The notes under the pieces: model-generated
Told to the model about the DNA's origin: nothing
Seen by the model: only the letters and a program-made list of their open reading frames with translations
Databases searched by the model: none
Part shown: piece after piece, positions 1 to 60,097 of the stretch
How the letters are laid out: the number at the start of each line of letters is the position of its first letter
Position numbering within the stretch: position 1 is the stretch's first letter
Source of the DNA: a virus
Length of the DNA: 60,097 bases
Virus record (IMG/VR): IMGVR_UViG_3300025821_000001
Strand: one strand, 5' to 3'
Made by a program: the position numbers and the translations under genes

Positions 1-127
1 CATATCGCTAGAGTAGTTATCGTGCTTTACAATAGCGTATTGAACTTGTGTTGGGTTTTCAATAATATCTGACCAGCGAGTAGTAGTGCCATGATAGTTT
101 TCTCCAACAGTAACCTCTTGGTTGTAA
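1..127. repeat. left copy of exact 127-bp terminal duplication (identical to 59971-60097)
   Basis: Direct comparison: catatcgctagagtagttatcgtgc...taacctcttggttgtaa is present at both ends with no mismatch. Confidence 0.97.
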
Positions 128-165
128 TCTTCACACTCTTGATTTGTTCCTATGTAGTATGCCAT
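1..165 (-). CDS. hypothetical protein, N-terminal part of a junction-spanning ORF (74 aa once the ends are joined; continues at 59970)
   Basis: ATG at 163-165 (minus), open through base 1. After collapsing the terminal duplication the frame continues 59970 to 59911 and ends in TAA (MAYYIGTNQECEDY...SWCPPIPLIED). Confidence 0.6.
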   Translation of the reverse strand, partial: MAYYIGTNQECEDYNQEVTVGENYHGTTTRWSDIIENPTQVQYAIVKHDNYSSDM

Positions 166-167
166 TT

Positions 168-365
168 TTATTCTTCTATTACTGGTTCTACAATTTCAAT
201 CTCTCCAATAGTATACGCAATTGCTGCATTGTCTAAATCAAGTTGAGCTTCTAATTGTAGCCAATACACACCGCCAACGGTGTTGTTAGTGGGATTCCAA
301 TAGAAATCGTCAATGCTACTTAGTATTGGAAATTTAGAAACGTCTGGTATTATTAAAGCTGTCAT
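168..365 (-). CDS. hypothetical small protein (65 aa)
   Basis: ORF track; 4-nt overlap with upstream fibre gene and 2-nt gap to the next ORF; no motif recognised. Confidence 0.55.
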   Translation of the reverse strand: MTALIIPDVSKFPILSSIDDFYWNPTNNTVGGVYWLQLEAQLDLDNAAIAYTIGEIEIVEPVIEE

Positions 366-2617
366 CGTACTGCTGTGTTATAAGTTGTTATTGCATCGTA
401 TAAGTCTGTTGCTTGGTTAGCCGTTAAGGATTTATGTATGCCGAAAAAGTCAAATTCCCAATCAGTAAAATATTGTGGACTACCAACAACGCTACCTCTT
501 GCTAGCACAAAAATAGGGTTGACAGGTAACGTACTAGGCGAAAGTGAAATATCAGAAGCTGTTAAAACATTGTTTTCATACAGATTCATGGTTGTTGCAT
601 CTCTAGTTAAAGTAGATATACTCTTCGTGTTTTTAAGTCCTGTGAGACTATCACCATTACTACCAATAACTGCAGATGGATATGTAAGATTCATTTGAAC
701 AAATCTCAGTGGACTGGTACTATAAACACCCATCGCTACACCTGTATTTATCGTATTAACGGTTGCGGTGCTTACGGTTATAGCCATACTATTAACGTCT
801 CCATCTACGGATGGTATAAACCCAGTATCACCGTATGTATCTACCAAATTACCAGCTACCCCAGTAGTTGCGTGTGTCGGAGTGTTATACCAAGTAATGT
901 TTTTAGTTGGGTCTTTAAGATTGTATTTCGCAGCAGTTAATGAAGTCGGTGATATAGGGTAAATTCTATCTGAATCACTCCATACGTCTGTGTTATTAGT
1001 TGTACTTCCTGTGCCTTTTAAGTCAAGTACCAATTGATTAACAGCCGCTTGTTCTGTTGCGTCTGTTATACCAGCTGCTGTGATGTAAGCAGTAGCATCA
1101 GGGTCATAAGCATTGTAAAGTGAATCTAATATTGTTTCAATACCAACTCTGTTTGCGCTCTGATCTGATGTGTAAGCTACAAGAGCTGACAATTTGCCAC
1201 CAAAGTTTAAAATTCCTGCTGACCAAAATCCAAATCTATACTCTGCCCAAATAGATGTGACTGCATCAATATGTGAAATTACCTTGCGTCCATTTGTGTC
1301 ATTGTACACAGTAGTTCTATTTGTCACATTAATAGGTACACCATTTTGATATAAACTAGGAGAACCATAAGAAGGAGACGTTGTGACTGTACTCGTATTA
1401 CCATCATATGCAATCATCCCATAATAAGACGTTATACTGCTGTTTGGGAATATGTAGGCGGTATCTCCATCCGTATCTGTTAAAAAGAATTGGTCTAGTC
1501 TAGCCTCACCAAATAAATCAACAGTATTACTTAAATACTCGTTAATACCGTCAAATTTAACAGCAGGAACGCCTCCGCTAGTAACTACCACACCAGCGTT
1601 TACTATCATAGGTTGATTAGCCGCACTTGCTTGAATAAAGTTTGATGAGTTACCACTCTGGTCGTAGTAAGTAGTTACAAAAGCATCATAGTTACCGCCT
1701 GGATGGCTAACCCACATACCACTAGCTGGGAAATTATTTAATGTTCCGTTATTGCTATTTCCACTAGCATCAACAGCGGTAGTGTCTGTACCCGACTCAT
1801 TAAATTTATAATATACATTTGGAGACGCTATTACACTTGTTGCAGTTGCGCCTAGTCCACCGTTATATAAGTCATCAACATTTTGTTGAGTTAATGAAGA
1901 TTCTGTCTTAACAAATAGCTCATCAAGAATAAATTGCCCATAAGCACCACTACCTTCACCTATTCGATCAAAACTTATATTTTCGTTATCGTAGTTATCG
2001 GTATCACCTGTGTATTTTGTTCCATTAATCCACATTTCATTTACTCCTCCATTTAACGAAACAGCAATGTAATACCAAGTACTTGTGGAAATGGCTGGAA
2101 ATGAAAATGTAGTAGTTGCAGCACCAGCAGATCTACTTCTAAATGTAGCAGAGGTGCTATTGTTCCACCTAAACCATTGATTTCCATTAGTTGAATCGCC
2201 TAAAATATATTCAAAATTGGGCGTTGATGAAAAGTTTACCCAAAATCCAAAGCATAAGCCATTTGAAAGGGCTGGTTTGGCAATTGCGGTAAATGAAACA
2301 TTGTCATTTACCCCATCAAACTCTAATGCGTTTTCAAAGATTGAATTAGTAAAGGCTTCTAATGCTGCTGTGTCTAATGTGTCACCTACAAATCCTATAT
2401 CTAGTTCTGCACTATCATGTTGCCTTCTAGCCCTTAACGAATTGGTAGCTGTACTTGATAATTTAAAAACACTATAAGCTGCTGCTGCACCGCTATATGT
2501 ATCAAGTAAGTAAGAAACCGCTGGAGCAGAGCCTGAAGGTGAACCCATGCCATCATGACCCCCAATAGATGCCCCACTACTAATTATACCCCTTATAAAA
2601 CCGCCAAAACCGCCCAT
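362..2617 (-). CDS. tail fibre / receptor-binding protein with LamG (concanavalin A-like lectin) type segments
   Basis: 751 aa, G/S/T/N-rich. Two Laminin_G_3-like signatures (ALEFDGVNDNVSF...FWVNF and AVKFDGINEYLSNTV). Last large gene of the structural arm. Confidence 0.55.
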   Translation of the reverse strand: MGGFGGFIRGIISSGASIGGHDGMGSPSGSAPAVSYLLDTYSGAAAAYSVFKLSSTATNSLRARRQHDSAELDIGFVGDTLDTAALEAFTNSIFENALEFDGVNDNVSFTAIAKPALSNGLCFGFWVNFSSTPNFEYILGDSTNGNQWFRWNNSTSATFRSRSAGAATTTFSFPAISTSTWYYIAVSLNGGVNEMWINGTKYTGDTDNYDNENISFDRIGEGSGAYGQFILDELFVKTESSLTQQNVDDLYNGGLGATATSVIASPNVYYKFNESGTDTTAVDASGNSNNGTLNNFPASGMWVSHPGGNYDAFVTTYYDQSGNSSNFIQASAANQPMIVNAGVVVTSGGVPAVKFDGINEYLSNTVDLFGEARLDQFFLTDTDGDTAYIFPNSSITSYYGMIAYDGNTSTVTTSPSYGSPSLYQNGVPINVTNRTTVYNDTNGRKVISHIDAVTSIWAEYRFGFWSAGILNFGGKLSALVAYTSDQSANRVGIETILDSLYNAYDPDATAYITAAGITDATEQAAVNQLVLDLKGTGSTTNNTDVWSDSDRIYPISPTSLTAAKYNLKDPTKNITWYNTPTHATTGVAGNLVDTYGDTGFIPSVDGDVNSMAITVSTATVNTINTGVAMGVYSTSPLRFVQMNLTYPSAVIGSNGDSLTGLKNTKSISTLTRDATTMNLYENNVLTASDISLSPSTLPVNPIFVLARGSVVGSPQYFTDWEFDFFGIHKSLTANQATDLYDAITTYNTAVR

Positions 2618-2669
2618 CTTAATCTTTTTATGTTAACACCGCTATACTCACCTATTAATACTACTTATG

Positions 2670-2993
2670 TTACCCGTTTTCTTTTAGTTTATTTTTAGTT
2701 CTTTTCATTATCCAATTGATAATAGGAGTAGAAGAAAGACCCATTACAAGTCCACCAAAGTGAGGGTAGTTGTGTATCTCTACATTTATATTGAAAGACT
2801 CTTCTAAAAACAGTGACATCTCAGGAAAGACCATACAAAGAAGTATACCACTAAGTAAACTTACCATTAAGTTAGCCCATCTATCCTCTAACCACTCTCT
2901 TCCTGTTATATACTTTCTAAACTTAGGTAGGTTAGATATGTACATAATCTCTACTAGGATTACAGCTAGGGTCATTGTGAAGTATATAATCAT
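2670..2993 (-). CDS. holin-like membrane protein (107 aa)
   Basis: About three hydrophobic segments and a Lys-rich C-terminus (KRTKNKLKENG); adjacent to a second small membrane protein. Confidence 0.4.
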   Translation of the reverse strand: MIIYFTMTLAVILVEIMYISNLPKFRKYITGREWLEDRWANLMVSLLSGILLCMVFPEMSLFLEESFNINVEIHNYPHFGGLVMGLSSTPIINWIMKRTKNKLKENG

Positions 2994-2999
2994 TACTCT

Positions 3000-3224
3000 T
3001 TATTTGTTTTTATTTCTTAGTTGGTTTATTTTATAGAGTGTGTATATTGCTGCAAAGGTAAAGGATATAAACTTTGCTAATTCTGTAAGTATCATAATTC
3101 CCCCTGTCCAATCCTCTAATGTCCAATCTAAAACCCCACCTATAAAGAATACACACCACACCTTAATTATACTAAGCGCACCATCAAATTGTGGTGTTAG
3201 AGGGTATAAAAAATTACTGTTCAT
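3000..3224 (-). CDS. small membrane protein, class II holin-like (74 aa)
   Basis: Two hydrophobic segments and a basic C-terminus (NQLRNKNK); start overlaps the stop of the upstream gene. Confidence 0.4.
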   Translation of the reverse strand: MNSNFLYPLTPQFDGALSIIKVWCVFFIGGVLDWTLEDWTGGIMILTELAKFISFTFAAIYTLYKINQLRNKNK

Positions 3225-3868
3225 TACTTTCCAAAGATTATTTTTTTATTTTCTGTTACCGTGTCTCCGCAATTGGTAACTAATGTTTGATAATACTCCT
3301 TTCTCCCTATGCGGGGAAAGAAATTTACTCTAAATAAACTACGTCTTTTAAAATAATTAATGTCGTGTATTACTATATTCCTATCTCCTGTAATGACTAA
3401 TCCACTTGAGGTAAACTCCCCACTCACTGTAAGGCAGTTATCTAACTTCTTTGTAAACTTGTTGGGGATTGAGGTGTTTAGTTCTATTAACTCGTAGAGT
3501 GTATCATACTCGGTAATAGTCTTTGTAATCACCTTTCCAAACTTTATCTTCTTTAACTCAATTATTTGTCTGCCTTTAATGTTAAGGCTATCCATAATGG
3601 CAGCTATGGAAGAGTCTTTTAACACCTCTTTTCTATTTGCTTTTGTCTTAATTAGGATAATCTCTTGTTGGTAGGCATCTTCTATGTTCGCTATGCGAGA
3701 GCGTGTAGCGTTTTCGTAATCCGCTAAAATGTCCTCGTTCTTTTGACAGGAACTGACACCAAAAAATACCCCAACTAAAAGAACTACAATAGCTATCCAT
3801 TGAACAATTACTATGTTTTCCTTTAGATTAGAAAAGAATCCTAATATGGAACTGACTAAAGCTATCAT
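3224..3868 (-). CDS. membrane-anchored or lipoprotein-like protein (possible spanin-type lysis accessory)
   Basis: 214 aa. N-terminal hydrophobic stretch ends in a lipobox-like VSSC (Cys41); the remainder is hydrophilic. Lies next to the holin-like genes. Confidence 0.3.
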   Translation of the reverse strand: MIALVSSILGFFSNLKENIVIVQWIAIVVLLVGVFFGVSSCQKNEDILADYENATRSRIANIEDAYQQEIILIKTKANRKEVLKDSSIAAIMDSLNIKGRQIIELKKIKFGKVITKTITEYDTLYELIELNTSIPNKFTKKLDNCLTVSGEFTSSGLVITGDRNIVIHDINYFKRRSLFRVNFFPRIGRKEYYQTLVTNCGDTVTENKKIIFGK

Positions 3869-3877
3869 TCTACTATC

Positions 3878-4042
3878 TTACTTTTTCTTAGTAGTCTTTT
3901 TCATTAACTGTTTTGTGTAGGGCTTGTACGTTGTCTTCACTGACAGTTGTTTAGTTGGTTTTTTCTTGTAGGTTGTCTTTACACTTAACTGCTTGGTTGG
4001 CTCTTTCTTTGCCGTTGCTTTCTTTTTTCCTCCTGTTGGCAT
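3878..4042 (-). CDS. small Lys-rich protein with internal tandem repeat (54 aa; below the ORF-track cutoff)
   Basis: My translation of the minus strand: MPTGGKKKATAKKEPTKQLSVKTTYKKKPTKQLSVKTTYKPYTKQLMKKTTKKK*. It fills an otherwise empty 200-bp gap. Confidence 0.4.
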   Translation of the reverse strand: MPTGGKKKATAKKEPTKQLSVKTTYKKKPTKQLSVKTTYKPYTKQLMKKTTKKK

Positions 4043-4068
4043 TGTGCTTGTTTTTATTATAAATAATA

Positions 4069-4521
4069 TTAATCCACTATATCGTAGTCAAAGTTTACAC
4101 CACTTCCTGCTGTTACAATAAAGGGTTGTACTAAGCCATTCTCTTTAGCTTGTGGGGTGAAGCTATTACCATCTCTAATTATAAGGGTATCATCGTTAGG
4201 AAAAGTGATTGTTACATCTCCTCCGTTAGCTACTCCTGAGATCTGCCTAGCTGCGTTCTTTAATAGTTTCATTGTAGACCCTGCTTGAGCGTCTGCAAAT
4301 CCATCCTTGAGCCAAAGAACTGTATCGCTGTCTATTCTCTCTACTTGTCTTATTGCTACGTTAACTGTATCAAATATCCAATCATTGATATTTAGTTCAG
4401 TTGTGAAGAGTGTAGATGTACCTACTAACTCTTTGCTTGCTGCTGCTGATACTATTGTTCCCGTAAGTGCTGCCGAGAGTGGGAGGGTATCTGTAGCGTT
4501 TGTAATATTCTGTGCTGCCAT
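4069..4521 (-). CDS. hypothetical virion-module protein (150 aa)
   Basis: ORF track; has its own TAACTTTG promoter box upstream; no motif recognised. Confidence 0.6.
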   Translation of the reverse strand: MAAQNITNATDTLPLSAALTGTIVSAAASKELVGTSTLFTTELNINDWIFDTVNVAIRQVERIDSDTVLWLKDGFADAQAGSTMKLLKNAARQISGVANGGDVTITFPNDDTLIIRDGNSFTPQAKENGLVQPFIVTAGSGVNFDYDIVD

Positions 4522-4548
4522 TGTTTGTGTGTTGTGTGAAACTTAGTG

Positions 4549-4556
4549 CAAAGTTA
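4549..4556 (-). promoter_or_regulatory. promoter -7 box TAACTTTG (Bacteroidota TAnnTTTG type)
   Basis: Minus-strand TAACTTTG about 27 nt upstream of ATG 4521, in the gap after the giant ORF. Confidence 0.45.
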
Positions 4557-4582
4557 CGAAATTATTATCTTTTGCAATTCCT

Positions 4583-7500
4583 TTAGTTGATGTTGTATTT
4601 TTTTGTAAGGGGTTTCTTTTTATTATTCTTTCTTTTACTCTTAGCTTTCTTTAGCATCTTATTTATTATGTTTGACATAGGTAACTGAGTACCTGCACCA
4701 ACAGCTAAAGAGAGGTTCATTATAGCGATAGATAAATCTGCCGCTACTACTGCGTCTATATCATCCTCCTTAACCATTTGCTCCCGCGACTTATTTACTG
4801 TTGCCCCTAGTGCTATTAGGTTATCAACTGCTGGTAGTAGCTCTTTACCTGTAAACACACTAACATCATATTTACTAGATAAATTTATCGGCTTATTCAC
4901 AAAAAAGTTATTCTTTAGTAAATCTGCCAATATTTTTTTATCTTCCTTATCTTCTGCCATATTGTACAGCGCACTTATAACTGCTATTGCTGCGCCCCTA
5001 GACACTTTTCCATACTTACTTACTGCTAGGAATGTCAGTTGGTTTGTTATTAAATCTCCTAAACCTTTAAGGGTAAACATCTCCTCCATTCTCTTTTCTG
5101 CCTCTTCTGCTTCGTCATCATCCCCAAACATTATCTGCGAGGCTAAATAATATACTCCCATCATGTATGAGTATGTAATAGCGTTCATTAAAACACCCCC
5201 TGCGTTAGCTAACTCTGCTGCGTTATTTCCTTTTTTATTTCTAAGGTCTCCTGCGATGAACTTTAAGGATTGGAAAAACTCACCTTGCTCCCTATATCCG
5301 AAATTACCAAAGAATGACACTAACCTACCTTGTGGGGAGTCAGCCTTAAATGTTATAGGTGTACCATCTTCTGACAGCCCTATACCTAAAAATTTAGACG
5401 GTGCTATCTCTACTGATCTCCTAGTCCCCCCTTTTGTCTTTGAGCCATAGATTCTTTCTACTAATTCTTGAGCCTTTGCTGTTGCATCTTTTATTGCTTG
5501 TAGGTTCTGTTCTTTATAAGCCTTATTATTTAAGAATTTTTTTCTGTCAAAAGATTCTCCTGTTATAGACTGAAACTCCCTTCTGAATACGGGCATAAAT
5601 CCTGTTATGGCTGTTAGGTATTCTGGAATAGACATTGTGTAACGTCCAACCTTTATAAAAATATTCTCTCTACCTACCGCTTCCTTTACGCCTCTTCTCT
5701 CTATATCACCTGATTTAAAGTCTGCTATATCTGCACCTGTTAAATCCTCTAATTCTCTTAGGGTGTCCCAAGATTCTTTATTGAAAGTGTCTGCTATACC
5801 TCTTGCACTTCTAACTTTGATTGGGATAGATGTAAATGCAGCTACTATCTCTATTGCTGACCTTATTGGGTCAAATAAGGACTTAGCGTATCTAGCACCT
5901 AACAGTTTAGTTAACATTCGTGGGGTGTTGCCTATTGACTTTTCATAGTCTAGTGATGCGTTGTAATCCCCCTTTATGGCGTTTGCAATAACTCCTGCCT
6001 TTGTTCTACTTATGGTTTTATTAAGTATAGCATTAGTTACGGGCTGTACCTCTGAGAATACATAATCTAATGAAGTGTCCTCAGCGTAGTTAATAACCAT
6101 CTCTGCAATATTAACAGGGTAAACTCCAAATGTAGGTCTCAGGGATTCTGTTACTTTTTCCTTTCCTTGTTTTGCTTGTGGGCTAAACTTATCAAACTTC
6201 TTAGTTGTTGCGTCAACATCTCCTATTCTACCTTTTCTTTGTGTTGGTACATAATACACTTGAGGGTTAAACTCTATGCCCCTTCTTAAGTTAGCTGCTT
6301 CTTGTCTGTCCCTACCCTTTTCAAATACCTCTTCTGCTGTTTTTAGCATCTTTCGTTCGCGGGGGTTGAGTAAACTTTCATAGTTTTCTGATAGTACTTG
6401 TACATCTACATACCCCTCTTCTGTTTTTGGTAGGCTCTCGTAGAACTCCTCTATATTCTTTCGTTCTCGGTTGTCCCACATTGACTTAGCTTGTCCCTTC
6501 TTATGGTACTCCTTTTCGCTTTCTGATAATCCTGCCGCATCCATAGCTGCTTCATTACCTAACCAGATGCCAAATATATCTCTGTTCCCTACCTCAACTC
6601 CATCTGCTTTTGTACCACTACCAAGTAGTGATGCTTCTCTTAGATACTGCGCAATTATACCCACCCTATTAAAGCCTCGCTCATCTCTCCTAAAAATACT
6701 AGGGGACGATGCTTTTAAAAAGTCTTTAAGCATTGTGTCAGACATCTTCTTAGCCCTTGTAAAAGCATTACTCATAGGTTGATACACCATCTTGTATATC
6801 TCATCCCTCTGTGAGTTGAGTATATTTCTTACTCTTTGTGCCGCCTCTTTTGTACCTAATCTATCAATCCACGCTTTAACGCTTAACCCCTTGGGGTCAA
6901 TTTCTTCAATAGCGTCAACAAGTTTATCTACCCTCTTTGATTTACTTGCAGCAAATTCTCTAAGGTCTGATATTTCTTTAAATGGGATATTCCCCGCTAT
7001 AATAGCCTCAGCCGCATCGTTAAACCTGCTTAACCAAGCAGCGTCATCAACCTTCTCAGCCTCTAACAGTAGTCTAACCTCGTCTGCCTCTACGCCATCA
7101 AGAGTTAACCCCTTTAGTTTTAAAACACTCTTTTTGTATTTTTTACTCTCTTGTACTGTGAATTTGTCTAGCTCTTTTTTAAATATATCTACTTGCTCCT
7201 TTAACTTAGAGTTTAACTCCTCAGCTTTTTCCTCTGTTATAACCCCATCCTTAACTGCCTTGTCTATTGCGTTCTTAGCCCTTGTTAAGTTACCTCTTGA
7301 TTGTGATGCTAATTGAGCCGTAGTTATTTTATTAGACTCTATATCTATCTCTATTTCTTCTTCTAATTCTCTTACTAACTCTGGGTCTATGTCTTGTTCT
7401 GAATCTAAATACTCTCCAATTATTTGTTGTCTTTCTACTTCAAGATTTATGAACTGAGAGAAGGTTTCTGCTTTTGCTCTCTTTTTCTTATAATCCTTTA

Positions 7501-10500
7501 TCTTTTCGGTAATGCTTTTTTGTGGGGTGTTCTTTTGCTGCTCTGCTACCTCTTTATTATACTTAGATAATAACTCATTAATATCTGCAACAGTTGTTGT
7601 TGGGGATTTAGTTAATAAGTCATCCGCAATTTTTTCTATTTCGTCTAATAGGTTTTCATCTTCAATCTTCTTAGCGTTAATCTTAGAGAGTGCTTTTGCT
7701 GCTTGCCCTACCTTGGACTTTCCTCTAGCCATCTTTCCAGCCCTCTTTACTTTAGAGTTTACATTAGACTGCTTCTGTTTTGTGGCTGCATCTTTGAATC
7801 CCTTTTCAATATCAGTTAAAAACTCATCTACAGCCTTCTTGGAAGCTAGGTCTGTATTGTTTAATTTCTTTAGCCAATTAGCAGATTGATTAACTGTTAT
7901 ACGTCCACTCTTTTCTAAGTCGTTAATGTAATCAGATATACCCTTTCTTACAGCCTTTTCATCCCCTACGCTGGCAAGAATAGATAGCTTTACTTTCCCA
8001 ATTTTTTGTTTACTCCCTTTCTCTAATACACTATTCCTATACTCTATAGCCTTATCATAATCATCAAAAGATTTCTCTTCTATATCTAATTCATTATTAG
8101 GGTCATATACCATTGCAACAACATCTGGCTTTCCATGCTCTGCTTCGTTCCATCCTTCAGGAGCGAACTCTTCATTAAATGGAGTTCTAGAAACAATTCT
8201 AAATCCATTTCTTTGATAAACCTTTGTTAAGTAGTTATCAAAGTTATCTAGCATTTTACCGCCTTGCTTTACAGCCTGTTTTAATATATTGTCTGCTACG
8301 CCTTTCTTTTTACTATCAGGGTCTTTAAATACCCCTGTAATATCTCCATCAGGTTTAACAAAAGCTGCACCACCATCAACACGAACAACAGTACCATCAG
8401 TTCCTTCTGGAACTTCTGATACAGACCAATATTGCTTTGTGTCTGAATCTTTAACTTCTTTTAGCTCTTGAAAGTAGGAATCATTTTCTTTCTTACCTTC
8501 TTTGGCATCTTGTTCTTGTATTTTGTACTTATTATTTTTAAAGTCGTAAGATATATCTATATTATCTACTTCGCGTATGTTATTTCCGTCAAAGTAGAAT
8601 AGTTTATCTGCCCCATTTTCATGAAAGCCTTTTTCTATATCTCCTGACCTAACTGCATCTTTTAAATCTTCGGGGGATGACCAATCTGTTATATTTTCAT
8701 TAGTAACTTCTCCTGATTTTGCAGAATATGATTTAGCTTTGTACTTATTAACGTCCTCAGATTTTGAAGGTCTGTAACCATAAGATGAATCACCCTCAAA
8801 TATAAAGCCTCTTTTTTTATACCAATCTTTTAACTGCTTATCTGTAAGTCCTAGTTCTCCCTTTTTTAATCCCTGCTTAGTTTCTGTTGCTCCTTTTGAG
8901 TCTACTATTAATGATACAGACATATCACTCTCGTCTGCCGCATCTAGTATATTTTTTAACTCTTTTGATGCCAACCCTTCTCCACGATTTTTGTCTACCC
9001 CTATAAAATCTATTTGAATATCTCCTTGAACCTCTTGACCATTTATGTCAACAACATCATTATCCTCTCTCAATGTAACTTCTACTCCATCAGGTGTTGT
9101 ATAGTTATAGCCTTTTTCTCCAAATCCTGCGTCTACCTCATTAAATTCCCCTCCACTGAGTCTATCCGTTAGTCGGCTGACATCCTTGTTTGGTACACCC
9201 TCTGCTTCTTTTGTAGTCTCTTCTGTAGTTTTTTGCATTTCTACAGGCTTAACTAATACAGGAAGGTCTATAGATATTTTATAGGTAAGTCCTTTTTTTG
9301 TTATAGTTGCGTTTATTCCTGGATATGCTTTTTTTACCTCAGCTAATTCTGTTTCTGCTTCTGATTTTACTGGTGTTGAAAATTCATTAAATGCACTCTC
9401 TCCTTTCTCTTCTAAAGACTCTTTTGTTGCGGCACTATATTTTGTAGGTCTTGTTACTACATTCCCATCTTCATCTACTTTTTCTACAAGTCTTGACTTA
9501 TTATAAGTTCGTAAACCGCCTTTAGATATTGTTGTAGTTTCAACAACCTCTACATTATTAGGTAATGCATTTTCTGCGGATGTAATTATATTCTTAAACA
9601 CACCGCTTTCAGAAGTTTGCATTTTAGCAGAGAACATATTTGTTGGTTTACCATTTTCGTAAACCCTTACATAACCTACAAAATTACCTTCATTTGTAGC
9701 GGTAATTATAGCATCCACGCTCTTCGTTTCAGGATTTACATACGTTGCTGTTGTGACCCCATTCTTGTCAGTAGTTGTAATGTCTGAAATTTCAGCCGCT
9801 CCGTAAGGTAGTCTCTTGTCTTTGTGTTGGTCTCCAAATAAATTCTCCTGTTCTTTAGTTCTATTTTCTAATCTTTGTTCTGCGGTAGTTTCTTCTGTTG
9901 TAGTTTCTTTAGTAGCAATACCCTCTGTTGCTAGTTCTGTTAATTTTTTATCTATTACGGCTATCTTAGCTTGCTCTCCTCCTCGTTGTGTTGGGTGGAG
10001 TGATCCCATCTCAGCTTCTAGTTTTTCTCTTTCAGCTAGGAGTCTTATACTTTCCTCTCTGTTATTGTTTGTTGGAGATAATTCAGAGTCATACTTTAAT
10101 ACTCGATTTATTTTATCTTGTGATATGTTGTACCCCTCTTCGGTTAATGCACCTGATTGATACATCCCCTTAATTTTCTCAGTTAATTGTTCTAGGTCGC
10201 CTTTACTGTTGAGTACTTCTTTTATCTCTTCGTCTGTTAATTCTTGTGTGGGTTTGTCAATAACAGCTTTAGTTTTCCTTAAAGAAGCCGCCCCCTTACC
10301 CATACCAAAAAGTAGCATACTTCCTGCAAATGTAGATGCACCTGTTTCTGCTGCATCTTTTGTAAAGGTTGCGTTAAAACTTTCTTTTAAGAAAGCCTTT
10401 CTACCCTCATCCGTTTTTATGCCTCCGTTTTCTAGTGCTGCTTTGTTTGCTTTTTCTACTGACTGTTGAAAAATCTCTGTCCCTGATTCTTTTAGAGATG

Positions 10501-11827
10501 CAACAGATATGTCTTTACCTAATGAGACTAGTTTAGGTATATTTTTTTTGACTTGATCTTTAACCCCAGCCTTAAATATTGAGTTTCTCATAAGGTTGGC
10601 AGCCGTACCCAATCCGTAAAATTCTGATGCTGTTGCTAATCCTGCTGAAAGAAGTGCTGTGGTTTCGTCTTCTAGGTCTTCCGCAATAATATCTTCCTCT
10701 TTTTTACCTGTCTCTTTTGCCTTAGCTCTTACGGCTTCCATGTACATAGGTGCGCCTATTTCCCCAAACGTACCCATACCCATAGTAGCTGTGCTTGTGA
10801 CCATAGACCTTAAAAAGTCTACTGCCGTACCTACAGCCGCAGCCGAAGCCTTGTCAATCTCTCCTTTTTCTAGGCTTTCTAAAAACGGTAGTGTAGGTTT
10901 TAATTTTTCCTCTGTATCTTGTATTTCTTTATATGCCGCCTGTTGTTGTGTTACACTTTGACTTGCTCCTCTAACTAATTGTTTAGTTTTATCTGATATA
11001 TCTTGACCACTTAATATTCCATATAAAGCAATAGGTAAACTGACAGTAAAATCTTCTGATAACTGCTCCCCTAATAATATGGTCTTAGCGGGTATTAAGC
11101 TAGTCATAAGCGCAGAATTATACAACGCATTACCTATACTCTCTAATGGTGAAAGTTGGTCTATCTGTTCTTGATAAGCTAGGTCTATAGCTGCTTGCTT
11201 ATCCTTAACTACAATATTAAGTTCTTTAAACGCTTTATCGTTTACATTCTCATTTACTTTTTTTAACTCTTCGTTAAGTTTAAAGTTTGTTTGGAGTTTT
11301 TGGTTTACTTGTGTATTAACTTTTTCATAGTAACTATTCAGTCCCTCGTTAGCTTTATTAGCATCAATCTCTCCTCTATCTAAACTGTCTTGAAGTTCTT
11401 GCCTTTTTTGCTGTAGGAGTGGCTCGTAAGAGTCCATCATCTTTTGCCTTACATCTTGTATAGGTAATTCGTCAACAAGTTTCTTTCTCTCTATACTTGC
11501 GTCAAGAAGTATTTGCTCTTGACGCTTAATGTATGGGTCTTTTATATTAGATATAAGTTCTTCCCTAGAAGCTACCCCTACAGGTAACTCTTGCTCTACA
11601 AGTGGACTAGGAGTTCCACTCTCCTCTGAAGGCTGTGGTCGTTGTATACCTAATAAATTAGAATATGCTTCTTCATCACCGTCAAAATCTTTCTCTTTAA
11701 ATGTGTTAAAGGATAAATTAAAAAAATCATTATTGGATTGTAATAACTTAGTAAAATCTTCTTTACTACCCTTAAATCCTTTAGCAAGAGATAAGTTCCA
11801 TGCGTCTTGTAATGCGTCTTCTTCCAT
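4583..11827 (-). CDS. giant multidomain virion-associated protein (2414 aa), candidate internal/ejected polyvalent protein with two GNAT-like signatures
   Basis: Uninterrupted 7.2-kb ORF in the structural arm, so the CDS itself is near certain. It has coiled-coil-like N-terminal third, GNAT motif-A-like RGEGLA and KKKGVA segments each followed by a ...Y..(R)GF segment, and hydrophobic segments plus a Lys-rich tail at the C-terminus. Function is inferred. Confidence 0.55.
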   Translation of the reverse strand: MEEDALQDAWNLSLAKGFKGSKEDFTKLLQSNNDFFNLSFNTFKEKDFDGDEEAYSNLLGIQRPQPSEESGTPSPLVEQELPVGVASREELISNIKDPYIKRQEQILLDASIERKKLVDELPIQDVRQKMMDSYEPLLQQKRQELQDSLDRGEIDANKANEGLNSYYEKVNTQVNQKLQTNFKLNEELKKVNENVNDKAFKELNIVVKDKQAAIDLAYQEQIDQLSPLESIGNALYNSALMTSLIPAKTILLGEQLSEDFTVSLPIALYGILSGQDISDKTKQLVRGASQSVTQQQAAYKEIQDTEEKLKPTLPFLESLEKGEIDKASAAAVGTAVDFLRSMVTSTATMGMGTFGEIGAPMYMEAVRAKAKETGKKEEDIIAEDLEDETTALLSAGLATASEFYGLGTAANLMRNSIFKAGVKDQVKKNIPKLVSLGKDISVASLKESGTEIFQQSVEKANKAALENGGIKTDEGRKAFLKESFNATFTKDAAETGASTFAGSMLLFGMGKGAASLRKTKAVIDKPTQELTDEEIKEVLNSKGDLEQLTEKIKGMYQSGALTEEGYNISQDKINRVLKYDSELSPTNNNREESIRLLAEREKLEAEMGSLHPTQRGGEQAKIAVIDKKLTELATEGIATKETTTEETTAEQRLENRTKEQENLFGDQHKDKRLPYGAAEISDITTTDKNGVTTATYVNPETKSVDAIITATNEGNFVGYVRVYENGKPTNMFSAKMQTSESGVFKNIITSAENALPNNVEVVETTTISKGGLRTYNKSRLVEKVDEDGNVVTRPTKYSAATKESLEEKGESAFNEFSTPVKSEAETELAEVKKAYPGINATITKKGLTYKISIDLPVLVKPVEMQKTTEETTKEAEGVPNKDVSRLTDRLSGGEFNEVDAGFGEKGYNYTTPDGVEVTLREDNDVVDINGQEVQGDIQIDFIGVDKNRGEGLASKELKNILDAADESDMSVSLIVDSKGATETKQGLKKGELGLTDKQLKDWYKKRGFIFEGDSSYGYRPSKSEDVNKYKAKSYSAKSGEVTNENITDWSSPEDLKDAVRSGDIEKGFHENGADKLFYFDGNNIREVDNIDISYDFKNNKYKIQEQDAKEGKKENDSYFQELKEVKDSDTKQYWSVSEVPEGTDGTVVRVDGGAAFVKPDGDITGVFKDPDSKKKGVADNILKQAVKQGGKMLDNFDNYLTKVYQRNGFRIVSRTPFNEEFAPEGWNEAEHGKPDVVAMVYDPNNELDIEEKSFDDYDKAIEYRNSVLEKGSKQKIGKVKLSILASVGDEKAVRKGISDYINDLEKSGRITVNQSANWLKKLNNTDLASKKAVDEFLTDIEKGFKDAATKQKQSNVNSKVKRAGKMARGKSKVGQAAKALSKINAKKIEDENLLDEIEKIADDLLTKSPTTTVADINELLSKYNKEVAEQQKNTPQKSITEKIKDYKKKRAKAETFSQFINLEVERQQIIGEYLDSEQDIDPELVRELEEEIEIDIESNKITTAQLASQSRGNLTRAKNAIDKAVKDGVITEEKAEELNSKLKEQVDIFKKELDKFTVQESKKYKKSVLKLKGLTLDGVEADEVRLLLEAEKVDDAAWLSRFNDAAEAIIAGNIPFKEISDLREFAASKSKRVDKLVDAIEEIDPKGLSVKAWIDRLGTKEAAQRVRNILNSQRDEIYKMVYQPMSNAFTRAKKMSDTMLKDFLKASSPSIFRRDERGFNRVGIIAQYLREASLLGSGTKADGVEVGNRDIFGIWLGNEAAMDAAGLSESEKEYHKKGQAKSMWDNRERKNIEEFYESLPKTEEGYVDVQVLSENYESLLNPRERKMLKTAEEVFEKGRDRQEAANLRRGIEFNPQVYYVPTQRKGRIGDVDATTKKFDKFSPQAKQGKEKVTESLRPTFGVYPVNIAEMVINYAEDTSLDYVFSEVQPVTNAILNKTISRTKAGVIANAIKGDYNASLDYEKSIGNTPRMLTKLLGARYAKSLFDPIRSAIEIVAAFTSIPIKVRSARGIADTFNKESWDTLRELEDLTGADIADFKSGDIERRGVKEAVGRENIFIKVGRYTMSIPEYLTAITGFMPVFRREFQSITGESFDRKKFLNNKAYKEQNLQAIKDATAKAQELVERIYGSKTKGGTRRSVEIAPSKFLGIGLSEDGTPITFKADSPQGRLVSFFGNFGYREQGEFFQSLKFIAGDLRNKKGNNAAELANAGGVLMNAITYSYMMGVYYLASQIMFGDDDEAEEAEKRMEEMFTLKGLGDLITNQLTFLAVSKYGKVSRGAAIAVISALYNMAEDKEDKKILADLLKNNFFVNKPINLSSKYDVSVFTGKELLPAVDNLIALGATVNKSREQMVKEDDIDAVVAADLSIAIMNLSLAVGAGTQLPMSNIINKMLKKAKSKRKNNKKKPLTKKYNIN
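11580..11636. repeat. segment of the giant gene made of two blocks identical to the 817-aa gene
   Basis: 11580-11601 equals 13789-13810 (22 nt) and 11603-11636 equals 14034-14067 (34 nt). Encodes PSEESGTPSP..VEQELPVG. Confidence 0.85.
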
Positions 11828-11834
11828 CTTTTAT

Positions 11835-14288
11835 TTATTTTTTAAACCCAATACCACTACCTGACTCTAATTTAACATTATAATCAACCCACTGCCTTCT
11901 ATCTAACACACCATTTGAGTTTTCAGCAGGTTTAGCAGAGTAACTCCCAGCGTCATAGAATGCTAATGTAATATCCTTCAAAGGTACATCATAGTCTTTT
12001 GATAGTCTCTCTGCTTCCGCTTTTATATTATTCGCAGAGCCACTGAAATCATCTGCAATTAATTTGCCGTCTTTCTCAAATAAAAAAACTGTTGCTGAAC
12101 CTGAGAATCTACTATATAATTCCTGCCCCTTTACGAATTTACCATCTGCTGTTTCTCCATCAAGTACAGGTAGATTTGGTATGGGCTTTCCCTCTTTAGT
12201 AGACAGTACCTGTATATCTTTGCCATATTGTTTGTCTGTTGTTCTTTTTACCCAATCTATCTCTCCATATTTATACTGGTCTAAGTTTTGAGTTACATAG
12301 TCGTTCTCGGTAACATCTCCTTTCTTTTTGTAAGAGATTCTCAAATCCCCACTCTCAGTCTTATTGAAGACGGGTACATATTGGTCATTTTTCAGTTTCT
12401 TGAAATTTGATGTGTTATAGCCTAACTCTGTTGAGTAGCCTCCTTTTTTAAACCACTCAGATTCTTTTTTTAAGTCCTCATTTGTTGCATCATAAACATC
12501 CTTAAATTCCTTAGGTCTGCCATCCCGTATAAAGAAATGGGCTACCCCCGATACCCCTTCTAACTTCTCAGGTGCTTCTGTATTACCATTGGAGGGAATT
12601 GGTGCGTAAGTAAATCCATTCGCTGCATCAAACACATTTCTAAATACATTTAGGTTATACTCTATGTCTGAGTCCTTCTTATTACCCTTCAAATCTACAT
12701 TCAGCACACTCCTCCAAAAATTATCTGGTACTGGAGCATATATTTGAGTATATGTGGGTATAGTGTCTTGTACAGTTTCGTTATTAGTTTGTGAAATATC
12801 TACGGGTTGTGTTGATATTTCTACATCGTTAAATTCTGTTATACTGCTTTCGGCTACTACTTGATCTTTAAAACCATACTGTATTAGAACCCTGTTAACG
12901 TATGACGGAATATTACTAATAAAATTACCATAATATTTTTTCTCTTGTTTTGCTTTTGCCTTTAGCTGTTCTCCTTCATCTAAGATCATGTCTCCTATTT
13001 CCTCAAATGCGGCACTTCCCCTTAATCTAAATTTATCGCTCTCAGCAATAGTGCTGTTTAATAAACCATCAATATAAGATAGCGATTCAGTAAACATAGA
13101 GTAATCCTCTTCATTATCAATATTCTTTGCTACTTCCGATATTTTTTTAATCTTTTCTTCTTTGATAATCGGTTTAGTAGTAGTGGTATTAGCGGGAGTG
13201 AATACGTCTCTCACGTTTTGGGTTATTCCATCCTTCATTGAAGGTATCTCTTCCATCTTAGGGAAGTTTATCTCAGATGTCCTAGGTTTATATTCCTTGT
13301 TCGAAGGTATCTCTTCCATCTTAGAAAAGTTTGTCTTAGATGTCCTAGGTTTATATTCCTTCTTCCAACTTCCCCTAGCAAACTTATCTGCCTCTTCTTG
13401 ACTATCAAACTCCCAAACTTCTTTTCTCTTCTTAGCTTCATCAAAAGCCTCTCCACCTTCTAATCTAATCCAATCTTTAGGGTCGCTTGTTTGTTTGTTT
13501 GGGTCTTTAGGAAACAGTGTGGGATAGGCATACTCTTTCCCATCGTACCCACCACTCTCCATTAAAACAGTAGATGGACTCTCTTGCCCCTCTAGTTTAA
13601 CAGAGTTTTTTCTTATATCATAGGGACTAGGAGTTCCCACCGTAGTTTTATTACCCTCAACTATTCCTGCCTTAGAGCCTATAGCCGCCCCCCTAACAGA
13701 ACCGAGAAGTGATGGGTTAGGAGTTCCAACCTTAGTTTTATCTACTTTATTTTTATATGGAAGAACCTTATTTTTATTAATAATACCGACAGGTAACTCT
13801 TGCTCTACAATTGGACTAAGGGTTGTATTACCGTCAACTATTCCTGCATTATAGCCTATAGTTGCACCCTTAATACCACCGATGGGGGTACTGGGCTTAT
13901 ATTGTTTATTATACTTACTAATATCAATAGTACTTACATCTATCGTTGTGTCAATTGGATTTTCAACTTCAAAATCTGCGAAACTAATAGTCTTAGGTGC
14001 AGCTATGCCAAAAGGTATCTCTTTCTTTACAAATGGACTAGGAGTTCCACTCTCCTCTGAAGGCTGTAATGGTTGTGATGGACTAGGAGTTCCAACCTTT
14101 GACTGCTCCCTTGTAGCCCCCTCTGATTGCTCTGAGGAGGCGTTTGAAAAACCCATAGAAGCCCCTCCCGTGCTTGGTGGTGGGGGAGGTGGTGGTGGAA
14201 TACTCCCGTTAAACTTAGTTGTAGTACTTGGTGGGGGAGGTGGTGGAGGTGGTATACTCCCTTGAACTTTATCTTTTTCTCCTACCAT
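11835..14288 (-). CDS. repeat-rich virion protein with twin polyproline tracts (817 aa)
   Basis: N-terminus is GSIPPPPPPPPST repeated twice. It also has GTPSP modules, a 21-aa tandem repeat and a globular C-terminal half. Start overlaps the stop of the upstream gene at 14288. Confidence 0.6.
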   Translation of the reverse strand: MVGEKDKVQGSIPPPPPPPPSTTTKFNGSIPPPPPPPPSTGGASMGFSNASSEQSEGATREQSKVGTPSPSQPLQPSEESGTPSPFVKKEIPFGIAAPKTISFADFEVENPIDTTIDVSTIDISKYNKQYKPSTPIGGIKGATIGYNAGIVDGNTTLSPIVEQELPVGIINKNKVLPYKNKVDKTKVGTPNPSLLGSVRGAAIGSKAGIVEGNKTTVGTPSPYDIRKNSVKLEGQESPSTVLMESGGYDGKEYAYPTLFPKDPNKQTSDPKDWIRLEGGEAFDEAKKRKEVWEFDSQEEADKFARGSWKKEYKPRTSKTNFSKMEEIPSNKEYKPRTSEINFPKMEEIPSMKDGITQNVRDVFTPANTTTTKPIIKEEKIKKISEVAKNIDNEEDYSMFTESLSYIDGLLNSTIAESDKFRLRGSAAFEEIGDMILDEGEQLKAKAKQEKKYYGNFISNIPSYVNRVLIQYGFKDQVVAESSITEFNDVEISTQPVDISQTNNETVQDTIPTYTQIYAPVPDNFWRSVLNVDLKGNKKDSDIEYNLNVFRNVFDAANGFTYAPIPSNGNTEAPEKLEGVSGVAHFFIRDGRPKEFKDVYDATNEDLKKESEWFKKGGYSTELGYNTSNFKKLKNDQYVPVFNKTESGDLRISYKKKGDVTENDYVTQNLDQYKYGEIDWVKRTTDKQYGKDIQVLSTKEGKPIPNLPVLDGETADGKFVKGQELYSRFSGSATVFLFEKDGKLIADDFSGSANNIKAEAERLSKDYDVPLKDITLAFYDAGSYSAKPAENSNGVLDRRQWVDYNVKLESGSGIGFKK
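13240..13365. repeat. 2 x 63-bp in-frame tandem repeat inside the 817-aa gene
   Basis: Copies 13240-13302 and 13303-13365 differ at 5 positions and encode EYKPRTS(K/E)(T/I)NF(S/P)KMEEIPS(N/M)K twice. Confidence 0.9.
14169..14258. repeat. duplicated segment encoding GSIPPPPPPPPST twice
   Basis: Plus strand ggtgggggaggtggtgg(t/a)gg(a/t)atactccc occurs twice; residues 11-40 of the 817-aa protein. Confidence 0.9.
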
Positions 14289-15835
14289 TATTGTGTCTTT
14301 AAAGATTTAATATACTCCTCAGTATAGTTAGCATCTATAAGCTGTTGTTTTGTATATGCATACCCATTACTTGCAATATACTTTTTTTCTGGTAATAAGT
14401 CTACACCGTACATAGCTTCTATCTTACCAATTAACCTATCATTAAGCTCTATGACTTTAGGCCCTATTACCTTCTCGGAAATTGTTTCCCCATCTGTGCC
14501 GTCCTTAGTCCTTGATGATACTGTCTTCTCTTCGTTGATTATTAAGAATCCTTTTCCTTCGGGGTTAATATACACCTCTTGTAGAGTTCCTTTTGAACTT
14601 CCTATTGTTATAGGCTTTAACTCTTCACCTTTCTTAGTAATTTGTATAGATGTCAAGTTGGCGTCTTTTTCTATCGCGGCTTGTAAACCAACCACAAACC
14701 TATCTTTAAGTCTTGCTGTTTCGGCTTTTTGGTCTTCATCCGAATCCAAATTACTACCTAAGTCACTAAACATTTGGTCATACTCATCAGCTTTCAGTGC
14801 AGCTAATCTCTCAGCATCTCCTTTACCTAATACTGTTTTAGTTACGTTAAACTCTTTATCTTTACCGTCACCATCTGTCGGGGCTTTAAATGTTTTAGTT
14901 TCTAACTTACTTGGGCGGTATCTCTCTCCTGTTTGTTTTACAAAAGCATTATAGTCGTTTCTATAAATATCTTTAGCATTATCATCACTTAACATTGAGG
15001 GTGCATTACCTTCTTCTATTGCTCTAGTAGTCATGTACGATGCAAGAAAGTCAGGTCTGTTTTGTACAGCCTCTAGTGCGCTGTTGTAATCATCCTCTGT
15101 AATACCTGTTAAGGTCTCTTGTACTATTAGTTCTCCTGTCCTATCGTTGTAAACACGGTTTAGTTTTTCCTTGCCTTGTAGTCTTAATGAAGCGTCTATC
15201 TCATCTAATAGTGCTTTGTTCATATCCCCCTCAGTAAACTTTGGGTTATACATAATGTTTTCATTTACTTTAGGTGACATCTTTTGCATTGTGTCTGCTG
15301 CCCAAAGTTGAATATCCTCTACATCATCTGTTGATGAATCCCCTAAAAACTCGTATTGGTATGTGGGGTTTTCATACTTCATATTTTCTTCATCCCAATA
15401 TAAAGCATCTTTATATTCCCCCGATTGGGACTGTGCGTTCTTAAAACCCTCTTTACCTTGTTTATTTATAACGTCAATGTACCCAAGACTCTTCATTAAC
15501 TCTTTCTCTGACTGAGCTAAGTCTATTCCGTTTACAGAGTCTTCCATAAACTTATCAATAGCTTGTTGCTTTAATGCCTCTGTCTTTGGGAAGTCTGTGT
15601 CTTGCTCATACGCAGCTTTAGCGATGTCCATCATCTGCTTCTTCCTAGCTGCTGCTGCTGCATCCTTCTTAGCATTACCATCAGCAATCCCCTGCCCTAT
15701 AGCTTGTGCGCCTCTTTGAATTGCAGTAGTGTCTAATCTTCCCGCTTGAGGTGTGAAAACTTGTGCGCTGCCTTGTCCCATACCTGTTGTGGTAGGTACG
15801 CTTGAGTATGCTCCGAAACTGCCTTGCTTTGCCAT
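14288..15835 (-). CDS. hypothetical virion-module protein (515 aa)
   Basis: ORF track; tightly packed in the structural operon; no motif recognised. Confidence 0.65.
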   Translation of the reverse strand: MAKQGSFGAYSSVPTTTGMGQGSAQVFTPQAGRLDTTAIQRGAQAIGQGIADGNAKKDAAAAARKKQMMDIAKAAYEQDTDFPKTEALKQQAIDKFMEDSVNGIDLAQSEKELMKSLGYIDVINKQGKEGFKNAQSQSGEYKDALYWDEENMKYENPTYQYEFLGDSSTDDVEDIQLWAADTMQKMSPKVNENIMYNPKFTEGDMNKALLDEIDASLRLQGKEKLNRVYNDRTGELIVQETLTGITEDDYNSALEAVQNRPDFLASYMTTRAIEEGNAPSMLSDDNAKDIYRNDYNAFVKQTGERYRPSKLETKTFKAPTDGDGKDKEFNVTKTVLGKGDAERLAALKADEYDQMFSDLGSNLDSDEDQKAETARLKDRFVVGLQAAIEKDANLTSIQITKKGEELKPITIGSSKGTLQEVYINPEGKGFLIINEEKTVSSRTKDGTDGETISEKVIGPKVIELNDRLIGKIEAMYGVDLLPEKKYIASNGYAYTKQQLIDANYTEEYIKSLKTQ

Positions 15836-15845
15836 GTATTTTATT

Positions 15846-16637
15846 TTATGCTATACCCCCTGATGCTACTGTTCCACTCATCTGTAAAAGTGAACCTGTC
15901 ATATCCATCATCATTTGCTGTTGGGCTAGTTGCTGTTGGTAGTCAAAGTTAAGTGCGTTATATTGGTTCTGTTGTGATGACCCCATTAATGCTTGCATCT
16001 CTGCTGTCTTCTCTGCGTATGGTTGAAGGACGTTATAACCCTCTGCTTGACCCTCTAATGCCCCTAAATTACCTAGCTGTGCCATATACTGCTGTTGGTT
16101 AGCTTGTGCAGCCATAGCGTCTTGTGCGTTTAGTTGTCTGTATGATTGTGCGGTGGAGGTTTGTGTTTGTCCTAAGTTTCTTAGCCCTGCTCCTAGACTA
16201 CTTGCTGCGGATAGCTGTGCTGCTTGATTACCTGCAATATTATCCGCAGCCATTTGTCTTTGAGCTTCGGGCATACCCTCTCTAGCATATCCCTCTGCCA
16301 TTTGAGTAATCTGTCTTTGGCGGTTGACCGCTGCTTGCATATCAGGGCGACCTTGAGCCTCTAATTCAGCCTTTAGTTTTTGGGCTTGTATATCTTGTTG
16401 TGACGCTGTTAGGCTTTGGTTGTTTAATAATGCATCTGCCGAATCTCCTGTCTTCCCTCCCCCAAATACTTTATCTTGTACGTCTGTTGAAACACTCTCG
16501 CCTGTTATATTCTCCCCTAGTGACTTTCCCGTAGTACCGTATGAAATAGCCTGTAAAGGTACACCCACTGGTGACATGACGTAACTTGCGGCATCTACTG
16601 TTGTTCCTAATATCTTATTCCAATTCCAATTCTTCAT
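15846..16637 (-). CDS. Gln/Ala-rich low-complexity virion-module protein (263 aa)
   Basis: ORF track; Q/A-rich (QQQLAQQQMMMDM); TAAATTTG box 10 nt upstream. Confidence 0.6.
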   Translation of the reverse strand: MKNWNWNKILGTTVDAASYVMSPVGVPLQAISYGTTGKSLGENITGESVSTDVQDKVFGGGKTGDSADALLNNQSLTASQQDIQAQKLKAELEAQGRPDMQAAVNRQRQITQMAEGYAREGMPEAQRQMAADNIAGNQAAQLSAASSLGAGLRNLGQTQTSTAQSYRQLNAQDAMAAQANQQQYMAQLGNLGALEGQAEGYNVLQPYAEKTAEMQALMGSSQQNQYNALNFDYQQQLAQQQMMMDMTGSLLQMSGTVASGGIA

Positions 16638-16647
16638 CTTATTACTG

Positions 16648-16655
16648 CAAATTTA
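16648..16655 (-). promoter_or_regulatory. promoter -7 box TAAATTTG
   Basis: Minus-strand match to TAnnTTTG 10 nt upstream of ATG 16637. Confidence 0.35.
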
Positions 16656-16672
16656 CGAATTATTTATGTCTT

Positions 16673-19600
16673 TTATAATGAACTCTCAGATATGAAGAAC
16701 TGAACTCCCATACTAGCTAACTTAGCTTGTGTGGTTGCGTCACTCAATAGTCTTATTGTTCCGTACTTACCTCTTAGGTCATAGCCCTCTAAAAGAGCGT
16801 TTGTCCTATTTGGTGTTAAAGTGTCTTGTCTAAATCCTGCTGCCCACTCATTAGGTTGGTACTCGCTGTAGTAGTTCTCAAATAGTTGACTTGTCTGATT
16901 ACCATCTTCTATGTTTATGTCTCCATCTGTTTCTGATGTCCATACACTGTTAGCTTCTAGCTCTATGGTTTGTAATCTTTTTTGTTTATCGGGGGCGGTG
17001 TTAAAAGGCATGGTAATCTCTGCGTTTTTAGCCACTCCATAAAGACTTCCATAAGCATTGTTAGTATTATGCACCCACAACCCGCCATCTTTAAAAGAGG
17101 AAAAGTCTACTCCCGTTGTAACCATATAGTCAGGGGTAATATCTGAAAATGATACCCAAGAGTTAGACGGCTCATTGAACATTGGAGTGTCTATTCTATA
17201 TCTTAACCAAGCTGCTGTTATTGTATTAGCACCTACTTCTAATACAATAGTAGCGTTATCATCACTGTTTACAGTAATACTTAACCCCGTTTGGTAATAA
17301 TAGTCTGTGCCATCAAAAAGAACTATGCCCTCTACAAGATCAGCTAAGTTACCACTAAATGCGTTCTTTAAAGTAAATGATAGATTTGAACTAGCTCCAC
17401 CCAAGCCTGTTGCTTGTGCGTAACCCATAATACTTACAGTATAGTTCTGTAACCTTTCATCATAAACTCCTAATATCTTTCTATCTGCTGCGTAAACATC
17501 CTTAACGTCAAGGTTCTCATTGAACCACGTTGTCATTCCGTAGTCACTTATCTCTTGTATTCCGTTAGAGCTAAGTCTGCATATTGCATTATTCCTACTA
17601 CTTGGGAAATAGTGTGTTTCGTTATACTTATCAAACCCTTCTGGATTAGTCCCTATACCCCCATCATACTCATAGTAGTTAATACCGTTTAACAGTGCTG
17701 TTGTTTGGTAAGTAATCTCTGATGAATCTTGTTTTGCAAGTTCTTCAAGAATACCTATCTGCCCTACCTTATCTTCAAAATAGACTATGAGCTGTTTGTT
17801 TTGTCTGAGTGATGCTTTCTGTATCGACCCAAAAGAGTCGTCATAAGTTTTAATAGAACTGCCAAGAACAATACTAAGTCCATTTGTCGTGCTTTGTGGT
17901 ATTATAGGCTGTGTAAATGCTATAGCTGCTCCCCTTTGAATTTGGTCTAATCCTGACTCTGTTACTACGTTAGGTCTTCCTATGGCTGTAACTGCTGAGT
18001 CGTAGTATGGAGAGAAGTCATTAGCTTCTGTTATCATGTGTTCTGTGTCATCAACAATTGACCCTCCAGTATATGTTACTATACCTAATGCGGGGGTTAG
18101 TCTACTCCAAGTGTCTCCTGCGTCTGTTATGTCTATAATAGCCCCTCTAACTGCGTTTTGTGTCTGCGTGTTCCCCGTATGGTATCCCCCTGTAATATTA
18201 TAGTGATGCCCTATCTCACTATATACAACAGGCTTGGTATTTGATGTAGGTCTAACTACTTCTGCTAAAATTATCCCTGCCTCATCCTTAGCAATACTAG
18301 GTGTAAGTGTAGACAGGTCAAAGTTAAACAATACGAAGTTGGTGTTTACTTCGTTTATCTTTATTAAGGGGGCTGAGTTAAAATATGTAAATACACCTGC
18401 TGTTGGGGACGCAGGAGGAGGGTCAGTTGTTGCATCCGTTTGGACATATTTTGCAATAGGTCTTATTAAATCTCCGTCAACATAGTTATACTGCTGTGCT
18501 TTTGAGCCAAATTCTTTTATATTAAAATCATTTACTGAAAAAATGCTAACTGCATATAGGTCGTTATTAAGAAAAGAAGGGGATATTGTTATAGCACCTG
18601 TCCAAGAAGATGTATTATGTGAAATAGTCTCGTCTGTGAATGTGCCACTAGCTACCCCTATCAATAAACTTCCTGCTGTTGAATTGGATACATCTCCGTA
18701 TCCTACAATAAGCCCAACAGCAGATGCGCCATCAACTTGTTGTCCAATTAGGGGTAATGTACCTGTTCCTGCCGTGTATGAAACATTTATAACATAGTAT
18801 GCGCCACAAAATATTTGTAGTAACTCAGGTGCATTTTTAGCATATAATATATCGTAGCTGTCTGCGTCTGTTGGGGGGGTGTTTTCTATTATTACTCTAG
18901 CTGAAACTGAGCCGTCATTAGTAGTTGAATCAAATCCCTCAGAATAAAAACTATCTAACGGTATGGCAGAGCTTCTACGTCCATTCTTGTTGTATTGAAG
19001 TGCGAAGAAGTGTTCTCTGTATCTCTTAAAGTTGGGTTCTGATACTGTTGTATTATCTATGCCTATGAGACCTATTCCTACTGATGTTATTCCTGTTGTT
19101 GGTGTGTATGGGGATACTTGCTGGTTTACCCCATATATAAGCCTTACGACACTCCCTACAGCGTAGGCTACTATTCCTCCAAACCCTAAATATCTTGTAT
19201 CAACGCTATTTATTTGGTCTGCTATAAACTGAGCAAAGCTAGATTGTGTTTCCCCCTTTCTTGCTCTTGCTGTTATACTTACTACTTGCGATGCTGGTGT
19301 TACGGGAATACTCCCCGTAACAAGTAGGTTTAAATTTATGCCGAACGTATACCCATACTGTAACCCGCTATTAACGGTCAGTGTTTTAAAATGAGGTGAT
19401 GTATTAATTAAAATATCAAAATTAGGGTTGTAGTATGACCCCGCAGTTAATATAGATGTACCATTAAAAGTAATTGTAGATGATGAACCTGATGATCTTG
19501 TATTATAAATAGGTAGTGTTTGTCCTGCTACTTCTACATCTGCATCAAATCCCTCAGTGATGTTTAAAAAAGCTAGTACGTTACTTGGGAGAAATACTAC

Positions 19601-20575
19601 TTCTTTTGCTCTTGGGGGGATAAAAGAAAAAGGCATAGCCATCTCTGTCTGGTCTACCGCTTCTAGTGGTTCATCCCCTGTATAAACAATAGCTACCCTG
19701 TCGGTCTGATTTAGGTCTATCTCATCATAGGTAAGCTCTCTGAACTTATACCATATACCCATTGTATTATCGTCTGCCCCTGACTGAACAAGCAGTTCTA
19801 CCTTTTCTACTTGGTCACTGTCAGGTAACTCAACAGGTATTGTAATTGCGTTATCATAGTAAAATGAATCCGAAAAAGTTTGTGCCTCTTGTTTTAATTC
19901 CTCGTACTGAGGGTGTGTTAGTTTTGATATTCTTGATGGGTGTGTTCTAAACCCTCCCTTATACACATATCTTGTTCTAAACTTGTATAGCTTACCTACT
20001 AAGTTATTCTTTTTTATAGATGATGAACTAAAGAAATTTGGCTCTAATGGTGTGGGGTTTGGTATCTTGTAAAGCTCTACTAATGCTCTGTTAGCTGTTG
20101 TGATTGTTGTTGCGGGTAGGTTCTCTAAATCAATACAGCCTATCTCTTGGTCTTCCTGAGTCCAAACTAAATATCTGTCAAGTACAAGAACAATACCTGT
20201 GATAAGTTCGTTGAACATGAAACCTAGTCCTACTCCCTCTGCCAACTGAGTAAATGCTCCGTCTGATAAATTATACCCGTAGCTTACTACTTCATGGTCT
20301 CCATTACCATTCCAAATAAAGTAATATACTGTCTCTAGTCCCTTATCATCATACGCTCCTATGCAGATGTTATCTCCTGCATTTAGTGTGTAAGATTTAG
20401 AGGTGTTTCCCTTTAGGTTTGTGACTACAAAGTTATTGCCATTAACCATATAAGATACGTTCCTAGCGTTTGTATAGAAACCATTTTGGACATAGCGGGG
20501 GTCTGTGTCTTTATCCATTCCACCTTTTCTAGCTCCACCACCGCTATTTACAAATATTCTTTTATCTACAGGCAT
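16673..20575 (-). CDS. large tail/nozzle-type structural protein (1300 aa)
   Basis: 3.9-kb ORF in the structural arm, beta-rich composition. Assignment is by size and position only. Confidence 0.45.
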   Translation of the reverse strand: MPVDKRIFVNSGGGARKGGMDKDTDPRYVQNGFYTNARNVSYMVNGNNFVVTNLKGNTSKSYTLNAGDNICIGAYDDKGLETVYYFIWNGNGDHEVVSYGYNLSDGAFTQLAEGVGLGFMFNELITGIVLVLDRYLVWTQEDQEIGCIDLENLPATTITTANRALVELYKIPNPTPLEPNFFSSSSIKKNNLVGKLYKFRTRYVYKGGFRTHPSRISKLTHPQYEELKQEAQTFSDSFYYDNAITIPVELPDSDQVEKVELLVQSGADDNTMGIWYKFRELTYDEIDLNQTDRVAIVYTGDEPLEAVDQTEMAMPFSFIPPRAKEVVFLPSNVLAFLNITEGFDADVEVAGQTLPIYNTRSSGSSSTITFNGTSILTAGSYYNPNFDILINTSPHFKTLTVNSGLQYGYTFGINLNLLVTGSIPVTPASQVVSITARARKGETQSSFAQFIADQINSVDTRYLGFGGIVAYAVGSVVRLIYGVNQQVSPYTPTTGITSVGIGLIGIDNTTVSEPNFKRYREHFFALQYNKNGRRSSAIPLDSFYSEGFDSTTNDGSVSARVIIENTPPTDADSYDILYAKNAPELLQIFCGAYYVINVSYTAGTGTLPLIGQQVDGASAVGLIVGYGDVSNSTAGSLLIGVASGTFTDETISHNTSSWTGAITISPSFLNNDLYAVSIFSVNDFNIKEFGSKAQQYNYVDGDLIRPIAKYVQTDATTDPPPASPTAGVFTYFNSAPLIKINEVNTNFVLFNFDLSTLTPSIAKDEAGIILAEVVRPTSNTKPVVYSEIGHHYNITGGYHTGNTQTQNAVRGAIIDITDAGDTWSRLTPALGIVTYTGGSIVDDTEHMITEANDFSPYYDSAVTAIGRPNVVTESGLDQIQRGAAIAFTQPIIPQSTTNGLSIVLGSSIKTYDDSFGSIQKASLRQNKQLIVYFEDKVGQIGILEELAKQDSSEITYQTTALLNGINYYEYDGGIGTNPEGFDKYNETHYFPSSRNNAICRLSSNGIQEISDYGMTTWFNENLDVKDVYAADRKILGVYDERLQNYTVSIMGYAQATGLGGASSNLSFTLKNAFSGNLADLVEGIVLFDGTDYYYQTGLSITVNSDDNATIVLEVGANTITAAWLRYRIDTPMFNEPSNSWVSFSDITPDYMVTTGVDFSSFKDGGLWVHNTNNAYGSLYGVAKNAEITMPFNTAPDKQKRLQTIELEANSVWTSETDGDINIEDGNQTSQLFENYYSEYQPNEWAAGFRQDTLTPNRTNALLEGYDLRGKYGTIRLLSDATTQAKLASMGVQFFISESSL

Positions 20576-20583
20576 CTAAAGGC

Positions 20584-21321
20584 TTAAAATTTAGGCGTTT
20601 GCGAAAAATTACGTCTTATAATATCTAATAGTTCTGTTTGGCTCATTCCCCCGAAGCGTACTCTAGCCCAGTTCTTAGCGTTCACATAACTCTTTTCTAG
20701 TTGATGTGCTGCTTGAGTACCTACAAACCATCGCTGAGACTTCCACATAGCGTATCGCATTAGTGGCTCTCTTAAAAACTCATGTACATGAAACTTACCA
20801 TTTACCTGCTCGGGTCTTGCTATGTAGTCCAATACTACAACAGAGGAAGTAAGATTGCTTGACAGCTCTATTCTGTTCTCTGCTCTGTTCATTCTAAACT
20901 CTCCTGCTGTACTTCTCCCACCTACTCCATAGTACGCTCCTATAATCTCTCCGTTTTGGTAGTGATTAACTGATGAAGAACTTGCTGTTCCTATTCCGTA
21001 GGCTAGGTTATTTTGTTGGGGAGATGAAATGTTACCGCAATTATCAAGCCCCTTAAAGATGTTTTGGTTACGCCCAAGAAAGACTAACCCTCCCCCTGCT
21101 GTAACTACTCCTATCTTTACTTCCTTTACAAAGTCGTCAGGTAGTTGTACCGTTCCCATAGAGTCAGGCTCAATCTCCTTACGCTTCATATATCCATTGA
21201 CATCGTAGTGTAAGTCCTCTAAACCTCTTACCATAAGCGTTAATAAATGCTCATAGTCATGTTGGGTATTAGAACCTAGTTCTGCTTGTAAATCTTCTAT
21301 TACGCTGTCTAATGTTATCAT
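20584..21321 (-). CDS. hypothetical structural-module protein (245 aa)
   Basis: ORF track; 4-nt overlap with upstream ORF; lies between capsid and tail genes. Confidence 0.55.
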   Translation of the reverse strand: MITLDSVIEDLQAELGSNTQHDYEHLLTLMVRGLEDLHYDVNGYMKRKEIEPDSMGTVQLPDDFVKEVKIGVVTAGGGLVFLGRNQNIFKGLDNCGNISSPQQNNLAYGIGTASSSSVNHYQNGEIIGAYYGVGGRSTAGEFRMNRAENRIELSSNLTSSVVVLDYIARPEQVNGKFHVHEFLREPLMRYAMWKSQRWFVGTQAAHQLEKSYVNAKNWARVRFGGMSQTELLDIIRRNFSQTPKF

Positions 21322-21935
21322 TGAGAGATGTTGTCATTTTGTAAGTCCTGTGGTATGCCCTTTTGGAGTTGGTAGAGTTCAACAGCCATCTTCATAATAT
21401 CTGTAATGGCTGAGTCATCTATTGGGAAGTAATCATCTTCGTCAAGGTCTGAGTGATTAGGTATAAGATACATCAACAGCTTACAATCAGTGTTCATCTC
21501 TTGAAGGTAAACTAATCTATCTTCTACCAATACATATCCTGTCTTACCTTCTAGTCTTTGGGACATATTGTTTCTTCTACTTGAAAGAAATCCTATTGAT
21601 GTGGGAATAAATGCTTCTTCGGGCTTCCCTGCGTAATGAACTAGATACACTCCCTGATCTTTAGGAAGTGATATAACGCTCACAGGAAGGTCTGAGAAGT
21701 ATCGTAAGCGATCTTCGTCCCACTTTACTTCTCCTTCATACTCAGCTACCCAATTACCGCTTACAGTCCTTGTAAATGCTTTGTTTTGAAGTATGTTTAT
21801 TTTGACGTAACTTGCTGTGGCTTGCCCTACTGCCGCCATAGCTGTTTGAATGTCAAACTTAGCATCCGTTGTGGCTGACGGGTAGAGTAATTCTTGGAGT
21901 TGGTTTCCGTAATATCTCTTTGTCCTTGTAGCCAT
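21318..21935 (-). CDS. hypothetical structural-module protein (205 aa)
   Basis: ORF track; tight packing with neighbours. Confidence 0.55.
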   Translation of the reverse strand: MATRTKRYYGNQLQELLYPSATTDAKFDIQTAMAAVGQATASYVKINILQNKAFTRTVSGNWVAEYEGEVKWDEDRLRYFSDLPVSVISLPKDQGVYLVHYAGKPEEAFIPTSIGFLSSRRNNMSQRLEGKTGYVLVEDRLVYLQEMNTDCKLLMYLIPNHSDLDEDDYFPIDDSAITDIMKMAVELYQLQKGIPQDLQNDNISQ

Positions 21936-21937
21936 TT

Positions 21938-22648
21938 TTATTCTTGTGTTTTAAGTGCTTGTCCTGCTTGTACTAAGTCGGATTGTCTTACTGTTACTCC
22001 TAGTAGCTCTGCTATCTGCCAAATCAATTCATCTTTAAACTGATAAGGAAGGTCAAAGTCCGTACTGTTTCCTGCTGTTACTCCTGCGTTGGGGTTTGTA
22101 AGGCTTCCTCCTGTTGCTGCGTAAACCTCTTCGTTGTTTACTATTGTCCTGTTCCAAAAAGGTATTAACGGCTCTCGTAAGTAAATTAGGTCAACTACTC
22201 CTGTTGTCTTAGGGTAAACTTGTAAAAAGTTTTCATACTCTGCTACTATTGGGAATCTTGTTGTGGGGGATTTGAATTTATTTCCTAATCTCTCTCCTAA
22301 CTCATTGTCACTTACAAAGTCAATAGCGTTTACCGATGGTTCACTCTGTCCCCTCTTGTTTAGATTAAACACCGTCTTAGACATTGTAATGTAATACATA
22401 TAGTCTGATGGCTTAGTGAGTTGCCCTGTGTTGGGGTCTACGTTAAATGATGTCTTCTTTTTAAGTGGCGACAGTGCATCAGATGAAATTAACCCCGCCT
22501 CGAACTTCTTGCGCTGATTAGTGATAATCATGTCCTGAGCTAAGGGGGCATACTTGTTGAACTTATCCGCGTTTAGATATATTGTCTTTTGGTCTTTAGC
22601 GCATATTAGTTCAACCCTTTCTTTTACTTCGTTTGTGCTAATTGCCAT
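21938..22648 (-). CDS. hypothetical structural-module protein (236 aa)
   Basis: ORF track; tight packing with neighbours. Confidence 0.55.
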   Translation of the reverse strand: MAISTNEVKERVELICAKDQKTIYLNADKFNKYAPLAQDMIITNQRKKFEAGLISSDALSPLKKKTSFNVDPNTGQLTKPSDYMYYITMSKTVFNLNKRGQSEPSVNAIDFVSDNELGERLGNKFKSPTTRFPIVAEYENFLQVYPKTTGVVDLIYLREPLIPFWNRTIVNNEEVYAATGGSLTNPNAGVTAGNSTDFDLPYQFKDELIWQIAELLGVTVRQSDLVQAGQALKTQE

Positions 22649-22651
22649 ATA

Positions 22652-23479
22652 TTAAGGTACTTGTAGTGCTGGTATTGCAACTGTTCTAACAGCACCTCCT
22701 AAGTTAACATTCACCCTTATGTAAAATACGGGGTTACCTGCTACGGGGGCATTAGTAAAAGTTGCTGTGTTTCCCCCTGCTATTATTTTGGGGTCTTTTA
22801 TATTTAGAAATATATTTTGCTTTGAGTCTATGTCTAATGGGTATTTAGGCTTTCCAATCTTTATACCAACAAACCCACTATCTAATCCTATTGACATATT
22901 TGTGTCAGCACCGTTTAGAAAAAGATTTTGTTTGGGGTCTAGTAAAAGTCTTGTGGACATTGAATCTACCTTAAGGGCTATACCGCCTCCTGTCCCTCCT
23001 GTCTTAAACTCTATGGATTGATTTACTAAGTCACCTCCAACAGAGAAGTCTAAAGATTGAGATGTAAGTGTTGTCATAGTGTCTGCTTGTCGGACAAGTA
23101 TTTTTGTATTATCTACCGCTGATCTGAAGCTTAAAGATGATGTAGCTGTGTCTAGTGTGAATTGTGGTGGGGAGTAAACAGAGTCTTCTGCCCCAAATAC
23201 TGCTAACCTACCTGCTACTCCACTTCCCTTTAGAGCCCCTTCTCCTCCACTAGATGCTATAATTTTATAATATCCACTTGCTGCGCTTCCTGTTGTGTCT
23301 AATGAAAGTTTTGTAGCGTTACCTACCACGCTAATAGCGGTGGTTTTTACGAACAATGTGTCAGACATCCTCAAGTTTCCGTTGAACTCATAATACCCGT
23401 TCATTGGTTTATACCCTATTTGTGCAACACCTGTCGCGCAAATCAAAGTAAAAATTAATGTATATAGTAAATTTTTCAT
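22652..23479 (-). CDS. structural-module protein with N-terminal Sec-type signal peptide (275 aa)
   Basis: MKNLLYTLIFTLICATGVAQ-IGYKP: a basic residue, a hydrophobic core and an A-x-Q cleavage-type site. The rest is G/S/T-rich. Confidence 0.55.
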   Translation of the reverse strand: MKNLLYTLIFTLICATGVAQIGYKPMNGYYEFNGNLRMSDTLFVKTTAISVVGNATKLSLDTTGSAASGYYKIIASSGGEGALKGSGVAGRLAVFGAEDSVYSPPQFTLDTATSSLSFRSAVDNTKILVRQADTMTTLTSQSLDFSVGGDLVNQSIEFKTGGTGGGIALKVDSMSTRLLLDPKQNLFLNGADTNMSIGLDSGFVGIKIGKPKYPLDIDSKQNIFLNIKDPKIIAGGNTATFTNAPVAGNPVFYIRVNVNLGGAVRTVAIPALQVP

Positions 23480-23483
23480 TATT

Positions 23484-24713
23484 TTATTTTAGTATTAATA
23501 TCTTACCTATTACTCCTGCGGGTTGCCCTACAGAAAAAGTTATTGTTCCTGTTGAGCTTACAAATGATGCTGTATCTTGTACGTTATCTAACCAAAGGAT
23601 AAAGTCGTTCTGAGAGCTTGTGTAAACCTTATTAATTAAATCGTTTGATTGATATGTAGATTGACCGCTTGTGGTGGTAAAGTTTAAAATTCTACCTACA
23701 CTTACACTGCTGCCTGTTATTGGTACAATTAGTGTTGGGTTTCCATCTGAACAAGAGCAATCTCCTTTACAGTCTGCAAGGTTCTTAATATCTTGTACCC
23801 AAGCATTAACGTCACTTGTCTTACTACAACTAAACGCTGCTGAGATAAATGTTAAATACGAGCCTATTAGGGCTTGCTTCTGTAACATTCTTTGTTTAGC
23901 GTCTCCTGTTGCTAGTTGTATTCTATCATAGAACTCACTAATGCAACAGAACACATCACAAATAGAAGTGTCGCTCTCTACGTTGATATAAGCGTCTGCT
24001 GTTACTGCATCGTTTAGAGAGTAAGAAAAGAAAGTGGCAGTCCAATCATTTGTCGTGCCACTAACTGTTCTTGCTGAATAATCCCAAGTGTTTATAGCTG
24101 ATAGGGTCGCTTGTTGTTGCCCTGTATAAAAGCGTTGGGTTGTTAATTCAGTACTTGATGTAGTGCTTGCTGCTTCTCCTGTACTACTAGGGTAGTAAAG
24201 AGTTAATGTCCTAGCTGTTGTTGGGGTTATATTATTTACAACATAAGATGTTACATCTGTCACCGTGATTAGTGGTGAAGTGGGTGTAAGGTCTAATGAT
24301 GTATCTAATTGCCCCGTAGGAAGAGTAAAACTATTGTCAATTGTAATAACGTTGGTAATGGCAGAGGCGAATCCTTCTACTACACTATAGGTAACTTTAA
24401 TCTCCCCCTGTGCAAAAGCAGTGCTGCCTGTTATGGTAGGTAACTGAATTGGAATAGTGGTTGTCCTAGCTCTTGTTAAATCTTCATTAGCCTGACCTGC
24501 GCTAGACCCGTCAATATCAGGGGCTGTTGAAATGTTAGCTAAATTGTCATAATAAGTTACCCCGTCTACCTCTATTTTGATAGCAGCCTTTACGTCAGCG
24601 AGTGTTACCCCATTGCCTGTGTAGTCTGTGGTGTCTGTAAACGTATAGGAAGGGACTGATGCGTCCCTATCCTCTACGATTGCTAGTTTTAATATACCTT
24701 GTGATAATGCCAT
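23484..24713 (-). CDS. Thr/Ser-rich structural-module protein with C-terminal Cys cluster (409 aa)
   Basis: ORF track; T/S-rich; Cys cluster CDVFCCISEF...FSCSK...CKGDCSCSDG. Confidence 0.55.
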   Translation of the reverse strand: MALSQGILKLAIVEDRDASVPSYTFTDTTDYTGNGVTLADVKAAIKIEVDGVTYYDNLANISTAPDIDGSSAGQANEDLTRARTTTIPIQLPTITGSTAFAQGEIKVTYSVVEGFASAITNVITIDNSFTLPTGQLDTSLDLTPTSPLITVTDVTSYVVNNITPTTARTLTLYYPSSTGEAASTTSSTELTTQRFYTGQQQATLSAINTWDYSARTVSGTTNDWTATFFSYSLNDAVTADAYINVESDTSICDVFCCISEFYDRIQLATGDAKQRMLQKQALIGSYLTFISAAFSCSKTSDVNAWVQDIKNLADCKGDCSCSDGNPTLIVPITGSSVSVGRILNFTTTSGQSTYQSNDLINKVYTSSQNDFILWLDNVQDTASFVSSTGTITFSVGQPAGVIGKILILK

Positions 24714-24717
24714 TTTG

Positions 24718-25881
24718 TTATTTACTGTTGACTTGTGTTACCCATTTTTCATATATGGCTTGGAAAACATCTGAGTTCTCTTCAAGTAACAAGTAACCTT
24801 TAGCTCCTGCATATCCCCTCTTACCGCTATTGTCAATTAGGTGGATGTCATTGAACTTAATGTCTGCTCCTGATACTTGGTCGAAAATCTTAAAATCATT
24901 TTCCTTGTCCTTGTGCCAATTAATAAACGCATCTGCAAGTTGCTCCTTACTTCCATTGTCCATAAGGTCTTGTAAATCATTTACGTCTTTTGCTTCCCTT
25001 CCTGAGTTAATCTCTCCTCGTCCTATCTTTCTACGAATAGCAGAGTAAGTTTCGGGGGATTTCTCTTGAAGGTATCTTGCAGCAAAGGTTAACTTGTCTG
25101 AACCTTGTTCGGCTTTACAGATAACATCTCCTGTCTTAGCGTCTGCTAAAACATCGTTATACTGTCCTGTCCAAGCAAGAACATTCATGTCTGTTGCTGT
25201 AAGAATATCATATTTTTGATGTAAGTAGTTATCTTCAATAGTAGACTCAAATAAATTTGAATCTCTTTTAGATAGTCTAATTAAATACCATCGTATTTCT
25301 TTTGGTGAAAGTTGTAAAAGCTCGTTTTGATGTTTTACTTCTCCTGATACTCTAACTGTTGCTAAAGCCTTGTCAAAGTCCATCTCTCTTGCTTGCTTCT
25401 CTAACTTAAACTCTTTTTCTGTGTTTGCAATGTAGTTCTCTGCTGACTCTTCTGCATTAAACTCAAAGAAGGTCTTGTTGTTGTAGTTGTACTTCTGTGA
25501 GTTCTTCTTGTTGAATCTACATTTTCTAAGAAAATCTAGTTGGGTTTCATCGTGTGCATCTACTCGAAGTCTACCGTCAATAAAATAAATAGGTGTACAC
25601 TTAATGTTACCTAGTTTGTATTGCTGTAAATCCCATTTTTCGTACTGCTCGTCTACCCAAATTGATGCTTCTGACGCTGAATAACGAATCATTACCTCTC
25701 TTCCCTTTGTTGGGGAGTTAAGGCGGTCATCCACTACCATGCAAAAGGAAGGAAATCTTAATCCTGCATTATAAGGTACTGTTACCATTCTTTCGTCATC
25801 AATTACTTTTTTGAGTGTTCCTCTTTCGTTTGCTTTACTTAGAAAAAACTCTACTGTGTCTTGTTTTATTACTGTCTCCAT
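24718..25881 (-). CDS. hypothetical protein (387 aa)
   Basis: ORF track; first gene after the hairpin that follows the capsid gene; no motif recognised. Confidence 0.6.
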   Translation of the reverse strand: METVIKQDTVEFFLSKANERGTLKKVIDDERMVTVPYNAGLRFPSFCMVVDDRLNSPTKGREVMIRYSASEASIWVDEQYEKWDLQQYKLGNIKCTPIYFIDGRLRVDAHDETQLDFLRKCRFNKKNSQKYNYNNKTFFEFNAEESAENYIANTEKEFKLEKQAREMDFDKALATVRVSGEVKHQNELLQLSPKEIRWYLIRLSKRDSNLFESTIEDNYLHQKYDILTATDMNVLAWTGQYNDVLADAKTGDVICKAEQGSDKLTFAARYLQEKSPETYSAIRRKIGRGEINSGREAKDVNDLQDLMDNGSKEQLADAFINWHKDKENDFKIFDQVSGADIKFNDIHLIDNSGKRGYAGAKGYLLLEENSDVFQAIYEKWVTQVNSK

Positions 25882-25921
25882 TTTAACTTTAATTTAATCT
25901 ATTTTAATGTTTTTTAAGAAT

Positions 25922-25947
25922 GGGCGGGGGTTTATTGTTCCCCGCCC
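25922..25947 (-). terminator. GC-rich hairpin after the capsid gene (attenuator or terminator)
   Basis: GGGCGGGG (25922-25929) pairs with CCCCGCCC (25940-25947) around a 10-nt loop, 20 nt after the capsid stop. There is no clean U-tract on the minus strand. Confidence 0.5.
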
Positions 25948-25966
25948 TATTCCTATTGTTTACTTA

Positions 25967-27349
25967 CTATGAACCAACAAAGATTCCGAATCTGTTTGGA
26001 GCAAACGCTTCAAATCCAACTCTCTTTCTCATGTTGATAACCTCAGTGTCAGTACGGTCAGTAGCAGCTCGTCCTGCACCTCCTGTAATCCACTCTTTGT
26101 AACCCATATCCTCACCGTCAACGTTTCCGTAACGAAGAACACAAGCAGGTGTGCTGATTTTCTCACCTCCAAGATCAAATGCTGTAACATCTGTCATTGG
26201 AATAACAAGACCCATGTTCTTGTACTGAGAGTTAGCAGAACCAAAGTTCTTCTTGTTAGAGAAAGCGCGAAGTGTCTTAAAGTAGTAATGTACACCACCA
26301 TAAGTTACAGCGTTGAAACCGAAGTCAGCCATCTTGTCGTAGCTTACTCCACCTGCTTTCAAACCTTCTGATGTTCTAAGGATGTTGTCAACCTCAATCT
26401 GTAAAGGTTGAGAAGTAACCATCATGTTCTCAGCAGCACCAAGGTTAGTGCCAATAGCCAAACTCATGTTCTCCAAATCTTGAAGTGACCATGAACCTGC
26501 TGTATAGCCTTCCTCATTTCCGTAGTTACGGATGAAAGGAATCAAACCTTCTGTAGTGTTTGTACCTGAGTAAGTAGCACTTGTAGAAGTGATTTTCTTA
26601 CCTGTGAAGATGATTGCGTCACAAGTATCCTCAAAGCGGAAACGAGTGTTCAAGATACCTCTGTAGTAGTACTTAGCACTTCCGTCAGACTCTACTAAGG
26701 CTTCTTGTAACATTGCTGTTCCTGTAGACTTGTAACCTTCTGCGATAGTGTGAAGTTTGTTTTCGTACTTGATGTCACGAATCTCACGATTCTCAGGAGT
26801 TGATCCACCTTCTGCTTCTGCACGACCAATAGTGAAGATTTCTTCTGTTGCTAAACCTGCTGGAATAACATCGCCTGTTTGCATTGTCTCTACATCAAAA
26901 GTAGAAGTAGCTCCTTCTGATACTGCTGTTACAATTACATGAATAGCACTAGAACCTAATTCTAATACATCTCCAACTCTTGGTGTAGCTGCGTAGCTAG
27001 TAGTAGAACTTGTGTAGATAGTTTGACCCGCTGGAGGGTAGCTGTAGTTGTAGTTAGAGTCTACAGTGAAAGTTGCAGTTGCAGCAAGGGACGTATAAGA
27101 TGCTGTTACGCGAATAATCTCATCTCTGTAATCCTCCTCGAAGTGAGAATATACGTTACCTGTTGCTACTTGCTTAGTCATTCCCATTTGAGAGAATAAC
27201 TCTTGTAGACCTAATTGATTACGACCAAAACGCTTAGTTACTTCTGATCTTACATCTTCTGCTGCGTTCTCGTAAATTGCTAAAAGTTCACTTGACGTTA
27301 ACGCATTTGCGTTTAATTGTGGAAGTGAATATGAACTTGGTGTTGCCAT
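25967..27349 (-). CDS. major capsid protein (by position and expression signature)
   Basis: 460 aa directly downstream of the scaffold-like gene. Codon usage differs visibly from the rest of the genome (no GGGG or CCCC run in 1.4 kb). A GC hairpin follows the stop. Confidence 0.6.
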   Translation of the reverse strand: MATPSSYSLPQLNANALTSSELLAIYENAAEDVRSEVTKRFGRNQLGLQELFSQMGMTKQVATGNVYSHFEEDYRDEIIRVTASYTSLAATATFTVDSNYNYSYPPAGQTIYTSSTTSYAATPRVGDVLELGSSAIHVIVTAVSEGATSTFDVETMQTGDVIPAGLATEEIFTIGRAEAEGGSTPENREIRDIKYENKLHTIAEGYKSTGTAMLQEALVESDGSAKYYYRGILNTRFRFEDTCDAIIFTGKKITSTSATYSGTNTTEGLIPFIRNYGNEEGYTAGSWSLQDLENMSLAIGTNLGAAENMMVTSQPLQIEVDNILRTSEGLKAGGVSYDKMADFGFNAVTYGGVHYYFKTLRAFSNKKNFGSANSQYKNMGLVIPMTDVTAFDLGGEKISTPACVLRYGNVDGEDMGYKEWITGGAGRAATDRTDTEVINMRKRVGFEAFAPNRFGIFVGS

Positions 27350-27365
27350 GTTTTATTTTTTATTA

Positions 27366-28430
27366 TTACCAAGCCTGAGATAAATCTATTTTTCCATCCT
27401 TGTACGCTTGGGTCAGCTTATCTATTTTATTGCCTCCCGTAACGTCCCTTTCTCGGCTAGAAGATTTATTCGGACTCATTGTGTTGTTTTTAAAATCCTG
27501 TTTAATTACCTTGCCTCGTCCCTGACCGTTTCCGTGACCTAATGCAATTTTCATTAGTTCTTTCACTCTACGACCAGCTATTAGGTCTTGAATCAGTCCC
27601 TCCTTATCGGCAGAGCCATCTTCTTTTACATAGTTGTTTGAGAAGTAGTTTGGAAGGTCTGACACTGCCTTTTGCAACATCTCTTTATCTTCCGCACTTG
27701 GTTCGTATTCAACTACATTGCCACCTCCTAGATCAAAACTTAAGGTCTTAAGTTCACTCACTACTTCGTTGGCTAATTGCGTTCTTGCATTAACAATTTC
27801 TTTTTGTTGGGCTTCAAACGCTTGTTTCTGTTGACTAACATACTCCTCAATAACCGAATCTTTTGAGGTTGGTACATTTCCACCAGCAGGAACTTCCAAT
27901 TTAATCTGAGATTGTTTCTCCTTTAATTCGGAGAGATATTTCTTACCCTCAGACTTCATCTTAATGAACTCCCTGTTTAACAATTTTACAGTGTCCTCAT
28001 CGTCCTCATCAACGTCTTCATCGCTGAACTGAATAGGATATTTCTCCTCTAAAAGTGTTATAGCTTCATTTTCTGAATAACCTTGTCCTTTAAGACCGTC
28101 AATCAAAAGAGTGGCTACTGTATCTACATCATTAACATCTACGCTGTCTAAATCTCGCGTTGCTAATTCTATATTTTCTTTATTCTCTTTATAGTAACTT
28201 AAAAAATTAAAAGGCTCTACTTGTTCCTTTACCTCCTCAGCTTCTTTAATTTCTTCTTGTGCGAGAGTCTCTACCTTTTCCGCTTCTTCTGTTTGTGATT
28301 GCTCAACAGCAACTCCTTCCTCAGTAGACTGCTCTTCATTTGTTGTTACTTCCTCTTTTTGCCCTCCACCTTCAGCTTGTCGTTGTTTTGCGGCTGCTAA
28401 TTCTGCGAACATTTTTTCTTCTTCATCCAT
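27366..28430 (-). CDS. scaffolding protein (by position and composition)
   Basis: 354 aa, very acidic E/Q/K-rich helical composition; lies between the portal-like and capsid-like genes. Confidence 0.5.
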   Translation of the reverse strand: MDEEEKMFAELAAAKQRQAEGGGQKEEVTTNEEQSTEEGVAVEQSQTEEAEKVETLAQEEIKEAEEVKEQVEPFNFLSYYKENKENIELATRDLDSVDVNDVDTVATLLIDGLKGQGYSENEAITLLEEKYPIQFSDEDVDEDDEDTVKLLNREFIKMKSEGKKYLSELKEKQSQIKLEVPAGGNVPTSKDSVIEEYVSQQKQAFEAQQKEIVNARTQLANEVVSELKTLSFDLGGGNVVEYEPSAEDKEMLQKAVSDLPNYFSNNYVKEDGSADKEGLIQDLIAGRRVKELMKIALGHGNGQGRGKVIKQDFKNNTMSPNKSSSRERDVTGGNKIDKLTQAYKDGKIDLSQAW

Positions 28431-28489
28431 GATAATTCTCTATTTGATTATAATTTCTTAACGTTATGTTAATATTAATTTTATATTTG

Positions 28490-28497
28490 CAAAGTTA
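28490..28497 (-). promoter_or_regulatory. promoter -7 box TAACTTTG (scaffold/capsid unit)
   Basis: Part of the 17-mer TGCAAAGTTACAAAGAA, identical to the one at 30962-30978; 59 nt upstream of ATG 28430. Confidence 0.5.
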
Positions 28498-28510
28498 CAA
28501 AGAATATATT

Positions 28511-30940
28511 TTATATATTTGGCTTGGTACTTACGTTAACTGACGGTAAGCGAACTCCACTAGCTTTTGGCATCCCAAGTTTCTCGTAATTTTCTTTTGA
28601 TTTTCCTCCACCTTCTTCTCTTCCTGCCCCATCCATAGCCGTTTCTATCTGCTCTATCTTAAGGTCACCCTCTACAAGAATCTCGTTTATTTTCTCTTTG
28701 TGGTCTTGTGCTGATTGCTGTCCCTCTAACATATACTTAGCTTTCATCTTACGCATTTCAAGGTTAAAGAGGAACATCTCTTTTTCCTTTTGCATTTGAA
28801 GCTGTACTTGTGCTAATTGTTGTTGGGCTTGTGCTTGAGCGATTGGTGCTTGTTGAGCCATAGCCGCTTTTTCCTCTGCGTACTTATCTTCCCAAAGTTG
28901 CATATACCTAGCAGCAGATTTAATATCTTCTTTTGCAAGGTCTCTTAACACATATATGTCTGATACTTTAATTACTCCCGCAGCAATAGCACTTTGAAGT
29001 GTGGATTCAAAGAATGCTTGCTCTACTATATCAGGTGCTACTTCTATGAACTGACCAAACTGCATAGCCGAAAGATCGTTTGCAAACTTTAGTGTTTCAG
29101 TTGAGCCTTTTCCAATAGCCATTTCGTAGTCATCTAACTTTCCTCCATATTCAATAGAGTCTTGTACCATAAGTACAATCTGAGAACAAGCTCTTGAAAC
29201 TACATTTCTGTATGAGTCATCTAAAACTCTTGTAGTGTCGTTTCTGTTTTGTGCTGCTATCTTCTCGTTTCCTACTAAAGCCTTTACGTCAGGTGCGCCT
29301 ACTGTTGAGATAGGTATTCCCGATACTAAACTCATGTCTTGTATAATAGATGCTGCTCTGTTCTCTAGTTGCATCAATAGACTTAGGTCGGGTGGTGGAA
29401 GGTCTCTAATTGGAATGTGATTTCCTGTGGGGGAGATTGGTTCTCCATCTTCTCTTACTGATGAATAGTAGTAAGTTCCCGTTGCCTTATAAATGTCGTG
29501 TAATACTCTTGGGGTTATTTGCTCCTCCCCAAGTGCGTTTGAAACTGCTGCTGCGGCTGCTACGTCTACTGCTACTCCTTGTGGAGTCATGTTTGCAATA
29601 GCTCTTTGTGCTTGTAGTCTTGTAATGCAAAGTTGATCTACCAATGGAATAAGTCTCTCCATAATAGATGTGTTCTGCATATCGTACATATCTGCACTGA
29701 AAGCAACCCAACTGAAAGATGTGTCTGTTGATTGTTGAAAACCTTTTAGTTTTTCTCTTTGTTGGTTTTCTTTTATCCCGTAGTCGTAAATAAGGTCTGT
29801 ACCGATGATTAACTTTGCCTTGTAGATGTTGTTAATCTTCTTTTCTACAACCTCGTTCTTCTTGTCCTTTATCTTCTTAGGGCTTCCGTTTTTATCTTTT
29901 AGGTCTACCCTACGATAAAATACTCCCCCACCTTTCTCTTTTACTTCTTCGTACTGATACTTGTCTTGTGACCTGTACTCAGCGTTAAGTACCTTTATCT
30001 TAAATCTTCCGTAAGGTCGGTAAGAGTTTGTTGTAAGTGTGTTGTAATATTGTAAGTCCCAACCTGTATCCCATCCACTGTTTCCATAGCGGGTGGCGGC
30101 TGATTGTGCTATCTTAGCTAGTTCCTTTTCTGTGAAATTTGAGTTCTCTGCAATCTCGTCAAGGGTGATGTACTCATACTCCCCCATCCACTTACAGTTT
30201 CTAAAATCATCGTAGTCTGTGTAATCTGATATAAAGTTTACAAGGTCTGCAACCCTCATCTTTATATCGTACTCGTTATCAAATGCTAGATGTAGTATAA
30301 GTCTGTTACATACCGCAGCATCTCTAATTACCTTTCTTCTTATTTCGGGGAAGCGGTTACTCTCCATTACGAAGTCTAATGCTTTTTGCATTGCTTCTGA
30401 GTAACTATCTTTAAAGTTTAGTTTAAGGTGAAGTTCTATTTCTCTGTCACCTTTTAGTTGGGAGGCTTCCTCTTTGTTTACCTTAGAGGATATATCTACT
30501 CCTAACTTATTTAACTCAGCTTCTTTTTGTATAAGAAGTGCTTGAGCCTTTAGTCTTCTGTATTCTTTATCGTATTCTGTACTTGCTAATGGAGATATGC
30601 TTTTTATTTTTAGCTTTAACCCTTGGTTCTCTAATCTCCCAACCAATGAATCAATTATTGCGGGGGCAGGGGTAGAAACATTCCAATTAAGGTTTAGCTG
30701 TGATGTGTTTCCATCAAGTGAGAGTTGTGGTTTGTACTTATCTATATCCTGCTTTCCCGCAGCATACTTTCTAAGGTTTACAAACTTTCTTCTATTGTCG
30801 TCATAGTTTCCAACAATATCTCTTGAAGACTCAAAATATACTGCTTTAATCCATTCAGAGTTCCACTGAAGACCCTTTTTGTCGGATTGACTAACGTTGT
30901 CAGATGGGTAAGGTGGGAAGTTGGACTTCTTTTTCTGCAT
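28511..30940 (-). CDS. portal protein (by position and size)
   Basis: 809 aa immediately downstream of the large terminase and upstream of scaffold and capsid; Q/A-rich helical C-terminus. Confidence 0.6.
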   Translation of the reverse strand: MQKKKSNFPPYPSDNVSQSDKKGLQWNSEWIKAVYFESSRDIVGNYDDNRRKFVNLRKYAAGKQDIDKYKPQLSLDGNTSQLNLNWNVSTPAPAIIDSLVGRLENQGLKLKIKSISPLASTEYDKEYRRLKAQALLIQKEAELNKLGVDISSKVNKEEASQLKGDREIELHLKLNFKDSYSEAMQKALDFVMESNRFPEIRRKVIRDAAVCNRLILHLAFDNEYDIKMRVADLVNFISDYTDYDDFRNCKWMGEYEYITLDEIAENSNFTEKELAKIAQSAATRYGNSGWDTGWDLQYYNTLTTNSYRPYGRFKIKVLNAEYRSQDKYQYEEVKEKGGGVFYRRVDLKDKNGSPKKIKDKKNEVVEKKINNIYKAKLIIGTDLIYDYGIKENQQREKLKGFQQSTDTSFSWVAFSADMYDMQNTSIMERLIPLVDQLCITRLQAQRAIANMTPQGVAVDVAAAAAVSNALGEEQITPRVLHDIYKATGTYYYSSVREDGEPISPTGNHIPIRDLPPPDLSLLMQLENRAASIIQDMSLVSGIPISTVGAPDVKALVGNEKIAAQNRNDTTRVLDDSYRNVVSRACSQIVLMVQDSIEYGGKLDDYEMAIGKGSTETLKFANDLSAMQFGQFIEVAPDIVEQAFFESTLQSAIAAGVIKVSDIYVLRDLAKEDIKSAARYMQLWEDKYAEEKAAMAQQAPIAQAQAQQQLAQVQLQMQKEKEMFLFNLEMRKMKAKYMLEGQQSAQDHKEKINEILVEGDLKIEQIETAMDGAGREEGGGKSKENYEKLGMPKASGVRLPSVNVSTKPNI

Positions 30941-30963
30941 TATTTATTGTCAGATTTTCTCTG

Positions 30964-30971
30964 CAAAGTTA
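30964..30971 (-). promoter_or_regulatory. promoter -7 box TAACTTTG (portal unit)
   Basis: Same 17-mer as at 28488-28504; 23 nt upstream of ATG 30940. Confidence 0.5.
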
Positions 30972-31048
30972 CAAAGAAAAAATAACATTAATTTAATACA
31001 TAATTAATCTTCAAAAAGACCGATTGATTCTTATGATACGAGAAAAGT

Positions 31049-33172
31049 TTATATTAGTTTAGAAGTTCTCCCTGTATTGTCATACCTACGAACTAAATCA
31101 TCTAGACCTATCTTCTTAGACTTATAAAGAACTCTTGGTATGGCGTGTAATGCTAACATATCTGCTACAGCCTCATCGTAAGGTGTCCAATTATCTGCCT
31201 CAAATCCCCTCCACTCTTTTAGGCCTTCGTTAAAATCACAGATACCAAACTCTAATTTTTCTTTGTCTATCATACCTACACTCTGTTCTATATAGGTACG
31301 AAGTTTATTTATCATTGTCTGTCTTGTGTCTTCGGGGCGGGTGTTGACTCCCTCCTTTCTGTCTTTTGGTCTAAGTGGGTCAGGGAGTATAATTCCTTTA
31401 TATCCCCAATTTTTCCATTGACGAATCATACCCCTACCTGCGTTGTTCTCTATAAGAGCCATAGAGGAATAGAACACACACTGCTTTAATAGATCGTCAA
31501 ACATCTGCTCTGCTGTCTTAGGTCTGTAAACATACCTACACACCTTAGTTGGTCTAGAAAAGAACTGCCCTACGTTGCACCAAGTCGTCCCCGCTGCGTC
31601 TGAACCTTTTTCTACTGTGCTATCTGCTTCGTAGGGGTCAATACCAGTGTAACACTCTTTGTGTATTGGTACAAGTCCGTCAAAATCTCTTTTAAAACAG
31701 TTTCTATAATCTTCGGGGGGCATCCAAGATACTTCCCATCTTCCTTCGGGGTGTGGGTAAAACTCAACGTGGTTCTTTTCTGAGCCTATCCATTCAAAGT
31801 TCCCTCTTCGTGGTTTGGTGTCTGAGTCTAGGTTGTACTTTATTTGGTCGTTGAGGTTCTGTAAGTTAAAGGGGCTTACACCTCTTTCCACTGCAAAGGC
31901 TTCACTAATCTCTAAGGGGTATTTACGAATGAACTGTATAAGATCGTTTCCCGAAAGAAGCTCTCTTTGTTTAAGTATTACTGTTCTTGCCGCTTCTCTG
32001 TTCGAGTAGCCCCATTCATCTATTGTGGATTGAAGTAGTGACTCATCTATCTTTGCACCTTTTATATCCTTGGGGTCAAACCTATATCCCCAATCTGCCC
32101 CTTGAAAATAGCCCCACAGACCTGAGCCTGTTTGACCAAGTGAGTTTCTTTTTGTTACGTCACTCCTTTCAAACATTCTTTGAAAAGGGATAAGTGTTTT
32201 TCCTCCGATGTTCTCCGCAGTAGATGTCATAATCATCTTACCCCAAGCGGTAGCACCATCAGCCATTGTCTCTCTGTTTACGTTGTAGAGTTCGTTAATG
32301 TCACATCCCTCAATCTTAGATGCCTCATCCACAAACATTCTAAACATACCCTCTGAGTCATAGGCGTGTTCTGTTGTGCTGCGGTGGTCTATCCAAGAGT
32401 TAAGTACATCCTTTTCGGTGTACGTCTGCGTCTTTGAACTTCTCTTAGCACTTTGCTCAAACCTTAATACGTTTGACGGATTACTGTCTCCTGAGTGTTC
32501 GGGGTAAATGAATGGGTGCTTTGGTAATTCTCTCCACATTCTCACTAATCTTTTGAAAAGTGACTTAGCGATTGTAGAGGTTTGTGCTTGCATACCCACA
32601 CACGCTTCGGGGGTGAGTGTAACAGCGTTAAGCATGATTGACAGTGCCTTTGACGATTTTCCTGATCTTCTTCCTGATATAAACATCATTCCAAAACAGA
32701 AGTCATGTAACTCTGCTTGTCTCCAAAAAAGGTAGAAGTTTCTGTCCGAGTCAACAAAGTTTGGAAGTGCTTTTACTTTCTTCTTTATTCCCCTTTTATC
32801 CTCAGTAAGTACGTCAATCTTTATAAAGTTTAGGTAGTACCAATGGTCTCCTGTTATGTACTCTAATACATCTCCGTTGTAAAACCAATACCCCTCTGTT
32901 CTATATTTGTATAGCTCATACAGAAACTCATCACTTTCCTTTTCGTCAAGGTGCTTAAATCCTATACAGCTATCTTCGTCATACATTAACTCAGGGAACT
33001 TAATAGGTCTGAACTTCCTCTCTTTTTTTGGGAGTCCGTAGTTAGCTATTTTTGTAGCTTTTGGTGGGGCAGGGATGCAGTCTATATCTAAGCCGTTTAT
33101 TACCGACTCAGGTGTAAAGGAGTCATACATCTCCTGACACTGCTCTCTATCTCTGTAACTCCTAGTCTTCAC
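31049..33172 (-). CDS. terL: terminase large subunit
   Basis: 707 aa; Walker A SGRRSGKSS; Walker B MFVDEAS; acidic nuclease-type C-terminal half (TGIDPYEAD); lies upstream of the portal. Confidence 0.85.
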   Translation of the reverse strand: MKTRSYRDREQCQEMYDSFTPESVINGLDIDCIPAPPKATKIANYGLPKKERKFRPIKFPELMYDEDSCIGFKHLDEKESDEFLYELYKYRTEGYWFYNGDVLEYITGDHWYYLNFIKIDVLTEDKRGIKKKVKALPNFVDSDRNFYLFWRQAELHDFCFGMMFISGRRSGKSSKALSIMLNAVTLTPEACVGMQAQTSTIAKSLFKRLVRMWRELPKHPFIYPEHSGDSNPSNVLRFEQSAKRSSKTQTYTEKDVLNSWIDHRSTTEHAYDSEGMFRMFVDEASKIEGCDINELYNVNRETMADGATAWGKMIMTSTAENIGGKTLIPFQRMFERSDVTKRNSLGQTGSGLWGYFQGADWGYRFDPKDIKGAKIDESLLQSTIDEWGYSNREAARTVILKQRELLSGNDLIQFIRKYPLEISEAFAVERGVSPFNLQNLNDQIKYNLDSDTKPRRGNFEWIGSEKNHVEFYPHPEGRWEVSWMPPEDYRNCFKRDFDGLVPIHKECYTGIDPYEADSTVEKGSDAAGTTWCNVGQFFSRPTKVCRYVYRPKTAEQMFDDLLKQCVFYSSMALIENNAGRGMIRQWKNWGYKGIILPDPLRPKDRKEGVNTRPEDTRQTMINKLRTYIEQSVGMIDKEKLEFGICDFNEGLKEWRGFEADNWTPYDEAVADMLALHAIPRVLYKSKKIGLDDLVRRYDNTGRTSKLI

Positions 33173-33500
33173 GATGTATAAAGTTCATAATACTGCCAAC
33201 AGCAGCTTTCTCCTTTAGTGATGTTTTATCATCTAGGTTAAGTCCGTTAGTCTTTAAGTCTTGTATTCTCTTTACAATTTCGGGGAGGTCTTTTAAAAAC
33301 ATCTTACCCCTATCAAAAGTCTTGTCTTTAGCGTCCTCTAAGTTCTCAACTAAGTTATTACCCTCTAAATAGGTTATAATATCCTCAGCTTGCTTCTCAA
33401 GTGCTTTGATAGCTCTGTTTGATATATTGTCTGCTAACAGATACTCTATAATATCTATGTAGTCCTTCTCCTTTTTTCCTTTTAGCTTTTCTCGTAACAT
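33162..33500 (-). CDS. hypothetical protein, possible terminase small subunit (position only)
   Basis: 112 aa, helical and charged; overlaps the terL start by 11 nt. Confidence 0.3.
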   Translation of the reverse strand: MLREKLKGKKEKDYIDIIEYLLADNISNRAIKALEKQAEDIITYLEGNNLVENLEDAKDKTFDRGKMFLKDLPEIVKRIQDLKTNGLNLDDKTSLKEKAAVGSIMNFIHRED

Positions 33501-34219
33501 CCTAATATGTATTGAAATCTTACTGCGGCTAAATTATCAAATGGTAATTTGTTGTTGGTGGATTTAAGAAACACAACTTCTCCCTCAAGTCCGTACTTGT
33601 TTGGTCTAGCCACTCTTGCCCGACCTCTTTGGGTTACTTCTCTTTTAGTTCTATATATTCCATTTACTGCGCTATATTCCTCTCCTTCGTCTAAGACCTC
33701 AAGGATGACAAAATTATCCATTGACACCCCTTTAGATTCGTTATAGACGATAAAGTTAGGTCTAAGAAATACTTTATCTATGTAGTCAAACTGATAAGGG
33801 CTGTTTGTATATGTCCATACTACTTCTCCGTCTACTATAAACTTGTGTGTTTCGTACTCCTCCTTTTGAGATAAGTCTGTTATGATTAGGGAGTCTGTTT
33901 TCTTTTTTGCGGGGATTTTATCTGCGGGTATCATTACCCCACTTAACCACTCGTCACCTCTTTGTATAGCTATAATTGAGCTTTCGGGGAGATCTATGTA
34001 GTTCTTGCCGTCCTTCTTGTAAATACGTTTAGCCTCAAAGTGCATAAAGTAGGCTAAGTCACCTTCCCTAAACTTTGCAGCTATTGGGGTTTTAAGAATT
34101 TTTCCGTGCTTGGGGACTAGGTCGTGCTGTTCTCCTATTCTATCAAGGTATAAGCCTCCGTCTGTTTTATAAAAGGAGTCTACGTCCACCTCTATGTGGT
34201 AATGCTTTACTGGAATCAT
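33482..34219 (-). CDS. hypothetical protein (245 aa), weak GroES-like beta-barrel-type segments
   Basis: ORF track; TATCTTTG box upstream. Segments HGKILKTP...GDLAYF and FVILEVL...GRARVARP...GEVVFL loosely recall Cpn10 strands. Confidence 0.5.
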   Translation of the reverse strand: MIPVKHYHIEVDVDSFYKTDGGLYLDRIGEQHDLVPKHGKILKTPIAAKFREGDLAYFMHFEAKRIYKKDGKNYIDLPESSIIAIQRGDEWLSGVMIPADKIPAKKKTDSLIITDLSQKEEYETHKFIVDGEVVWTYTNSPYQFDYIDKVFLRPNFIVYNESKGVSMDNFVILEVLDEGEEYSAVNGIYRTKREVTQRGRARVARPNKYGLEGEVVFLKSTNNKLPFDNLAAVRFQYILGCYEKS

Positions 34220-34243
34220 TTACTCTAATTAACTTAATTATGG

Positions 34244-34251
34244 CAAAGATA
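34244..34251 (-). promoter_or_regulatory. promoter -7 box TATCTTTG
   Basis: 24 nt upstream of ATG 34219, immediately after the terminator of the preceding unit. Confidence 0.45.
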
Positions 34252-34255
34252 CAAA

Positions 34256-34287
34256 TAATAAAAAACCCCATCTTTTTACGGATGGGG
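34256..34287 (-). terminator. rho-independent terminator
   Basis: Minus strand CCCCATC-CGTAAAAA-GATGGGG followed by TTTTTT; 29 nt after the stop of 34316-34744. Confidence 0.75.
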
Positions 34288-34315
34288 CTAAACCTATAAA
34301 CTATGAAAACTAATA

Positions 34316-34744
34316 TTAAAGTGCGTTAAGTGCTGCGTTGAATTGAGCCAATGAAAGTGAATTAATATTTATATTTATAATACTACCATCTCCCTTTTTG
34401 TACTTAATAAGGCAAGATGAGTCTGTCAAGCGATAAGCCTCTTTCACTCTATCCGCGTTAATCGTGTACCCTAACCCTGCTGGTGTGAATAGTCTGGCAG
34501 TAAGCGTTACTAGCCCGAACTCGTTAGTGTTTGATGTAATACTAGCTAAATCACCATTGGCTTTTACATAGCTTACAGTAGATGATCCGCCTCCTATTTG
34601 ATCCTGCACTTTCCAAATAAGACCTTCGTAGACTGCTACTGTTGTGTCAGTTCCTCCTAATGTTATAAGTGAAACTATTTTTTGTGCGTAGCCACCGAAT
34701 GCGCATAGAGTGACTAAAGCTGCTGAAAGAAAAATGTTTTTCAT
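34316..34744 (-). CDS. secreted protein (142 aa) in a stand-alone transcription unit
   Basis: Signal peptide MKNIFLSAALVTLCAFGGYAQ-K; own TACCTTTG promoter box (34786-34793); own hairpin plus T-tract terminator (34256-34287). Confidence 0.65.
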   Translation of the reverse strand: MKNIFLSAALVTLCAFGGYAQKIVSLITLGGTDTTVAVYEGLIWKVQDQIGGGSSTVSYVKANGDLASITSNTNEFGLVTLTARLFTPAGLGYTINADRVKEAYRLTDSSCLIKYKKGDGSIINININSLSLAQFNAALNAL

Positions 34745-34785
34745 TTTTTTGTTTTGTGTTGTTGTGTTACTTTGAAATTTCGGTA

Positions 34786-34793
34786 CAAAGGTA
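34786..34793 (-). promoter_or_regulatory. promoter -7 box TACCTTTG (secreted-protein unit)
   Basis: 41 nt upstream of ATG 34744. Confidence 0.45.
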
Positions 34794-34803
34794 CAAATAT
34801 TTT

Positions 34804-35046
34804 TTAACTTATAACTTTACTTTTTTTCTGATTAAGGTCAGACCAAAAGTACTCTTCCCACTTTATAGCCTCTGTAATCATTTTATCTGTGGTGTCTACG
34901 TCCATCTTTCCTTGCCCTACTAAAGTGACCACGATGTTCGATGCGTACCTCTTTCCCTCTTGAATCTTAGCCATTGTGGCTAGTCTCTCTTGTAACTCTA
35001 ATTCTTTATTTCCCATTACGTTTGATTTTGGTTTTTTATATTCCAT
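34804..35046 (-). CDS. hypothetical protein (80 aa from internal ATG)
   Basis: ORF-track frame 34804-35115. I prefer the ATG at 35046 (MEYKKPKSN...), which overlaps the upstream stop by 11 nt. Confidence 0.45.
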   Translation of the reverse strand: MEYKKPKSNVMGNKELELQERLATMAKIQEGKRYASNIVVTLVGQGKMDVDTTDKMITEAIKWEEYFWSDLNQKKSKVIS

Positions 35047-35410
35047 GTTGTTTTGCGTATTGTTTTCTTTTTCTATCTCCTTCTTTGTTTGACTTTGTAA
35101 CAAAGTAAAGGTCATCGTACATGAGGTAGATTAACTCTTCTCCCTCTTTGATTCCATACTCGTTAAGGATGTCTTTTTCTATGATCTCTGTTCCCCTGTC
35201 CTTATTGTAGAAAACCTCTTCTCCGACAGACATCAGCGTAGGTTGTGTTTCCCCTTCACTGTTTGACCATGCTTCGGCTATTTCTACAATGACTCCCCTA
35301 TCGTTTCTTTCTACTTCATCATCGGGTACAATAATACCACCCTTTGTTATTTTTTCGGGGGAGTTAGGTTTAAGAACTAACCACCGATTTACACATTTAA
35401 TTTTACTCAT
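35036..35410 (-). CDS. GroES/Cpn10-like co-chaperonin (T4 gp31 analogue)
   Basis: IKCVNRWLVLKPNSPEKITKGGIIVPDDEVERNDRGVIVEIAEA...MSVGEEVFYNKDRGTEI aligns by eye with GroES [44 protein letters not shown]...VKVGDIVIF. Confidence 0.6.
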   Translation of the reverse strand: MSKIKCVNRWLVLKPNSPEKITKGGIIVPDDEVERNDRGVIVEIAEAWSNSEGETQPTLMSVGEEVFYNKDRGTEIIEKDILNEYGIKEGEELIYLMYDDLYFVTKSNKEGDRKRKQYAKQHGI

Positions 35411-35696
35411 AATACCCTGCCATTTTTAACATTAATTCCATTTCTTTCTCATCTGAGTTAGGCTTCTTGTTTGTTACCTCTACCCCTGAGAAATCCCCTT
35501 CAAAGCTCTTAAACTCAAACGGTGTTCCGTCTTCATCTTCTGCAACGATAAGAAATGCTTTCTCTTTGAACTTAGCCTCGTGGTATTTATTTCTCCGTAT
35601 CTCAATAATCCTGCATCCGTTTATTGTCTGCTCGATTTTATATCTTGAAACGTACCCCCCAACGTGGTCTACTCGTATTGCGTATATTGTTTCCAT
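35403..35696 (-). CDS. hypothetical protein (97 aa from internal ATG)
   Basis: ORF-track frame 35403-35741. The ATG at 35696 (METIYAIRVD...) avoids a 41-nt overlap with the upstream gene. Confidence 0.5.
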   Translation of the reverse strand: METIYAIRVDHVGGYVSRYKIEQTINGCRIIEIRRNKYHEAKFKEKAFLIVAEDEDGTPFEFKSFEGDFSGVEVTNKKPNSDEKEMELMLKMAGYYE

Positions 35697-35700
35697 CTCT

Positions 35701-36063
35701 TTATTTAAACGTAAAGTTTCTTTTAATAAGATTGTTGTCAAAGACTAAATCCTTTTTCCACACTCTGTAACAGTCCTCAATAAAGTCTGAGATTGTTTTT
35801 GGTGCGGGGAGTACTGTGGATTCAAACTGATCTGCTTCATCTCTTATACAATATAGTACCGTATCTGTCTCTTCATCATGGATAGTTGAGAATAGCTCCC
35901 AATCATCTCCTACTACAACTTCGGGAAAAGCAAAGGTCTGTTCTACAGCCTCTATACTAAACTCTTGTCTGTAGGTGTTAATGATGTTACAGATAGTAAC
36001 CTTCCAATCTTTTGCGGGGAAGACCTCATCCTCTAAAAAATCACTTAATGGCTTTGCTTGCAT
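35701..36063 (-). CDS. hypothetical protein (120 aa)
   Basis: ORF track; TAGATTTG box 24 nt upstream. Confidence 0.55.
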   Translation of the reverse strand: MQAKPLSDFLEDEVFPAKDWKVTICNIINTYRQEFSIEAVEQTFAFPEVVVGDDWELFSTIHDEETDTVLYCIRDEADQFESTVLPAPKTISDFIEDCYRVWKKDLVFDNNLIKRNFTFK

Positions 36064-36087
36064 ACTTTATTGATTATCTTTATATTG

Positions 36088-36095
36088 CAAATCTA
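36088..36095 (-). promoter_or_regulatory. promoter -7 box TAGATTTG
   Basis: 24 nt upstream of ATG 36063. Confidence 0.4.
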
Positions 36096-36131
36096 CAACT
36101 TATATCTTACCTACGCAAGGAATATTTTATG

Positions 36132-36139
36132 TAATTTTG
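36132..36139 (+). promoter_or_regulatory. promoter -7 box TAATTTTG
   Basis: 8 nt upstream of ATG 36148 (near-leaderless arrangement). Confidence 0.35.
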
Positions 36140-36147
36140 TAATTAAT

Positions 36148-36369
36148 ATGGAAAAGCTAAAAATCACCTACCTTGACGAAGAGGGAAACGAGTCTTTTGA
36201 GGAATATACTGTTGACCCTGATGTGATTGATTATGTCTCTGATCTTGAGTTAGAGAGTGCTTATATGTTTGGTAACTGTATTGCCTTGCAGGAGGAGATA
36301 GAATCTCTTAAGTTGATTGTTGAGGGGTATAAAATCTTAGCCAGTGGTAAGACCCCAACAGAGAATTAA
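36148..36369 (+). CDS. hypothetical acidic protein (73 aa), lone plus-strand gene inside the minus arm
   Basis: ATG at 36148 (MEKLKITYLDEEGNE...) preceded by TAATTTTG at 36132-36139. It is the only ORF covering a 300-bp stretch. Confidence 0.45.
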   Translation: MEKLKITYLDEEGNESFEEYTVDPDVIDYVSDLELESAYMFGNCIALQEEIESLKLIVEGYKILASGKTPTEN

Positions 36370-36581
36370 GCTATCTTTACTTCTTTGTAAAACTCAGGGT
36401 CAATCTCTCGTATCCATCTTTCTGTTCGGGCGTACTTCTTTTCAAAAGCTGTCTTGCTGTACTTAGGTTTATTTGCCACAAGGTATACCTGAGATTTTAA
36501 TGCCCTATCTAAGTGCCACTTTCTTAGTTCTACTTCCCCTTCTTCACATTTATGGCATTTGAGCATTATTACTTCTATCAT
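36366..36581 (-). CDS. hypothetical protein (71 aa)
   Basis: ORF track; 4-nt overlap with upstream ORF. Confidence 0.5.
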   Translation of the reverse strand: MIEVIMLKCHKCEEGEVELRKWHLDRALKSQVYLVANKPKYSKTAFEKKYARTERWIREIDPEFYKEVKIA

Positions 36582-36991
36582 ATTAAATTAGTTTTTAGGT
36601 GTTTTTTTGAATGAAGTATCCACAGGTTCTCCGTAACTAAGTAGGATGTATAAAGTGTAGCGTATTCGCTGTCATCTATTATCTCTTTTACAGAGCTGTA
36701 CTTCTCTTCTTTAATTAGTTCTATTATTTTAGGGTTTATAGTTTCTTCGGGGAAGTCCTCTGTTAGGTGTAGTCTTACTTCCTCTTCTAGCTCATCTACT
36801 GTTGCTGTTGGGGATATGTAGAAGTAAAAGTTGTCTTCTTCTCTTACCCTAAGTACAACACCCGCATTTAAACATTCAATTAAATACTCAGAAGAGAAAG
36901 TCTCTGACTTATCAAAATACTTATCTCCAAATTGAATGTGATCTAATAGGTGATAACTGTACCCCCTAGAAGTAAAACTCTTTTTAATCAT
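36578..36991 (-). CDS. hypothetical protein (137 aa), first gene of the minus arm
   Basis: ORF track; borders the large divergent non-coding region. Confidence 0.55.
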   Translation of the reverse strand: MIKKSFTSRGYSYHLLDHIQFGDKYFDKSETFSSEYLIECLNAGVVLRVREEDNFYFYISPTATVDELEEEVRLHLTEDFPEETINPKIIELIKEEKYSSVKEIIDDSEYATLYTSYLVTENLWILHSKKHLKTNLI

Positions 36992-37104
36992 AGCTTCTCT
37001 CCATTTCTAATTTTATAAAAAAACTTTGCTGTTTTTTTTTCTATAGCCCTAAGCCTAAAATCAGCGATGTATTTAAATAAAAATTTAATTTTTTGTTTCA
37101 TACA

Positions 37105-37112
37105 GCAAATAT
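37105..37112 (-). promoter_or_regulatory. promoter -7 box TATATTTG (start of the minus arm)
   Basis: 113 nt upstream of ATG 36991. Confidence 0.4.
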
Positions 37113-37218
37113 AGTAAATATCTGTTACAAATAACAAACAGTGTAATTTATTTTGTTTTTGTTGTGAATTAGTTGAGTAACTACTAAGTAAGTTACAGTA
37201 GATAAGTGACTGTTGTTA

Positions 37219-37252
37219 ATAACTCACTCCTCAAAATGGGTTGTGATGTAGG
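37219..37252. repeat. copy 1 of a ~35-40 nt imperfect direct repeat (ATAACT..CTCAAAATGGG..TGATGTAGG)
   Basis: Aligns by eye at roughly 80 percent with 37315-37354. Confidence 0.5.
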
Positions 37253-37280
37253 AAACTTAGATGCCTAAAAGAAATCCCCC

Positions 37281-37302
37281 CTACCCCCCTTTCGGGAGGT
37301 AG
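37281..37302. other. stable GC hairpin in the divergent non-coding region
   Basis: CTACC-C-CCC / TTTC loop / GGG-A-GGTAG (8 bp plus one C-A mismatch). Confidence 0.6.
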
Positions 37303-37314
37303 AGGTGAAATCAA

Positions 37315-37354
37315 ATAACTTTACTCATTCTCAAAATTGGGAGTGAATGTGAGG
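37315..37354. repeat. copy 2 of the imperfect direct repeat
   Basis: ATAACTTTACTCATTCTCAAAATTGGGAGTGAATGTGAGG compared with copy 1. Confidence 0.5.
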
Positions 37355-37622
37355 TATCCTTTTTCAGCCCTGTACTGGAAAAAATCCTAATCCAAGCATA
37401 CAGTAGTTTTATTAGTACAAGTAGAAGATAATAACTCCACTGACTTTTATTGCACAGTATTTGTACTTAAGAGGAAAAACATTTAAAATAACCCCTACTT
37501 ACGCCAACGTTATCTGTTGCGATTAGGCTCCCTTATTCTAAGCGGGGGTATGGCACTTTTTCAAGCTGCTCCCATACGATGTATTTTATTAGACTGCAAG
37601 TTTTATATGAGCAATCTAAATG

Positions 37623-37630
37623 CAAAGATA
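37623..37630 (-). promoter_or_regulatory. promoter -7 box TATCTTTG firing into ORF-free DNA
   Basis: Minus-strand TATCTTTG with A/T-rich upstream sequence; no ORF longer than 11 codons for the next roughly 630 nt. Confidence 0.35.
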
Positions 37631-37673
37631 TAAATAAATTTTAATAAAAAACGCATTGTGTGATATTTTTTCT

Positions 37674-37681
37674 TATATTCG
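37674..37681 (+). promoter_or_regulatory. possible promoter -7 box TATATTCG (one mismatch) for the helicase gene
   Basis: 21 nt upstream of ATG 37703. Confidence 0.2.
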
Positions 37682-37702
37682 TATAAGAAATTGAATATCA
37701 AT

Positions 37703-39076
37703 ATGTTTAAACTAAGAGACTATCAAACAAACGCTGTTAATGACGCTTTAGGATTTATAAAAGATAAATCAGGTAGGGCTTCTTTGTTAGTACTCCCAAC
37801 AGGCGCAGGAAAGTCTTTAGTTATTGCAAATATAGCTAAAGAAATAAACCAACCTGTTTTGGTTATACAGCCGTCAAAAGAGTTGCTGATACAGAATTAT
37901 GAAAAGTATAAATCTTACGGATTAGAGGCGTCAATATATTCAGCGTCTATGGGTATAAAAGAGTTGGGTCATGTGACATTTGCTACACCGAGGTCAATAG
38001 CCAAACACCACCCTTTAATAAGAAAGAAAAATATTAAGTTGGTAATTGTAGATGAAGCGCATTATGGCAGTTCAGTGGGACAAACCTTAGACACTTTTTG
38101 TAAAAAGGCGGGGGTTGAAAAGATAATAGGATTAACAGCTACTCCTGTATTATTAGCTAATGGAATGTTTGGTTCTGAGTTAAGAATGTTAAATAGAACA
38201 AAGAAGTCAATTTATCAAAAGATACTTCACGTTACTCAAATAGAAGACTTGTGTAATGACGGATATTGGACTAAGCTAGAATACGAGCCGATAAAAACAG
38301 ACACAAAACAACTTAAGTTGAACTCTAGTGGTAGTGAGTTCTTAGAGGAGTCTGTCAGAAAATACTACCAAGCTAACGAGATGAACGACAAAATAAAAGA
38401 TTCTTGTGACCAACTGATAGAAGAGGGAAGAAACCACATACTTTGCTTTGTTTCATTAGTTGACGAGGCAAAAGAGTTACAGAGAAAGATGAAATCATAT
38501 AGTACTGTAATATATGGAGATATGCCAAGTAAAGACAGAGAAAGGGCAATTAATAGCTTTAAAAGCGGTAAAATAAAAATTGCTATTAATGTAAATGTTT
38601 TAGGTACTGGGTTTGATTTTCCTAAGTTAGATGGATGTGTTCACGCAAGACCAACAAGCAGTATAGGAATATACTACCAACACTTAGGTAGATTGGTAAG
38701 GACACACCCCGATAAAAAAGACGCAAAAATTATTGACCTTTCAAGTAATTACTTTAGGTTTGGTAAATTAGAGGGTATAAGATTTGAACTGTCAACAGAT
38801 GCTAATGGTTGGTGTATGAGATCGGGTAAAAAAATACTTACTGTTTTTAGTAGACCCGATGTTGAGGTTGAATACAAACCGAAATTAAGAAAAGAGGTAC
38901 AGAACATAAACACTTATATAATACCTTTTGGTAAGTATAAGGATAAAAAGGTAACAGAAGTACCCTTAAATTATTTAAAGTGGATAGCGTCAGACGAGTT
39001 TAGTGGAGAGTACAGTAAAGCTGCGCAATTTAAAACCGCAGCAAAAATAAGGCTCGCATTAGAATCCCCCGCATAA
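37703..39076 (+). CDS. SF2 DEAD/DEAH-box DNA helicase
   Basis: Walker A LPTGAGKS, DEAH box VDEAH, motif III TATP, motif VI QHLGRLVR. I prefer ATG 37703 over the TTG at 37691 used by the track. Confidence 0.8.
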   Translation: MFKLRDYQTNAVNDALGFIKDKSGRASLLVLPTGAGKSLVIANIAKEINQPVLVIQPSKELLIQNYEKYKSYGLEASIYSASMGIKELGHVTFATPRSIAKHHPLIRKKNIKLVIVDEAHYGSSVGQTLDTFCKKAGVEKIIGLTATPVLLANGMFGSELRMLNRTKKSIYQKILHVTQIEDLCNDGYWTKLEYEPIKTDTKQLKLNSSGSEFLEESVRKYYQANEMNDKIKDSCDQLIEEGRNHILCFVSLVDEAKELQRKMKSYSTVIYGDMPSKDRERAINSFKSGKIKIAINVNVLGTGFDFPKLDGCVHARPTSSIGIYYQHLGRLVRTHPDKKDAKIIDLSSNYFRFGKLEGIRFELSTDANGWCMRSGKKILTVFSRPDVEVEYKPKLRKEVQNINTYIIPFGKYKDKKVTEVPLNYLKWIASDEFSGEYSKAAQFKTAAKIRLALESPA

Positions 39077-39108
39077 ACCACAAGAATTAAAACTGTATAA
39101 AGAAACCA

Positions 39109-39137
39109 CTTAACATAAATTTAACATTGACTGTAAC
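39109..39137. repeat. phased TTAAC array (opposite orientation)
   Basis: CTTAAC at 39109, TTTAAC at 39120 (+11), TGTAAC at 39132 (+12); upstream of 39161. Confidence 0.45.
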
Positions 39138-39148
39138 AGATTAATTAT

Positions 39149-39156
39149 TACTATTG
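39149..39156 (+). promoter_or_regulatory. TACTATTG box (variant -7 box or start-context element)
   Basis: Same octamer at 54446 and 56552; 4 nt upstream of ATG 39161. Confidence 0.3.
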
Positions 39157-39160
39157 TACT

Positions 39161-39355
39161 ATGAAACTAAAAAAGAAAGTAGAAGTAACCCACTACTGCC
39201 CCAAGTATAACAGCAAGACAAGAACACTTATTGACGCAAAGGATGAAGAAGGTCTGTTTAGCATTTGGAATAAGGGTACAGCAGTAAAAAGAACAGTGAC
39301 TAATAGGGGGTGGTACTTAACTCTATCAATAAACAACAAATTCAAACTGATATGA
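39161..39355 (+). CDS. hypothetical protein (64 aa)
   Basis: ORF track; TACTATTG box 4 nt upstream. Confidence 0.5.
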   Translation: MKLKKKVEVTHYCPKYNSKTRTLIDAKDEEGLFSIWNKGTAVKRTVTNRGWYLTLSINNKFKLI

Positions 39356-39624
39356 AAGATAAAGAAACAGCAACATTTTTAATTAGGCTATTAGCTATAT
39401 CAGTATTAGCTTTACTTCTTAGCTTTTTTGTTAATGCGGGGGAACAAAGCGGTTCGTACTGCGATGGATTTGACATGGGATACGCTGCGGGGTATTGTTA
39501 TCAAGAGCCTAACTGCATAGCACCAATCCCCCCAATATGCCCAGTACCAACAGTAAATGAAGAGAATACTTACGAGGGAGGATACGCAAGAGGATTTAGT
39601 GAAGGATTAAATGACAATAATTAA
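39352..39624 (+). CDS. small membrane protein with Cys/Pro-rich ectodomain (90 aa)
   Basis: ATG 39352 overlaps the upstream TGA (ATGA). One TM segment (FLIRLLAISVLALLLSFF), then CDGFDMGYAAGYCYQEPNCIAPIPPICPVP. Confidence 0.5.
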   Translation: MKDKETATFLIRLLAISVLALLLSFFVNAGEQSGSYCDGFDMGYAAGYCYQEPNCIAPIPPICPVPTVNEENTYEGGYARGFSEGLNDNN

Positions 39625-39632
39625 AAGAAACT

Positions 39633-39824
39633 ATGAAAAATTACTTTAAGTTTATATTTAGAAACCCACAGTCAGCATTTGTATTTGCAACATTGTTGGT
39701 GTTTTCTATATCAATACCCCTAACAGAGTACAGCAGAGAAGACTTTAGCTTTTTTACGCTATTCTTTACAGGAATGTTTGTGGCATTTATTATTGTAAGT
39801 TATGTAAATTATAAAAATAGATAG
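39633..39824 (+). CDS. small membrane protein (63 aa)
   Basis: Two hydrophobic segments; ORF track. Confidence 0.5.
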   Translation: MKNYFKFIFRNPQSAFVFATLLVFSISIPLTEYSREDFSFFTLFFTGMFVAFIIVSYVNYKNR

Positions 39825-39826
39825 AT

Positions 39827-40069
39827 ATGAAAGACAACGTAAACCCCGATCACTACAAGATAAGAGGAAAAGAAGTGTGGGAAATGATGATAGATGTTTA
39901 TGGCATGGCGCATTTTAAAGCCTTCTGCGAGCTTAACTCATTCAAGTACCGTATGAGAGCAGGTAAAAAGGGCGATAACGCCTTAGAAGACATTAAAAAA
40001 GCATTGTGGTACGAAAATAAAGTCAAAGAGATAGAAGAATTAGATTTTACTAATGTGACATACACTTAA
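39827..40069 (+). CDS. DUF3310-family phage protein
   Basis: NPDHY...FCELNSFKYRMRAGKKG...EDIKKALWY matches my recollection of the DUF3310 signature. Confidence 0.55.
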   Translation: MKDNVNPDHYKIRGKEVWEMMIDVYGMAHFKAFCELNSFKYRMRAGKKGDNALEDIKKALWYENKVKEIEELDFTNVTYT

Positions 40070-40074
40070 TAAAT

Positions 40075-40626
40075 ATGATGAGAAAATACATAAACAGAAA
40101 CTACCCTGACTTCACAGCAGAACAGAGGGCAGATGGAAACTACAACCTAAAGAAAGAGGGAAGCTACGGTTACACTATTAGAATAGCTAAGGATATAGAG
40201 AATAATGAGGATTGGGTGGAAGAGTCTAATTGGTATTTAGAGGCACTTAAAGAATTTAACGAGAGTTGGAGAGAGGAATGCGAAAGAATTGAAAATGCTA
40301 TTTGGGGTAGCGGTAATAAACCATCAGATAAGTATGAAGGGTTCTTCAAGACCGTCCTAGATAACGTGGATAGTGTAAAAGATGCACATACCACTGACTA
40401 TATGTACGTTTCTACTGAAAAGTGCCTAAGATACCATGAAAATAGAGCTTGTCCCCCCGCAGAAAAGCCAAAAGAGAAGAAACCTGACGAAATCCTTTCA
40501 GTAAGAGTAGGTGGAAAGAAGTACAAACTAAAAGACCCCCACAAAAACAGCAAAATACACTCTTTTTTTACCAACGGGTCGGATATTTGGGTATCTTTGT
40601 TTTGTGGAGAACAATATAAACTGTAA
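40075..40626 (+). CDS. hypothetical protein (183 aa)
   Basis: ORF track; no motif recognised. Confidence 0.6.
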   Translation: MMRKYINRNYPDFTAEQRADGNYNLKKEGSYGYTIRIAKDIENNEDWVEESNWYLEALKEFNESWREECERIENAIWGSGNKPSDKYEGFFKTVLDNVDSVKDAHTTDYMYVSTEKCLRYHENRACPPAEKPKEKKPDEILSVRVGGKKYKLKDPHKNSKIHSFFTNGSDIWVSLFCGEQYKL

Positions 40627-40628
40627 CT

Positions 40629-41015
40629 ATGAGTCACATTAGAGTAAAAACAAGAGTAACCTTAGAGGGTATATATGGCTCTACAGAAGAAGTTACAATG
40701 TACGCTGACCACAACAATTCATCAGACTACACAACTATATATCTTTCATCATCCAATGGAAGAATAACTCAAGGGATAGATTCTTTTGGTGAGTGGGGAG
40801 ATAGAGATGAGTGGACAGCACTACAAGACCTTATGCATCCATATAAAGAAGATGGGACGCTGTTAGATGAGGTAGAACATTACTGTGACTTGGAGTGGGA
40901 TGAGGAAAATAAAACTTATTTTGAAAAGCCTTATAATGACTCTGTGTACGAAAACAACCCTGACATTAAGAGACCAACACCCCCGCAAAGAACAACAAAA
41001 CTAAAACTGCCATGA
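40629..41015 (+). CDS. hypothetical protein (128 aa)
   Basis: ORF track; no motif recognised. Confidence 0.6.
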   Translation: MSHIRVKTRVTLEGIYGSTEEVTMYADHNNSSDYTTIYLSSSNGRITQGIDSFGEWGDRDEWTALQDLMHPYKEDGTLLDEVEHYCDLEWDEENKTYFEKPYNDSVYENNPDIKRPTPPQRTTKLKLP

Positions 41016-41119
41016 AATGTAAACACTGTAACAAAGAACTAAACAATACCCTAATAGATATCCTACTCCACGAAGAAGACTGCATAGAGAGAGAGATAAT
41101 CCCCTCTAATAACACATAA
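41012..41119 (+). CDS. hypothetical small protein (35 aa; below the track cutoff)
   Basis: ATGA overlap with upstream stop; MKCKHCNKELNNTLIDILLHEEDCIEREIIPSNNT*. Confidence 0.3.
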   Translation: MKCKHCNKELNNTLIDILLHEEDCIEREIIPSNNT

Positions 41120-41328
41120 AGAGAGAAAAAGAAAAAATTTTTTTTTTGTTTGTGTGCAGATACTGAGTAGGTATTATACAGTATAAAAAAATTAGAACTT
41201 TTTAAAAAAAAACCAACACCTCAAAGCACCCCCTACCAAGCCAATCCGCCCCAATTAACCCGAGTAACAAAATGAGTCATAGGATCAAATGCCGAGTGCA
41301 GGTCTATAAATATAATTGAATCTCGCAA

Positions 41329-41367
41329 GTTAAGTTTACGTTAAGTTAATGTTACCGCAATGTTAAG
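41329..41367. repeat. four GTTAAG-type sites phased at exactly 11 bp (iteron/operator-like array)
   Basis: GTTAAG at 41329, 41340 and 41362; GTTACC at 41351. Confidence 0.7.
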
Positions 41368-41429
41368 ATTTCAATTCTTAATTCTCTGTAATGCCTATGA
41401 ACACTACAAAGTTTAAATTGATTGTAAAA

Positions 41430-41437
41430 TATATTTG
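41430..41437 (+). promoter_or_regulatory. promoter -7 box TATATTTG
   Basis: 25 nt upstream of ATG 41463, at the end of the 340-bp non-coding region. Confidence 0.45.
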
Positions 41438-41462
41438 CATACTATAGAAACTCTATGTAGTT

Positions 41463-41738
41463 ATGCAGTCAAATCAAAACAAAGGAAATATGAAAATCTT
41501 AGCAAAAAATTTAGAAATAGGAATGGAAATTTATTCAAGCCCAAATCATTGTTTTAAAATAGATTCTTTAGAATTTGGAATTTACAAAGCGTCTAATACT
41601 TTGAAAGTAATTGCTAGTGGTACTACAAGAAAATTTACAGATAGTAAATCTGTTTATTGGGTTAAATGTATAAATACAAAAAATCTAAAAGGAAATACAG
41701 AAATAGAAGTAAATACATTTCCAAATAAACCATTATAA
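41463..41738 (+). CDS. hypothetical protein (91 aa)
   Basis: ORF track; TATATTTG box at 41430-41437. Confidence 0.55.
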   Translation: MQSNQNKGNMKILAKNLEIGMEIYSSPNHCFKIDSLEFGIYKASNTLKVIASGTTRKFTDSKSVYWVKCINTKNLKGNTEIEVNTFPNKPL

Positions 41739-41760
41739 TAATATCTTAATTTAAGAAACT

Positions 41761-42012
41761 ATGAGACAATTCAAAACAACGTTAGGGTTAACAAATGAGG
41801 GGGGCGGGTACGCCTTCCCTTTATCATTCAGTATTGAACCACAAAGGAGGGCTGTAACCCCCGCAAAGAACGTCAAGTTATATGCTGTCAATGTTTACTC
41901 AATAAGACACGCTAAGAACAGCTTAGAACGCTTTAGAACAGCTAAAGAAGCAAGCCAATTCATTGAACGAATCAACAAAGAGAATATTTTTCTCGCTAAC
42001 ATTATCAAATAA
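41761..42012 (+). CDS. hypothetical protein (83 aa)
   Basis: ORF track; GAAACTATG start context shared with several neighbours. Confidence 0.5.
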   Translation: MRQFKTTLGLTNEGGGYAFPLSFSIEPQRRAVTPAKNVKLYAVNVYSIRHAKNSLERFRTAKEASQFIERINKENIFLANIIK

Positions 42013-42021
42013 AAGGAAACT

Positions 42022-42243
42022 ATGAACGCAGAAACAACAAACCAATTCTTTAAAGAGTCAACTATATCAAACATTATCATGTTAGCCGAGCGCATACATG
42101 GTAGAAGTGTAGTAAGTACTTTACAAAAGTATAGCCATAAAAGTCTAAATAAATTAGACTTGGATAGTTTGGAATCTATAAGGGATGCGGCAATTATCGT
42201 ATATAATAACAAAGCAAAGCGCAACGAATTGCACGAAATTTAA
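42022..42243 (+). CDS. hypothetical protein (73 aa)
   Basis: ORF track; followed by a hairpin plus T-tract. Confidence 0.5.
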   Translation: MNAETTNQFFKESTISNIIMLAERIHGRSVVSTLQKYSHKSLNKLDLDSLESIRDAAIIVYNNKAKRNELHEI

Positions 42244-42278
42244 CCCCCGCAATAGCTACAAAACAATAACAGCAAATT

Positions 42279-42304
42279 AGCCTCCTTAATTGGGGGCTTT
42301 TTTT
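42279..42304 (+). terminator. rho-independent terminator between convergent genes
   Basis: AGCCTCC-TTAATT-GGGGGCT (one G-T pair) followed by TTTTTT. It lies after 42022-42243 and abuts the stop of the minus-strand RHH gene. Confidence 0.65.
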
Positions 42305-42560
42305 ATGCCCTATTCTTTGAGATACTTCTAAACAGTTCAGACCTACTTAAAGGGCGTTCTGTTGGCGTTTCTTTTTTCTTTGGTTGCTTAATCTGTTTAA
42401 CTTGTTTTGGGGGCTTAGATTCGTCCTTTGTTACTTTGTCGGGGGCTAAACTTGTTTCAATAAGTAGATTGATCGCTTTGCTTATACTAACGCCCTTTTG
42501 TTTTGCGTACTCAGCTATCAATATTTCGTTAGCCCTGTTTAAATAAATTCCTTTTGTCAT
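42303..42560 (-). CDS. ribbon-helix-helix (CopG/Arc-like) DNA-binding regulator
   Basis: The N-terminus KGIYLNRANEILIAEYAKQKGVSISKAINLLIE fits a strand-helix-helix pattern. It has a basic, Pro/Lys-rich tail, is the lone minus-strand gene in the plus arm, and has palindromes just upstream. Confidence 0.55.
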   Translation of the reverse strand: MTKGIYLNRANEILIAEYAKQKGVSISKAINLLIETSLAPDKVTKDESKPPKQVKQIKQPKKKETPTERPLSRSELFRSISKNRA

Positions 42561-42570
42561 TACAATATGT

Positions 42571-42584
42571 TATATAATTATATA
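42571..42584. promoter_or_regulatory. perfect 14-bp palindrome TATATAATTATATA next to the RHH gene start
   Basis: Self-complementary; 11 nt from ATG 42560 (minus). Confidence 0.6.
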
Positions 42585-42590
42585 GTACAC

Positions 42591-42624
42591 TAGTATACTA
42601 CTATACTAATAGACTAGTATACTA
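42591..42624. promoter_or_regulatory. two copies of the perfect 10-bp palindrome TAGTATACTA (within ACTAGTATACTA), 24 bp apart: operator candidates
   Basis: 42591-42600 and 42615-42624; a TATACTA half-site lies between them. Confidence 0.6.
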
Positions 42625-42755
42625 TTAAAAGGTTGCTTTTTATCCTTTTGTACGGATAGATAGAGGACGTATAAAACCCCCATAAACTTTACCCCAATAA
42701 ACTAAACATAACAGCCAATACAGCTAAACCCCTTTAAACACTAGCCTTTTAGAAT

Positions 42756-42818
42756 ACCCTACTAACCCGATAGACTTATATATTATCTATTCTATTACCC
42801 TACTAACTTACTAGACTT
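42756..42818. repeat. 22-bp direct repeat ACCCTACTAAC-N5-AGACTT, two copies 41 bp apart
   Basis: 42756-42777 accctactaacccgatagactt and 42797-42818 accctactaacttactagactt. Confidence 0.7.
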
Positions 42819-42875
42819 CTTATTCCTTAACAATTTGGTAACATAGGTAATACTTTTAGTTAATGTAAAGTGCTG

Positions 42876-42883
42876 TATGTTTG
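42876..42883 (+). promoter_or_regulatory. promoter -7 box TATGTTTG
   Basis: The 12-mer GTATGTTTGCTG is identical to the one at 49203-49214; 80 nt upstream of ATG 42964. Confidence 0.45.
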
Positions 42884-42963
42884 CTGTATAGAAATCAAAT
42901 AATAGTTCTTGCCCTTGTTACTTTATGCGGGGGCTTTAATTAACTAAAAAAGAAAATAACAAG

Positions 42964-43569
42964 ATGAAAAATTCAGTAGTCAAACATTCAGACAATGTAA
43001 TTCAAGCAAATTTATTAAGATGGTTTGAACTTGCAAGCGATGAACAGATTAAAAACGGCAAAAATTGGTATGTTGATGCAATGAACTTTGCGTCTTATTT
43101 AGCTGATAAATACGATATTGATAAGTATATTGCCGCAACAGTTATAAGCGCATTAAGCCCAAATAACAAATGGGAGCGAAACAAGGTTGATGCTGAAGCA
43201 GTCATAAAGGCATTTCAAAATGGCATTTTGCCCGAAAGTATTAAGGTATGCACATATAACGCCAACAAACTAAAAGCGTTCAATGCATTAGATGGTCAAT
43301 TGATAAGTGAGAAATCGCCAAAGACTCACGCATTTTCGATGAATGTAGGCTTGAATAGTTCAGATCACATAACGATAGACAAGTGGCATCTGAGAGCTTG
43401 CGTTATTAAGCCAAAGGAGGGGATACAAGAATGTTCTGAATCGTGTACAAACGTTCAATATAGACGGATCGAAAAAATAACTGCACTACTAGCCAAAAAA
43501 CTAGGCTTAAAAGGGTACGAACTGCAAGCCATTATATGGGTAACCATAAAAGATGCTTGGAACAGATAA
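42964..43569 (+). CDS. hypothetical protein (201 aa)
   Basis: ORF track; TATGTTTG box at 42876-42883. Confidence 0.6.
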   Translation: MKNSVVKHSDNVIQANLLRWFELASDEQIKNGKNWYVDAMNFASYLADKYDIDKYIAATVISALSPNNKWERNKVDAEAVIKAFQNGILPESIKVCTYNANKLKAFNALDGQLISEKSPKTHAFSMNVGLNSSDHITIDKWHLRACVIKPKEGIQECSESCTNVQYRRIEKITALLAKKLGLKGYELQAIIWVTIKDAWNR

Positions 43570-43575
43570 ATTTTA

Positions 43576-43592
43576 CTTAACTTAAACTTAAC
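43576..43592. repeat. two CTTAAC sites 11 bp apart
   Basis: CTTAAC at 43576 and 43587; upstream of 43655. Confidence 0.45.
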
Positions 43593-43654
43593 ATTAGCTT
43601 TATATTTACTTAATACGCGGGGGTTATCTTCGCCTTATCAAAACAAACAAACAA

Positions 43655-44080
43655 ATGGGAAATATTAGAAACTTTATCGAATCAGTAACTACAAATGGGG
43701 GCGCAAGCCTTAACATTAACAACGGAGAATTAAACCCAACAAAAGGTTATTTTGTATCCGTTGCGGGGGCGGAAAATAAGATCAATGACTTTAATGGTGA
43801 CGATCTTAAAAATTACATCCTCGAAAACGCTGAACTGCTCAACACTGAAAATGTATTTCTTGGAGGTTGGATGCACAAAGGCGAAATCTACCTTGACTGC
43901 AGTCAGCAAATAGCCGACAAACGAACGGCAATTATAAAAGGTATGGAGCGCGGACAAATTGCAATATACGATGCAGCAAAAGGTAAGGAAATACTATTGC
44001 CTACTGCACAGAAATGCGGCACAGAAACACAAAAGAAAACGTATATGAGTCAAAAAGCTACTGAACTATGCGAAAACTAA
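43655..44080 (+). CDS. hypothetical protein (141 aa)
   Basis: ORF track; no motif recognised. Confidence 0.6.
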   Translation: MGNIRNFIESVTTNGGASLNINNGELNPTKGYFVSVAGAENKINDFNGDDLKNYILENAELLNTENVFLGGWMHKGEIYLDCSQQIADKRTAIIKGMERGQIAIYDAAKGKEILLPTAQKCGTETQKKTYMSQKATELCEN

Positions 44081-44235
44081 TTGAATTAAGACTAGCCTTC
44101 AACATGATGCGGAGGCTCAGACGTAACCCTAACTTATTTGAAGGGCTATTAATGGGAGGCTTTAAAGGCTACAAAAATTATACACTGAACGAATTAGAAA
44201 ACGAAACAAACGAAACTTTTGGAAAAAACGAATAA
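44068..44235 (+). CDS. hypothetical small basic protein (55 aa; below the track cutoff)
   Basis: My translation: MRKLIELRLAFNMMRRLRRNPNLFEGLLMGGFKGYKNYTLNELENETNETFGKNE*. It fills the gap between neighbours. Confidence 0.35.
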   Translation: MRKLIELRLAFNMMRRLRRNPNLFEGLLMGGFKGYKNYTLNELENETNETFGKNE

Positions 44236-44246
44236 ATTTATTTAAA

Positions 44247-44534
44247 ATGAAAGAATTTATAAAAAATACATTAGTGCAAATGCACAGAGAAACTACTACC
44301 GACAAATACGGACAAGTGGGTAGAAGTAATTTTACACCAAGTTTATTTGGTGACAGAAAGGAAGAAGTTGAACAATATTGTAAAGAAAATAAGGGTGTTC
44401 TCCAATACTCTACCTACGGAGCAAGTTATGGTACTTACAAGGCATTTACTATTGAAGATGCTGAAATTAGAAAATCGTGTAGTGAAGCGTTAAGTAAAAA
44501 CGAAAACTACCTTAGAAATGTAAACTCTTGGTAG
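44247..44534 (+). CDS. hypothetical protein (95 aa)
   Basis: ORF track. Confidence 0.55.
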   Translation: MKEFIKNTLVQMHRETTTDKYGQVGRSNFTPSLFGDRKEEVEQYCKENKGVLQYSTYGASYGTYKAFTIEDAEIRKSCSEALSKNENYLRNVNSW

Positions 44535-44547
44535 CATTATACACAAC

Positions 44548-44583
44548 AACCAATAAACAAATAGGTGATGTCTTACCATCAAA
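44548..44583 (+). promoter_or_regulatory. conserved intergenic element copy A (AACCAATAAACAAATAGGTGATG-loop-CCATCAA)
   Basis: Contains hairpin TGATG-TCTTAC-CATCA; ends 6 nt before ATG 44590. Confidence 0.6.
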
Positions 44584-44589
44584 TCAATT

Positions 44590-44922
44590 ATGAAAACTAT
44601 AAAAGTTAAATCCGCTTTAGGATATAGAGAAAGTGATTTAGAAAATACTACTTCAAATGATGATGCTTATGAAAAAGCATTTGATTCAATGGATGTAAAC
44701 AACGCAAAATCAACTGAAGTAGTATCTGTCAATATACTAGAATTAGCTAGTGAGTTAGCAGATATGCAGCTTAAATTGGTGTGGGGTGAAACAAGGAAAG
44801 GTCTATATGAAGATGAAGATGCTTGCATAACCACATATAGTGATGAAGCGCAAGACATATTTAATGATTTGTACGATAAGTATTATTCATTAATAGAAAG
44901 TATTCAAGAAGTAAACAACTAA
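44590..44922 (+). CDS. hypothetical acidic protein (110 aa)
   Basis: ORF track; D/E-rich; preceded by the conserved hairpin element. Confidence 0.55.
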   Translation: MKTIKVKSALGYRESDLENTTSNDDAYEKAFDSMDVNNAKSTEVVSVNILELASELADMQLKLVWGETRKGLYEDEDACITTYSDEAQDIFNDLYDKYYSLIESIQEVNN

Positions 44923-44961
44923 TATGCTGAAAAAGTTTTAAAAGAAAAATCAAATCAAAAT

Positions 44962-44986
44962 CAAATAGGTGATGGCTTACCATCAA
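44962..44986 (+). promoter_or_regulatory. conserved intergenic element copy B (CAAATAGGTGATGGCTTACCATCAA)
   Basis: Hairpin TGATGG-CTTA-CCATCA; ends 7 nt before ATG 44994. Confidence 0.6.
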
Positions 44987-44993
44987 TTAAATT

Positions 44994-45455
44994 ATGAGAA
45001 CAATAGAAACAAAAATTTATACGATAGACGAGCATCCTGACCAAGATAAATGCTTTGAATGGATTAGAAATAATATATATGATTTGAATGAATGTTCAGT
45101 ACATGAAGTAGTAGATAGCCTGAAAGCATTACAAAAAGTAATTGGTGGAGACTTAGATTATTCAATCGGTCAATCACCTGATAGAGGAGAATTTATAACA
45201 TTCAAAAACTACGATGAGGATTCGCTTAAAGAACTTAATGCTGATGAATGTCCACTAACAGGAGTATGTTGGGATGCTGACTTAATTAAAAGTATGCAAG
45301 CAGATGAAGATGCTTACTTTTATTCTATTACTACTACCAATGGTGTATTGCGAGCATTGCATGAAGACACTGAGTACATTTATTCAGATGAAGGATTACG
45401 AGAGCTTTGCGAGGCAAATGAATATGAATTTACAGAAGAAGGTGAAAAAATATAA
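44994..45455 (+). CDS. hypothetical acidic protein (153 aa)
   Basis: ORF track; D/E-rich; preceded by the conserved hairpin element. Confidence 0.6.
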   Translation: MRTIETKIYTIDEHPDQDKCFEWIRNNIYDLNECSVHEVVDSLKALQKVIGGDLDYSIGQSPDRGEFITFKNYDEDSLKELNADECPLTGVCWDADLIKSMQADEDAYFYSITTTNGVLRALHEDTEYIYSDEGLRELCEANEYEFTEEGEKI

Positions 45456-45469
45456 AGGTGCTAGGGACT

Positions 45470-45508
45470 GTCTCGAGAATGCCGAGACCAAGGGGTGAAA
45501 GCCCCTTG
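45470..45508 (+). other. two adjacent GC-rich hairpins in an intergenic spacer
   Basis: GTCTCG-AGAATGC-CGAGAC immediately followed by CAAGGGG-TGAAAG-CCCCTTG; no T-tract; 15 nt after stop 45455. Confidence 0.5.
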
Positions 45509-45517
45509 CTCCGCTCA

Positions 45518-45535
45518 AACCAATAAACAAAAAAG
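45518..45535 (+). promoter_or_regulatory. partial copy D (AACCAATAAACAAAAAAG, no GGTGATG hairpin)
   Basis: Same 13-mer ACCAATAAACAAA; preceded instead by the double GC hairpin; 4 nt before ATG 45540. Confidence 0.45.
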
Positions 45536-45539
45536 TATT

Positions 45540-45917
45540 ATGAAAGTTATACTAACAAATCGCGAATCAGAAGAGTTATTTTATATCTCCCTTTGCAATG
45601 GGGGAGAATACATATGTGGGTATGGTCTTGAATTAGATTATTCTGATTATGATTACGAAAAGGCTAAATCTAAGCTAGAGTCATCGTGCTACGAAGATAT
45701 CTTAATGCAGATACTAAGAGATGGTGGTGAATTGGAACTAGCTGACCATGAATGTGATGGTGAATATAACAAGTCAATAACATTGAAAGACGTTCATAAC
45801 AAGGTGCAAGAAACGCCCTTAAAGCATCTAATAGATGCTATCAACGAAAATGACGATGCGTGTACCGCTGATGTCATCTTGCAAACTGTATTCTATGGAG
45901 AGATAATCTTCGGTTAA
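45540..45917 (+). CDS. hypothetical acidic protein (125 aa)
   Basis: I prefer ATG 45540 (MKVILTNRESEE...) over the GTG at 45495, which lies inside a GC hairpin; the ACCAATAAACAAA box is upstream. Confidence 0.55.
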   Translation: MKVILTNRESEELFYISLCNGGEYICGYGLELDYSDYDYEKAKSKLESSCYEDILMQILRDGGELELADHECDGEYNKSITLKDVHNKVQETPLKHLIDAINENDDACTADVILQTVFYGEIIFG

Positions 45918-45927
45918 AACCACATCA

Positions 45928-45957
45928 CCTCATAGCGTAACTGCTATGGGGTTTTGG
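45928..45957 (+). terminator. rho-independent terminator
   Basis: CCTCATAGC-GTAACT-GCTATGGGG (9 bp including one G-T) followed by TTTTGG; 11 nt after stop 45917. Confidence 0.6.
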
Positions 45958-45964
45958 TGGTATA

Positions 45965-46004
45965 AACCAATAAACAAATAGGTGATGTTGCTTACCATCA
46001 AAAA
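45965..46004 (+). promoter_or_regulatory. conserved intergenic element copy C
   Basis: AACCAATAAACAAATAGGTGATGTTGCTTACCATCAAAA; ends 6 nt before ATG 46011. Confidence 0.6.
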
Positions 46005-46010
46005 ATTATT

Positions 46011-46166
46011 ATGAAAATATTTAAAACATTAGACGATGCAATATCTCAGTTAGAGGAAGATTATATAGGGTCTATTGAATCTCATATAAAGAGCATAAAA
46101 AGTAGGGGTATTACAAGATACAATGGGACTATTTATATTGTTGATAAATACGGAATTTTAAACTGA
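46011..46166 (+). CDS. hypothetical small protein (51 aa; below the track cutoff)
   Basis: MKIFKTLDDAISQLEEDYIGSIESHIKSIKSRGITRYNGTIYIVDKYGILN*; preceded by the third copy of the hairpin element. Confidence 0.4.
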   Translation: MKIFKTLDDAISQLEEDYIGSIESHIKSIKSRGITRYNGTIYIVDKYGILN

Positions 46167-46223
46167 AAGAATGCTTACTATACTAATAATATTTTTAATT
46201 TTGATACTTAAACTAAGGAAACT

Positions 46224-46370
46224 ATGAAAACAATCGAACACAGCTACCAAGTAAGCAAGATGCTAGAGGTAATGAACAGTAGTATTATTGCGGGGGGCTA
46301 CCCCGACTACGAAGAAGGTGCTACATATATACTCTGCATGAACGGCAAAGCTCAAACATATTTAAACTAG
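46224..46370 (+). CDS. hypothetical small protein (48 aa; below the track cutoff)
   Basis: MKTIEHSYQVSKMLEVMNSSIIAGGYPDYEEGATYILCMNGKAQTYLN*; GGAAACTATG start context. Confidence 0.35.
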   Translation: MKTIEHSYQVSKMLEVMNSSIIAGGYPDYEEGATYILCMNGKAQTYLN

Positions 46371-46378
46371 GAGAAAAC

Positions 46379-46723
46379 ATGACACAAGAAATAAAAGAAC
46401 TAGAAGAACTATACAGAAATAGTTATCTTCGTGAGCAAAAGACATTAAACCAAGAAGCACGAACAGGAATACCTAGAGAGGAAATCCTACATGAGTATAT
46501 AAAGATTGATAGATTGTTGGGGTATATAGCCAATAAGATAAAGAGCGATCAACCCCCCGCACAAATAAAAATACTAAAGGAAAGAAAAAGTTTCTACAAT
46601 GAAATGATAAAGCCTTACAAAGAATACAAAGCAATAGTAGAGAGTAAGAGAGAGGACTATAAAAGGAGATTAAAAGCTGCTCAGTTTGTAAAACCCGAGC
46701 CTAATATGCGTGTATTTAATTAA
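46379..46723 (+). CDS. hypothetical protein (114 aa)
   Basis: ORF track; charged and helical. Confidence 0.55.
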   Translation: MTQEIKELEELYRNSYLREQKTLNQEARTGIPREEILHEYIKIDRLLGYIANKIKSDQPPAQIKILKERKSFYNEMIKPYKEYKAIVESKREDYKRRLKAAQFVKPEPNMRVFN

Positions 46724-46730
46724 ATAAATT

Positions 46731-46916
46731 ATGGACTATAAATTAATTGACAACATTGAAGTAGATGACATTGACACTAGCGACTACCCTGATTTTTGCG
46801 ATGCGTTCATATCAAGTGCTGACTATAACGGCAAACCAATGACTGATGAGCAGTTAGATAAACTTAATGAAGATAGCGACTTTGTTTATCAAAAAGTGCA
46901 AGAGCTTTTATTCTAA
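46731..46916 (+). CDS. hypothetical acidic protein (61 aa)
   Basis: ORF track; D/E-rich. Confidence 0.5.
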   Translation: MDYKLIDNIEVDDIDTSDYPDFCDAFISSADYNGKPMTDEQLDKLNEDSDFVYQKVQELLF

Positions 46917-46941
46917 CGGTAAGTATAAAAACAGTAGCGAT

Positions 46942-47202
46942 ATGGAAGATAAAATATTTGATATAGTAACAGACCTAATTAGAGATGATATAACTAAGGA
47001 TGAAGCAATAGACAAGCTATTGATTTTATACAATGTTAGGCTTTCGTTGTTTCAAAAAAACAGACTTGACTTGCTTAATTGGGCTAAAAGTGAATTAAAG
47101 CAAGAAACAAACACTAAACTTGGTAAGACAATGACACCTTATAGAAGTGATAAAATTATATTCTTGCGTAGGATTATAGATTGGCTCAACAATGAAGCCT
47201 AA
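46942..47202 (+). CDS. hypothetical protein (86 aa from internal ATG)
   Basis: ORF-track frame 46867-47202. The ATG at 46942 (MEDKIFDIV...) avoids overlap with the upstream gene. Confidence 0.5.
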   Translation: MEDKIFDIVTDLIRDDITKDEAIDKLLILYNVRLSLFQKNRLDLLNWAKSELKQETNTKLGKTMTPYRSDKIIFLRRIIDWLNNEA

Positions 47203-47286
47203 CAATTATATATAACACATTCAAAAATTTGAACCGATGGAAACCCCCAGTAGAAGCGGAGGAACTATGAAAGAATTAAATAAATT

Positions 47287-49152
47287 ATGAGTAACACAGT
47301 AACGATTTTTAACGGGGCGAAAGAAACCCTTGAAGCACATTACATTACAGTAAATCAAGCATTAAAAAGAATTAAAAATGGAAAAAGTAAAGAAGCAGTT
47401 GAAGAGATACGAAAGAGGTATGCCGAGAAAGAGAAATATGATCACCTTAAGATTGCATTACCTTCTGTTATCTATGCAGGAGTGGCTGACAAAGTTGGTA
47501 AAGATTCTCACGCAAGGGATACATTAAGGAACGATGAGTGTATAACTAAGCACTCAGGATTTTTCGTTCTTGATTTTGATGAGGGGGATACAGAAGTCCT
47601 TAAGCAAAGGTTACAAAAGGATACTTATATCTATGCTGTTTGGGCGGGGGTTACTAAGGGGTGTAAGGCTCTTGTTAAATGCCCCCCGAATATTGTTAAT
47701 CACCCTCTATACTACAATGCTTTTCTGTCTCGTTACCCCGAGTTAGACACTACATCTAAGAACATAGGCAGACTATGCTTTGAGAGTTATGACTCTGACT
47801 TATGGGTGAATGAGAAGAGTCTTGTGTGGGATAAGACCTTAACAGATGAAGAATATCAAAAACAAAAACAAAACCTAAAGGATAGAAAAAAGAAGAGGTT
47901 AATGGACATCTCAGCCTCTATGATAAGGGGGTCTAGGGATGGAGAGAAGCATGAGACACTACTAAGAGCCTCAACACTATTAGGTGGGGGTATAAAGCCA
48001 AAAACAGTATCAAGGGAAGAGGCAACAGAACATTTAGAAACAGAGATTAAAAAGAAACACCCAAAGGATTTTAAGCAAGCACAGAAAACAATTCAAGACG
48101 GCTTGACCTATGGTATGAACGCCCCACTACATGAGATAAAGGAAATAGAAAAGTCCCTTGACTTTACGAGAAGGAGTGATGGAAGCTATGACTTCCTCGC
48201 TAGTGATGAGGAGATGGATGACTATGAAACTGCTGTTATAAATGGCTCGCTTGAAATGGGAATGATAACAGGTATGCCTAAGTTAGATGAACATTGGATG
48301 TTTAAAAAGAATACCCTTGTTTGGTTAGCCGCTAGAGATAACGTTGGGAAGTCCTTTGTGTTTTGGTACTTCTCCGTACTTGCAGCTATGCAGCATGATT
48401 GGAAAGTGTTGATGTATGCAAAGGAAAACCGAGATGGTAGCGTAAGAAAGAAGATCAAGGAGTTTTATATTGGTAAGAGTATCAAATTGTTTAATGATAC
48501 CGACCATAAGTTAGCAAAAGATTTTATACAAAACAACTTTAAGTTCTTTACAGCTAAGAGGATGCACACAGCAGAAGATTGGCTAATGAAGTGTGAGATA
48601 GTATATGATGAGGGGTTTGAGTATGATGTAGTAATAGGAGACCCTTATAACGCCTTTGATCTGCCAATAGGTGAGAATCAGTACACAGTTAACTTACGCT
48701 CTTTAAATCAACTACAGACGTTTAAGGAGAACTACTCTGCTGTATGGATTACCGACCACATAACAAGTACCGCAGCAAGGGGTAGAAATAGTGATGGGGG
48801 TATGGAAGTTCCAACTAAGCATGACGTAGAGTTCGGACAGATGAAACCTAACAAGGCAGATGATTTTATTATAGCCCACAGAAACTTAAAGGGAGATGGT
48901 AACAAGTACGTTACAGAGATTCATGTAGACAAGATCAAAGAGGTAGAGACAGGGGGATGCCCAACACCAAAGGATGAGCCTGTAATGCTGCTAGCAAACA
49001 AAGACCTGTGTAGTTTTAGCTGTAATGGAGTAGACCCGATTAAAGAGTATTGGAAGCGTAAGGGTATGTACAATCCACCACAAGAAACAGAGCAACCTAA
49101 GTCAAGACTTGTGACTCAAGGGTGGAACACCCCCCAAAACGCACCATTCTAA
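47287..49152 (+). CDS. primase-helicase fusion (VirE/AEP-like primase N-domain plus SF4/RecA-like helicase)
   Basis: The acidic FFVLDFDE motif is typical of AEP motif I. The C-terminal half has Walker A ARDNVGKS and Walker B VVIGDPYN. 621 aa. Confidence 0.65.
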   Translation: MSNTVTIFNGAKETLEAHYITVNQALKRIKNGKSKEAVEEIRKRYAEKEKYDHLKIALPSVIYAGVADKVGKDSHARDTLRNDECITKHSGFFVLDFDEGDTEVLKQRLQKDTYIYAVWAGVTKGCKALVKCPPNIVNHPLYYNAFLSRYPELDTTSKNIGRLCFESYDSDLWVNEKSLVWDKTLTDEEYQKQKQNLKDRKKKRLMDISASMIRGSRDGEKHETLLRASTLLGGGIKPKTVSREEATEHLETEIKKKHPKDFKQAQKTIQDGLTYGMNAPLHEIKEIEKSLDFTRRSDGSYDFLASDEEMDDYETAVINGSLEMGMITGMPKLDEHWMFKKNTLVWLAARDNVGKSFVFWYFSVLAAMQHDWKVLMYAKENRDGSVRKKIKEFYIGKSIKLFNDTDHKLAKDFIQNNFKFFTAKRMHTAEDWLMKCEIVYDEGFEYDVVIGDPYNAFDLPIGENQYTVNLRSLNQLQTFKENYSAVWITDHITSTAARGRNSDGGMEVPTKHDVEFGQMKPNKADDFIIAHRNLKGDGNKYVTEIHVDKIKEVETGGCPTPKDEPVMLLANKDLCSFSCNGVDPIKEYWKRKGMYNPPQETEQPKSRLVTQGWNTPQNAPF

Positions 49153-49203
49153 TCCTTAACATTAACATAACATGAAAGGCTTGTTCACTCTATCCTTTCT
49201 TTG

Positions 49204-49211
49204 TATGTTTG
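49204..49211 (+). promoter_or_regulatory. promoter -7 box TATGTTTG
   Basis: GTATGTTTGCTG as at 42875-42886; 23 nt upstream of ATG 49235. Confidence 0.45.
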
Positions 49212-49234
49212 CTGGATAAATAAAAATTAAACCG

Positions 49235-49720
49235 ATGAAAAAGAAAGTATTTAAGAGATTAGAAAAGATTACATCAGGAGTTAACATAAGATTAGCTTTA
49301 AAGGATAAGGAGTTAAACGATGCCTTAGAGCAGACAGTAGTAAAAGTGTACGAGAAGAAAAGGTTAGAGTTATTAGGGGGGGAAGAGCCTCAAAGAACTG
49401 TTAAGGATATGTACCGATTGTATATGCTACCCGTAATAGATGTGTTAGATTATTTAAAATATATAGGGTACTTAGATGAAAAGGCACATTATTACAGCTT
49501 ATCATCCTCACACTTAATATTTGTGTATTGGGTGGAAATATGTAAAGACCCAACCTTGGGGAGTATGATAAACTTACCAAATACCATACTAGAATGTTTT
49601 GAGTATTGGGAAGAGCTTTTTCCAAAAGAGGAGTTACCAAATCATAACAACGCACTATCGCAAGAGGATTTTATAGAGAATATACACTTTGCATCAGATG
49701 TCTACAATAACTATAACTAA
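49235..49720 (+). CDS. hypothetical protein (161 aa)
   Basis: ORF track; TATGTTTG box at 49204-49211. Confidence 0.6.
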   Translation: MKKKVFKRLEKITSGVNIRLALKDKELNDALEQTVVKVYEKKRLELLGGEEPQRTVKDMYRLYMLPVIDVLDYLKYIGYLDEKAHYYSLSSSHLIFVYWVEICKDPTLGSMINLPNTILECFEYWEELFPKEELPNHNNALSQEDFIENIHFASDVYNNYN

Positions 49721-49726
49721 ATTAAA

Positions 49727-49936
49727 ATGAATGAAGAACTAGACAACAACGAAGACTGGGATTTTGAGTTCCTAGAGGACGGAGAAGCTACTATGATGGG
49801 ACTGCTGCTTACAATAGCAGACCAACTAGGAGTAAAAGTAAATGTAATAGGGGATCACCTTATCTACGGAGAAGATGCAGATGAGGCAGATATTGAAATT
49901 ATTACTACATTAGCAGACAGATTAAAAATTAAATAA
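49727..49936 (+). CDS. hypothetical acidic protein (69 aa)
   Basis: ORF track; D/E-rich. Confidence 0.5.
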   Translation: MNEELDNNEDWDFEFLEDGEATMMGLLLTIADQLGVKVNVIGDHLIYGEDADEADIEIITTLADRLKIK

Positions 49937-49952
49937 TTAAATTAAGTAAATT

Positions 49953-50681
49953 ATGAGTATTTCAAGCGATGACAAACAAAAGAACCCTTCTACTAAATTT
50001 GTAGAGTGGAGTGGGGGTGATGGTAAGTTTTACTATTACGACAAAGAAAAGAAGGAAAAGGTAGATATGCCTACGAAGTTTCAAATAGTAGGACTAGATG
50101 AACTAGCGACCATTAAAGGTTACGATGAGAAGGCTTCATCAGGTGTATACAGTAATGAGGTGAAGAATACCACCCAAGAAATCTTAATAGTAAAGAACTT
50201 TAAGGGGGACTTATTAGCTAAAGGACTATATCAATCCATTAAAGGTGACCTAAGTGGGGGTAAGTATACTAAAAGTATATACGCAGCACTTGTTAAAAAG
50301 GGTGGCGCAGTAGAACTTATAAACCTTTCTATTAAAGGTTCAGCACTTAGTCCTTGGATTGATGCTAAGATTAATATTAGTGGTGGGTTTGTAATTACTT
50401 GTGGTATTAATCCCGAAGAGAAGAAGAAAGGGAGGACAGTTTACTTTGAGCCTAGCTTTGAAGCAAAGCCTCTACCCGAAGGAGAGATTAGAGATACAGT
50501 AGTACAACTTGATGCGGAGGTTCTTCAACCTTACCTTAAGCAGTATTTTTCTACACCTGCTCAAGAGGAGAATGATGCTTGGGATAACTCTAAGCAAGAG
50601 AGGACAGAAGCACCTGAGCCTGTAATAGCTGCACCTATAAGTGTAGAGGATGATGAAGAATCAGATGACCTACCCTTCTGA
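49953..50681 (+). CDS. single-stranded DNA-binding protein
   Basis: 242 aa ending in the acidic tail VEDDEESDDLPF (compare E. coli SSB ...DDDIPF and the acidic T7 gp2.5 tail); lies between the primase-helicase and the polymerase. Confidence 0.6.
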   Translation: MSISSDDKQKNPSTKFVEWSGGDGKFYYYDKEKKEKVDMPTKFQIVGLDELATIKGYDEKASSGVYSNEVKNTTQEILIVKNFKGDLLAKGLYQSIKGDLSGGKYTKSIYAALVKKGGAVELINLSIKGSALSPWIDAKINISGGFVITCGINPEEKKKGRTVYFEPSFEAKPLPEGEIRDTVVQLDAEVLQPYLKQYFSTPAQEENDAWDNSKQERTEAPEPVIAAPISVEDDEESDDLPF

Positions 50682-50704
50682 TAATCAGTAAGTTATAACC
50701 TAAT

Positions 50705-50766
50705 AAACCCCCGCTAAATCTTAGAATAAATCTCTTGGAAGAGGCTACTTTTTGGCGGGGGTTTTT
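50705..50766 (+). terminator. long-loop hairpin plus T-tract after the SSB gene
   Basis: AAACCCCCGC (50705-50714) pairs with GCGGGGGTTT (50755-50764). The 40-nt loop contains the small hairpin CTCTT-GG-AAGAG, and the stem is followed by TTTTT. Confidence 0.5.
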
Positions 50767-50781
50767 AAAAGCAAACAAACT

Positions 50782-50934
50782 ATGCTATCAGAAAGAACAA
50801 AAATAGCTATTAAGTTTTGGGGAGGGATTCCCCCACGAAAGATAGCAAAGCAACTAAACAGAAGTGAGAGTTGGGTATCCACTCAGACAGATATAATAAT
50901 GGCTACAAGACCTAGATATGATAACAGAGGATGA
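50782..50934 (+). CDS. small helix-turn-helix protein (50 aa)
   Basis: I prefer ATG 50782 (MLSERTKIAIKFWGGIPPRKIAKQLNRSESWVSTQ...) because the TTG at 50752 lies inside the terminator stem. HTH-like IAKQLNRSESWV. Confidence 0.45.
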   Translation: MLSERTKIAIKFWGGIPPRKIAKQLNRSESWVSTQTDIIMATRPRYDNRG

Positions 50935-51409
50935 TTATGAAATATTTGTTAGGTACGCTAAGAGTTTACTGTTTAAAGACTCACAAGTAGCCCCCCAAGA
51001 TATAGTACACAATGTAATCCTAAAGGGTATCCAAGAGAACCACTCAATAAGGTATATGATGTACAACATAAGAATGTCTGTTCTTGGTAAGGATAGGGGG
51101 AAAAGAGTAACAACAGATGTTATGCCCCCACAAACAGTAGAACCATCAGCCCATAAAGAGATAGAGGTAAAGGAGTTTATGACAGCCTTAGATAACATAA
51201 TGATTTATAAGCGTGGGGGTAACGGAGGTAGAAGCAAGACAGTAGACATAAACAAGACACATAAGGCTAAGACGATAGTAAGAATGTCTTACGAGGGGTA
51301 TTCTCAAAAAGAGATTAGTAAGGTTGTGGATATGGATAGTGTAGCTATCAGCAACCTTAGACTTAAGGTGATGAAAAGAATTAAACAACAATTAGAGATA
51401 AAAGGATGA
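50918..51409 (+). CDS. ECF-like sigma-70 family factor
   Basis: Region-2-like FVRYAKSLLFKD...PQDIVHNVILKGI and region-4.2-like KTIVRMSYEGYSQKEISKVVDMDSVAISNLRLKVMKRIKQQL. Confidence 0.55.
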   Translation: MITEDDYEIFVRYAKSLLFKDSQVAPQDIVHNVILKGIQENHSIRYMMYNIRMSVLGKDRGKRVTTDVMPPQTVEPSAHKEIEVKEFMTALDNIMIYKRGGNGGRSKTVDINKTHKAKTIVRMSYEGYSQKEISKVVDMDSVAISNLRLKVMKRIKQQLEIKG

Positions 51410-53262
51410 TTTACATACCCTGTGACATAGAAGCAGATAACTTATTATCATATGTAACTAAGATACATTGCCTATCTATGAATTGGGGTGGGGAGATAAA
51501 GACTACCTTCTCTTATGATGATATGCGTAAGCTAGTAGCCCGTAAGGACATTACTCTTGTCGGACATAACTTTGTTTGCTATGATGTACCTGTACTAGAG
51601 AGGCTGTTAGGCGTAAAGGTTGAGTGCGGGGTGATTGATACCCTTGCTCTGTCTTGGTATTTGTACCCCTCTCGAAGTTCACATGGATTAGCGGGGTGGG
51701 GAGAAGAGTTTGGAGTACCAAAGCCTGAGATAGATGATTGGAAAAACCTAACTCCCCAACAATATCAACATCGTTGTGAGGAGGATGTTAAGATTCAGAC
51801 ACTACTATGGGAGAAAATGCAACAAGACCTGACAGACTTATACGACAATAACGAGGCTCTTATCTCATCCCTAATGCGTTATCTTTCCTTTAAGATGTAC
51901 ACAGTAAGGTTACAGGAACAAAACCCCTTCACGCTAGATGTAGAGACTACAGAAAAGAACCTAGCATATCTTGAGGGGCTAAAAGAAGATAAGACTGACG
52001 CTTTAAAGAGAGTAATGCCTACTGTTGGTGTTGTATCTAAGCGAGTGCCACCTAAGACCCCACACAAAAAAGACGGTGGTCTGTCAGCACAAGGGGAGAA
52101 GTGGAAGAAGCTAACAGAAGAAAGGGGATTAGTTTTTGAACACAGCGAACCTATTGAAGTAATTAATAACTACGATGAGCCAAACCCTAACTCCCCTGCT
52201 CAAATAAAAGATTGGCTATTCTCTATCGGGTGGAAGCCTGAGAACTTTAATGAGGGAGTAAACGGAAAGATACCTACCTACTACCTTGCTGACAAGTCTC
52301 TCTGTCCTTCTGTTCTTAAACTAGGGGATGATGTAAAGAGTCTTGATGACCTTGGTGTACTTAAGCATAGGATAGGGCTTCTAAAGGGGTTCTTAAGAGA
52401 TCAGCAGGGAGGGTATATCTCTTGTGGTATTCATGGGTTAGCCTCTACTCTTCGTACTCGCCATTCTAGGTTAGTTAATATGCCTAAGCCATCTGTTCCT
52501 TATGGGGAGTTGATTCGAGGGGTGTTGACTTGTGATGAAGGCTATGAGTTAGTAGACTCTGACCTTGCTTCCCTAGAGAATATGATTAAGTTAGACCTTA
52601 TCTACCCCCTTAACCCCGATAAAGTAAAGGCACAACTAACAGAAGATTTCGACAGCCATCTTGAGATATGTGTATTGGCGGGGCTTATGACTCAAGACGA
52701 TGTAGACTTTTATAAGGAGAAGAAAAAGAATAAGGATGTAGGCAGTGATAGGTTTCACGACCTAGACAAGAAAAGGCATCAAGGGAAGACAGTAAACTAC
52801 TCTGCACAATATGGCGTGGGAAAGAAGAAGCTGTCCGAGACATTAGATATACGTCAGTCAGAGGCTAAGAAATTACTTGACGCTTATTGGGTAGCTAATA
52901 AGGAAGCTAAGACTGTAGCAAGTAGATTTGAAACTAAGCAGTGTCTTGGTAAGACTTGGGTAAAGAATCCCTACAATAAGTTTTGGTATGAGTTAAGGAG
53001 TGAGAAGGATAGACTCTCTGCTGTCATACAATCTACTGGGGATTTTATTACTCATCTATGGGCTAAGAATGTAACAGATGTAAGTGGTTGCGTGTCATTA
53101 ATCTACCATGACGAATTAGCAATGATAGTAAAGAAAGGATACCGAAAGGGGATAGAGAAGATGCTGCGTGACGGAATAGAAAAAGTAAATAAACAATTAA
53201 AACTTCACATACCTATGGACATTTCCATTAACTTTGGTGAAAAGTTTAGTGAAATACACTAA
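51406..53262 (+). CDS. family A DNA polymerase with 3'-5' exonuclease (T7 gp5-like)
   Basis: Exo I IPCDIEADNL, Exo II GHNFVCYD, motif A DSDLASLE, motif B RHQGKTVNYSAQYGVG, motif C IYHDEL. Confidence 0.9.
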   Translation: MIYIPCDIEADNLLSYVTKIHCLSMNWGGEIKTTFSYDDMRKLVARKDITLVGHNFVCYDVPVLERLLGVKVECGVIDTLALSWYLYPSRSSHGLAGWGEEFGVPKPEIDDWKNLTPQQYQHRCEEDVKIQTLLWEKMQQDLTDLYDNNEALISSLMRYLSFKMYTVRLQEQNPFTLDVETTEKNLAYLEGLKEDKTDALKRVMPTVGVVSKRVPPKTPHKKDGGLSAQGEKWKKLTEERGLVFEHSEPIEVINNYDEPNPNSPAQIKDWLFSIGWKPENFNEGVNGKIPTYYLADKSLCPSVLKLGDDVKSLDDLGVLKHRIGLLKGFLRDQQGGYISCGIHGLASTLRTRHSRLVNMPKPSVPYGELIRGVLTCDEGYELVDSDLASLENMIKLDLIYPLNPDKVKAQLTEDFDSHLEICVLAGLMTQDDVDFYKEKKKNKDVGSDRFHDLDKKRHQGKTVNYSAQYGVGKKKLSETLDIRQSEAKKLLDAYWVANKEAKTVASRFETKQCLGKTWVKNPYNKFWYELRSEKDRLSAVIQSTGDFITHLWAKNVTDVSGCVSLIYHDELAMIVKKGYRKGIEKMLRDGIEKVNKQLKLHIPMDISINFGEKFSEIH

Positions 53263-53284
53263 AAACGTGAAAAACAATTAAACC

Positions 53285-53602
53285 ATGAATAAAATATCAA
53301 ACTTAATGCAAGTGGTCGAAGACCTACTAAAGAAAGATGCTAGGTGCAGAGATGAAGACAAGCTACTCACAGCTTTGCTTTGGTACGATGTAGTACAAAA
53401 GAAGGGTCTCGTATTTAACAGTATGACAGCTAAAGATTTATTAGACCTTTATATTAGTGGGGTATTACCTAACCATGATAGCATAACAAGGGCTAGGAGA
53501 AAGGTACAAGAGACCATGCCACACTTACGAGGGGATAAGTATAATCTCAGACAAGGGCATCAAGAGGAAGTTAAAAAAGATTTAGGCTATGGAAGAGAGT
53601 AA
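53285..53602 (+). CDS. hypothetical protein (105 aa)
   Basis: ORF track. Confidence 0.55.
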   Translation: MNKISNLMQVVEDLLKKDARCRDEDKLLTALLWYDVVQKKGLVFNSMTAKDLLDLYISGVLPNHDSITRARRKVQETMPHLRGDKYNLRQGHQEEVKKDLGYGRE

Positions 53603-53635
53603 CAATTACCCCAAACAAATAAACAAGAGTAAATT

Positions 53636-53989
53636 ATGCTAACAGAAATTGAATTAATAACTGACGCACTAGGAGAAAGGGTAGACCCCTCAAGCCCTCT
53701 TGACGTATGGAGTAAACTAGAGAACTGTGTATCCCTTTTAGGTAACGCTGCAAGAATAGAATCAGAAGCACAGATGAACTACGCCTCAGAGCGTAATAGA
53801 CTATTACTAGATGGTATTGTAAAGAAGAGTGACAGTACAGGACACATTGAATCTTATATGCCCTCAGTGGTAGAGCAGAAGTGTTTATGTGAGAACCTTC
53901 AACGTAACTTAAAGGAAGCTATTGAGGGATTAAGAACTATGCTGTCATACCTAAAGACAGAAGAGAATAACAGTAAAAATTATCAATGA
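53636..53989 (+). CDS. hypothetical protein (117 aa)
   Basis: ORF track. Confidence 0.55.
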   Translation: MLTEIELITDALGERVDPSSPLDVWSKLENCVSLLGNAARIESEAQMNYASERNRLLLDGIVKKSDSTGHIESYMPSVVEQKCLCENLQRNLKEAIEGLRTMLSYLKTEENNSKNYQ

Positions 53990-54423
53990 CCTTAAAATCT
54001 AAGAATAAAAAGTGTATCTCCTGCGGAAGAGAAGATCAACCCCACTTCTCTAAGAAACGTTGTAAGGCTTGCGCTCAAAAAGATTACGCAAAGAAAGCTC
54101 AACAGAAGCGGGAAGAGGGGTTCACTATATCCTCTTCTCCACCCAAGAAAAAGACTAATAAGGATACCAAGTATAAACAGATTTATTTTGATTACTTTGG
54201 TTACACGGAGGGGGACTTCATTCCTTGTGAAATATGTGGAAAGGAAGCTGTTGATATACACCACATAGATGCAAGGGGTATGGGAGGAGACCCCACAAAA
54301 TCAAAAGAAAATATAGAAAACCTCATGGCTCTTTGTAGAGAAGATCACGAAACATATGGGGATATAACAGAGTATAAGGGATTGTTAAAGTTAATCCACA
54401 AGAAAAAGTTAACTTTGCCTTAA
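53986..54423 (+). CDS. HNH endonuclease with N-terminal zinc ribbon
   Basis: CISCG...CKAC, then CEICGKEAVDIHHIDARGMGGD...NLMALCREDHE (H-N-H pattern). Confidence 0.6.
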   Translation: MTLKSKNKKCISCGREDQPHFSKKRCKACAQKDYAKKAQQKREEGFTISSSPPKKKTNKDTKYKQIYFDYFGYTEGDFIPCEICGKEAVDIHHIDARGMGGDPTKSKENIENLMALCREDHETYGDITEYKGLLKLIHKKKLTLP

Positions 54424-54445
54424 CATACCGCATTAATAGTTTGTT

Positions 54446-54453
54446 TACTATTG
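54446..54453 (+). promoter_or_regulatory. TACTATTG box
   Basis: 4 nt upstream of ATG 54458. Confidence 0.3.
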
Positions 54454-54457
54454 TATT

Positions 54458-54583
54458 ATGAAAACAAATAAAGAACAAGAATTAGAACGCTACGAGTACT
54501 TCTTTGAGAAAGAATCAGAGAGAGCTTGGAATGAATTAAGCGAGATACAGCAATTAGAATTAACTCAATACAGTACATCCTGA
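54458..54583 (+). CDS. hypothetical small protein (41 aa; below the track cutoff)
   Basis: MKTNKEQELERYEYFFEKESERAWNELSEIQQLELTQYSTS*; TACTATTG box 4 nt upstream; TGATG overlap with the next gene. Confidence 0.35.
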   Translation: MKTNKEQELERYEYFFEKESERAWNELSEIQQLELTQYSTS

Positions 54584-54786
54584 TGCAAAAAATAACACCC
54601 AACAAAGAAGCTAACAGCGGATACCCCCCTATTATGAAAGAGGTATTTACAGAAACACAAGTAGATGAAGATACTTATGAGTATAATATAGCTACCTATA
54701 ATGGTAAGAGTTGGATAAATAGAGAAGGTACTGTTATCTTCCCTGACTCTTGGGTTTATTGTGGGGGAGCTTTTGATGAATATTAA
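54583..54786 (+). CDS. hypothetical protein (67 aa)
   Basis: ORF track. Confidence 0.5.
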   Translation: MQKITPNKEANSGYPPIMKEVFTETQVDEDTYEYNIATYNGKSWINREGTVIFPDSWVYCGGAFDEY

Positions 54787-54800
54787 TAAATAAAGGGTAT

Positions 54801-55217
54801 ATGAAAACTGAAACAAATAGAGTATTGAACGATAAAATTGACGCTTGGACTGAATCCCTAACTGAGCGATTAGTTGAAATTAGGTTCTTTGATGTAGCAG
54901 AGATGAGGGCTGCTCTCAAGACACATTTTAAAATGGCTATGGTAGACAGCTTGAATATGCAAATCTCACAGACACAAATTGAATTTGATGAGATTAGGTA
55001 CGCAATGAACACCTATAAGGGATATGAGAAAGCTCAAAAGATGAAAAGGTTGGGGGAATTGAGAGTTAAATTGAAAGCAGAGAATAAATTGTATGCCGAA
55101 CTTGATAGAGATAGACAAGCTAAGGAGATGACTATATGGATGCGCGAACACCACCCTGAGTCAACCTCATCATTTTATAAGTCATACGATGAAAAGTTCC
55201 CTAGTCGTATTAGGTAG
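54801..55217 (+). CDS. hypothetical protein (138 aa)
   Basis: ORF track; helical and charged. Confidence 0.55.
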   Translation: MKTETNRVLNDKIDAWTESLTERLVEIRFFDVAEMRAALKTHFKMAMVDSLNMQISQTQIEFDEIRYAMNTYKGYEKAQKMKRLGELRVKLKAENKLYAELDRDRQAKEMTIWMREHHPESTSSFYKSYDEKFPSRIR

Positions 55218-55260
55218 CCCCGCAATAACAAAAAAGATTAAAATTTAACAACAGTAATAT

Positions 55261-56496
55261 ATGAGTAAATTAGAAGATCATAAAGACAAGGTTCTTAAAC
55301 TTCACAACGAAGGATTGAGTTCTCGAAAGATAGTAGCAACCCTACTACAAGAGATAGGGGAGAAGTTTAGTAAGAGTACGGTTAACTACGCTTTGAAGGA
55401 TTGGTTAGATAATGAAAGTAGCACTGAACAGAACGAAGAGAACTACAGCGATAACCTCATAGGTACAGATGCCTTTAAGGATTACTGTGCGCGAGAGGGG
55501 ATAGACGTTACTAAGGTAAGGAGTGCTAAATATGTGAATCATGCGGGGCAGCAGAAGTTTAATATCGTCCTTGACTACAAAGAAGAGGAGAGTGTGGACT
55601 CTATTGACTTTAAATCTGTCATTGATGATATTGTAGGTAGTACTTACACACCTAAAGGCAGTTATCACTTTGGGTGTGGGGAGTTGGTAACTAGATTAGT
55701 TTACACAGACACTCACATTGCTATGTGTACAGACATTGAGGAGACTTCTATGTACGCTACCCCTTGGGATGAGAAATCTCTTATGGAAACCCTTGAGATA
55801 ATGTGTGAGTATGTCAAGGAGAATAGAGTAGGCTCTACATTAATCATTGATGACCTTGGAGATGTACTCGATGGTTGGGATGGTTACACCACTCGCGGGG
55901 GGCATAAGCTCCCACAGAATATGTCAAACCAAAAAGCATTTAAGGTAGCCTTACATTTTAAGATGGCTATGCTTGACATACTTAATCCATACTTTGATAC
56001 TATCATCTGTCACAATGTATCAGCAGATAATCATTCTGGTTCGTTCGCTATGATACTTAATCACGCTTTCATGCGTGTAGCTGTTGAGAAGTACGACAAT
56101 GTTGAGGTTATAAACTATGAGAAGTTTATTGAGCATTACTTTGTAGGTCGTCATGCTTTTGTGTTGACTCACGGTAAAGATCACAAGAGTTTAAAGTTTG
56201 GGTTCAAGCCTAAGTTAGACTCTGTTCAGATTGAGAAGATAGAGCATTACCTTAAGCACAATCAACAAGGCAGTGTGTACAAGACTGCTGACTTTATATG
56301 GGTAGACAAAGGCGACAGCCACCAGCTTTTATTTGATTACTCCACAGCCCAAGATTTTATGTACATGAATCATATTGCACTATCTCCTGCATCAGAATGG
56401 GTAATGACAAATTATAAAAAAGGAGAAAGGGGGTTCACAATTCAACAGATAGACCCCCAAGATAAGAACATTAAACTATTACCTATTATACTCTAA
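55261..56496 (+). CDS. metallophosphoesterase (Mre11/SbcD-like) with N-terminal HTH
   Basis: Calcineurin-type motif series VYTDTH, DDLGDVLDG, SADNHSG and LTHGKDH. N-terminal LHNEGLSSRKIVATLL...STVNYALK resembles an HTH. Confidence 0.5.
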   Translation: MSKLEDHKDKVLKLHNEGLSSRKIVATLLQEIGEKFSKSTVNYALKDWLDNESSTEQNEENYSDNLIGTDAFKDYCAREGIDVTKVRSAKYVNHAGQQKFNIVLDYKEEESVDSIDFKSVIDDIVGSTYTPKGSYHFGCGELVTRLVYTDTHIAMCTDIEETSMYATPWDEKSLMETLEIMCEYVKENRVGSTLIIDDLGDVLDGWDGYTTRGGHKLPQNMSNQKAFKVALHFKMAMLDILNPYFDTIICHNVSADNHSGSFAMILNHAFMRVAVEKYDNVEVINYEKFIEHYFVGRHAFVLTHGKDHKSLKFGFKPKLDSVQIEKIEHYLKHNQQGSVYKTADFIWVDKGDSHQLLFDYSTAQDFMYMNHIALSPASEWVMTNYKKGERGFTIQQIDPQDKNIKLLPIIL

Positions 56497-56519
56497 TATT
56501 ACCTTAACGTTAAATTTAA

Positions 56520-56549
56520 AGGGGATGCTTGTTTGGTATCCCCTTTTTT
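56520..56549 (+). terminator. rho-independent terminator
   Basis: AGGGGAT-GCTTGTTTGGT-ATCCCCT followed by TTTTTT; 24 nt after stop 56496. Confidence 0.7.
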
Positions 56550-56551
56550 AG

Positions 56552-56559
56552 TACTATTG
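56552..56559 (+). promoter_or_regulatory. TACTATTG box
   Basis: 17 nt upstream of ATG 56577, directly after a terminator. Confidence 0.3.
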
Positions 56560-56576
56560 CTTTATAATTAAAAGTT

Positions 56577-56729
56577 ATGACTATAGAAGAATTTTTATTA
56601 CTGTTCTACATAGGCACTATGATGTGTGCTATGTTACACTGTTACTATCATACTAATGACAGTGGTCTTACTATTTTTGCGGGGGTGTTTGCTCCCCTTT
56701 ATATATACCTTTATATATTTAAAAGATGA
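56577..56729 (+). CDS. small membrane protein (50 aa; below the track cutoff)
   Basis: MTIEEFLLLFYIGTMMCAMLHCYYHTNDSGLTIFAGVFAPLYIYLYIFKR*; two hydrophobic segments; TACTATTG box upstream. Confidence 0.4.
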   Translation: MTIEEFLLLFYIGTMMCAMLHCYYHTNDSGLTIFAGVFAPLYIYLYIFKR

Positions 56730-56893
56730 CACACCTACAATCAGCAATATGGAATGAGGCTAAAGCCTTTATCACAAATGGAGACCCCACAAACAATAAA
56801 GAGTTTGGAGATAAACTAAGGGCAATCATAGATTTTTTAACACAAGTACAAGCACAACGTGATGAAGCGTACAGTCAAGTAAAAAAGAAATAA
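56726..56893 (+). CDS. hypothetical small protein (55 aa; below the track cutoff)
   Basis: ATGA overlap with upstream stop; MTHLQSAIWNEAKAFITNGDPTNNKEFGDKLRAIIDFLTQVQAQRDEAYSQVKKK*. Confidence 0.35.
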   Translation: MTHLQSAIWNEAKAFITNGDPTNNKEFGDKLRAIIDFLTQVQAQRDEAYSQVKKK

Positions 56894-56932
56894 TAATTTT
56901 GGATTTGAATCCAAGAAAAGTATAATAATTTA

Positions 56933-57736
56933 ATGAATAAATCAGAACAATACCTAAAGGAAAAGTTTGACTCTACAGTTTGGTCGTATTCTCGTATAGC
57001 TTCTTTTTACTCTTGTCCCTACAGTTTCTATGATACTTATATTCTAGGTAACAGAAGAAGTAACTTTCATGCTTATGTGGGAAGTGCTGTTCACTCTGTC
57101 TTAGAGGACTTCTACAGGTATCATTTGGCGGGGGGTCACAGCCTTTACAATTCAGATATACGAAAGACCCTCACAACTAAGTTTGACATAGCCATGAAGT
57201 CTAACCCCCACCACAATGAGGTGTACCCAAAGGTAAGAGAGGGAGTGTACAGAAATGTAAAGAGGGGATTAAACCTCTTTGTACCCCAGTATGACATCAT
57301 TCATGTGGAGCGTAAGATAGAGTACAAGATAGAAGGCTACAGTTTCCAAGCCTATTTGGATTACGAAAAGAGACTAAGGGTAGGGGATTATAAGAGTAAG
57401 CATGACAGAGATTACTCCACCCAACAGAATCTATATATGTACGCTAAGAAAGAAGCAGATGGTGTAGCCCCCACAGGATATGAGATAGTAGCTTACAAGG
57501 AAGGAATGGAGAATGTGTTTACCCCTTGGGATAGAGACAGTGTATATGACTCCCTTGAGTGGGCTGTACAGGGGATAAAAGATATACGACAAGCGTTAGT
57601 AGATGACAGCTTCCCTAAGACTCCTCCTATTAATGAGAAGAAGCCTGACGATAAGTTCTTTTGTGAGGCTCTTTGCAGGGGGTGTGAAGAAAGTGGGTCA
57701 AGTGAGTTTAATGAATCTAAAGAATTTGAATTATGA
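56933..57736 (+). CDS. PD-(D/E)XK exonuclease, Cas4/RecB-like
   Basis: N-terminal WSYSRIASFYSCPYSFY, core LDYEKRLRVGDYKSK, QQNLYMY, and C-terminal Cys triad FCEALCRGCEE (four-Cys Cas4 pattern). Confidence 0.6.
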   Translation: MNKSEQYLKEKFDSTVWSYSRIASFYSCPYSFYDTYILGNRRSNFHAYVGSAVHSVLEDFYRYHLAGGHSLYNSDIRKTLTTKFDIAMKSNPHHNEVYPKVREGVYRNVKRGLNLFVPQYDIIHVERKIEYKIEGYSFQAYLDYEKRLRVGDYKSKHDRDYSTQQNLYMYAKKEADGVAPTGYEIVAYKEGMENVFTPWDRDSVYDSLEWAVQGIKDIRQALVDDSFPKTPPINEKKPDDKFFCEALCRGCEESGSSEFNESKEFEL

Positions 57737-57776
57737 TAGACTTTATATTTTTTGTAGTCCTATAAAAGAAAAAGAG

Positions 57777-58034
57777 ATGAATAACAAGACAGCAGAACAA
57801 GAAGTGTATGTATTTCTAGCAAGTGTTAGTAGCATACTTGAAACAGTTACTACCTTTAAGGATAGGTTAACAAAAGATGAGAAGCATAGCGTTAATATGG
57901 CGTGTGATAACCTTAGAAGGATTGAAAGGGCTTTTGAGCGCAGTGGTCTTACCAATCACCCCTCATACGATGCAATGGTAGAAGTGTTTAACGAAACCTT
58001 CTCAGGTGTACTAGAACAAGTTAAAGGAGATTAA
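57777..58034 (+). CDS. hypothetical protein (85 aa from internal ATG), last gene of the plus arm
   Basis: ORF-track frame 57603-58034 overlaps the nuclease gene, so I prefer ATG 57777 (MNNKTAEQEV...). Confidence 0.45.
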   Translation: MNNKTAEQEVYVFLASVSSILETVTTFKDRLTKDEKHSVNMACDNLRRIERAFERSGLTNHPSYDAMVEVFNETFSGVLEQVKGD

Positions 58035-58480
58035 CCTTCTTGGGGAGAGTTAATGCAAATAAGGGTTACATCTTCATAGTTTTGTATTGCTTGTTGTACC
58101 TTAGCTGTTAACTCTTTCTCCATTGTTCCTTGTATAGTATTTGAGTTAAGTCTATTTTTAGCAACAAGGGGACACCCCTCAGTATTTTTGTGGGTGTTTC
58201 CTCCATGACACCTTACCCCTACAAACTTCTTACCGTTACCTTTAATAGTCTGTAAATCATCTTCGGTGTACAGTATAGTCATAAGACGTTTAAAGCGATT
58301 AGACATCGTTACAGACACCTTAAATTTAATGTTCTCAGGTATGGCTGTTGAGCCATTTACTTTTATACCGTGTGGGCGTACTATATCTTCTAATGTTTCA
58401 CAGAAGTATTCTCCATTAATGTACATCTTACCTAGTGTGGTAGTGTCGGTGTAGCTATCTCTTACTATTTCTATGTTCAC
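58031..58480 (-). CDS. DUF5675-like protein, putative cell-wall hydrolase (endolysin candidate)
   Basis: TTLGKMYINGEYFCETLED and RCHGGNTHKNTEGCPLV match my recollection of the DUF5675 signature (a His...Cys pair reminiscent of the YkuD fold). Last gene of the late arm. Function is inferred. Confidence 0.4.
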   Translation of the reverse strand: MNIEIVRDSYTDTTTLGKMYINGEYFCETLEDIVRPHGIKVNGSTAIPENIKFKVSVTMSNRFKRLMTILYTEDDLQTIKGNGKKFVGVRCHGGNTHKNTEGCPLVAKNRLNSNTIQGTMEKELTAKVQQAIQNYEDVTLICINSPQEG

Positions 58481-58493
58481 TATGTCCTTTTCT

Positions 58494-58787
58494 TTATTTA
58501 CGTTTACTTCCCTTTAGTCTTGACTTCTCAGCCCTTCCCCTGTTTACTTTTATACTTACAGGTTTACCCGTAGACTTCTCAATGTCCTTTCCTTTTATGC
58601 CTAACTTCCCATATATTTTTTCTGCGACTCTACGCATCCTCTTGTGAGTGGCTCTGTACTTAAGACCTTCTTCAGATTTACTACGACTCGAATCCTTAGC
58701 CCTTTGCTTCTTGCATGAGGTGGGGTTATCTCTGTAGTGCTTACCTGTCTTACTTAGTTTATTATATGGTAGTCTGTCTTGAGGCAT
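58494..58787 (-). CDS. very basic small protein (97 aa)
   Basis: ORF track; K/R-rich throughout (…RGRAEKSRLKGSKRK). Confidence 0.55.
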   Translation of the reverse strand: MPQDRLPYNKLSKTGKHYRDNPTSCKKQRAKDSSRSKSEEGLKYRATHKRMRRVAEKIYGKLGIKGKDIEKSTGKPVSIKVNRGRAEKSRLKGSKRK

Positions 58788-59062
58788 TACTTCTTTTTCT
58801 TTACTTTAGGTACGCAATTTGGTACACGCTTGCCTCCTTTAATTTTCGTGCCGACAGGTTCGTAATTTTTCCAACAGGCTTTCTTTAGCTTTTCACTTAC
58901 TTTCTTTGGCATATTTTTTAATTTAGATATCTCATCTTTGTGGTATAGTTTTACACTGGAGGCTGTATGCTTATCTCCAGACATAAGTCCTATGCTTGGG
59001 TGTTTGTGCGTTTTACCCTTGTATAGTTTGCCCCCCTTTGTATAGTGTGGTACTCCCTTCAT
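58787..59062 (-). CDS. very basic small protein (91 aa) with CW..Y...G.K.K.GK.VPNCVP motif
   Basis: ORF track; K-rich; HYTKGGKLYKGKTHKHP and ACWKNYEPVGTKIKGGKRVPNCVP motifs. Confidence 0.55.
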   Translation of the reverse strand: MKGVPHYTKGGKLYKGKTHKHPSIGLMSGDKHTASSVKLYHKDEISKLKNMPKKVSEKLKKACWKNYEPVGTKIKGGKRVPNCVPKVKKKK

Positions 59063-59074
59063 GCTTACCTCTTT

Positions 59075-59392
59075 TTAGTATTTACCTTGTCTGTTTTTAG
59101 GGGATGATTTAGTTGATCCCCCCTTACCAGCCCAAAGTTTCTTGCACGCCCAATACCGTGCTGTGAGTTTATCGTTTGCTGTGCCGCATTTATGTCTTGC
59201 CTTGAAACTTTTCCTAGCGGCATCACTATAATTATGTCCATAGCCTTTAGCACCAAAGTGGATTAGTTTTTCTTTACCCCCCTGACACGCTTTAACCATC
59301 ATCTTTTTGTTTGGTCGTGAAGATTTAGTTGGTTTGTTGCAGGTCATACCCCGCTTAACAGATGAACTAACTTTCTTCTTACCTTTAGCCAT
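59075..59392 (-). CDS. very basic small protein (105 aa) with HFGAKGYGHNYS..ARKSFKARH motif
   Basis: ORF track; K-rich. The motif IHFGAKGYGHNYSDAARKSFKARHKC...ARYWA..LW resembles a small family seen in phages and large DNA viruses (from memory). Confidence 0.55.
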   Translation of the reverse strand: MAKGKKKVSSSVKRGMTCNKPTKSSRPNKKMMVKACQGGKEKLIHFGAKGYGHNYSDAARKSFKARHKCGTANDKLTARYWACKKLWAGKGGSTKSSPKNRQGKY

Positions 59393-59394
59393 AG

Positions 59395-59772
59395 TTATAT
59401 AATCTCTTTAATCCATCCTACAGGCATTAACTCTCCTTCTGACCACTTCATACCAACACTATCAGCCCAATCTCCATAGGTAGTCTTAGAACCTTTCCCA
59501 ATCTTGTTTGCTGCCCTTTGAAATATGATTCTTAAATCTATTCCTTCGTGTTGTTTTAATATGGACTTTAACTTAGTTCGATCAGATACAGTGAGTACTC
59601 CCTTTAGTTCTACAAACATTGTCCCTCCATCTTTCTTTTGAAAAACAAAATCAGGTAAATATTTTTTTACAGGCGGTTGCCAATTTAGTTTAACAGACTC
59701 ATACTCGAATCTCTTTTTACATTGCTTTGCAAACCGCTGTTCATATTTACTCCTGTAGTTGTTCATCCCCAT
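59395..59772 (-). CDS. T7-type endonuclease I (Holliday junction resolvase)
   Basis: Aligns by eye with T7 gp3: YRSKYEQRFAKQCKKRFEYES / FRSGLEDKVSKQLESKGIKFEYEE; YLPDFVF / YTPDFLL; FVELKG / FVETKG; DLRIIF / DIRIVF; KGSKTTYGDW / KGSPTSYGEF; MPVGWIKE / IPAEWIKE. I prefer the ATG at 59772. Confidence 0.88.
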   Translation of the reverse strand: MGMNNYRSKYEQRFAKQCKKRFEYESVKLNWQPPVKKYLPDFVFQKKDGGTMFVELKGVLTVSDRTKLKSILKQHEGIDLRIIFQRAANKIGKGSKTTYGDWADSVGMKWSEGELMPVGWIKEII

Positions 59773-59773
59773 C

Positions 59774-59908
59774 TTAACTACCGCATGACAAACATTCAGC
59801 GTCATCTATATCACATACTTGAGGTTTTACAACCTTTGTCTTATCTTGTTCCGCAGCGGCTCGCATCAACGCCTCTAAGCCTAGAGACTCTTCCGTAATA
59901 TTTGCCAT
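59774..59908 (-). CDS. hypothetical small acidic protein (44 aa; below the track cutoff)
   Basis: MANITEESLGLEALMRAAAEQDKTKVVKPQVCDIDDAECLSCGS*; its stop lies 1 nt before the endonuclease I ATG. Confidence 0.35.
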   Translation of the reverse strand: MANITEESLGLEALMRAAAEQDKTKVVKPQVCDIDDAECLSCGS

Positions 59909-59910
59909 TT

Positions 59911-60097
59911 TTAATCTTCTATTAATGGTATAGGTGGACACCAGCTCTCAGGTAATACTTCTACTTCTTCCATATCGCTAGAGTAGTTATCGTGCTTTAC
60001 AATAGCGTATTGAACTTGTGTTGGGTTTTCAATAATATCTGACCAGCGAGTAGTAGTGCCATGATAGTTTTCTCCAACAGTAACCTCTTGGTTGTAA
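59911..60097 (-). CDS. C-terminal part of the junction-spanning ORF (same gene as 1..165)
   Basis: TAA at 59911-59913; the frame is open to the right contig end; 59971-60097 duplicates 1-127. Confidence 0.6.
   Translation of the reverse strand, partial: YNQEVTVGENYHGTTTRWSDIIENPTQVQYAIVKHDNYSSDMEEVEVLPESWCPPIPLIED
59971..60097. repeat. right copy of exact 127-bp terminal duplication
   Basis: Identical to 1-127. Confidence 0.97.

Follow-up and report, generated by a model that had tools for sequence, protein, structure and literature searches.

Which function could lead a phage to devote about 12% of its genome to one protein that has no above-threshold match in Pfam, PHROGs or NCBIfam? The window analysed here, i.e., the whole stretch of 60,097 nucleotides of viral DNA, contains such a gene: one uninterrupted ATG-to-stop frame on the minus strand (4583..11827), encoding 2414 aa with five His residues and no Cys. 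The opening 127 nt of the window are identical to its closing 127 nt, which indicates a closed and complete genome of ~59,970 bp. The giant gene takes up 12.1% of it, and both this figure and the ORF call agree with the original prediction of a single 7.2-kb gene covering about 12% of the genome. Metagenomes were found to hold one identical protein, orthologues with 74-99% identity and 91 more distant clusters, and the frame is therefore considered truly coding. The phage itself is a 60-kb marine Flavobacteriia-type podovirus, with portal and TerL closest to those of Pervagoviridae, Elemovirus and Panino rather than of Crassvirales. The giant product had been proposed to be a candidate ejected polyvalent protein, and we have examined this proposal through gene order, module structure, predicted fold and composition.

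The giant gene is the final large gene of the virion arm (TerL/portal/capsid/tail), with which it is co-oriented and contiguous, only 7 nt separating it from the 817-aa gene. The order of the genes is that of a tail-tubular-like protein, a muzzle homologue and proteins of 263, 515, 817 and 2414 aa (Table 1). The 1300-aa protein showed 27% identity (E=2e-34) to a 1453-aa protein bearing a PF25731 crAss_MUZ match, together with a weak direct match to the C-terminus of crAss001 gp44 (E=0.009; Pfam crAss_MUZ_C, 0.083). Thus, a muzzle homologue lies upstream of the candidate cargo genes, as expected for a crAss-type context. A parallel order with similar sizes is found in crAss001 (gp43, 236 aa; gp44, 1371 aa; gp45, 842 aa; gp46, 534 aa; gp47, 2341 aa), and the gene order is also parallel in phi14:2 (g072-g065). 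In both phages, the proteins downstream of the muzzle were detected in virions by mass spectrometry (MS) as cargo. The 817-aa and 515-aa proteins fall in the size classes of crAss gp45 and gp46, respectively, and are candidate ejection proteins. The block formed by the muzzle homologue, three smaller genes and the giant mirrors the ejection/cargo blocks of crAss001, phi14:2, T7 and N4; for T7 and N4, published work describes three ejection proteins, with an enzyme carried by the largest. On the other side of the giant gene, a downstream 150-aa protein has a weak match to a tail-fibre N-terminus (phrog_1980, E=3e-4).

Table 1. Modules of the giant protein and neighbouring genes, with their coordinates in the window.
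Feature	Residues of the giant (aa)	Coordinates	Strand	Description
Leader	1-60	11648..11827	-	Two tandem ~21-aa helix-loop units, GFKGSKEDFTKLL / DFDGDEEAYSNLL
Linker motif QPSEESGTPSPLVEQELPVGVA	~61-86	11570..11645	-	Encoded by a 76-nt DNA repeat
N scaffold	84-616	9980..11578	-	Helical region and hydrophobic segments
Variable central cassette	~617-1286	7970..9979	-	Other sequence here in orthologues P0002-P0004
Cassette domain 2	880-1035	8723..9190	-	GNAT-like motif, by eye only
Cassette domain 3	1135-1275	8003..8425	-	Probably GNAT-like; sub-cutoff Pfam/NCBIfam matches
Charged helical linker	~1287-1499	7331..7969	-	36-39% charged, conserved with P0002-P0004
All-alpha C-terminal module	1500-2414	4586..7330	-	AF2 pLDDT 78.5, pTM 0.79
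Hydrophobic helix	2356-2383	4679..4762	-	KD 1.84, sole transmembrane-grade helix
Basic C-terminal tail KKAKSKRKNNKKKPLTKKYNIN (KKAKSKRKNNKKK)	2393-2414	4586..4651	-	Read from the sequence
817-aa neighbour		11835..14288	-	Poly-Pro repeats and repeated VGTPSP/VEQELPVG motifs, 0 Cys
515-aa protein		14288..15835	-	0 Cys
263-aa protein		15846..16637	-	0 Cys
1300-aa homologue of the crAss-type tail muzzle protein		16673..20575	-	Sequence/profile matches

This arrangement bears on two other explanations of the giant. In the first, the giant would be a multi-enzyme or structural protein with no place in the virion, made late in the cell (e.g., an assembly factor or a component of the replication compartment) and never packaged. 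We consider this quite unlikely, given the contiguity with the virion genes, the MS detection of the positional analogues of phi14:2 and crAss001 in virions, and the annotation of the homologue in phage elemo as a structural protein. The second is a tape-measure-like length determinant, as might be suggested by the great length of the protein, its helical and charged stretches and an insignificant TMP_2 match (E=0.24). This reading was rejected on genome context and is scarcely conceivable: sheath, tube, tape-measure and chaperone genes were absent from the ORFs scanned, in line with what had been noted before, the portal and muzzle are of podovirus type and the relatives are podoviruses. The enzyme cassettes and the non-repetitive C-terminal module also speak against it. 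The TMP_2 match was all that was seen of the full-length tape-measure homology that the original prediction had named as potential counterevidence.

The giant protein is a mosaic in which a constant leader is followed by a helical N scaffold, a replaceable central cassette and, at the C-terminus, a conserved all-alpha module; at least five modules can be told apart in total. The leader, for which Pfam gave no match, is near-invariant across giants with otherwise unrelated bodies (P0005-P0009, P0014 and P0015), and a poly-Pro leader takes its place in P0002 and P0004. The 76-nt repeat that encodes the linker motif recurs with 86% identity in the 817-aa gene (11570-11645 versus 14001-14076), where a further 39-nt copy is present at 13786-13824. 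Homology to L005 and L006 ends at the downstream edge of the motif (aa ~83). An N-terminal module common to the giant and its 817-aa neighbour had been claimed; what the two proteins have in common is a motif of ~25 aa (QPSEESGTPSP.V..E.P.G), that is, a short repeat and not a module.

The leader also contains an exact DFDGD (aa 47-51), the universal metal-binding motif of RNA polymerases (RNAPs), for which the chance expectation is 0.002 per protein. The ORFs scanned, including those of the replication arm, contained no phage RNAP gene, as originally predicted, and the giant occupies the position of the crAss RNAP-associated giants. It could hence be asked whether it is a virion-packaged RNAP, like crAss gp66/gp50 or N4 gp50, that supplies the enzyme missing from the genome. 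However, the 60-aa leader in which the motif sits consists of two short helix-loop repeats and is too small for a double-psi beta-barrel, and the motif is not conserved: orthologue P0003 has GFEGD, and P0002 and P0004 lack this leader yet keep both scaffolds. DFDGD is, moreover, the sole D.D.D motif of the protein, no RNAP family of Pfam, PHROGs or NCBIfam was matched, and the all-alpha C-terminal module has no neighbour in the PDB, which includes solved two-barrel RNAPs. Many podoviruses rely on the host RNAP only. Based on the small size of the leader, the lack of motif conservation and the absence of a family match, the RNAP reading of DFDGD was rejected, and a packaged polymerase is very improbable.

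Downstream of the linker motif, the N scaffold is common to P0002, P0003, P0004 and P0013 (73-91%) and to P0005 (37%), which, with the same scaffold, bears LPD23 and DUF6782 (peptidase) domains. Its first part (aa 87-213) was predicted to be helical by AF2 (pLDDT 73-87), and aa ~1287-1600 are 36-39% charged and helical, in keeping with the long charged helical region proposed earlier. Five moderately hydrophobic segments rich in Gly, Ala and Ser, absent from that earlier description, lie in aa 234-516. For aa 84-1283, AF2 modelling from an alignment of 10 rows reached a pLDDT of 41, too poor for the fold to be judged. The central cassette is missing from the orthologues P0002-P0004 and replaced there by other sequence. 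At the DNA level, homology to L003 ends at 9980 and restarts at 7969, and the mosaic breakpoints map to aa ~83, ~616 and ~1286, with a flank identity of 75-96%. Modules common to otherwise different giants share 64-97% identity. The two conserved scaffolds, N and C, with about 1450 aa in total, matched no Pfam, PHROG or NCBIfam model, and the giant itself showed no Pfam LPD, MPTase, ART, MuF or other signature domain of polyvalent proteins, and no SLT or lysozyme (lytic transglycosylase) match in Pfam or NCBIfam. Searching the PDB sequences with the whole protein by phmmer returned nothing at E<=1, and word-indexed searches for homologues, run with the N region and the alignment of the C-terminal module, recovered few proteins.

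We have then looked at the cassette for the enzyme-like signatures that the original prediction had placed in the centre of the protein. One weak match below cutoff stood, and a second GNAT-like motif could be read by eye only. The former belongs to domain 3, where aa 1153-1214 matched Pfam Acetyltransf_10 (E=0.0046, 17.4 bits, below the 23.6 cutoff) and NCBIfam PRK09831 (E=0.026, 14.6 bits, also below cutoff), the same core segment being aligned by three libraries. By eye, the acyl-CoA pyrophosphate-binding motif (Q/R-x-x-G-x-G/A) reads K-K-K-G-V-A and is followed by ...Y.RNGF. These similarities suggest that domain 3 is probably GNAT-like, and the giant may have acetyltransferase activity. 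A PDB profile search with 31 homologues of domain 3 gave spurious top matches (an S-layer protein and a peroxiredoxin), with GNAT 2qec at E=1.1 only. The 370 relatives of domain 3 in IMG/VR are nearly all within ORFs >1000 aa or under the name "minor capsid protein", the latter in Microbacterium phages and in Nostoc and archaeal viruses. In domain 2, the GNAT-like motif spans aa ~945-1010, where R-x-x-G-x-A reads NRGEGLA and is accompanied by WYKKRGF. With a segment of P0006, this domain shares 47% identity; HMM searches gave no support for it as a GNAT, and no relatives of it were found in IMG/VR. When domains 2 and 3 were compared with hhalign, only a 15-column "Y.k.GF" motif was aligned.

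The family defined by the C-terminal module comprises 91 protein clusters, in which the module is always at the C-terminus of proteins of 1000-3600 aa. Some members bear ART-PolyVal, ddrB-ParB, RadC, LPD23 and ParB_N domains, and LPD38 is also present among relatives that share the N or C scaffold. The module profile matched the terminal "structural protein" (at least 3637 aa) of the cultured Flavobacterium phages elemo with E=1.4e-17, and the comparison with giant ORFs of Flavobacteriia phages that had been suggested earlier was thereby productive. A Foldseek search of the predicted structures in BFVD gave 33 matches below 1e-3, including the C-terminal parts of phage proteins with LPD, ART-PolyVal or MuF in their names, elemoC_14-1A (4e-11) and phi14:2 gp65 (7e-5). 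Internal virion proteins were also matched (JG068, 6.5e-4; RSB3, 1.5e-3; PSTCR2 too, in a range extending to 1.5e-2), with TM scores of 0.2-0.4. In the PDB, the best E value was 0.2, with no neighbour at E<0.1. The predicted fold would thus weakly resemble T7-like internal virion proteins and phi14:2 gp65, which revises the statement that the giant matches no known internal protein, made by eye. Regarding the end of the protein, a basic tail KKAKSKRKNNKKK is present from aa 2393 onwards, as described, and the several hydrophobic stretches reported for the C-terminal part are present at aa 1983-2388, with only aa 2356-2383 being transmembrane-like. A pattern scan for the C-terminal module returned no relative in GTDB genomes, which, being pattern-limited, is weak evidence against prophage copies; in IMG/VR, such a scan returned only two loci.

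The absence of Cys from 2414 aa has a probability of ~1e-8 relative to the rest of the proteome. This trait is common to T7 gp15/gp16, crAss gp45-50, phi14:2 g065-68 and 35 of the 41 family giants, and is not found in muzzle, portal and TerL proteins. Together with the fold, it weighs on whether the giant could be an external or distal tail component (a fibre, a tail needle or an adhesin of the baseplate type) or, alternatively, a scaffold inside the capsid that is retained in the particle and not delivered. The adjoining tail genes and the tail-fibre-like match of the 150-aa protein would fit such a role, and rapid module swapping is typical of receptor-binding proteins too. Yet the conserved part has an all-alpha structure that includes long charged helices but no beta-rich binding domains, its fold neighbours are internal virion proteins, and family members bear enzyme domains that act in the cytoplasm (ART, ParB nuclease-like and RadC). 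A Cys-free composition likewise fits ejected proteins and not muzzle, portal or fibre proteins, so that an undelivered component is unlikely.

An ejected protein of the polyvalent type is the reading on which gene order, the domains of relatives, fold and Cys-free composition agree, as four independent computational lines. We consider it reasonably likely that the giant is the largest cargo/ejection protein inside the head of a crAss-type-tailed podovirus, built on the "polyvalent protein" plan. The original proposal of a candidate ejected polyvalent protein is hence supported, while we infer virion packaging, ejection and the role of each module. By analogy, the giant is most likely a functional counterpart of T7 gp16, N4 gp50 and crAss001 gp47/gp49. 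It is a novel version of a known strategy and not a new kind of system.

Polyvalent proteins, described by Iyer, Burroughs, Anand, de Souza and Aravind in 2017 (PMC5512222), include GNATs among their payload classes. Like their phage-type members, the giant is multidomain, very large and encoded among virion genes, pairs one scaffold with differing effector domains across phages, and has relatives with ART-PolyVal, ddrB-ParB, RadC, LPD23, LPD38 and zincin-like peptidase domains; unlike them, it lacks Pfam-level signature domains of its own and its GNAT-like domain is sub-threshold. With T7 gp16 and N4 gp50 it shares the place of final and largest gene of the ejection block, here a putative one, and a putative enzyme payload combined with large helical parts. 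T7 gp16 is also Cys-free (0 Cys in 1318 aa), and the gp16-like proteins of JG068 and RSB3 show the weak similarity between predicted structures given above, with TM scores of 0.2-0.3. In contrast, the giant has neither a lytic transglycosylase nor an RNAP and is almost twice as large as gp16. With hhalign, the C-module profile reached a probability of 0.9% against T7 gp16, 0.4% against a 6-sequence gp16 alignment and <1% against phi14:2 gp65, its Foldseek neighbour. The likeness to crAss001 gp45-gp50 and phi14:2 g065-g068 comprises the layout downstream of a homologous muzzle, the size series and the Cys-poor composition; the differences are the lack of sequence similarity, the genome size (60 kb versus ~100 kb) and the absence of an RNAP giant. 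BLASTP and HMM searches against phi38:1 gp101 and crAss001 gp45-50 gave nothing significant. A match to Panino CDS0069 (E=4e-5 only within a 50-sequence set, at 13.7 bits) was distrusted. The terminal giant of vB_FspP_elemo (Elemovirus) agrees in genomic position, absence of Cys and the C-module profile match, but is distant, with no BLASTP-level identity, much longer, and has DUF3293 as its payload. Finally, the likeness to head proteins fused to MuF/SPP1-gp7 with C-terminal effectors is that the GNAT-like domain 3 also occurs under "minor capsid protein", another head-packaged delivery vehicle; the carrier scaffold differs, and a MuF domain is not present here.

If the giant is indeed ejected, it would be synthesised late alongside the virion genes and packed within the capsid. 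At infection, it would be extruded, at least partly unfolded, via portal, tail and muzzle, after or together with the 263-, 515- and 817-aa proteins, which would open a conduit through the envelope. Both the N scaffold, rich in Gly/Ala, and the C-terminal module, with its basic tail and one strongly hydrophobic helix, may serve packaging, translocation and contact with membrane or DNA. The central cassette would be the payload, made of one or more GNAT-like acyltransferase domains and other domains, and could act on targets in the host during the first minutes of infection, in counter-defence or takeover. Recombination at the conserved flanks would let closely related phages exchange the cassette, and even whole bodies.

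A broader idea, which we put forward tentatively and would sooner doubt than accept, is that the ~900-aa C-terminal module is an ancient, unnamed "ejectosome carrier" common to T7 gp16-like proteins, the "RNAP-associated" crAss gp49/phi14:2 gp65 and a large class of podoviral polyvalent proteins, with the invariant leader and SGTPSP-VEQELPVG acting as a packaging/docking signal. If true, podoviruses ranging from Autographiviridae to Crassvirales, as well as marine flavophages, would use one homologous inner-membrane/translocation chassis, on which lysozyme, peptidase, ART, nuclease and GNAT would be interchangeable effectors, and the signal would let any body be loaded. This suggests a link between the crAss "RNAP-associated" proteins, T7-type core proteins and polyvalent proteins.

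Near-identical phages that retain the flanks and exchange the payload represent a natural cassette system. Proteins of the giant's type can be recognised in uncultured marine Bacteroidota phages by the C-terminal module (91 clusters), the absence of Cys and a location downstream of a crAss-type muzzle gene. Proteins that are injected along with phage DNA are decisive for the first minutes of infection, and their genes are among the least annotated of phages.

The giant gene runs uninterrupted from ATG to stop and encodes 2414 aa. The two ends of the window are identical over 127 nt (1-127 and 59971-60097), an assembly overlap showing that the genome, ~59,970 bp long, is closed (circular or circularly permuted). 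The gene takes up 12.1% of it, in agreement with the original prediction of a single ORF covering about 12% of the genome. Public metagenomes contain an identical protein, orthologues that share 74-99% identity and numerous more distant relatives, and the gene is therefore real. The minus strand carries all genes between 36 kb and 0.3 kb. The opposite arm encodes an SNF2-type helicase, a primase-like protein, a family-A DNA polymerase and a PD-(D/E)XK nuclease; no RNA polymerase gene was found in this replication arm, again as predicted. The portal shares 23-26% identity with its counterparts in three Flavobacteriia podovirus groups, namely Panino (Maribacter), phi38:1 (Cellulophaga, Pervagoviridae) and the elemo phages of Flavobacterium.

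Features of the arm that carries the giant gene
Feature	Position (nt)	Strand	Observation
245-aa product upstream of terminase	33482-34219	(-)	Weak match to ATP-dependent DNA ligase adenylation domain (PF01068, E=8e-4, below cutoff)
Large terminase	31049-33172	(-)	phrog_6681, E=6e-82
Portal	28511-30940	(-)	phrog_6547, E=5e-65
460-aa 'virion structural protein'		(-)	Probably capsid protein
Several small structural genes		(-)	
245-aa protein		(-)	Related to phi38:1 gp96
1300-aa muzzle homologue	16673-20575	(-)	
263- and 515-aa genes		(-)	After the 1300-aa gene
817-aa gene	11835-14288	(-)	Two GSIPPPPPPPPST repeats at protein start; several VGTPSP / SP.VEQELPVG motif copies
63-nt tandem duplication in 817-aa gene	13231-13356		
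2414-aa giant gene	4583-11827	(-)	After the 817-aa gene
DFDGD motif in giant leader	11687-11701	(-)	Within aa 43-55
150-aa product	4069-4521	(-)	Directly downstream of giant; weak tail-fibre N-terminus match (phrog_1980, E=3e-4); 42% identity to protein at same position in related contig L005

We have set the module borders of the giant by BLASTP and DNA comparison with its metagenomic relatives (P0002 to P0015, with P0002-P0004 as orthologues). The leader (aa 1-60) comprises two ~21-aa helix-loop units in tandem and is 87-100% identical in P0005-P0009, giants with otherwise unrelated bodies; in P0002 and P0004 its place is taken by a poly-proline N-terminus of the type that characterises the adjacent 817-aa protein. 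A 76-nt stretch encodes the linker motif (aa ~61-86, QPSEESGTPSPLVEQELPVGVA); it recurs inside the 817-aa gene at 86% identity, and that gene also has a further 39-nt copy. Of the N-terminal module originally thought to be shared by both genes, these repeats remain, and no larger module was detected. DNA identity to the related contigs L005 (92.5%) and L006 (95.9%) extends from the 817-aa gene through the linker motif and ends abruptly at aa ~83. The N scaffold (aa 84-616) is helical, confidently so at aa 87-213, with five moderately hydrophobic Gly/Ala/Ser-rich segments (aa 234-516). It is common to P0002-P0004 and P0013 and shares 37% identity with P0005, which continues beyond it with LPD23 and a DUF6782 putative metallopeptidase. 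The central cassette (aa ~617-1286) is missing from the orthologues, and DNA homology to the related contig L003 stops at 9980 and restarts at 7969; the charged helical linker and the C module (aa ~1500-2410) that follow are kept in P0002-P0004. As read from these alignments, such clean cassette exchange among phages 85-96% identical in the flanks is a new finding. Since they are kept when bodies are swapped, the leader and linker motif qualify as a candidate signal for packaging or docking, and the 76-nt repeat offers a recombination substrate that would yield the leader-swapped fusions of P0002 and P0004.

The 817-aa protein is 72-89% identical among phages with wholly different giant genes. 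The poly-Pro start of the P0002 and P0004 giants and the arrangement in the related contig L098 (4856-12757), where a 2633-aa giant comes straight after a ~490-aa gene and a separate ~800-aa gene is missing, suggest that two neighbouring cargo genes have fused naturally. Fusions have likewise been reported for crAss polyproteins.

The sole family signal in the whole giant lies within the cassette, at aa 1153-1255, where Pfam Acetyltransf_10 (E=0.0046, 17.4 bits vs. a cutoff of 23.6), the NCBIfam GNAT model PRK09831 (E=0.026) and phrog_2563 (function unknown, E=1e-9) all cover the acyl-CoA-binding core (KKKGVA...KMLDNFDNYLTKVYQRNGF). A profile of 31 domain homologues retrieved no convincing GNAT structure (2qec, E=1.1), and hence we refer to the domain as probably GNAT-like. 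The enzyme-like central part originally predicted is backed by one weak, sub-cutoff GNAT match. The domain was found at 370 loci in IMG/VR viral contigs, the best 80 being almost always inside ORFs >1000 aa, often >2000 aa, and it appears under 'minor capsid protein' in cultured Microbacterium, Nostoc and archaeal viruses. This distribution matches that of a virion-delivered effector domain. Another cassette segment (aa 880-1035) displays a canonical R-x-x-G-x-A motif (NRGEGLA) and WYKKRGF, with no HMM support and no relatives found in IMG/VR.

The C-module family was defined by searching 1.84 billion representatives exhaustively with HMMER, aa 1250-2414 being the query. It comprises 91 clusters (44 below 1e-30), the match being always C-terminal in proteins of 1000-3600 aa. 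Among 17 C-module giants, individual members contain RadC, ddrB-ParB, ART-PolyVal, LPD23 and ParB_N, which are among the domains defining polyvalent proteins (Iyer et al., PMC5512222). The AF2 model of the module (25-row alignment; pLDDT 78.5, pTM 0.79) is all-alpha and has no PDB neighbour (best E=0.2, TM<0.15). Predicted viral structures provided 33 neighbours below 1e-3. The neighbours include C-terminal pieces of giants named LPD-, ART-PolyVal-, MuF-, N-acetyltransferase-, nuclease- or methylase-containing, the elemoC_14-1A 'structural protein' (4e-11), phi14:2 S0A048 (7e-5), a protein of a crAss-like virus and the ~1300-aa internal virion proteins of T7-like JG068 (6.5e-4) and RSB3 (1.5e-3), these two with TM 0.2-0.3. 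We have taken S0A048 as phi14:2 g065, as both have 1421 aa; g065 was detected in virions by MS and is said to include a zincin-like protease.

At the sequence level, the C-module profile matched the terminal gene of elemoA_5-9B (E=1.4e-17), which spans the record ends (L099 1-10916 plus L011 34229-34397) and encodes at least 3637 aa with 0 Cys. Its product is a cultured-phage homologue at the same genomic position. This 'structural protein' accounts for ~18% of the cultured 60-kb Flavobacterium phage genome (vB_FspP_elemoA_5-9B), with DUF3293 as the only Pfam hit. The profile gave no significant match to phi14:2 gp65, T7 gp16 or a gp16 alignment, so that kinship with gp16 comes down to weak fold similarity, and sequence comparison did not place the giant in the gp16 family. 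A more far-reaching reading, which we consider rather unlikely, is that the C module represents a common chassis of the ejection proteins of T7-like, crAss-like and polyvalent type.

An exact copy of DFDGD, the catalytic motif universal to RNAPs, occurs in the leader, with a chance expectation of 0.002 per protein. Together with the absence of an RNAP from the genome and a position equal to that of the crAss RNAP-associated giants, this raised the hypothesis that the giant is a virion RNA polymerase. However, the motif reads GFEGD in the 74%-identical orthologue P0003 and the entire leader is absent from P0002 and P0004, so we have judged it non-catalytic. Moreover, a double-psi barrel would not fit in the small leader, the giant has no other D.D.D motif, and the all-alpha C module has no RNAP neighbour in the PDB. 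The RNAP hypothesis thus fails, with a small residual doubt arising from the poor model of aa 84-1283. The giant could be assigned neither to RNAPs nor to tape-measure proteins; clear full-length homology to the latter had been named as evidence against an ejected protein.

By alignment, the 1300-aa protein is homologous to the tail muzzle of crAss type ('crass fold'). It shares 27% identity (E=2e-34) with a 1453-aa L005 protein for which a PF25731 crAss_MUZ hit is recorded, and matches phi38:1 gp97 (E=1e-10) and, weakly, the crAss001 gp44 C-terminus. Panino CDS0075 is homologous to it as well. Since this 60-kb phage has its portal relatives in Pervagoviridae, Elemovirus and Panino, not in Crassvirales, the muzzle-plus-cargo tail design seems to reach past Crassvirales. 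Downstream of the muzzle, crAss001 encodes gp45 (842 aa), gp46 (534 aa) and gp47 (2341 aa), and phi14:2 encodes g070-g065. Mass spectrometry detected these proteins in virions, and they are regarded as cargo for ejection via the tail. The 263/515/817/2414-aa series has the same layout and also fits the podovirus rule of an ejection-protein block whose last member is the largest and enzyme-bearing (T7 gp14/15/16; N4 gp51/52/50). The positional analogue in Panino, CDS0069 (L001 35432-40921; 1829 aa, 0 Cys), carries the label 'tRNA methyltransferase', which looks unsupported, with no Pfam family at E<=0.001.

The giant has 5 His and no Cys (P~1e-8, with 0.75% Cys in the other ORFs). Cys is absent from five consecutive products (263, 515, 817, 2414 and 150 aa; 4159 aa, 4069-16637 (-)). 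The same holds for T7 gp15 (0/747) and gp16 (0/1318), and each protein has 0-3 Cys in crAss001 gp45-gp50 and 0-2 in phi14:2 g065-g068, all of them proteins that are known to be ejected or that the literature regards as virion cargo. The positional analogues (phi38:1 gp99-101, Panino CDS69/71, L005 block) have 0 Cys each, as do 35 of the 41 family giants. In muzzle, portal and terminase proteins, Cys makes up 0.1-1.7%. The lack of Cys is an independent, though indirect, signature of proteins that have to pass unfolded through a narrow channel and then cross an oxidising periplasm. A tape-measure protein, an external fibre or a non-virion protein would fit this composition, the relatives' domain content and the fold neighbours less well.

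The anatomy, context, distribution and composition of the giant were observed; from these we infer packaging, ejection and enzymatic activity, and the giant is probably the largest internal cargo/ejection protein of the phage. It would be packaged in the head and extruded via portal, tail and muzzle, either alongside the smaller Cys-free proteins or following them. Loading, translocation, and contact with membrane or DNA may be the tasks of the conserved N and C scaffolds, a role that the only strongly hydrophobic helix (aa 2356-2383) and the basic tail (aa 2393-2414) would fit, with the central cassette as the payload acting inside the cell. The giant would work both like a phage-type polyvalent protein, as originally proposed, and like the largest podovirus ejection protein. 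It matches polyvalent proteins in size, context and shuffled architecture, and in signature domains only through its relatives. New are two large, conserved scaffold modules that no Pfam, PHROGs or NCBIfam model covers, the occurrence of the C module alongside a crAss-type muzzle in 60-kb flavophages outside Crassvirales, and the cysteine-free signature, which could be a simple, practical marker for ejection proteins.

Follow-up and report, generated by a model that had tools for sequence, protein, structure and literature searches.

Genomic setting of the giant protein

The window analyzed here is a 60,097-nucleotide stretch of viral DNA (IMG/VR record IMGVR_UViG_3300025821_000001), and its source is an uncultured, flavobacterial-type podophage. 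A structural block on the minus strand starts with GroES-like, TerL, and portal genes and includes, as its largest gene, a giant open reading frame (ORF), whose upstream neighbors on the same strand match portal, TerL, and virion structural protein families in PHROG. The giant ORF and the features within it are the following:

4583..11827, minus strand: giant ORF of 2,414 aa, from ORF call and translation, carrying domain 1 and domain 2
8528..9250, minus strand: domain-1 module, aa ~860-1100, the only part that the window protein has in common with 23 other large, homologous proteins in BLASTP alignments
8705..9148, minus strand: GNAT-like core of domain 1, aa 894-1041 (HMM envelope 894-1041, E 9e-62)
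8969..8986, minus strand: motif A of domain 1, R948-G-E-G951-L-A953, in the predicted strand-to-helix loop
8804..8821, minus strand: Y1003-K-K-R-G1007-F1008 of domain 1, from alpha4 to beta6 in the AlphaFold2 model
8003..8515, minus strand: predicted GNAT-fold domain 2, aa 1105-1275 (HMM envelope 1111-1268, E 3e-65)
8294..8311, minus strand: putative "motif A" of domain 2, K1173-K-K-G1176-V-A1178, in the predicted strand-to-helix loop
8201..8218, minus strand: Y1204-Q-R-N-G1208-F1209 of domain 2, predicted to run from alpha4 to beta6

The backbone of the giant protein outside both domains (aa 1-880 and aa 1290-2414, used as tblastn queries and complemented by a scan of viral contigs) has no match in INPHARED or IMG/VR, and the syntenic giant proteins Cellulophaga phi38:1 gp101 and Maribacter Panino CDS0069 have no similarity to the window protein that is detectable by BLASTP. 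From gene position only, we infer that the giant protein is a virion component that is ejected. In a hydropathy scan, the only strongly hydrophobic segment was aa 2359-2377, close to the C-terminus, which is too little for the protein to be assigned as a membrane-inserting ejection protein.

Two motif pairs embedded in conserved domains

The initial annotation of this locus proposed two GNAT-like acetyltransferase signatures within positions 8093-9145, which correspond to aa 895-1245. The peptide strings it quoted are all present verbatim in the giant protein, namely, IQIDFIGVDKNRGEGLASKELKNILDAADESDMSVSLIVDSK at aa 937-978, LTDKQLKDWYKKRGFIFEG at aa 994-1012, and AAFVKPDGDITG...YQRNGFRIV at aa 1154-1212. 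These segments proved to be the cores of real domains; the domains themselves are larger, spanning aa ~894-1041 and aa ~1105-1275. A relaxed composite pattern, [QRK]xxGx[GA] followed after 25-60 aa by YxxxGF, matches the giant protein only at the two quoted places, and YxxxGF by itself has no occurrence other than those at aa 1003 and 1204. Because these motifs are short and loosely defined, the matches might be due to chance in a long, low-complexity, Lys/Glu-rich protein. However, when the residues of the protein were shuffled 5,000 times, one or more composite matches appeared in 1.2% of the shuffles and two or more in just 0.02%; moreover, the domains that contain the matches are conserved, with 45 homologues for the first and more than 130 for the second, and have confident GNAT-like models. 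The homologue counts, the Foldseek results described below, and the shuffles thus refute a chance origin, the probability of which we consider negligible.

The family sizes come from an exhaustive phmmer search combined with a profile query; a word-indexed homologue search missed the domain 1 family altogether and recovered three proteins of the domain 2 family. The two domains are not duplicates of each other: hhalign aligned only the 15-residue YxxxGF stretch, with a probability of 4%.

Domain 1

In the domain-1 module, a short leader precedes the GNAT-like core, and a C-terminal extension of ~70 aa with no assigned fold comes after it. In the AlphaFold2 model of the domain (pLDDT 91.6, pTM 0.83), the chain starts with six strands and continues through a loop, a helix, a strand, a helix, and two strands, so that the GNAT core order beta4-alpha3-beta5-alpha4-beta6(-beta7) is present. 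No helix precedes motif A in this model, that is, the canonical alpha1-alpha2 arm is absent. A Foldseek search of the PDB with the model returned AcrVA5, KacT, and TacT2 as the best matches, about 40 of the other top-50 entries are GNATs too (probability ~1), and a search of BFVD returned phage GNATs. Foldseek TM-scores are moderate, at 0.4-0.5 on the query, and domain 1 is canonical in its C-terminal half only.

The ranks of KacT (5xun) and TacT2 (7ak7) in this list, 3 to 5, raise the question of whether domain 1 is a growth-arresting toxin of the TacT/KacT/AtaT type that would acetylate aminoacyl-tRNA and stop host translation upon entry, which would be a special case of the explanation we favor below. 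The E-values and TM-scores of these matches are, however, no better than those of many other GNATs, the PDB profile search yielded no sequence-level match to TacT/KacT-type toxins, and the N-terminal half of domain 1 differs. We regard this identification as highly unlikely.

In motif A, R948, A953, and the following S954 are each conserved in 30/34 aligned sequences and G951 in all 34, and PDB GNAT chains align exactly at this loop in the profile search. Toward the C-terminus, F1008 is invariant (34/34), and G1007 (33/34), W1002 (32/34), and Y1003 (29/34, with Leu in the other 5) are conserved as well, as are D936, D976, Y1018, and R1019. Y1003 is located where RimI-type GNATs have their general-acid Tyr. 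The domain 1 segment of the window has no Pfam match, and no model of the GNAT clan (CL0257) reaches its gathering score there, whereas isolated relatives match Acetyltransf_1 (1e-4), _7, _CG, and _15, with E-values from 1e-4 to 1e-2.

Domain 2

The AlphaFold2 model of domain 2 (pLDDT 93.3, pTM 0.87) comprises a long N-terminal helix, three strands, a loop, a helix, a strand, a helix, two strands, and a C-terminal helix, and all of the top 50 PDB matches returned by Foldseek are GNATs. At the sequence level, domain 2 matches PHROG 2563 (E 1e-9), which is annotated as "unknown function"; its match to Pfam Acetyltransf_10 (E 0.0046, 17.4 bits) falls below the cut-off of 23.6, and its matches to the YjaB model PRK10514 in NCBIfam are weak (E 0.067). 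Acetyltransf_7 is matched by 11 of the 103 domain 2 relatives, with a best E-value of 9e-5.

Y1204, G1208, and F1209 are invariant in the 103 sequences, and further candidate active-site residues include W1226 (103/103), D1194 (101/103), and D1162 (97/103). The putative motif A is less well preserved. G1176 is present in 90/103 sequences, the leading Lys/Arg (K1173) is not conserved, and only 8% of the family has V1177-A1178 of KKKGVA, a two-residue insertion. Of the acetyl-CoA-binding motif A that the initial annotation assigned to both segments, R948, G951, and A953 are conserved in domain 1, and only the Gly is a family feature in domain 2.

Evidence on the predicted GNAT fold and on possible catalysis

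The order of secondary structure elements proposed from the motifs is borne out by the AlphaFold2 models: RGEGLA and KKKGVA are placed in the loop between a strand and a long helix, and YKKRGF and YQRNGF, as proposed, at a helix-to-strand junction. The GNAT-like reading also stands at the level of the fold, given that both models are confident and that Foldseek lists almost exclusively GNAT acetyltransferases. Profile searches against the PDB likewise ranked GNATs first and aligned the region from motif A to alpha4 in both domains, and scattered members of the domain families match Pfam Acetyltransf_1, _7, _10, and _CG. Single-sequence searches of either segment against the PDB produced only noise, and among the GNAT models of Pfam and NCBIfam, none scored above the curated threshold on either window domain. 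Taken at the level of predicted structure, these results support the conclusion that the two segments are the cores of conserved GNAT-fold domains from two unrelated families. Both families are unannotated.

A GNAT fold could also serve without a transferase role, as an (acyl-)CoA-binding domain or as a structural or spacer module of a large internal or ejection protein. The sub-threshold status of every sequence match to GNAT models, the lack of the alpha1-alpha2 acceptor-binding arm in domain 1, the variability of Y1003, and the degenerate motif A of domain 2 are all compatible with such a role. Against it, domain 1 displays enzyme-like conservation in the pyrophosphate loop (R948, G951, A953, S954) and at D936, D976, Y1018, and R1019, domain 2 has an invariant Y1204 and near-invariant D1162 and D1194, and both domains, unlike a spacer, also occur as solo proteins. 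Furthermore, the closest structural match of domain 1 is a minimal GNAT, AcrVA5, that is reported to be an active enzyme. On this evidence, we consider a non-enzymatic role rather unlikely and an acyltransferase activity of the two domains the better reading.

Relatives of the two domains and their gene contexts

The domain 1 family includes 45 cluster representatives, all metagenomic, which are either giant proteins of 2,300-5,700 aa or solo proteins of ~240 aa. The genes for the solo proteins adjoin Gad2 and several orphan DNA methyltransferase genes. In the records of cultured phages, domain 1 has no significant match except for a distant copy in Tenacibaculum phage Gundel_1, a cultured flavobacterial podophage in which gp074 (YP_010356829.1, 2,482 aa, "structural protein") is likewise the product of a giant gene in the structural block. 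The domain 1-family module of gp074 lies at aa 892-964, almost the same position as in the window protein (HMM E 1.3e-12), and matches Acetyltransf_7 (E 0.0018); the record contains no annotation of a GNAT module. The Gundel_1 protein differs in that its domain is shorter and domain 2 is missing, and BLASTP detected nothing similar between the two proteins outside domain 1. Weak tblastn matches between domain 1 and the virion RNA polymerases of N4-like phages were dismissed, their E-values of 0.9-4 being not significant.

Domain 2, with more than 130 homologues, occurs in diverse contexts. In T7-like phages, its relatives are solo early (class-I) genes upstream of the RNA polymerase gene; in UtzChips, vir075, and P0055, they are C-terminal fusions to MuF/SPP1-gp7 head proteins; and in a 3,125-aa protein of Limnohabitans phage DC33, a relative is accompanied by ART-PolyVal. 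Many others are encoded on phage contigs as ordinary solo genes within replication or mixed modules. The two domains are found together in only one other protein, P0022, where their order is reversed.

Because relatives of domain 2 are early genes of T7-like phages, MuF/SPP1-gp7 fusions, and part of an ART-PolyVal giant protein, and because solo domain 1 genes neighbor Gad2 and orphan methylases, the domains probably act on host molecules when infection begins. Alternatively, the domains could be active GNATs in a giant protein that is not injected and that would act late in the infected cell, or on phage components or the cell envelope, for example, through acetylation of virion proteins, of peptidoglycan, or of polysaccharide while the phage assembles or enters. 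Packaging and ejection are deduced solely from gene order, and domain 2 can evidently be useful without virion delivery because many of its relatives are ordinary solo phage genes in replication or mixed modules. Conversely, the repeated occurrence of domain 2 as a fusion partner of MuF/SPP1-gp7 head proteins, its presence within the ART-PolyVal giant protein, and its class-I early position in T7-like phages all indicate action at the very onset of infection, and a domain 1 relative is found in the Gundel_1 "structural protein"; we judge action without injection to be unlikely.

Comparison with known systems

The initial annotation held that a virion-delivered acetyltransferase had not been described for this kind of phage. 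This claim was overstated because GNAT domains in predicted-injected "polyvalent proteins" were published in 2017, when two GNAT families embedded in such proteins of phages and plasmids were reported (Iyer, Burroughs, Anand, de Souza & Aravind 2017, J Bacteriol, PMC5512222). Polyvalent proteins are giant and multidomain, are encoded with the virion genes of portal/terminase phages, and are predicted to be packaged and injected; their effector domains, with GNAT among the listed protein-modifying ones, were accreted from solo versions (PMC5512222). The two GNAT families are RimI-like and come from elements of Proteobacteria, Firmicutes, and Actinobacteria, and one of them, which includes BAR32501.1, is associated with an ART domain (PMC5512222).

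The window protein resembles these proteins in that one very large phage polypeptide contains at least two distinct effector-type domains, here the two unrelated GNAT-fold domains, and is encoded among the virion and packaging genes of a portal-terminase phage. The ART-PolyVal domain that accompanies the domain 2 relative in the DC33 giant protein is another point of similarity. Unlike polyvalent proteins, the window protein carries two different GNAT-fold domains in tandem and contains none of the hallmark domains in a Pfam search (MPTase-PolyVal, ART-PolyVal, SNF2/helicase, methylase, and LPD families). In five other domain 1 giants, the only hallmark match is a weak one to LPD38, in P0016. 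Domain 1 also departs from the RimI-like polyvalent GNATs in its non-canonical, all-beta N-terminal half. A tblastn search with the family consensus, run to see whether domain 2 belongs to the "Alice gp113" family of GNATs in that 2017 study, gave no mycobacteriophage match.

The best structural match of domain 1, AcrVA5 (PDB 6iuf; Foldseek E 6e-4, TM 0.71 on the target), is a small, minimal GNAT from phages and prophages, an anti-CRISPR directed against a host defense protein, which acetylates Cas12a. AcrVA5 is a solo, expressed protein of ~92 aa, whereas domain 1 resides inside a giant protein of a structural module, and the resemblance does not extend to the sequence level: 6iuf is absent from the PDB profile matches at E<=10, and the structural alignment has 11-13% identity. 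Given this structural neighbor and the Gad2 and orphan methylase genes next to its solo copies, domain 1 could be an unrecognized minimal GNAT that serves as a pre-packaged, virion-delivered counter-defense acetyltransferase and inactivates a host immune protein ahead of phage gene expression, with domain 2 as a second "warhead" directed at another target. This specific proposal is, in our estimation, quite improbable.

The experimental paradigm of a virion-delivered, host-modifying enzyme is the T4 Alt ADP-ribosyltransferase. In MuF polymorphic toxins, effectors are fused C-terminally to MuF/SPP1-gp7 proteins (Jamet et al. 2017, PMC5576092). T4 Alt and the MuF fusions share the logic proposed here, in which the phage head carries a ready-made enzyme that enters along with the DNA and modifies the host; they differ in activity, which is ADP-ribosylation, nuclease, or (p)ppApp synthesis, as opposed to the acyl transfer predicted here. 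The architecture of an N-terminal MuF with an effector is seen only in domain 2 relatives and not in the window protein, which has no match to MuF (PF04233/TIGR01641). Rac, which phiKMV-like phages encode, is predicted to be a GNAT and acts on the transcription machinery of the host (Ceyssens et al. 2020, PMC7552054); it sets a precedent for an Autographiviridae-type phage that uses a GNAT to take over its host. Rac differs in being expressed after entry and not embedded in a giant protein, and tblastn with domain 2 found no phiKMV-like phage.

Proposed mode of action

We favor, with slightly better than even confidence, the explanation that two unrelated, modular GNAT-fold domains are arranged in tandem in a giant "polyvalent"-type protein that is packaged and injected and that transfers acyl groups to a host target. 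Under this scenario, the giant protein would be produced late, together with the structural proteins, packaged in the virion, and would enter the cell together with the DNA. Each domain would bind acyl-CoA, most likely acetyl-CoA, and in domain 1 the predicted acyl-CoA site is the strand-loop-helix segment R-G-x-G-x-A-S. The acyl group would then be transferred to an amine of the host target, with a conserved Asp or Glu as the candidate base (D976 or E916 in domain 1; D1162 or D1194 in domain 2) and the conserved alpha4 Tyr (Y1003; Y1204) possibly protonating the leaving CoA thiolate. The leading guess for the target is a host protein, such as a defense nuclease or a component of the transcription or translation machinery, and the purpose may be host takeover or counter-defense in the first minutes, ahead of any phage gene expression. 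The sub-threshold GNAT models, the moderate TM-scores, the canonical state of only the C-terminal half of domain 1, the replacement of Y1003 by Leu in 5/34 sequences, the degenerate motif A of domain 2, the lack of similarity to the syntenic giants of phi38:1 and Panino, and the absence of hallmark polyvalent domains from the window protein count against this explanation.

The strategy of injecting a GNAT has been predicted for polyvalent proteins since 2017 and, to our knowledge, never demonstrated for a GNAT. If both domains have activity and enter with the DNA, the giant protein would offer a tractable case of a phage that injects two different acyltransferases to reprogram or disarm the host. 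If, moreover, the counter-defense reading is true, domain 1 would be the first injected anti-defense acetyltransferase, and such a pre-packaged enzyme would address the timing problem of expressed anti-defense proteins. Both families being unannotated, defining them would annotate well over a hundred dark-matter phage proteins, among them MuF-fusion effectors and the products of early genes in T7-like phages. The solo domain 1 genes, given their neighborhood of Gad2 and methylase genes, are candidate counter-defense factors.

Two GNAT-like motifs within one giant protein

The interval 8093-9145, to which the initial annotation had assigned two GNAT-like acetyltransferase signatures, falls within a single ORF (4583-11827, minus strand) encoding a giant protein of 2,414 aa, and corresponds to aa 895-1245 of that protein. 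The peptides quoted for the two signatures are present verbatim, at aa 937-978 and 994-1012 for the first and aa 1154-1212 for the second. A relaxed composite pattern ([QRK]xxGx[GA], followed 25-60 residues on by YxxxGF) occurs in the giant protein twice, at these two sites only; of 5,000 shuffles of its residues, 1.2% contained one match or more and 0.02% contained two or more. Chance yields an occasional single match, and as an explanation of the pair it is practically negligible: the motif pair is real.

Predicted structures place both domains in the GNAT fold

The two motifs lie in separate domains, delimited by HMM envelopes as follows.

Domain envelopes in the giant protein
aa 894-1041, domain 1
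aa 1111-1268, domain 2

Sequence evidence for the GNAT identity of these domains was consistent and weak. In Pfam, domain 1 matched nothing and domain 2 matched Acetyltransf_10 below threshold (E 0.0046, 17.4 bits; cut-off 23.6); the PHROG match of domain 2, phrog_2563, is annotated 'unknown function', matches to the YjaB model of NCBIfam were weak, and neither domain is assigned to the GNATs by a curated model. When family profiles were compared with PDB, GNATs ranked at the top for both domain 1 (3mgd, 4m85, 4mbu, 1u6m, 7oju) and domain 2 (2kcw/YjaB, 2qec, 1q2y), with E values of 0.03-2.4 and all matches spanning motif A to alpha4. Single relatives of domain 1 match Acetyltransf_1 (1e-4), _7, _CG, _15 and _9, and Acetyltransf_7 is matched by 11 of the 103 domain 2 relatives.

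At the fold level, structure prediction was decisive, and both domains are predicted members of the GNAT fold. AlphaFold2 models built from the family alignments reached pLDDT 91.6 and pTM 0.83 for domain 1 and pLDDT 93.3 and pTM 0.87 for domain 2. With domain 1, Foldseek retrieved AcrVA5 (6iuf, E 6e-4, TM 0.71 on target), KacT and TacT2 from PDB, along with about 40 more GNATs within the best 50, and, from BFVD, small phage acetyltransferases and a 'structural protein' of Tenacibaculum phage Gundel_1. The best 50 PDB matches of domain 2 were all GNATs, such as the IAA acetyltransferase 1y9k, 6ao7, AAC(2'), PaiA, NatC and RimI. TM-scores on the query were moderate (0.4-0.5). Despite KacT and TacT2 among the domain 1 matches, the special case of a TacT/KacT-like translation toxin appears very unlikely. 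Ahead of motif A, the domain 1 model consists of six strands without the alpha1 and alpha2 helices, and is best described as a predicted non-canonical, AcrVA5-like 'minimal' GNAT.

The proposed structural order is reproduced in the models, where RGEGLA and KKKGVA form the strand-to-long-helix loop and YKKRGF and YQRNGF the helix-to-strand junction. The reading of two GNAT domains is supported in part: it stands for the fold and, in domain 1, for motif A; in domain 2, this motif is partly atypical of the family, the 'VA' of KKKGVA being a two-residue insertion found in 8% of members and the leading basic residue not being conserved.

Conserved positions
Domain 1, N-terminal strands: N908, Y909, E916, D936
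Domain 1, pyrophosphate loop and alpha3: R948 (30/34), G951 (34/34), A953 and S954 (30/34), E956, D965
Domain 1, beta5 region: S970, D976
Domain 1, alpha4 to beta6: W1002, Y1003 (29/34; Leu in 5), G1007, F1008
Domain 1, last strand: G1017, Y1018, R1019
Domain 2: G1161, D1162, L1193, D1194, Y1204 (103/103), G1208, F1209, W1226, Y1241, R1264

In both domains, a Tyr lies four residues ahead of G-F, at the general-acid position of RimI-type GNATs, and the conserved positions are those expected for catalysis. Because of this conservation, and because both domains also occur as solo proteins, we favor a reading of the domains as active acyltransferases over one as inert folds; that the domains are non-catalytic GNAT-like modules is distinctly unlikely.

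The domains are modular and belong to separate families

When 1.84 billion representatives were searched exhaustively by phmmer with aa 895-1030 as query, 45 domain 1 proteins reached E<=1e-3 and 12 of these reached E<=1e-30. About half are giant (2,300-5,700 aa) and carry the domain mid-protein, and the remainder are fragments or solo proteins of ~240 aa. BLASTP alignments of the giant protein with the large homologues are confined to aa ~860-1100, which form a mobile cassette of ~240 aa, made up of a leader, then a core of ~130 aa and finally an extension of ~70 aa. This C-terminal extension (aa ~1030-1100, window 8528-8737) is conserved and accompanies the GNAT-like core whether the protein is giant or solo. 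Among cultured phages, the flavobacterial podophage Gundel_1 encodes a relative of domain 1 at aa 892-964 of gp074, a 2,482-aa 'structural protein' (HMM E 1.3e-12; Acetyltransf_7 E 0.0018).

The profile search for domain 2 yielded 133 proteins, mostly of 220-300 aa with the ~165-aa domain at the C-terminus. No relation between the two families was detected by hhalign, which aligned only a 15-residue YxxxGF stretch (probability 4%). Both domains co-occur in only one other protein of these sets, P0022, in reversed order. Outside the two domains, neither INPHARED nor IMG/VR contains a match to the giant protein.

Genomic contexts of the relatives

Solo domain 2 genes, some annotated 'GNAT family N-acetyltransferase', map to the left end of T7-like phage genomes, ahead of the RNA polymerase gene (class I early region), for instance in a metagenomic contig of 46 kb and in Pseudomonas phages Achelous, Nerthus, Njord and Alpheus; further solo copies are found in replication or mixed modules. 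Domain 2 is also fused to the C-terminus of MuF/SPP1-gp7/VG15-type minor head proteins (Microbacterium phages, a Methanobrevibacter virus and the homologue P0055), and is internal in a 3,125-aa protein of Limnohabitans phage DC33 (PQ492659.1, locus L006, 22242-31619), together with ART-PolyVal (E 2e-21). The DC33 record is assigned to Inoviridae, apparently in error given the 39-kb genome and its 3,125-aa ORF.

Two solo domain 1 genes, P0011 (contig L014, 10001-10729) and P0005 (contig L012, 8001-8787), reside in phage-like contigs of up to 136 kb. Within a few genes are Gad2 (anti-Gabija family PF26128) and two or three orphan N6/N4 and Dam-type DNA methyltransferases, and other neighbors include Pyr_excise (pyrimidine-dimer excision enzyme), YqeY and DUF7788; the neighborhood looks like a phage counter-defence island. 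The P0005 gene call spans 787 bases for a 243-aa product, and its table 11 translation does not give P0005; a frameshift, intron or recoding could account for the mismatch. Taken together, the early, head-fusion, giant-protein and counter-defence contexts of the relatives point to activity at or right after DNA entry.

Elsewhere in cultured phages, tblastn aligned domain 1 only within N4-like virion RNA polymerases, which are likewise giant proteins packaged in the virion, and these similarities were not significant (E 0.9-4).

Sites of these similarities
Stenotrophomonas phage Pokken, 49187-49384
Xanthomonas virus PB119, 49834-50049

The giant gene closes a structural block of flavobacterial-phage type

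The window comes from an uncultured phage, and its portal protein shares 24-26% identity with the portals of Maribacter phage Panino, Cellulophaga phages phi38:1, phi40:1 and Calle, and Flavobacterium 'elemo' phages. The minus strand carries, in this order, genes for a GroES-like protein, TerL, the portal, structural proteins and a 1,300-aa protein, followed by the giant ORF; gene orientation flips near 37 kb, with replication genes on the plus strand.

Features of the window
16676-20575, minus strand, 1,300-aa ORF, both ends related to phi38:1 gp97 'virion structural protein' (E 3e-11 and 6e-7)
33485-34219, minus strand, GroES-like co-chaperonin (PHROG 3188, E 5e-6), directly upstream of TerL
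47287-49149, plus strand, primase/helicase
51406-53259, plus strand, DNA polymerase

The GroES-like gene ahead of TerL is an arrangement shared with phi38:1 and Panino. The 1,300-aa ORF also matches, weakly and below threshold, the C-terminal domain of the crAss muzzle protein (PF25729, E 0.083). Neither tRNA nor tmRNA genes were detected across the 60-kb window; Panino, Calle and Gundel_1 carry 10-20 tRNAs.

The structural blocks of the flavobacterial-phage relatives likewise close with a large gene, for a 1,691-aa 'structural protein' or a 1,829-aa protein, and no similarity was detected among the giant proteins of the window and these relatives. The giant gene of Panino (CDS0069, 1,829 aa, locus L010, 35432-40921) bears the annotation 'tRNA methyltransferase', which suggests that the enzymatic cargo of large proteins in this position varies between phages.

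Proposed role and relation to known systems

Gene position and analogy suggest that the giant protein is packaged in the virion. For effectors delivered from the head, T4 Alt and the MuF-fusion toxins serve as paradigms, experimental and computational. Building on what is established here, namely two confident GNAT folds, their modular distribution, enzyme-like conservation and the early or head-associated contexts of relatives, we propose that the packaged protein would enter the cell alongside the DNA, and that each domain would then use acyl-CoA to acylate a host target, in the service of takeover or counter-defence. That the GNATs are active in a giant protein that is not injected seems unlikely. 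AcrVA5 is a precedent for a phage GNAT that disables host defence; even so, and with counter-defence genes beside the solo relatives of domain 1, the narrower reading of this domain as a pre-packaged anti-defence acetyltransferase is quite improbable. Rac provides a precedent for a phage GNAT acting against host transcription (PMC7552054).

Virion-delivered acetyltransferases had been put forward as undescribed for this kind of phage, which overstates their novelty: polyvalent proteins, a class of giant proteins with many domains that phages and conjugative elements encode and that are predicted to be packaged and injected, were defined in 2017, with GNATs listed as one type of protein-modifying domain in them. 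These GNATs form two families that were acquired independently, and one family usually adjoins an ART domain (Iyer et al. 2017, PMC5512222). The giant protein belongs to this class on architecture and context, not on hallmark domains. What is new are two further GNAT-fold families recognized by no curated model, one of them (domain 1) with an atypical all-beta N-terminal half and almost exclusively metagenomic, and the occurrence of both in tandem in a flavobacterial-type podophage.

Follow-up and report, generated by a model that had tools for sequence, protein, structure and literature searches.

The heptamer GCGGGGG is truly over-represented in the genome of a podophage of Bacteroidota, lytic by its look and with a putative Flavobacterium-like host, and the signal lies in DNA, not in RNA or protein. 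Exact search of the window, meaning the whole 60,097-nt stretch analysed here (G+C 37.5%), finds 24 copies, 17 on the plus strand and 7 on the minus strand. The enrichment, its origin in codon choice, its DNA level, its strand and regional asymmetry and the turnover of its sites are supported directly. Among candidate roles we rank first a Chi-like signal of the kind carried by phages LLS, MD8 and P1, which would tame the host AddAB/RecBCD nuclease; drawn by analogy, this reading is tentative, a serious possibility rather than a probability. The exact search recovers all 24 positions listed in the initial annotation, and the copies, with the paired structures that hold some of them, are distributed as follows.

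6359-6365, plus: copy antisense in a 2414-aa late gene; sense codons CCC-CGC (Pro-Arg)
18090-18096, plus: copy antisense in a 1300-aa late gene; ACC-CCC-GCA
20495-20501, plus: copy antisense in the same 1300-aa late gene; CCC-CGC
25922-25947, no strand: perfect 8-bp, terminator-like hairpin GGGCGGGG-N10-CCCCGCCC between two late genes, with a copy at 25924 (plus) and a 6-mer at 25940; z -3.7 and -6.1
30660-30666, plus: copy antisense in an 809-aa late gene; GCC-CCC-GCA
37542-37548, plus: copy in the divergent intergenic region, first early gene 149 nt downstream
38108-38114, plus: copy in the RadD/SNF2-like helicase gene; Ala-Gly GCG-GGG
39066-39072, minus: copy in the end codons of the RadD/SNF2-like helicase gene, TCC-CCC-GCA-TAA
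39436-39442, plus: copy in a small early gene (39310-39624); Ala-Gly GCG-GGG
40454-40460, minus: copy antisense in gene 40075-40626; CCC-CCC-GCA
40980-40986, minus: copy antisense in gene 40629-41015; CCC-CCG-CAA, within a 15-mer shared with 41857
41858-41864, minus: copy antisense in gene 41761-42012; small local hairpin
42244-42250, minus: copy directly 3' of the stop codon that closes the first early operon; left edge of a 720-bp non-coding/regulatory region
42927-42933, plus: copy bordering that region (42244-42963) on the right, 37 nt before the start codon at 42964; 3' arm of a hairpin GCCC..N..GGGC
43617-43623, plus: intergenic copy; start codon 43655 is 38 nt downstream
43763-43769, plus: copy as Ala-Gly GCG-GGG; lacking in strain-level relative L003 (GTT-GGA)
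46290-46296, plus: copy as Ala-Gly GCG-GGG; 5-bp local hairpin
46554-46560, minus: copy antisense in gene 46379-46723; CCC-CCC-GCA
47644-47650, plus: copy in the primase-helicase gene; Ala-Gly GCG-GGG
50705-50766, no strand: inverted pair AAACCCCCGC-N40-GCGGGGGTTT with a long loop, in the spacer between SSB-like and sigma-region-4-like genes; copies at 50708 (minus) and 50755 (plus)
55895-55901, plus: copy in a 411-aa gene, frame 1 CGC-GGG-GGG; lacking in strain-level relative L005
56679-56685, plus: copy as Ala-Gly GCG-GGG; small hairpin with a T-rich run behind it
57128-57134, plus: copy in the PD-(D/E)XK exonuclease gene; Ala-Gly GCG-GGG

The count exceeds every simple expectation. An order-0 model predicts 0.98 copies on both strands together, which bears out the earlier estimate of about one, and Markov models of orders 1 to 4 give 0.85, 2.3, 5.9 and 8.8 in turn, so that the excess over low-order expectation is about 25-fold. 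The order-5 model already expects 19.7, since the enrichment is present at the 6-mer level as well, the GCGGGG core occurring 26 times on the plus and 14 times on the minus strand, which matches the roughly 40 copies first counted by eye. Among all 7-mers GCGGGGG ranks first in over-representation at Markov orders 1 and 3, and TGCGGGG second. In 1000 synonymous-codon shuffles, made within genes or within arms with intergenic copies left untouched, the mean was about 8, of which about 7 were the fixed intergenic copies, and the maximum was 15 within genes and 13 within arms; the plus arm alone, where 19 copies are observed, gave a mean of 6 and a maximum of 11. The excess thus withstands both the Markov and the codon-preserving nulls against which the initial annotation had wanted it set.

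About 17 of the 24 copies lie inside ORFs, where, as noted at first, the word spans codon borders and several reading frames are in use. Ala-Gly is written GCG-GGG in 12 of the 15 pairs in plus-strand (early) genes, where codon usage predicts about 0.45, and in 4 of the 63 pairs in minus-strand (late) genes; in the original list of such pairs one coordinate, 55553, should be 55543. Antisense copies mainly read xCC-CCC-GCA. Synonymous opportunities to form the word are taken in 14 of 43 cases in early genes and in 4 of 102 in late genes (p = 9e-6). The pattern can be read only as selection, or another directed process, acting on the nucleic acid itself.

Since both orientations are enriched in plus-strand genes, where they yield unrelated RNA words, the signal belongs to DNA. 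The initial proposal of selection at the DNA or RNA level therefore keeps its first half and loses its second: folding revealed no general structure at the 24 sites (mean z about -0.4, pairing probability equal to that of the flank-shuffled null). The two hairpins described earlier, at 25922-25947 and 50705-50766, are both present. The flanks are non-random, as had been claimed, with T at 50-65% from position -12 to -1 and at 58% at both +1 and +2; T directly follows 14 of the 24 copies and TT follows 10. The 14-mer reported as identical at 40979 and 41857 is so, and the identity in fact extends over 15 nt.

Could the word be a by-product without any single function, arising from a liking for G-runs, matched third codon positions and the reuse of GC stems for terminators? 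G-runs do exceed codon shuffles (GGGG 460 against 314±15; GGGGG 132 against 90±9), adjacent codons often share their third base (GCA-GGA, GCT-GGT, GCG-GGG), hairpins hold about 6 copies, if only that many, and the order-5 expectation points the same way. However, only the prefixes GC, GT and TC are enriched ahead of GGGGG, while AAGGGGG and TTGGGGG are not; near-cognates are also enriched only if they keep CGGGGG or GGGGG (TCGGGGG 11, GTGGGGG 15), and internal one-mismatch variants of GCGGGGG show no enrichment. The order-3 expectation falls well below the count, the word includes CpG, a dinucleotide in which the genome is depleted (O/E 0.57), and the dependence on arm and orientation, seen in the Ala-Gly pairs and in the 0 of 68 sense opportunities taken in late genes, is more than a genome-wide mutational or translational bias can produce. 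An origin as a by-product is accordingly quite improbable.

The Chi-like reading is favoured because GCGGGGG is the top 7-mer despite CpG depletion and no synonymous shuffle reaches 24, because the word is short, asymmetric and G-rich with GCGG inside, and because its copies are split 17:7 between strands, with the plus orientation alone in late genes, and clustered at decaying density from the start of the early arm. The closest published parallels are the Chi-rich phages of Zheng, Casjens, Davidson, Amundsen & Smith (2025, Genome Res., PMC12315714): E. coli phage LLS has 23 Chi sites, oriented 20:3 and half of them in the terminal 22% of the genome, P. aeruginosa MD8 has 32 (32:0) and E. coli P1 has 50, and the runner-up word in LLS and P1 is the T-prefixed shifted word. 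As in these phages, a short, G-rich, asymmetric word is here the commonest k-mer, present in tens of copies (about one per 1-2 kb, against about one expected), biased in strand, clustered in one part of the genome and unexplained by codon usage; overlapping or one-off words are frequent too, TGCGGGG matching the T-prefixed runner-up. Unlike theirs, which is a host Chi known by experiment in phages whose growth depends on RecBCD or RecA, the word here is known from sequence statistics, and its orientation bias is weaker. The phage studied here is also a lytic-looking podophage rather than a lambdoid. It encodes its own exonuclease and junction resolvase (endonuclease I), while Rec modules are missing from the Chi-rich phages of the LLS class; these nucleases count against the Chi-like reading.

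AddAB-type Chi sites, such as AGCGG in B. subtilis, GAAGCGG in S. aureus and GCGCGTG in L. lactis, the last GC-rich in an AT-rich genome, likewise have 5-7 nt, are G-rich and asymmetric and contain GCG or GCGG; they were defined outside Bacteroidota, and GCGGGGG is a candidate only. Under the Chi-like reading, GCGGGGG, and more loosely K-Y-GGGGG with a T-rich 5' flank, would be an orientation-sensitive DNA-level signal, of which the lineage would have gathered copies through single-nucleotide changes that in many cases are synonymous, a high copy number being useful. A host end-processing helicase-nuclease (AddAB in Bacteroidota, or RecBCD) would read it on the 3'-ended strand and, instead of degrading phage DNA, begin to load RecA; broken forks and exposed ends would be protected and recombination-dependent concatemer formation fed, and the production of CRISPR spacer substrates could also be limited. 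Exposed ends are implied by the T7-like replication gene set (SSB, PolA, primase-helicase, exonuclease, endonuclease I), which suggests linear or concatemeric intermediates. We know of no counterpart of the T-rich 5' flank in known Chi, which weighs against the Chi-like reading, as does the IMG/VR seed scan, which found no unrelated AT-rich phage with GCGGGGG ranked first; convergence among unrelated phages sharing the host would have spoken strongly for it. The word is absent from one random Bacteroidota fragment (13 kb, 36% G+C), our literature search found no Chi sequence for any Bacteroidota, and the B. fragilis AddAB paper gives the Chi site there as not known (PMC2887965).

Concentration in the replication arm, proposed from the outset, is evident, the 20-kb early arm holding 19 of the 24 copies and the late 40 kb only 5, about one per 8 kb. 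Synonymous opportunities are used less and less along the genome: 6 of 9 in the 5 kb that open the early arm, 8 of 34 in the rest of that arm and 4 of 102 in late genes. The near saturation of those first 5 kb in both orientations also fits a protein that binds double-stranded DNA irrespective of orientation, and to that extent counts against a Chi-like signal. Such a protein, phage-encoded or delivered by the virion, would mark or coat the first-entering early DNA and serve in protection, compaction, early transcription activation or origin function; candidates are a 163-aa sigma-region-4/DnaA_C-like protein, the RHH protein and small early proteins. T-tracts such as the one beside the motif are typically found where DNA is recognised by indirect readout, copies flank the 42244-42963 region and occupy the spacer 5' of the sigma-like gene, and helix-turn-helix proteins are encoded beside PolA in all relatives. 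We nevertheless consider such a binder unlikely: most copies lie in ORFs, the word is single and asymmetric, neither palindrome nor iteron, the RHH gene already has obvious operator repeats of its own, and late genes use the plus orientation only (4 of 34 opportunities, against 0 of 68 in sense, p = 0.011), which an orientation-blind binder does not predict.

Polarity within the early arm brings the non-coding region into play.

42244-42963, no strand: largest non-coding region of the genome (720 bp), where motif polarity changes
42279-42305: terminator within it
42303-42560, minus: divergent RHH gene within it

This candidate control or origin region, which also has ACTAGTATACTA operator-like repeats and a promoter-like repeat, is preceded by minus copies and followed mainly by plus copies. 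Five of the six copies at 39066-42244 are minus, including four in succession from 40454 to 42244; they sit 1.6-5 kb from the divergent junction, which is also a contig end in two independent assemblies of relatives, and would be suitably oriented for an enzyme entering a putative left end there, a further reason to favour the Chi-like reading. The 12 plus copies of the early arm are wrongly oriented for such entry, so that a second assumption is needed, namely rightward forks from an origin near 42.3-42.9 kb, and the two-domain polarity test falls short of significance (p = 0.08); both points count against the Chi-like reading.

Lagging-strand sites around an origin would likewise show a strand bias whose polarity switches at the largest intergenic region. 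The word might then be a priming site of the phage primase-helicase, whose primers would start opposite ...GGGGG-T(T) with a stable, GC-rich 5'-A-CCCCC-GC, copies gathering on the lagging-strand template. T7 primase sites are 5'-GGGTC and TGGTC (GGGTC giving pppACCC) and those of T4 are 5'-GTT and GCT; they resemble GCGGGGG in a template-strand G-run followed by T, in strand-specific use and in many dispersed intragenic copies, and the T so often found after the motif and the T7-like replisome agree with this. Those sites are, however, 3-5 nt long and not conspicuously over-represented, and the primase here belongs to another family (BT4734-like N-terminal domain plus helicase, not a DnaG-type zinc-finger primase). 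The late arm is too sparsely covered for Okazaki priming, both orientations approach saturation in the first 5 kb, and the polarity result (p = 0.08) counts against priming as well; this reading, too, seems doubtful.

Phages with site-specific nicks, such as T5 and LUZ24-like phages, use short consensus words chiefly on one strand. A target for T5-like single-strand interruptions by the phage HNH nuclease (gene at 53986-54423, early arm), or for base modification, would accommodate this and the CCCGC within the word, which we take to be the FauI site of Flavobacterium aquatile. This is very unlikely: we know of nothing that would favour extra sites for nicking or modification, restriction targets are usually avoided rather than enriched, and no methyltransferase or base-modification gene was found among about 40 phage proteins scanned. 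FtsK KOPS (GGGNAGGG) and SpoIIIE SRS, skewed G-rich chromosome words that guide DNA translocases, share the orientation-biased G-rich oligomer and a DNA-tracking enzyme as reader (for GCGGGGG, a proposed one), but they are chromosomal, polarised to dif and required for segregation, and to our knowledge a lytic phage has no need of such words.

Relatives add a test of turnover. At 59-79% protein identity the copies no longer keep their positions, which disfavours a DNA-binding protein; at 47644, GCG-GGG recurs in the 74% relative, where the 79% relative has GCT-GGG and the 70% relative AAA-GGG, sites being gained and lost by synonymous or tolerated changes. The initial annotation would have taken such lack of conservation as refutation. 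That holds literally for positions, yet the word or GTGGGGG stays enriched in relatives, as expected if number and orientation matter rather than position, so the lost positions do not refute function; retention of copy number favours the Chi-like reading and is compatible with priming. The relative whose primase is 59% identical uses GTGGGGG in its early region: of its 17 sites, 15 share a strand and 13 fall within the first 9 kb, which suggests that the specificity of the recogniser diverged together with the word. Such a co-evolving recogniser argues for a Chi-like signal, would equally suit a changing primase, and as drift from GCG to GTG by lineage fits co-evolution with a phage DNA-binding protein. 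Strain-level relatives carry additional GCGGGGG copies in mosaic segments non-homologous to the window.

The heptamer GCGGGGG (CCCCCGC where the copy lies on the minus strand; "the word" below) occurs 24 times in the window. An exact search returned every coordinate in the initial annotation, 17 on the plus and 7 on the minus strand, together with 40 copies of the hexamer GCGGGG. Markov models of order 0, 1, 2, 3 and 4 predict 0.98, 0.85, 2.3, 5.9 and 8.8 copies on both strands combined. The word is the top over-represented 7-mer at orders 1 and 3, followed by TGCGGGG and CGGGGGT, and this CpG-containing word holds its rank although CpG is depleted genome-wide (observed/expected 0.57). Codon-preserving shuffles, which the annotation had named as a check, point the same way: none of 2000 synonymous shuffles (1000 confined to single genes, 1000 to single arms) reaches 24 copies. 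Their mean is about 8, of which about 7 are intergenic copies beyond the reach of the shuffle, and their maximum is 15 within genes or 13 within arms. For the early arm, shuffles yield a mean of 6 and a maximum of 11, against 19 observed. The enrichment is real and statistically very strong.

Much of the excess inside genes is visible in codon choice. The claim that Ala-Gly is preferentially written GCG-GGG holds up: 12 of the 15 pairs in plus-strand genes take this form where codon usage predicts about 3%, or 0.45 pairs, and the number of Ala-Gly pairs in these genes is as expected. In minus-strand genes only 4 of 63 pairs do so. Antisense copies consist mainly of xCC-CCC-GCA, with a few built from CCC-CGC or CCC-CCG. 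When opportunities are counted, that is, places where the protein sequence permits the word by synonymous choice, early genes use 14 of 43 and late genes 4 of 102 (p = 9e-6). The synonymous shuffles, the opportunity counts and the contrast between arms and orientations exclude codon usage, amino-acid content and dicodon bias as explanations. Spread by a repeat or mobile element is also rejected, because with the exception of one 15-mer pair the copies have unrelated flanks. The 12 nt on the 5′ side of the word are rich in T (50-65%), even on the coding strand, which is A-rich, and downstream T occupies +1 in 14 of 24 copies and +2 in 14 of 24 (58% each), with GCGGGGGTT in 10.

Could the word simply ride on a taste for G-runs? 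Such runs are in general above codon shuffles (GGGG 460 vs 314±15), but this bias, while real, is insufficient. Only three prefixes are enriched before GGGGG, namely GC (24 vs 8.3 expected), GT (15 vs 4.9) and TC (11 vs 2.3); neither AAGGGGG nor TTGGGGG is in excess, and variants with one internal mismatch occur at expectation. A pure by-product is unlikely, since specificity for arm, orientation and prefix all count against it. Runs of G4-G5 and C4-C5 are in excess with a sharp fall at 6, the G-run counts for lengths 3 to 7 being 235, 100, 48, 6 and 2. The word also contains CCCGC, the sequence that the Flavobacterium aquatile enzyme FauI recognises. Avoidance of that restriction site is rejected, as GCGGG is enriched rather than depleted (57 copies vs 19-29 expected at orders 1-2); presumably the host has no FauI-type activity, or the DNA of the phage is shielded from it.

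Other words also exceed both Markov and synonymous-shuffle expectation across the window: TGCTGTT (39 vs 19), CTGTTG (90 vs 59), TGCTGCG (18 vs 6.5) and GGACTAGG (8 vs 1). The first three are strand-biased and probably derive from GCA/ACA/CAA-CAG codon runs. Same-codon pairs are common, as in GCA-GCA, which accounts for 37 of 116 Ala-Ala pairs, and GGACTAGG has its source in repeated protein segments at 11.5-14.1 kb.

The first and last 127 nt of the window (1-127 and 59971-60097) are identical, an exact terminal direct repeat, so the assembly closes into a circle and the genome measures 59,970 nt; its physical termini may be direct terminal repeats or permuted ends. The phage is tailed, a distant relative (29% terminase identity) of Flavobacterium phage elemo and of Cellulophaga, Tenacibaculum and Maribacter podophages. 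Its early arm encodes a RadD/SNF2-like helicase, a BT4734-type primase-helicase, an SSB-like protein, a sigma-region-4-like protein, PolA, an HNH nuclease and a PD-(D/E)XK exonuclease. The main features are as follows.

Arms and selected genes of the phage genome
~37.1 kb down to 1, then across the junction to 57.74 kb, minus strand: late genes
37.7-57.7 kb, plus strand: early (replication) arm
37691-39076, early arm: RadD-like DEAD/SNF2 helicase
49953-50681: SSB-like 242-aa protein whose acidic tail (...EESDDLPF) has the DDLPF end typical of SSBs
50918-51409: 163-aa protein with a sigma-region-4/LuxR-like C-terminal helix-turn-helix
59395-59805, minus strand, end of the late arm: homologue of T7 endonuclease I, a Holliday-junction resolvase

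Homologues of the 163-aa protein in relatives match Bac_DnaA_C or Sigma70_r4_2. Endonuclease I, the RadD-like helicase, PolA, the primase-helicase, SSB and the exonuclease together make up a T7-like DNA metabolism set. An annealing protein or RecBCD inhibitor was not recognised in the window, where many small ORFs lack an assignment. A 2414-aa late protein (4583-11827, minus strand) has DFDGD at residue 47, a motif that marks the catalytic site in crAss-like virion RNA polymerases and may be there by chance; PDB sequence searches with this protein and with a 411-aa protein gave zero matches. Three pairs of intergenic repeats lie upstream of genes: 42874-42902 and 49202-49230 (TGTATGTTTGCTG.ATA...), a repeated 50-nt hairpin-containing leader at 44555-44604 and 44959-45008, and the element TTGCAAAGTTACAAAGAA at 28481-28520 and 30955-30994. 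They resemble promoters or leaders and differ from GCGGGGG.

Nineteen copies lie in the 20-kb early arm and 5 in the other 40 kb. Density declines away from the first 5 kb of the early arm, which is near-saturated with the word in both orientations, and the use of opportunities depends on strand.

Synonymous sites realised out of those possible, by region and strand of the word
First early operon, 37.6-42.3 kb: plus 2/4, minus 4/5
Rest of the early arm: plus 7/24, minus 1/10
Late genes: plus 4/34, minus 0/68 (orientation difference p = 0.011)

Minus copies are thus confined to the early arm, none of the 68 opportunities in late genes being used. They make up five of the six copies between 39066 and 42244, and four of them in a row lead up to the border of 42244-42963, the largest non-coding region, which holds a terminator (42279-42305), a divergent ribbon-helix-helix (RHH) gene and operator-like repeats. 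Beyond it, polarity is nearly all plus. Overall the copies split 17:7, and testing for two domains of polarity returned p = 0.08, which is no more than suggestive. The terminator divides the early arm into two operons; the divergent gene, within 42303-42625, encodes an 85-aa ribbon-helix-helix-like protein (MTKGIYLNRANEILIAEYAKQKGVSISKAINLLIE...) and adjoins operator-like repeats of the ACTAGTATACTA type at 42580-42625.

At the divergent junction of the arms, independent contigs of two relatives end in homologous repeat-rich sequence. These ends (L013 1-300 and L007 1-350) contain short tandem-like repeats (AGGT.T.TGTATAGTATT...), and L013 covers exactly one arm. Such shared contig ends hint that the junction is a physical genome end or a terminal-repeat region.

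The initial annotation had proposed selection at the DNA or RNA level. The DNA half of that proposal stands, because both orientations are enriched within plus-strand genes; the RNA half falls, since the two orientations are unrelated words in mRNA and there is no general folding. The word occupies several reading frames, and in late genes the enriched orientation is the antisense one. Folds of ±40 nt around each of the 24 copies give a mean z of -0.47 for the G-strand and -0.39 for the C-strand relative to flank shuffles, and the pairing probability of the G-strand is 0.78 vs a null of 0.71. Scans of the window for tRNAs and Rfam families found none. Together, folding on both strands and these scans exclude RNA structure or terminator stems as a general cause. 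The two inverted pairs previously described do involve the word, at 25922-25947 (copies 25924/25940) and 50705-50766 (50708/50755), and otherwise it enters hairpins only at four small ones, 42927, 41858, 46290 and 56679.

An operator or promoter element is excluded as well: about 17 of the 24 copies lie within ORFs, both orientations occur in plus-strand genes, late-gene copies are antisense and positions are unconserved. A spacing of 37-38 nt to the start codon is common only to 42927 and 43617. A promoter for an RNA polymerase of the virion or the phage is rejected because copy orientation is not tied to genes; the phi14:2 paper gives no early-promoter motif for comparison.

Relatives were found through the primase-helicase and their contigs compared. 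The density of GCGGGG is 1.2 per kb in the early arm of the window and 0.69, 0.45 and 0.27 per kb in relatives at 74%, 70% and about 60% identity. At 50% identity GCGGGGG is absent and GCGGGG, at 0-0.09 per kb, is at or below chance. Conservation of individual sites, which the initial annotation had proposed to examine, is not seen: in codon alignments of primase and PolA the positions are not conserved. One primase site reads GCG-GGG in the window, GCT-GGG at 79%, GCG-GGG at 74% and AAA-GGG at 70% identity; some sites fall at variable residues, and relatives hold private ones. Strain-level contigs (89-99% nucleotide identity) have most sites in common with the window, with a few missing and extra copies in non-aligning mosaic segments. 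In the relative at 59% (L013/L014) the leading word is GTGGGGG; 15 of its 17 sites of the type G-Y-GGGGG are on the plus strand, and 13 of the 17 lie in the first 9 kb. As in the window, codon choice serves to build the word: 6 of its 22 Val-Gly pairs are written GTG-GGG and 3 of its 11 Ala-Gly pairs GCG-GGG. Site turnover, taken with the word of L013/L014, indicates that the inherited property is the presence of many G-Y-GGGGG copies in the early arm, while individual sites are not inherited and the word drifts.

The closest known kind of feature is the accumulation of Chi sites by phages, of which the word is a candidate example. Phage LLS carries 23 Chi sites in a 20:3 orientation, clustered terminally, and MD8 and P1 carry 32 and 50 (PMC12315714). 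The word is likewise short, asymmetric and G-rich, and is the top-ranked k-mer above compositional and codon expectation. We tentatively place a Chi-like role first, because a DNA word that is beneficial, copy-number-dependent, orientation-sensitive, quick to turn over and blind to genes bears the signature of Chi. If a genome end lies at the arm junction, the minus cluster would sit 1.6-5 kb inside the left end and face the way in which an enzyme of the RecBCD/AddAB type, entering there, would read it. Enzymes heading back to a putative origin at the left of the early arm would then read the plus copies elsewhere, just as Chi is read on bacterial chromosomes.

Our confidence in a Chi-like role is kept low because the plus copies of the early arm call for that additional step, saturation of the first 5 kb runs both ways, and an exonuclease and a resolvase are encoded by the phage itself. 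Twelve plus copies in the early arm misfit simple entry from an end. Phages of the LLS class have no recombination module or RecBCD inhibitor of their own, whereas this genome encodes a PD-(D/E)XK exonuclease, an SSB-like protein and the T7 endonuclease I homologue. Bacteroidota use AddAB, whose Chi is undefined there (PMC2887965). Literature searches on the word, on Chi in Bacteroidota or Flavobacteria and on skewed oligomers turned up nothing relevant, and the feature is undescribed for Bacteroidota phages in the literature searchable here. The word resembles AddAB-type Chi sequences. G-Y-GGGGG may even be the first Chi of a Bacteroidota member, revealed by a phage saturating its early region, although this is less likely than not.

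Alternatively, the recogniser may be encoded by the phage, as its primase of the BT4734 type or one of its early DNA-binding proteins, with a 7-nt specificity that would have remodelled codon choice across a whole arm. A priming site for the phage primase is favored by the G-run with T next to it and by the replisome, which is T7-like, but copies in the late arm are too few: lagging-strand copies at Okazaki spacing throughout the genome are not what is found. The other main rival is a site for a phage DNA-binding protein on the DNA that enters first. A nicking or modification target lacks a reason for enrichment.

A Chi-like role would make the word a concrete candidate for the AddAB/RecBCD control sequence in a phylum without a known one, a sequence that governs repair by recombination, the distinction of self from non-self and the uptake of CRISPR spacers. 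Phage sequence alone would then yield the recognition site of flavobacterial AddAB, and Chi hoarding, described for lambdoid phages that infect Proteobacteria, would extend as a general strategy to lytic podophages in another phylum. If a phage protein reads it instead, this would be a rare case of a 7-nt DNA signal overriding codon usage over 20 kb (12 of 15 Ala-Gly pairs recoded), pointing to a new step of early DNA metabolism in Bacteroidota podophages. Whichever reading holds, mutational and biochemical tests can be designed directly from the word, the map of its orientations and its thinning out from one genome junction.

Flavobacterium phage elemo has zero copies of the word. Among the matches listed by a scan of IMG/VR with TTCTTTGCGGGGGT (at least 120 loci), the word is top-ranked in no unrelated contig that is AT-rich, and one random 13-kb Bacteroidota fragment (T9SS-domain query), uninformative by itself, has 0 copies. 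On the host side, a scan of genome contigs with the GroEL of phage elemo gave two irrelevant MAG contigs and no Flavobacteriia, and 16S matches in the plasmid collection were limited to rRNA-only records. Different words are abundant in other phages. L009, a 61-kb relative at 50% primase identity, has no GCGGGGG and carries TGTAGTA/TTACTAC 33 times vs 4.7 expected. In Maribacter phage Panino (PP540027.1, 1-50000), GCTGTGG occurs 23 times on both strands vs 2.4 expected, and TGATAGTG 23 times vs 1.3, with a strand split of 2:21. Two unrelated IMG/VR contigs of 43% G+C (L102 and L115), in which the word is not top-ranked, have 12-14 copies of GCGGGG in 9-10 kb. Nearly every copy is on the same strand, all three frames are represented, and many copies fall in a 1261-aa ORF (3512-7297).
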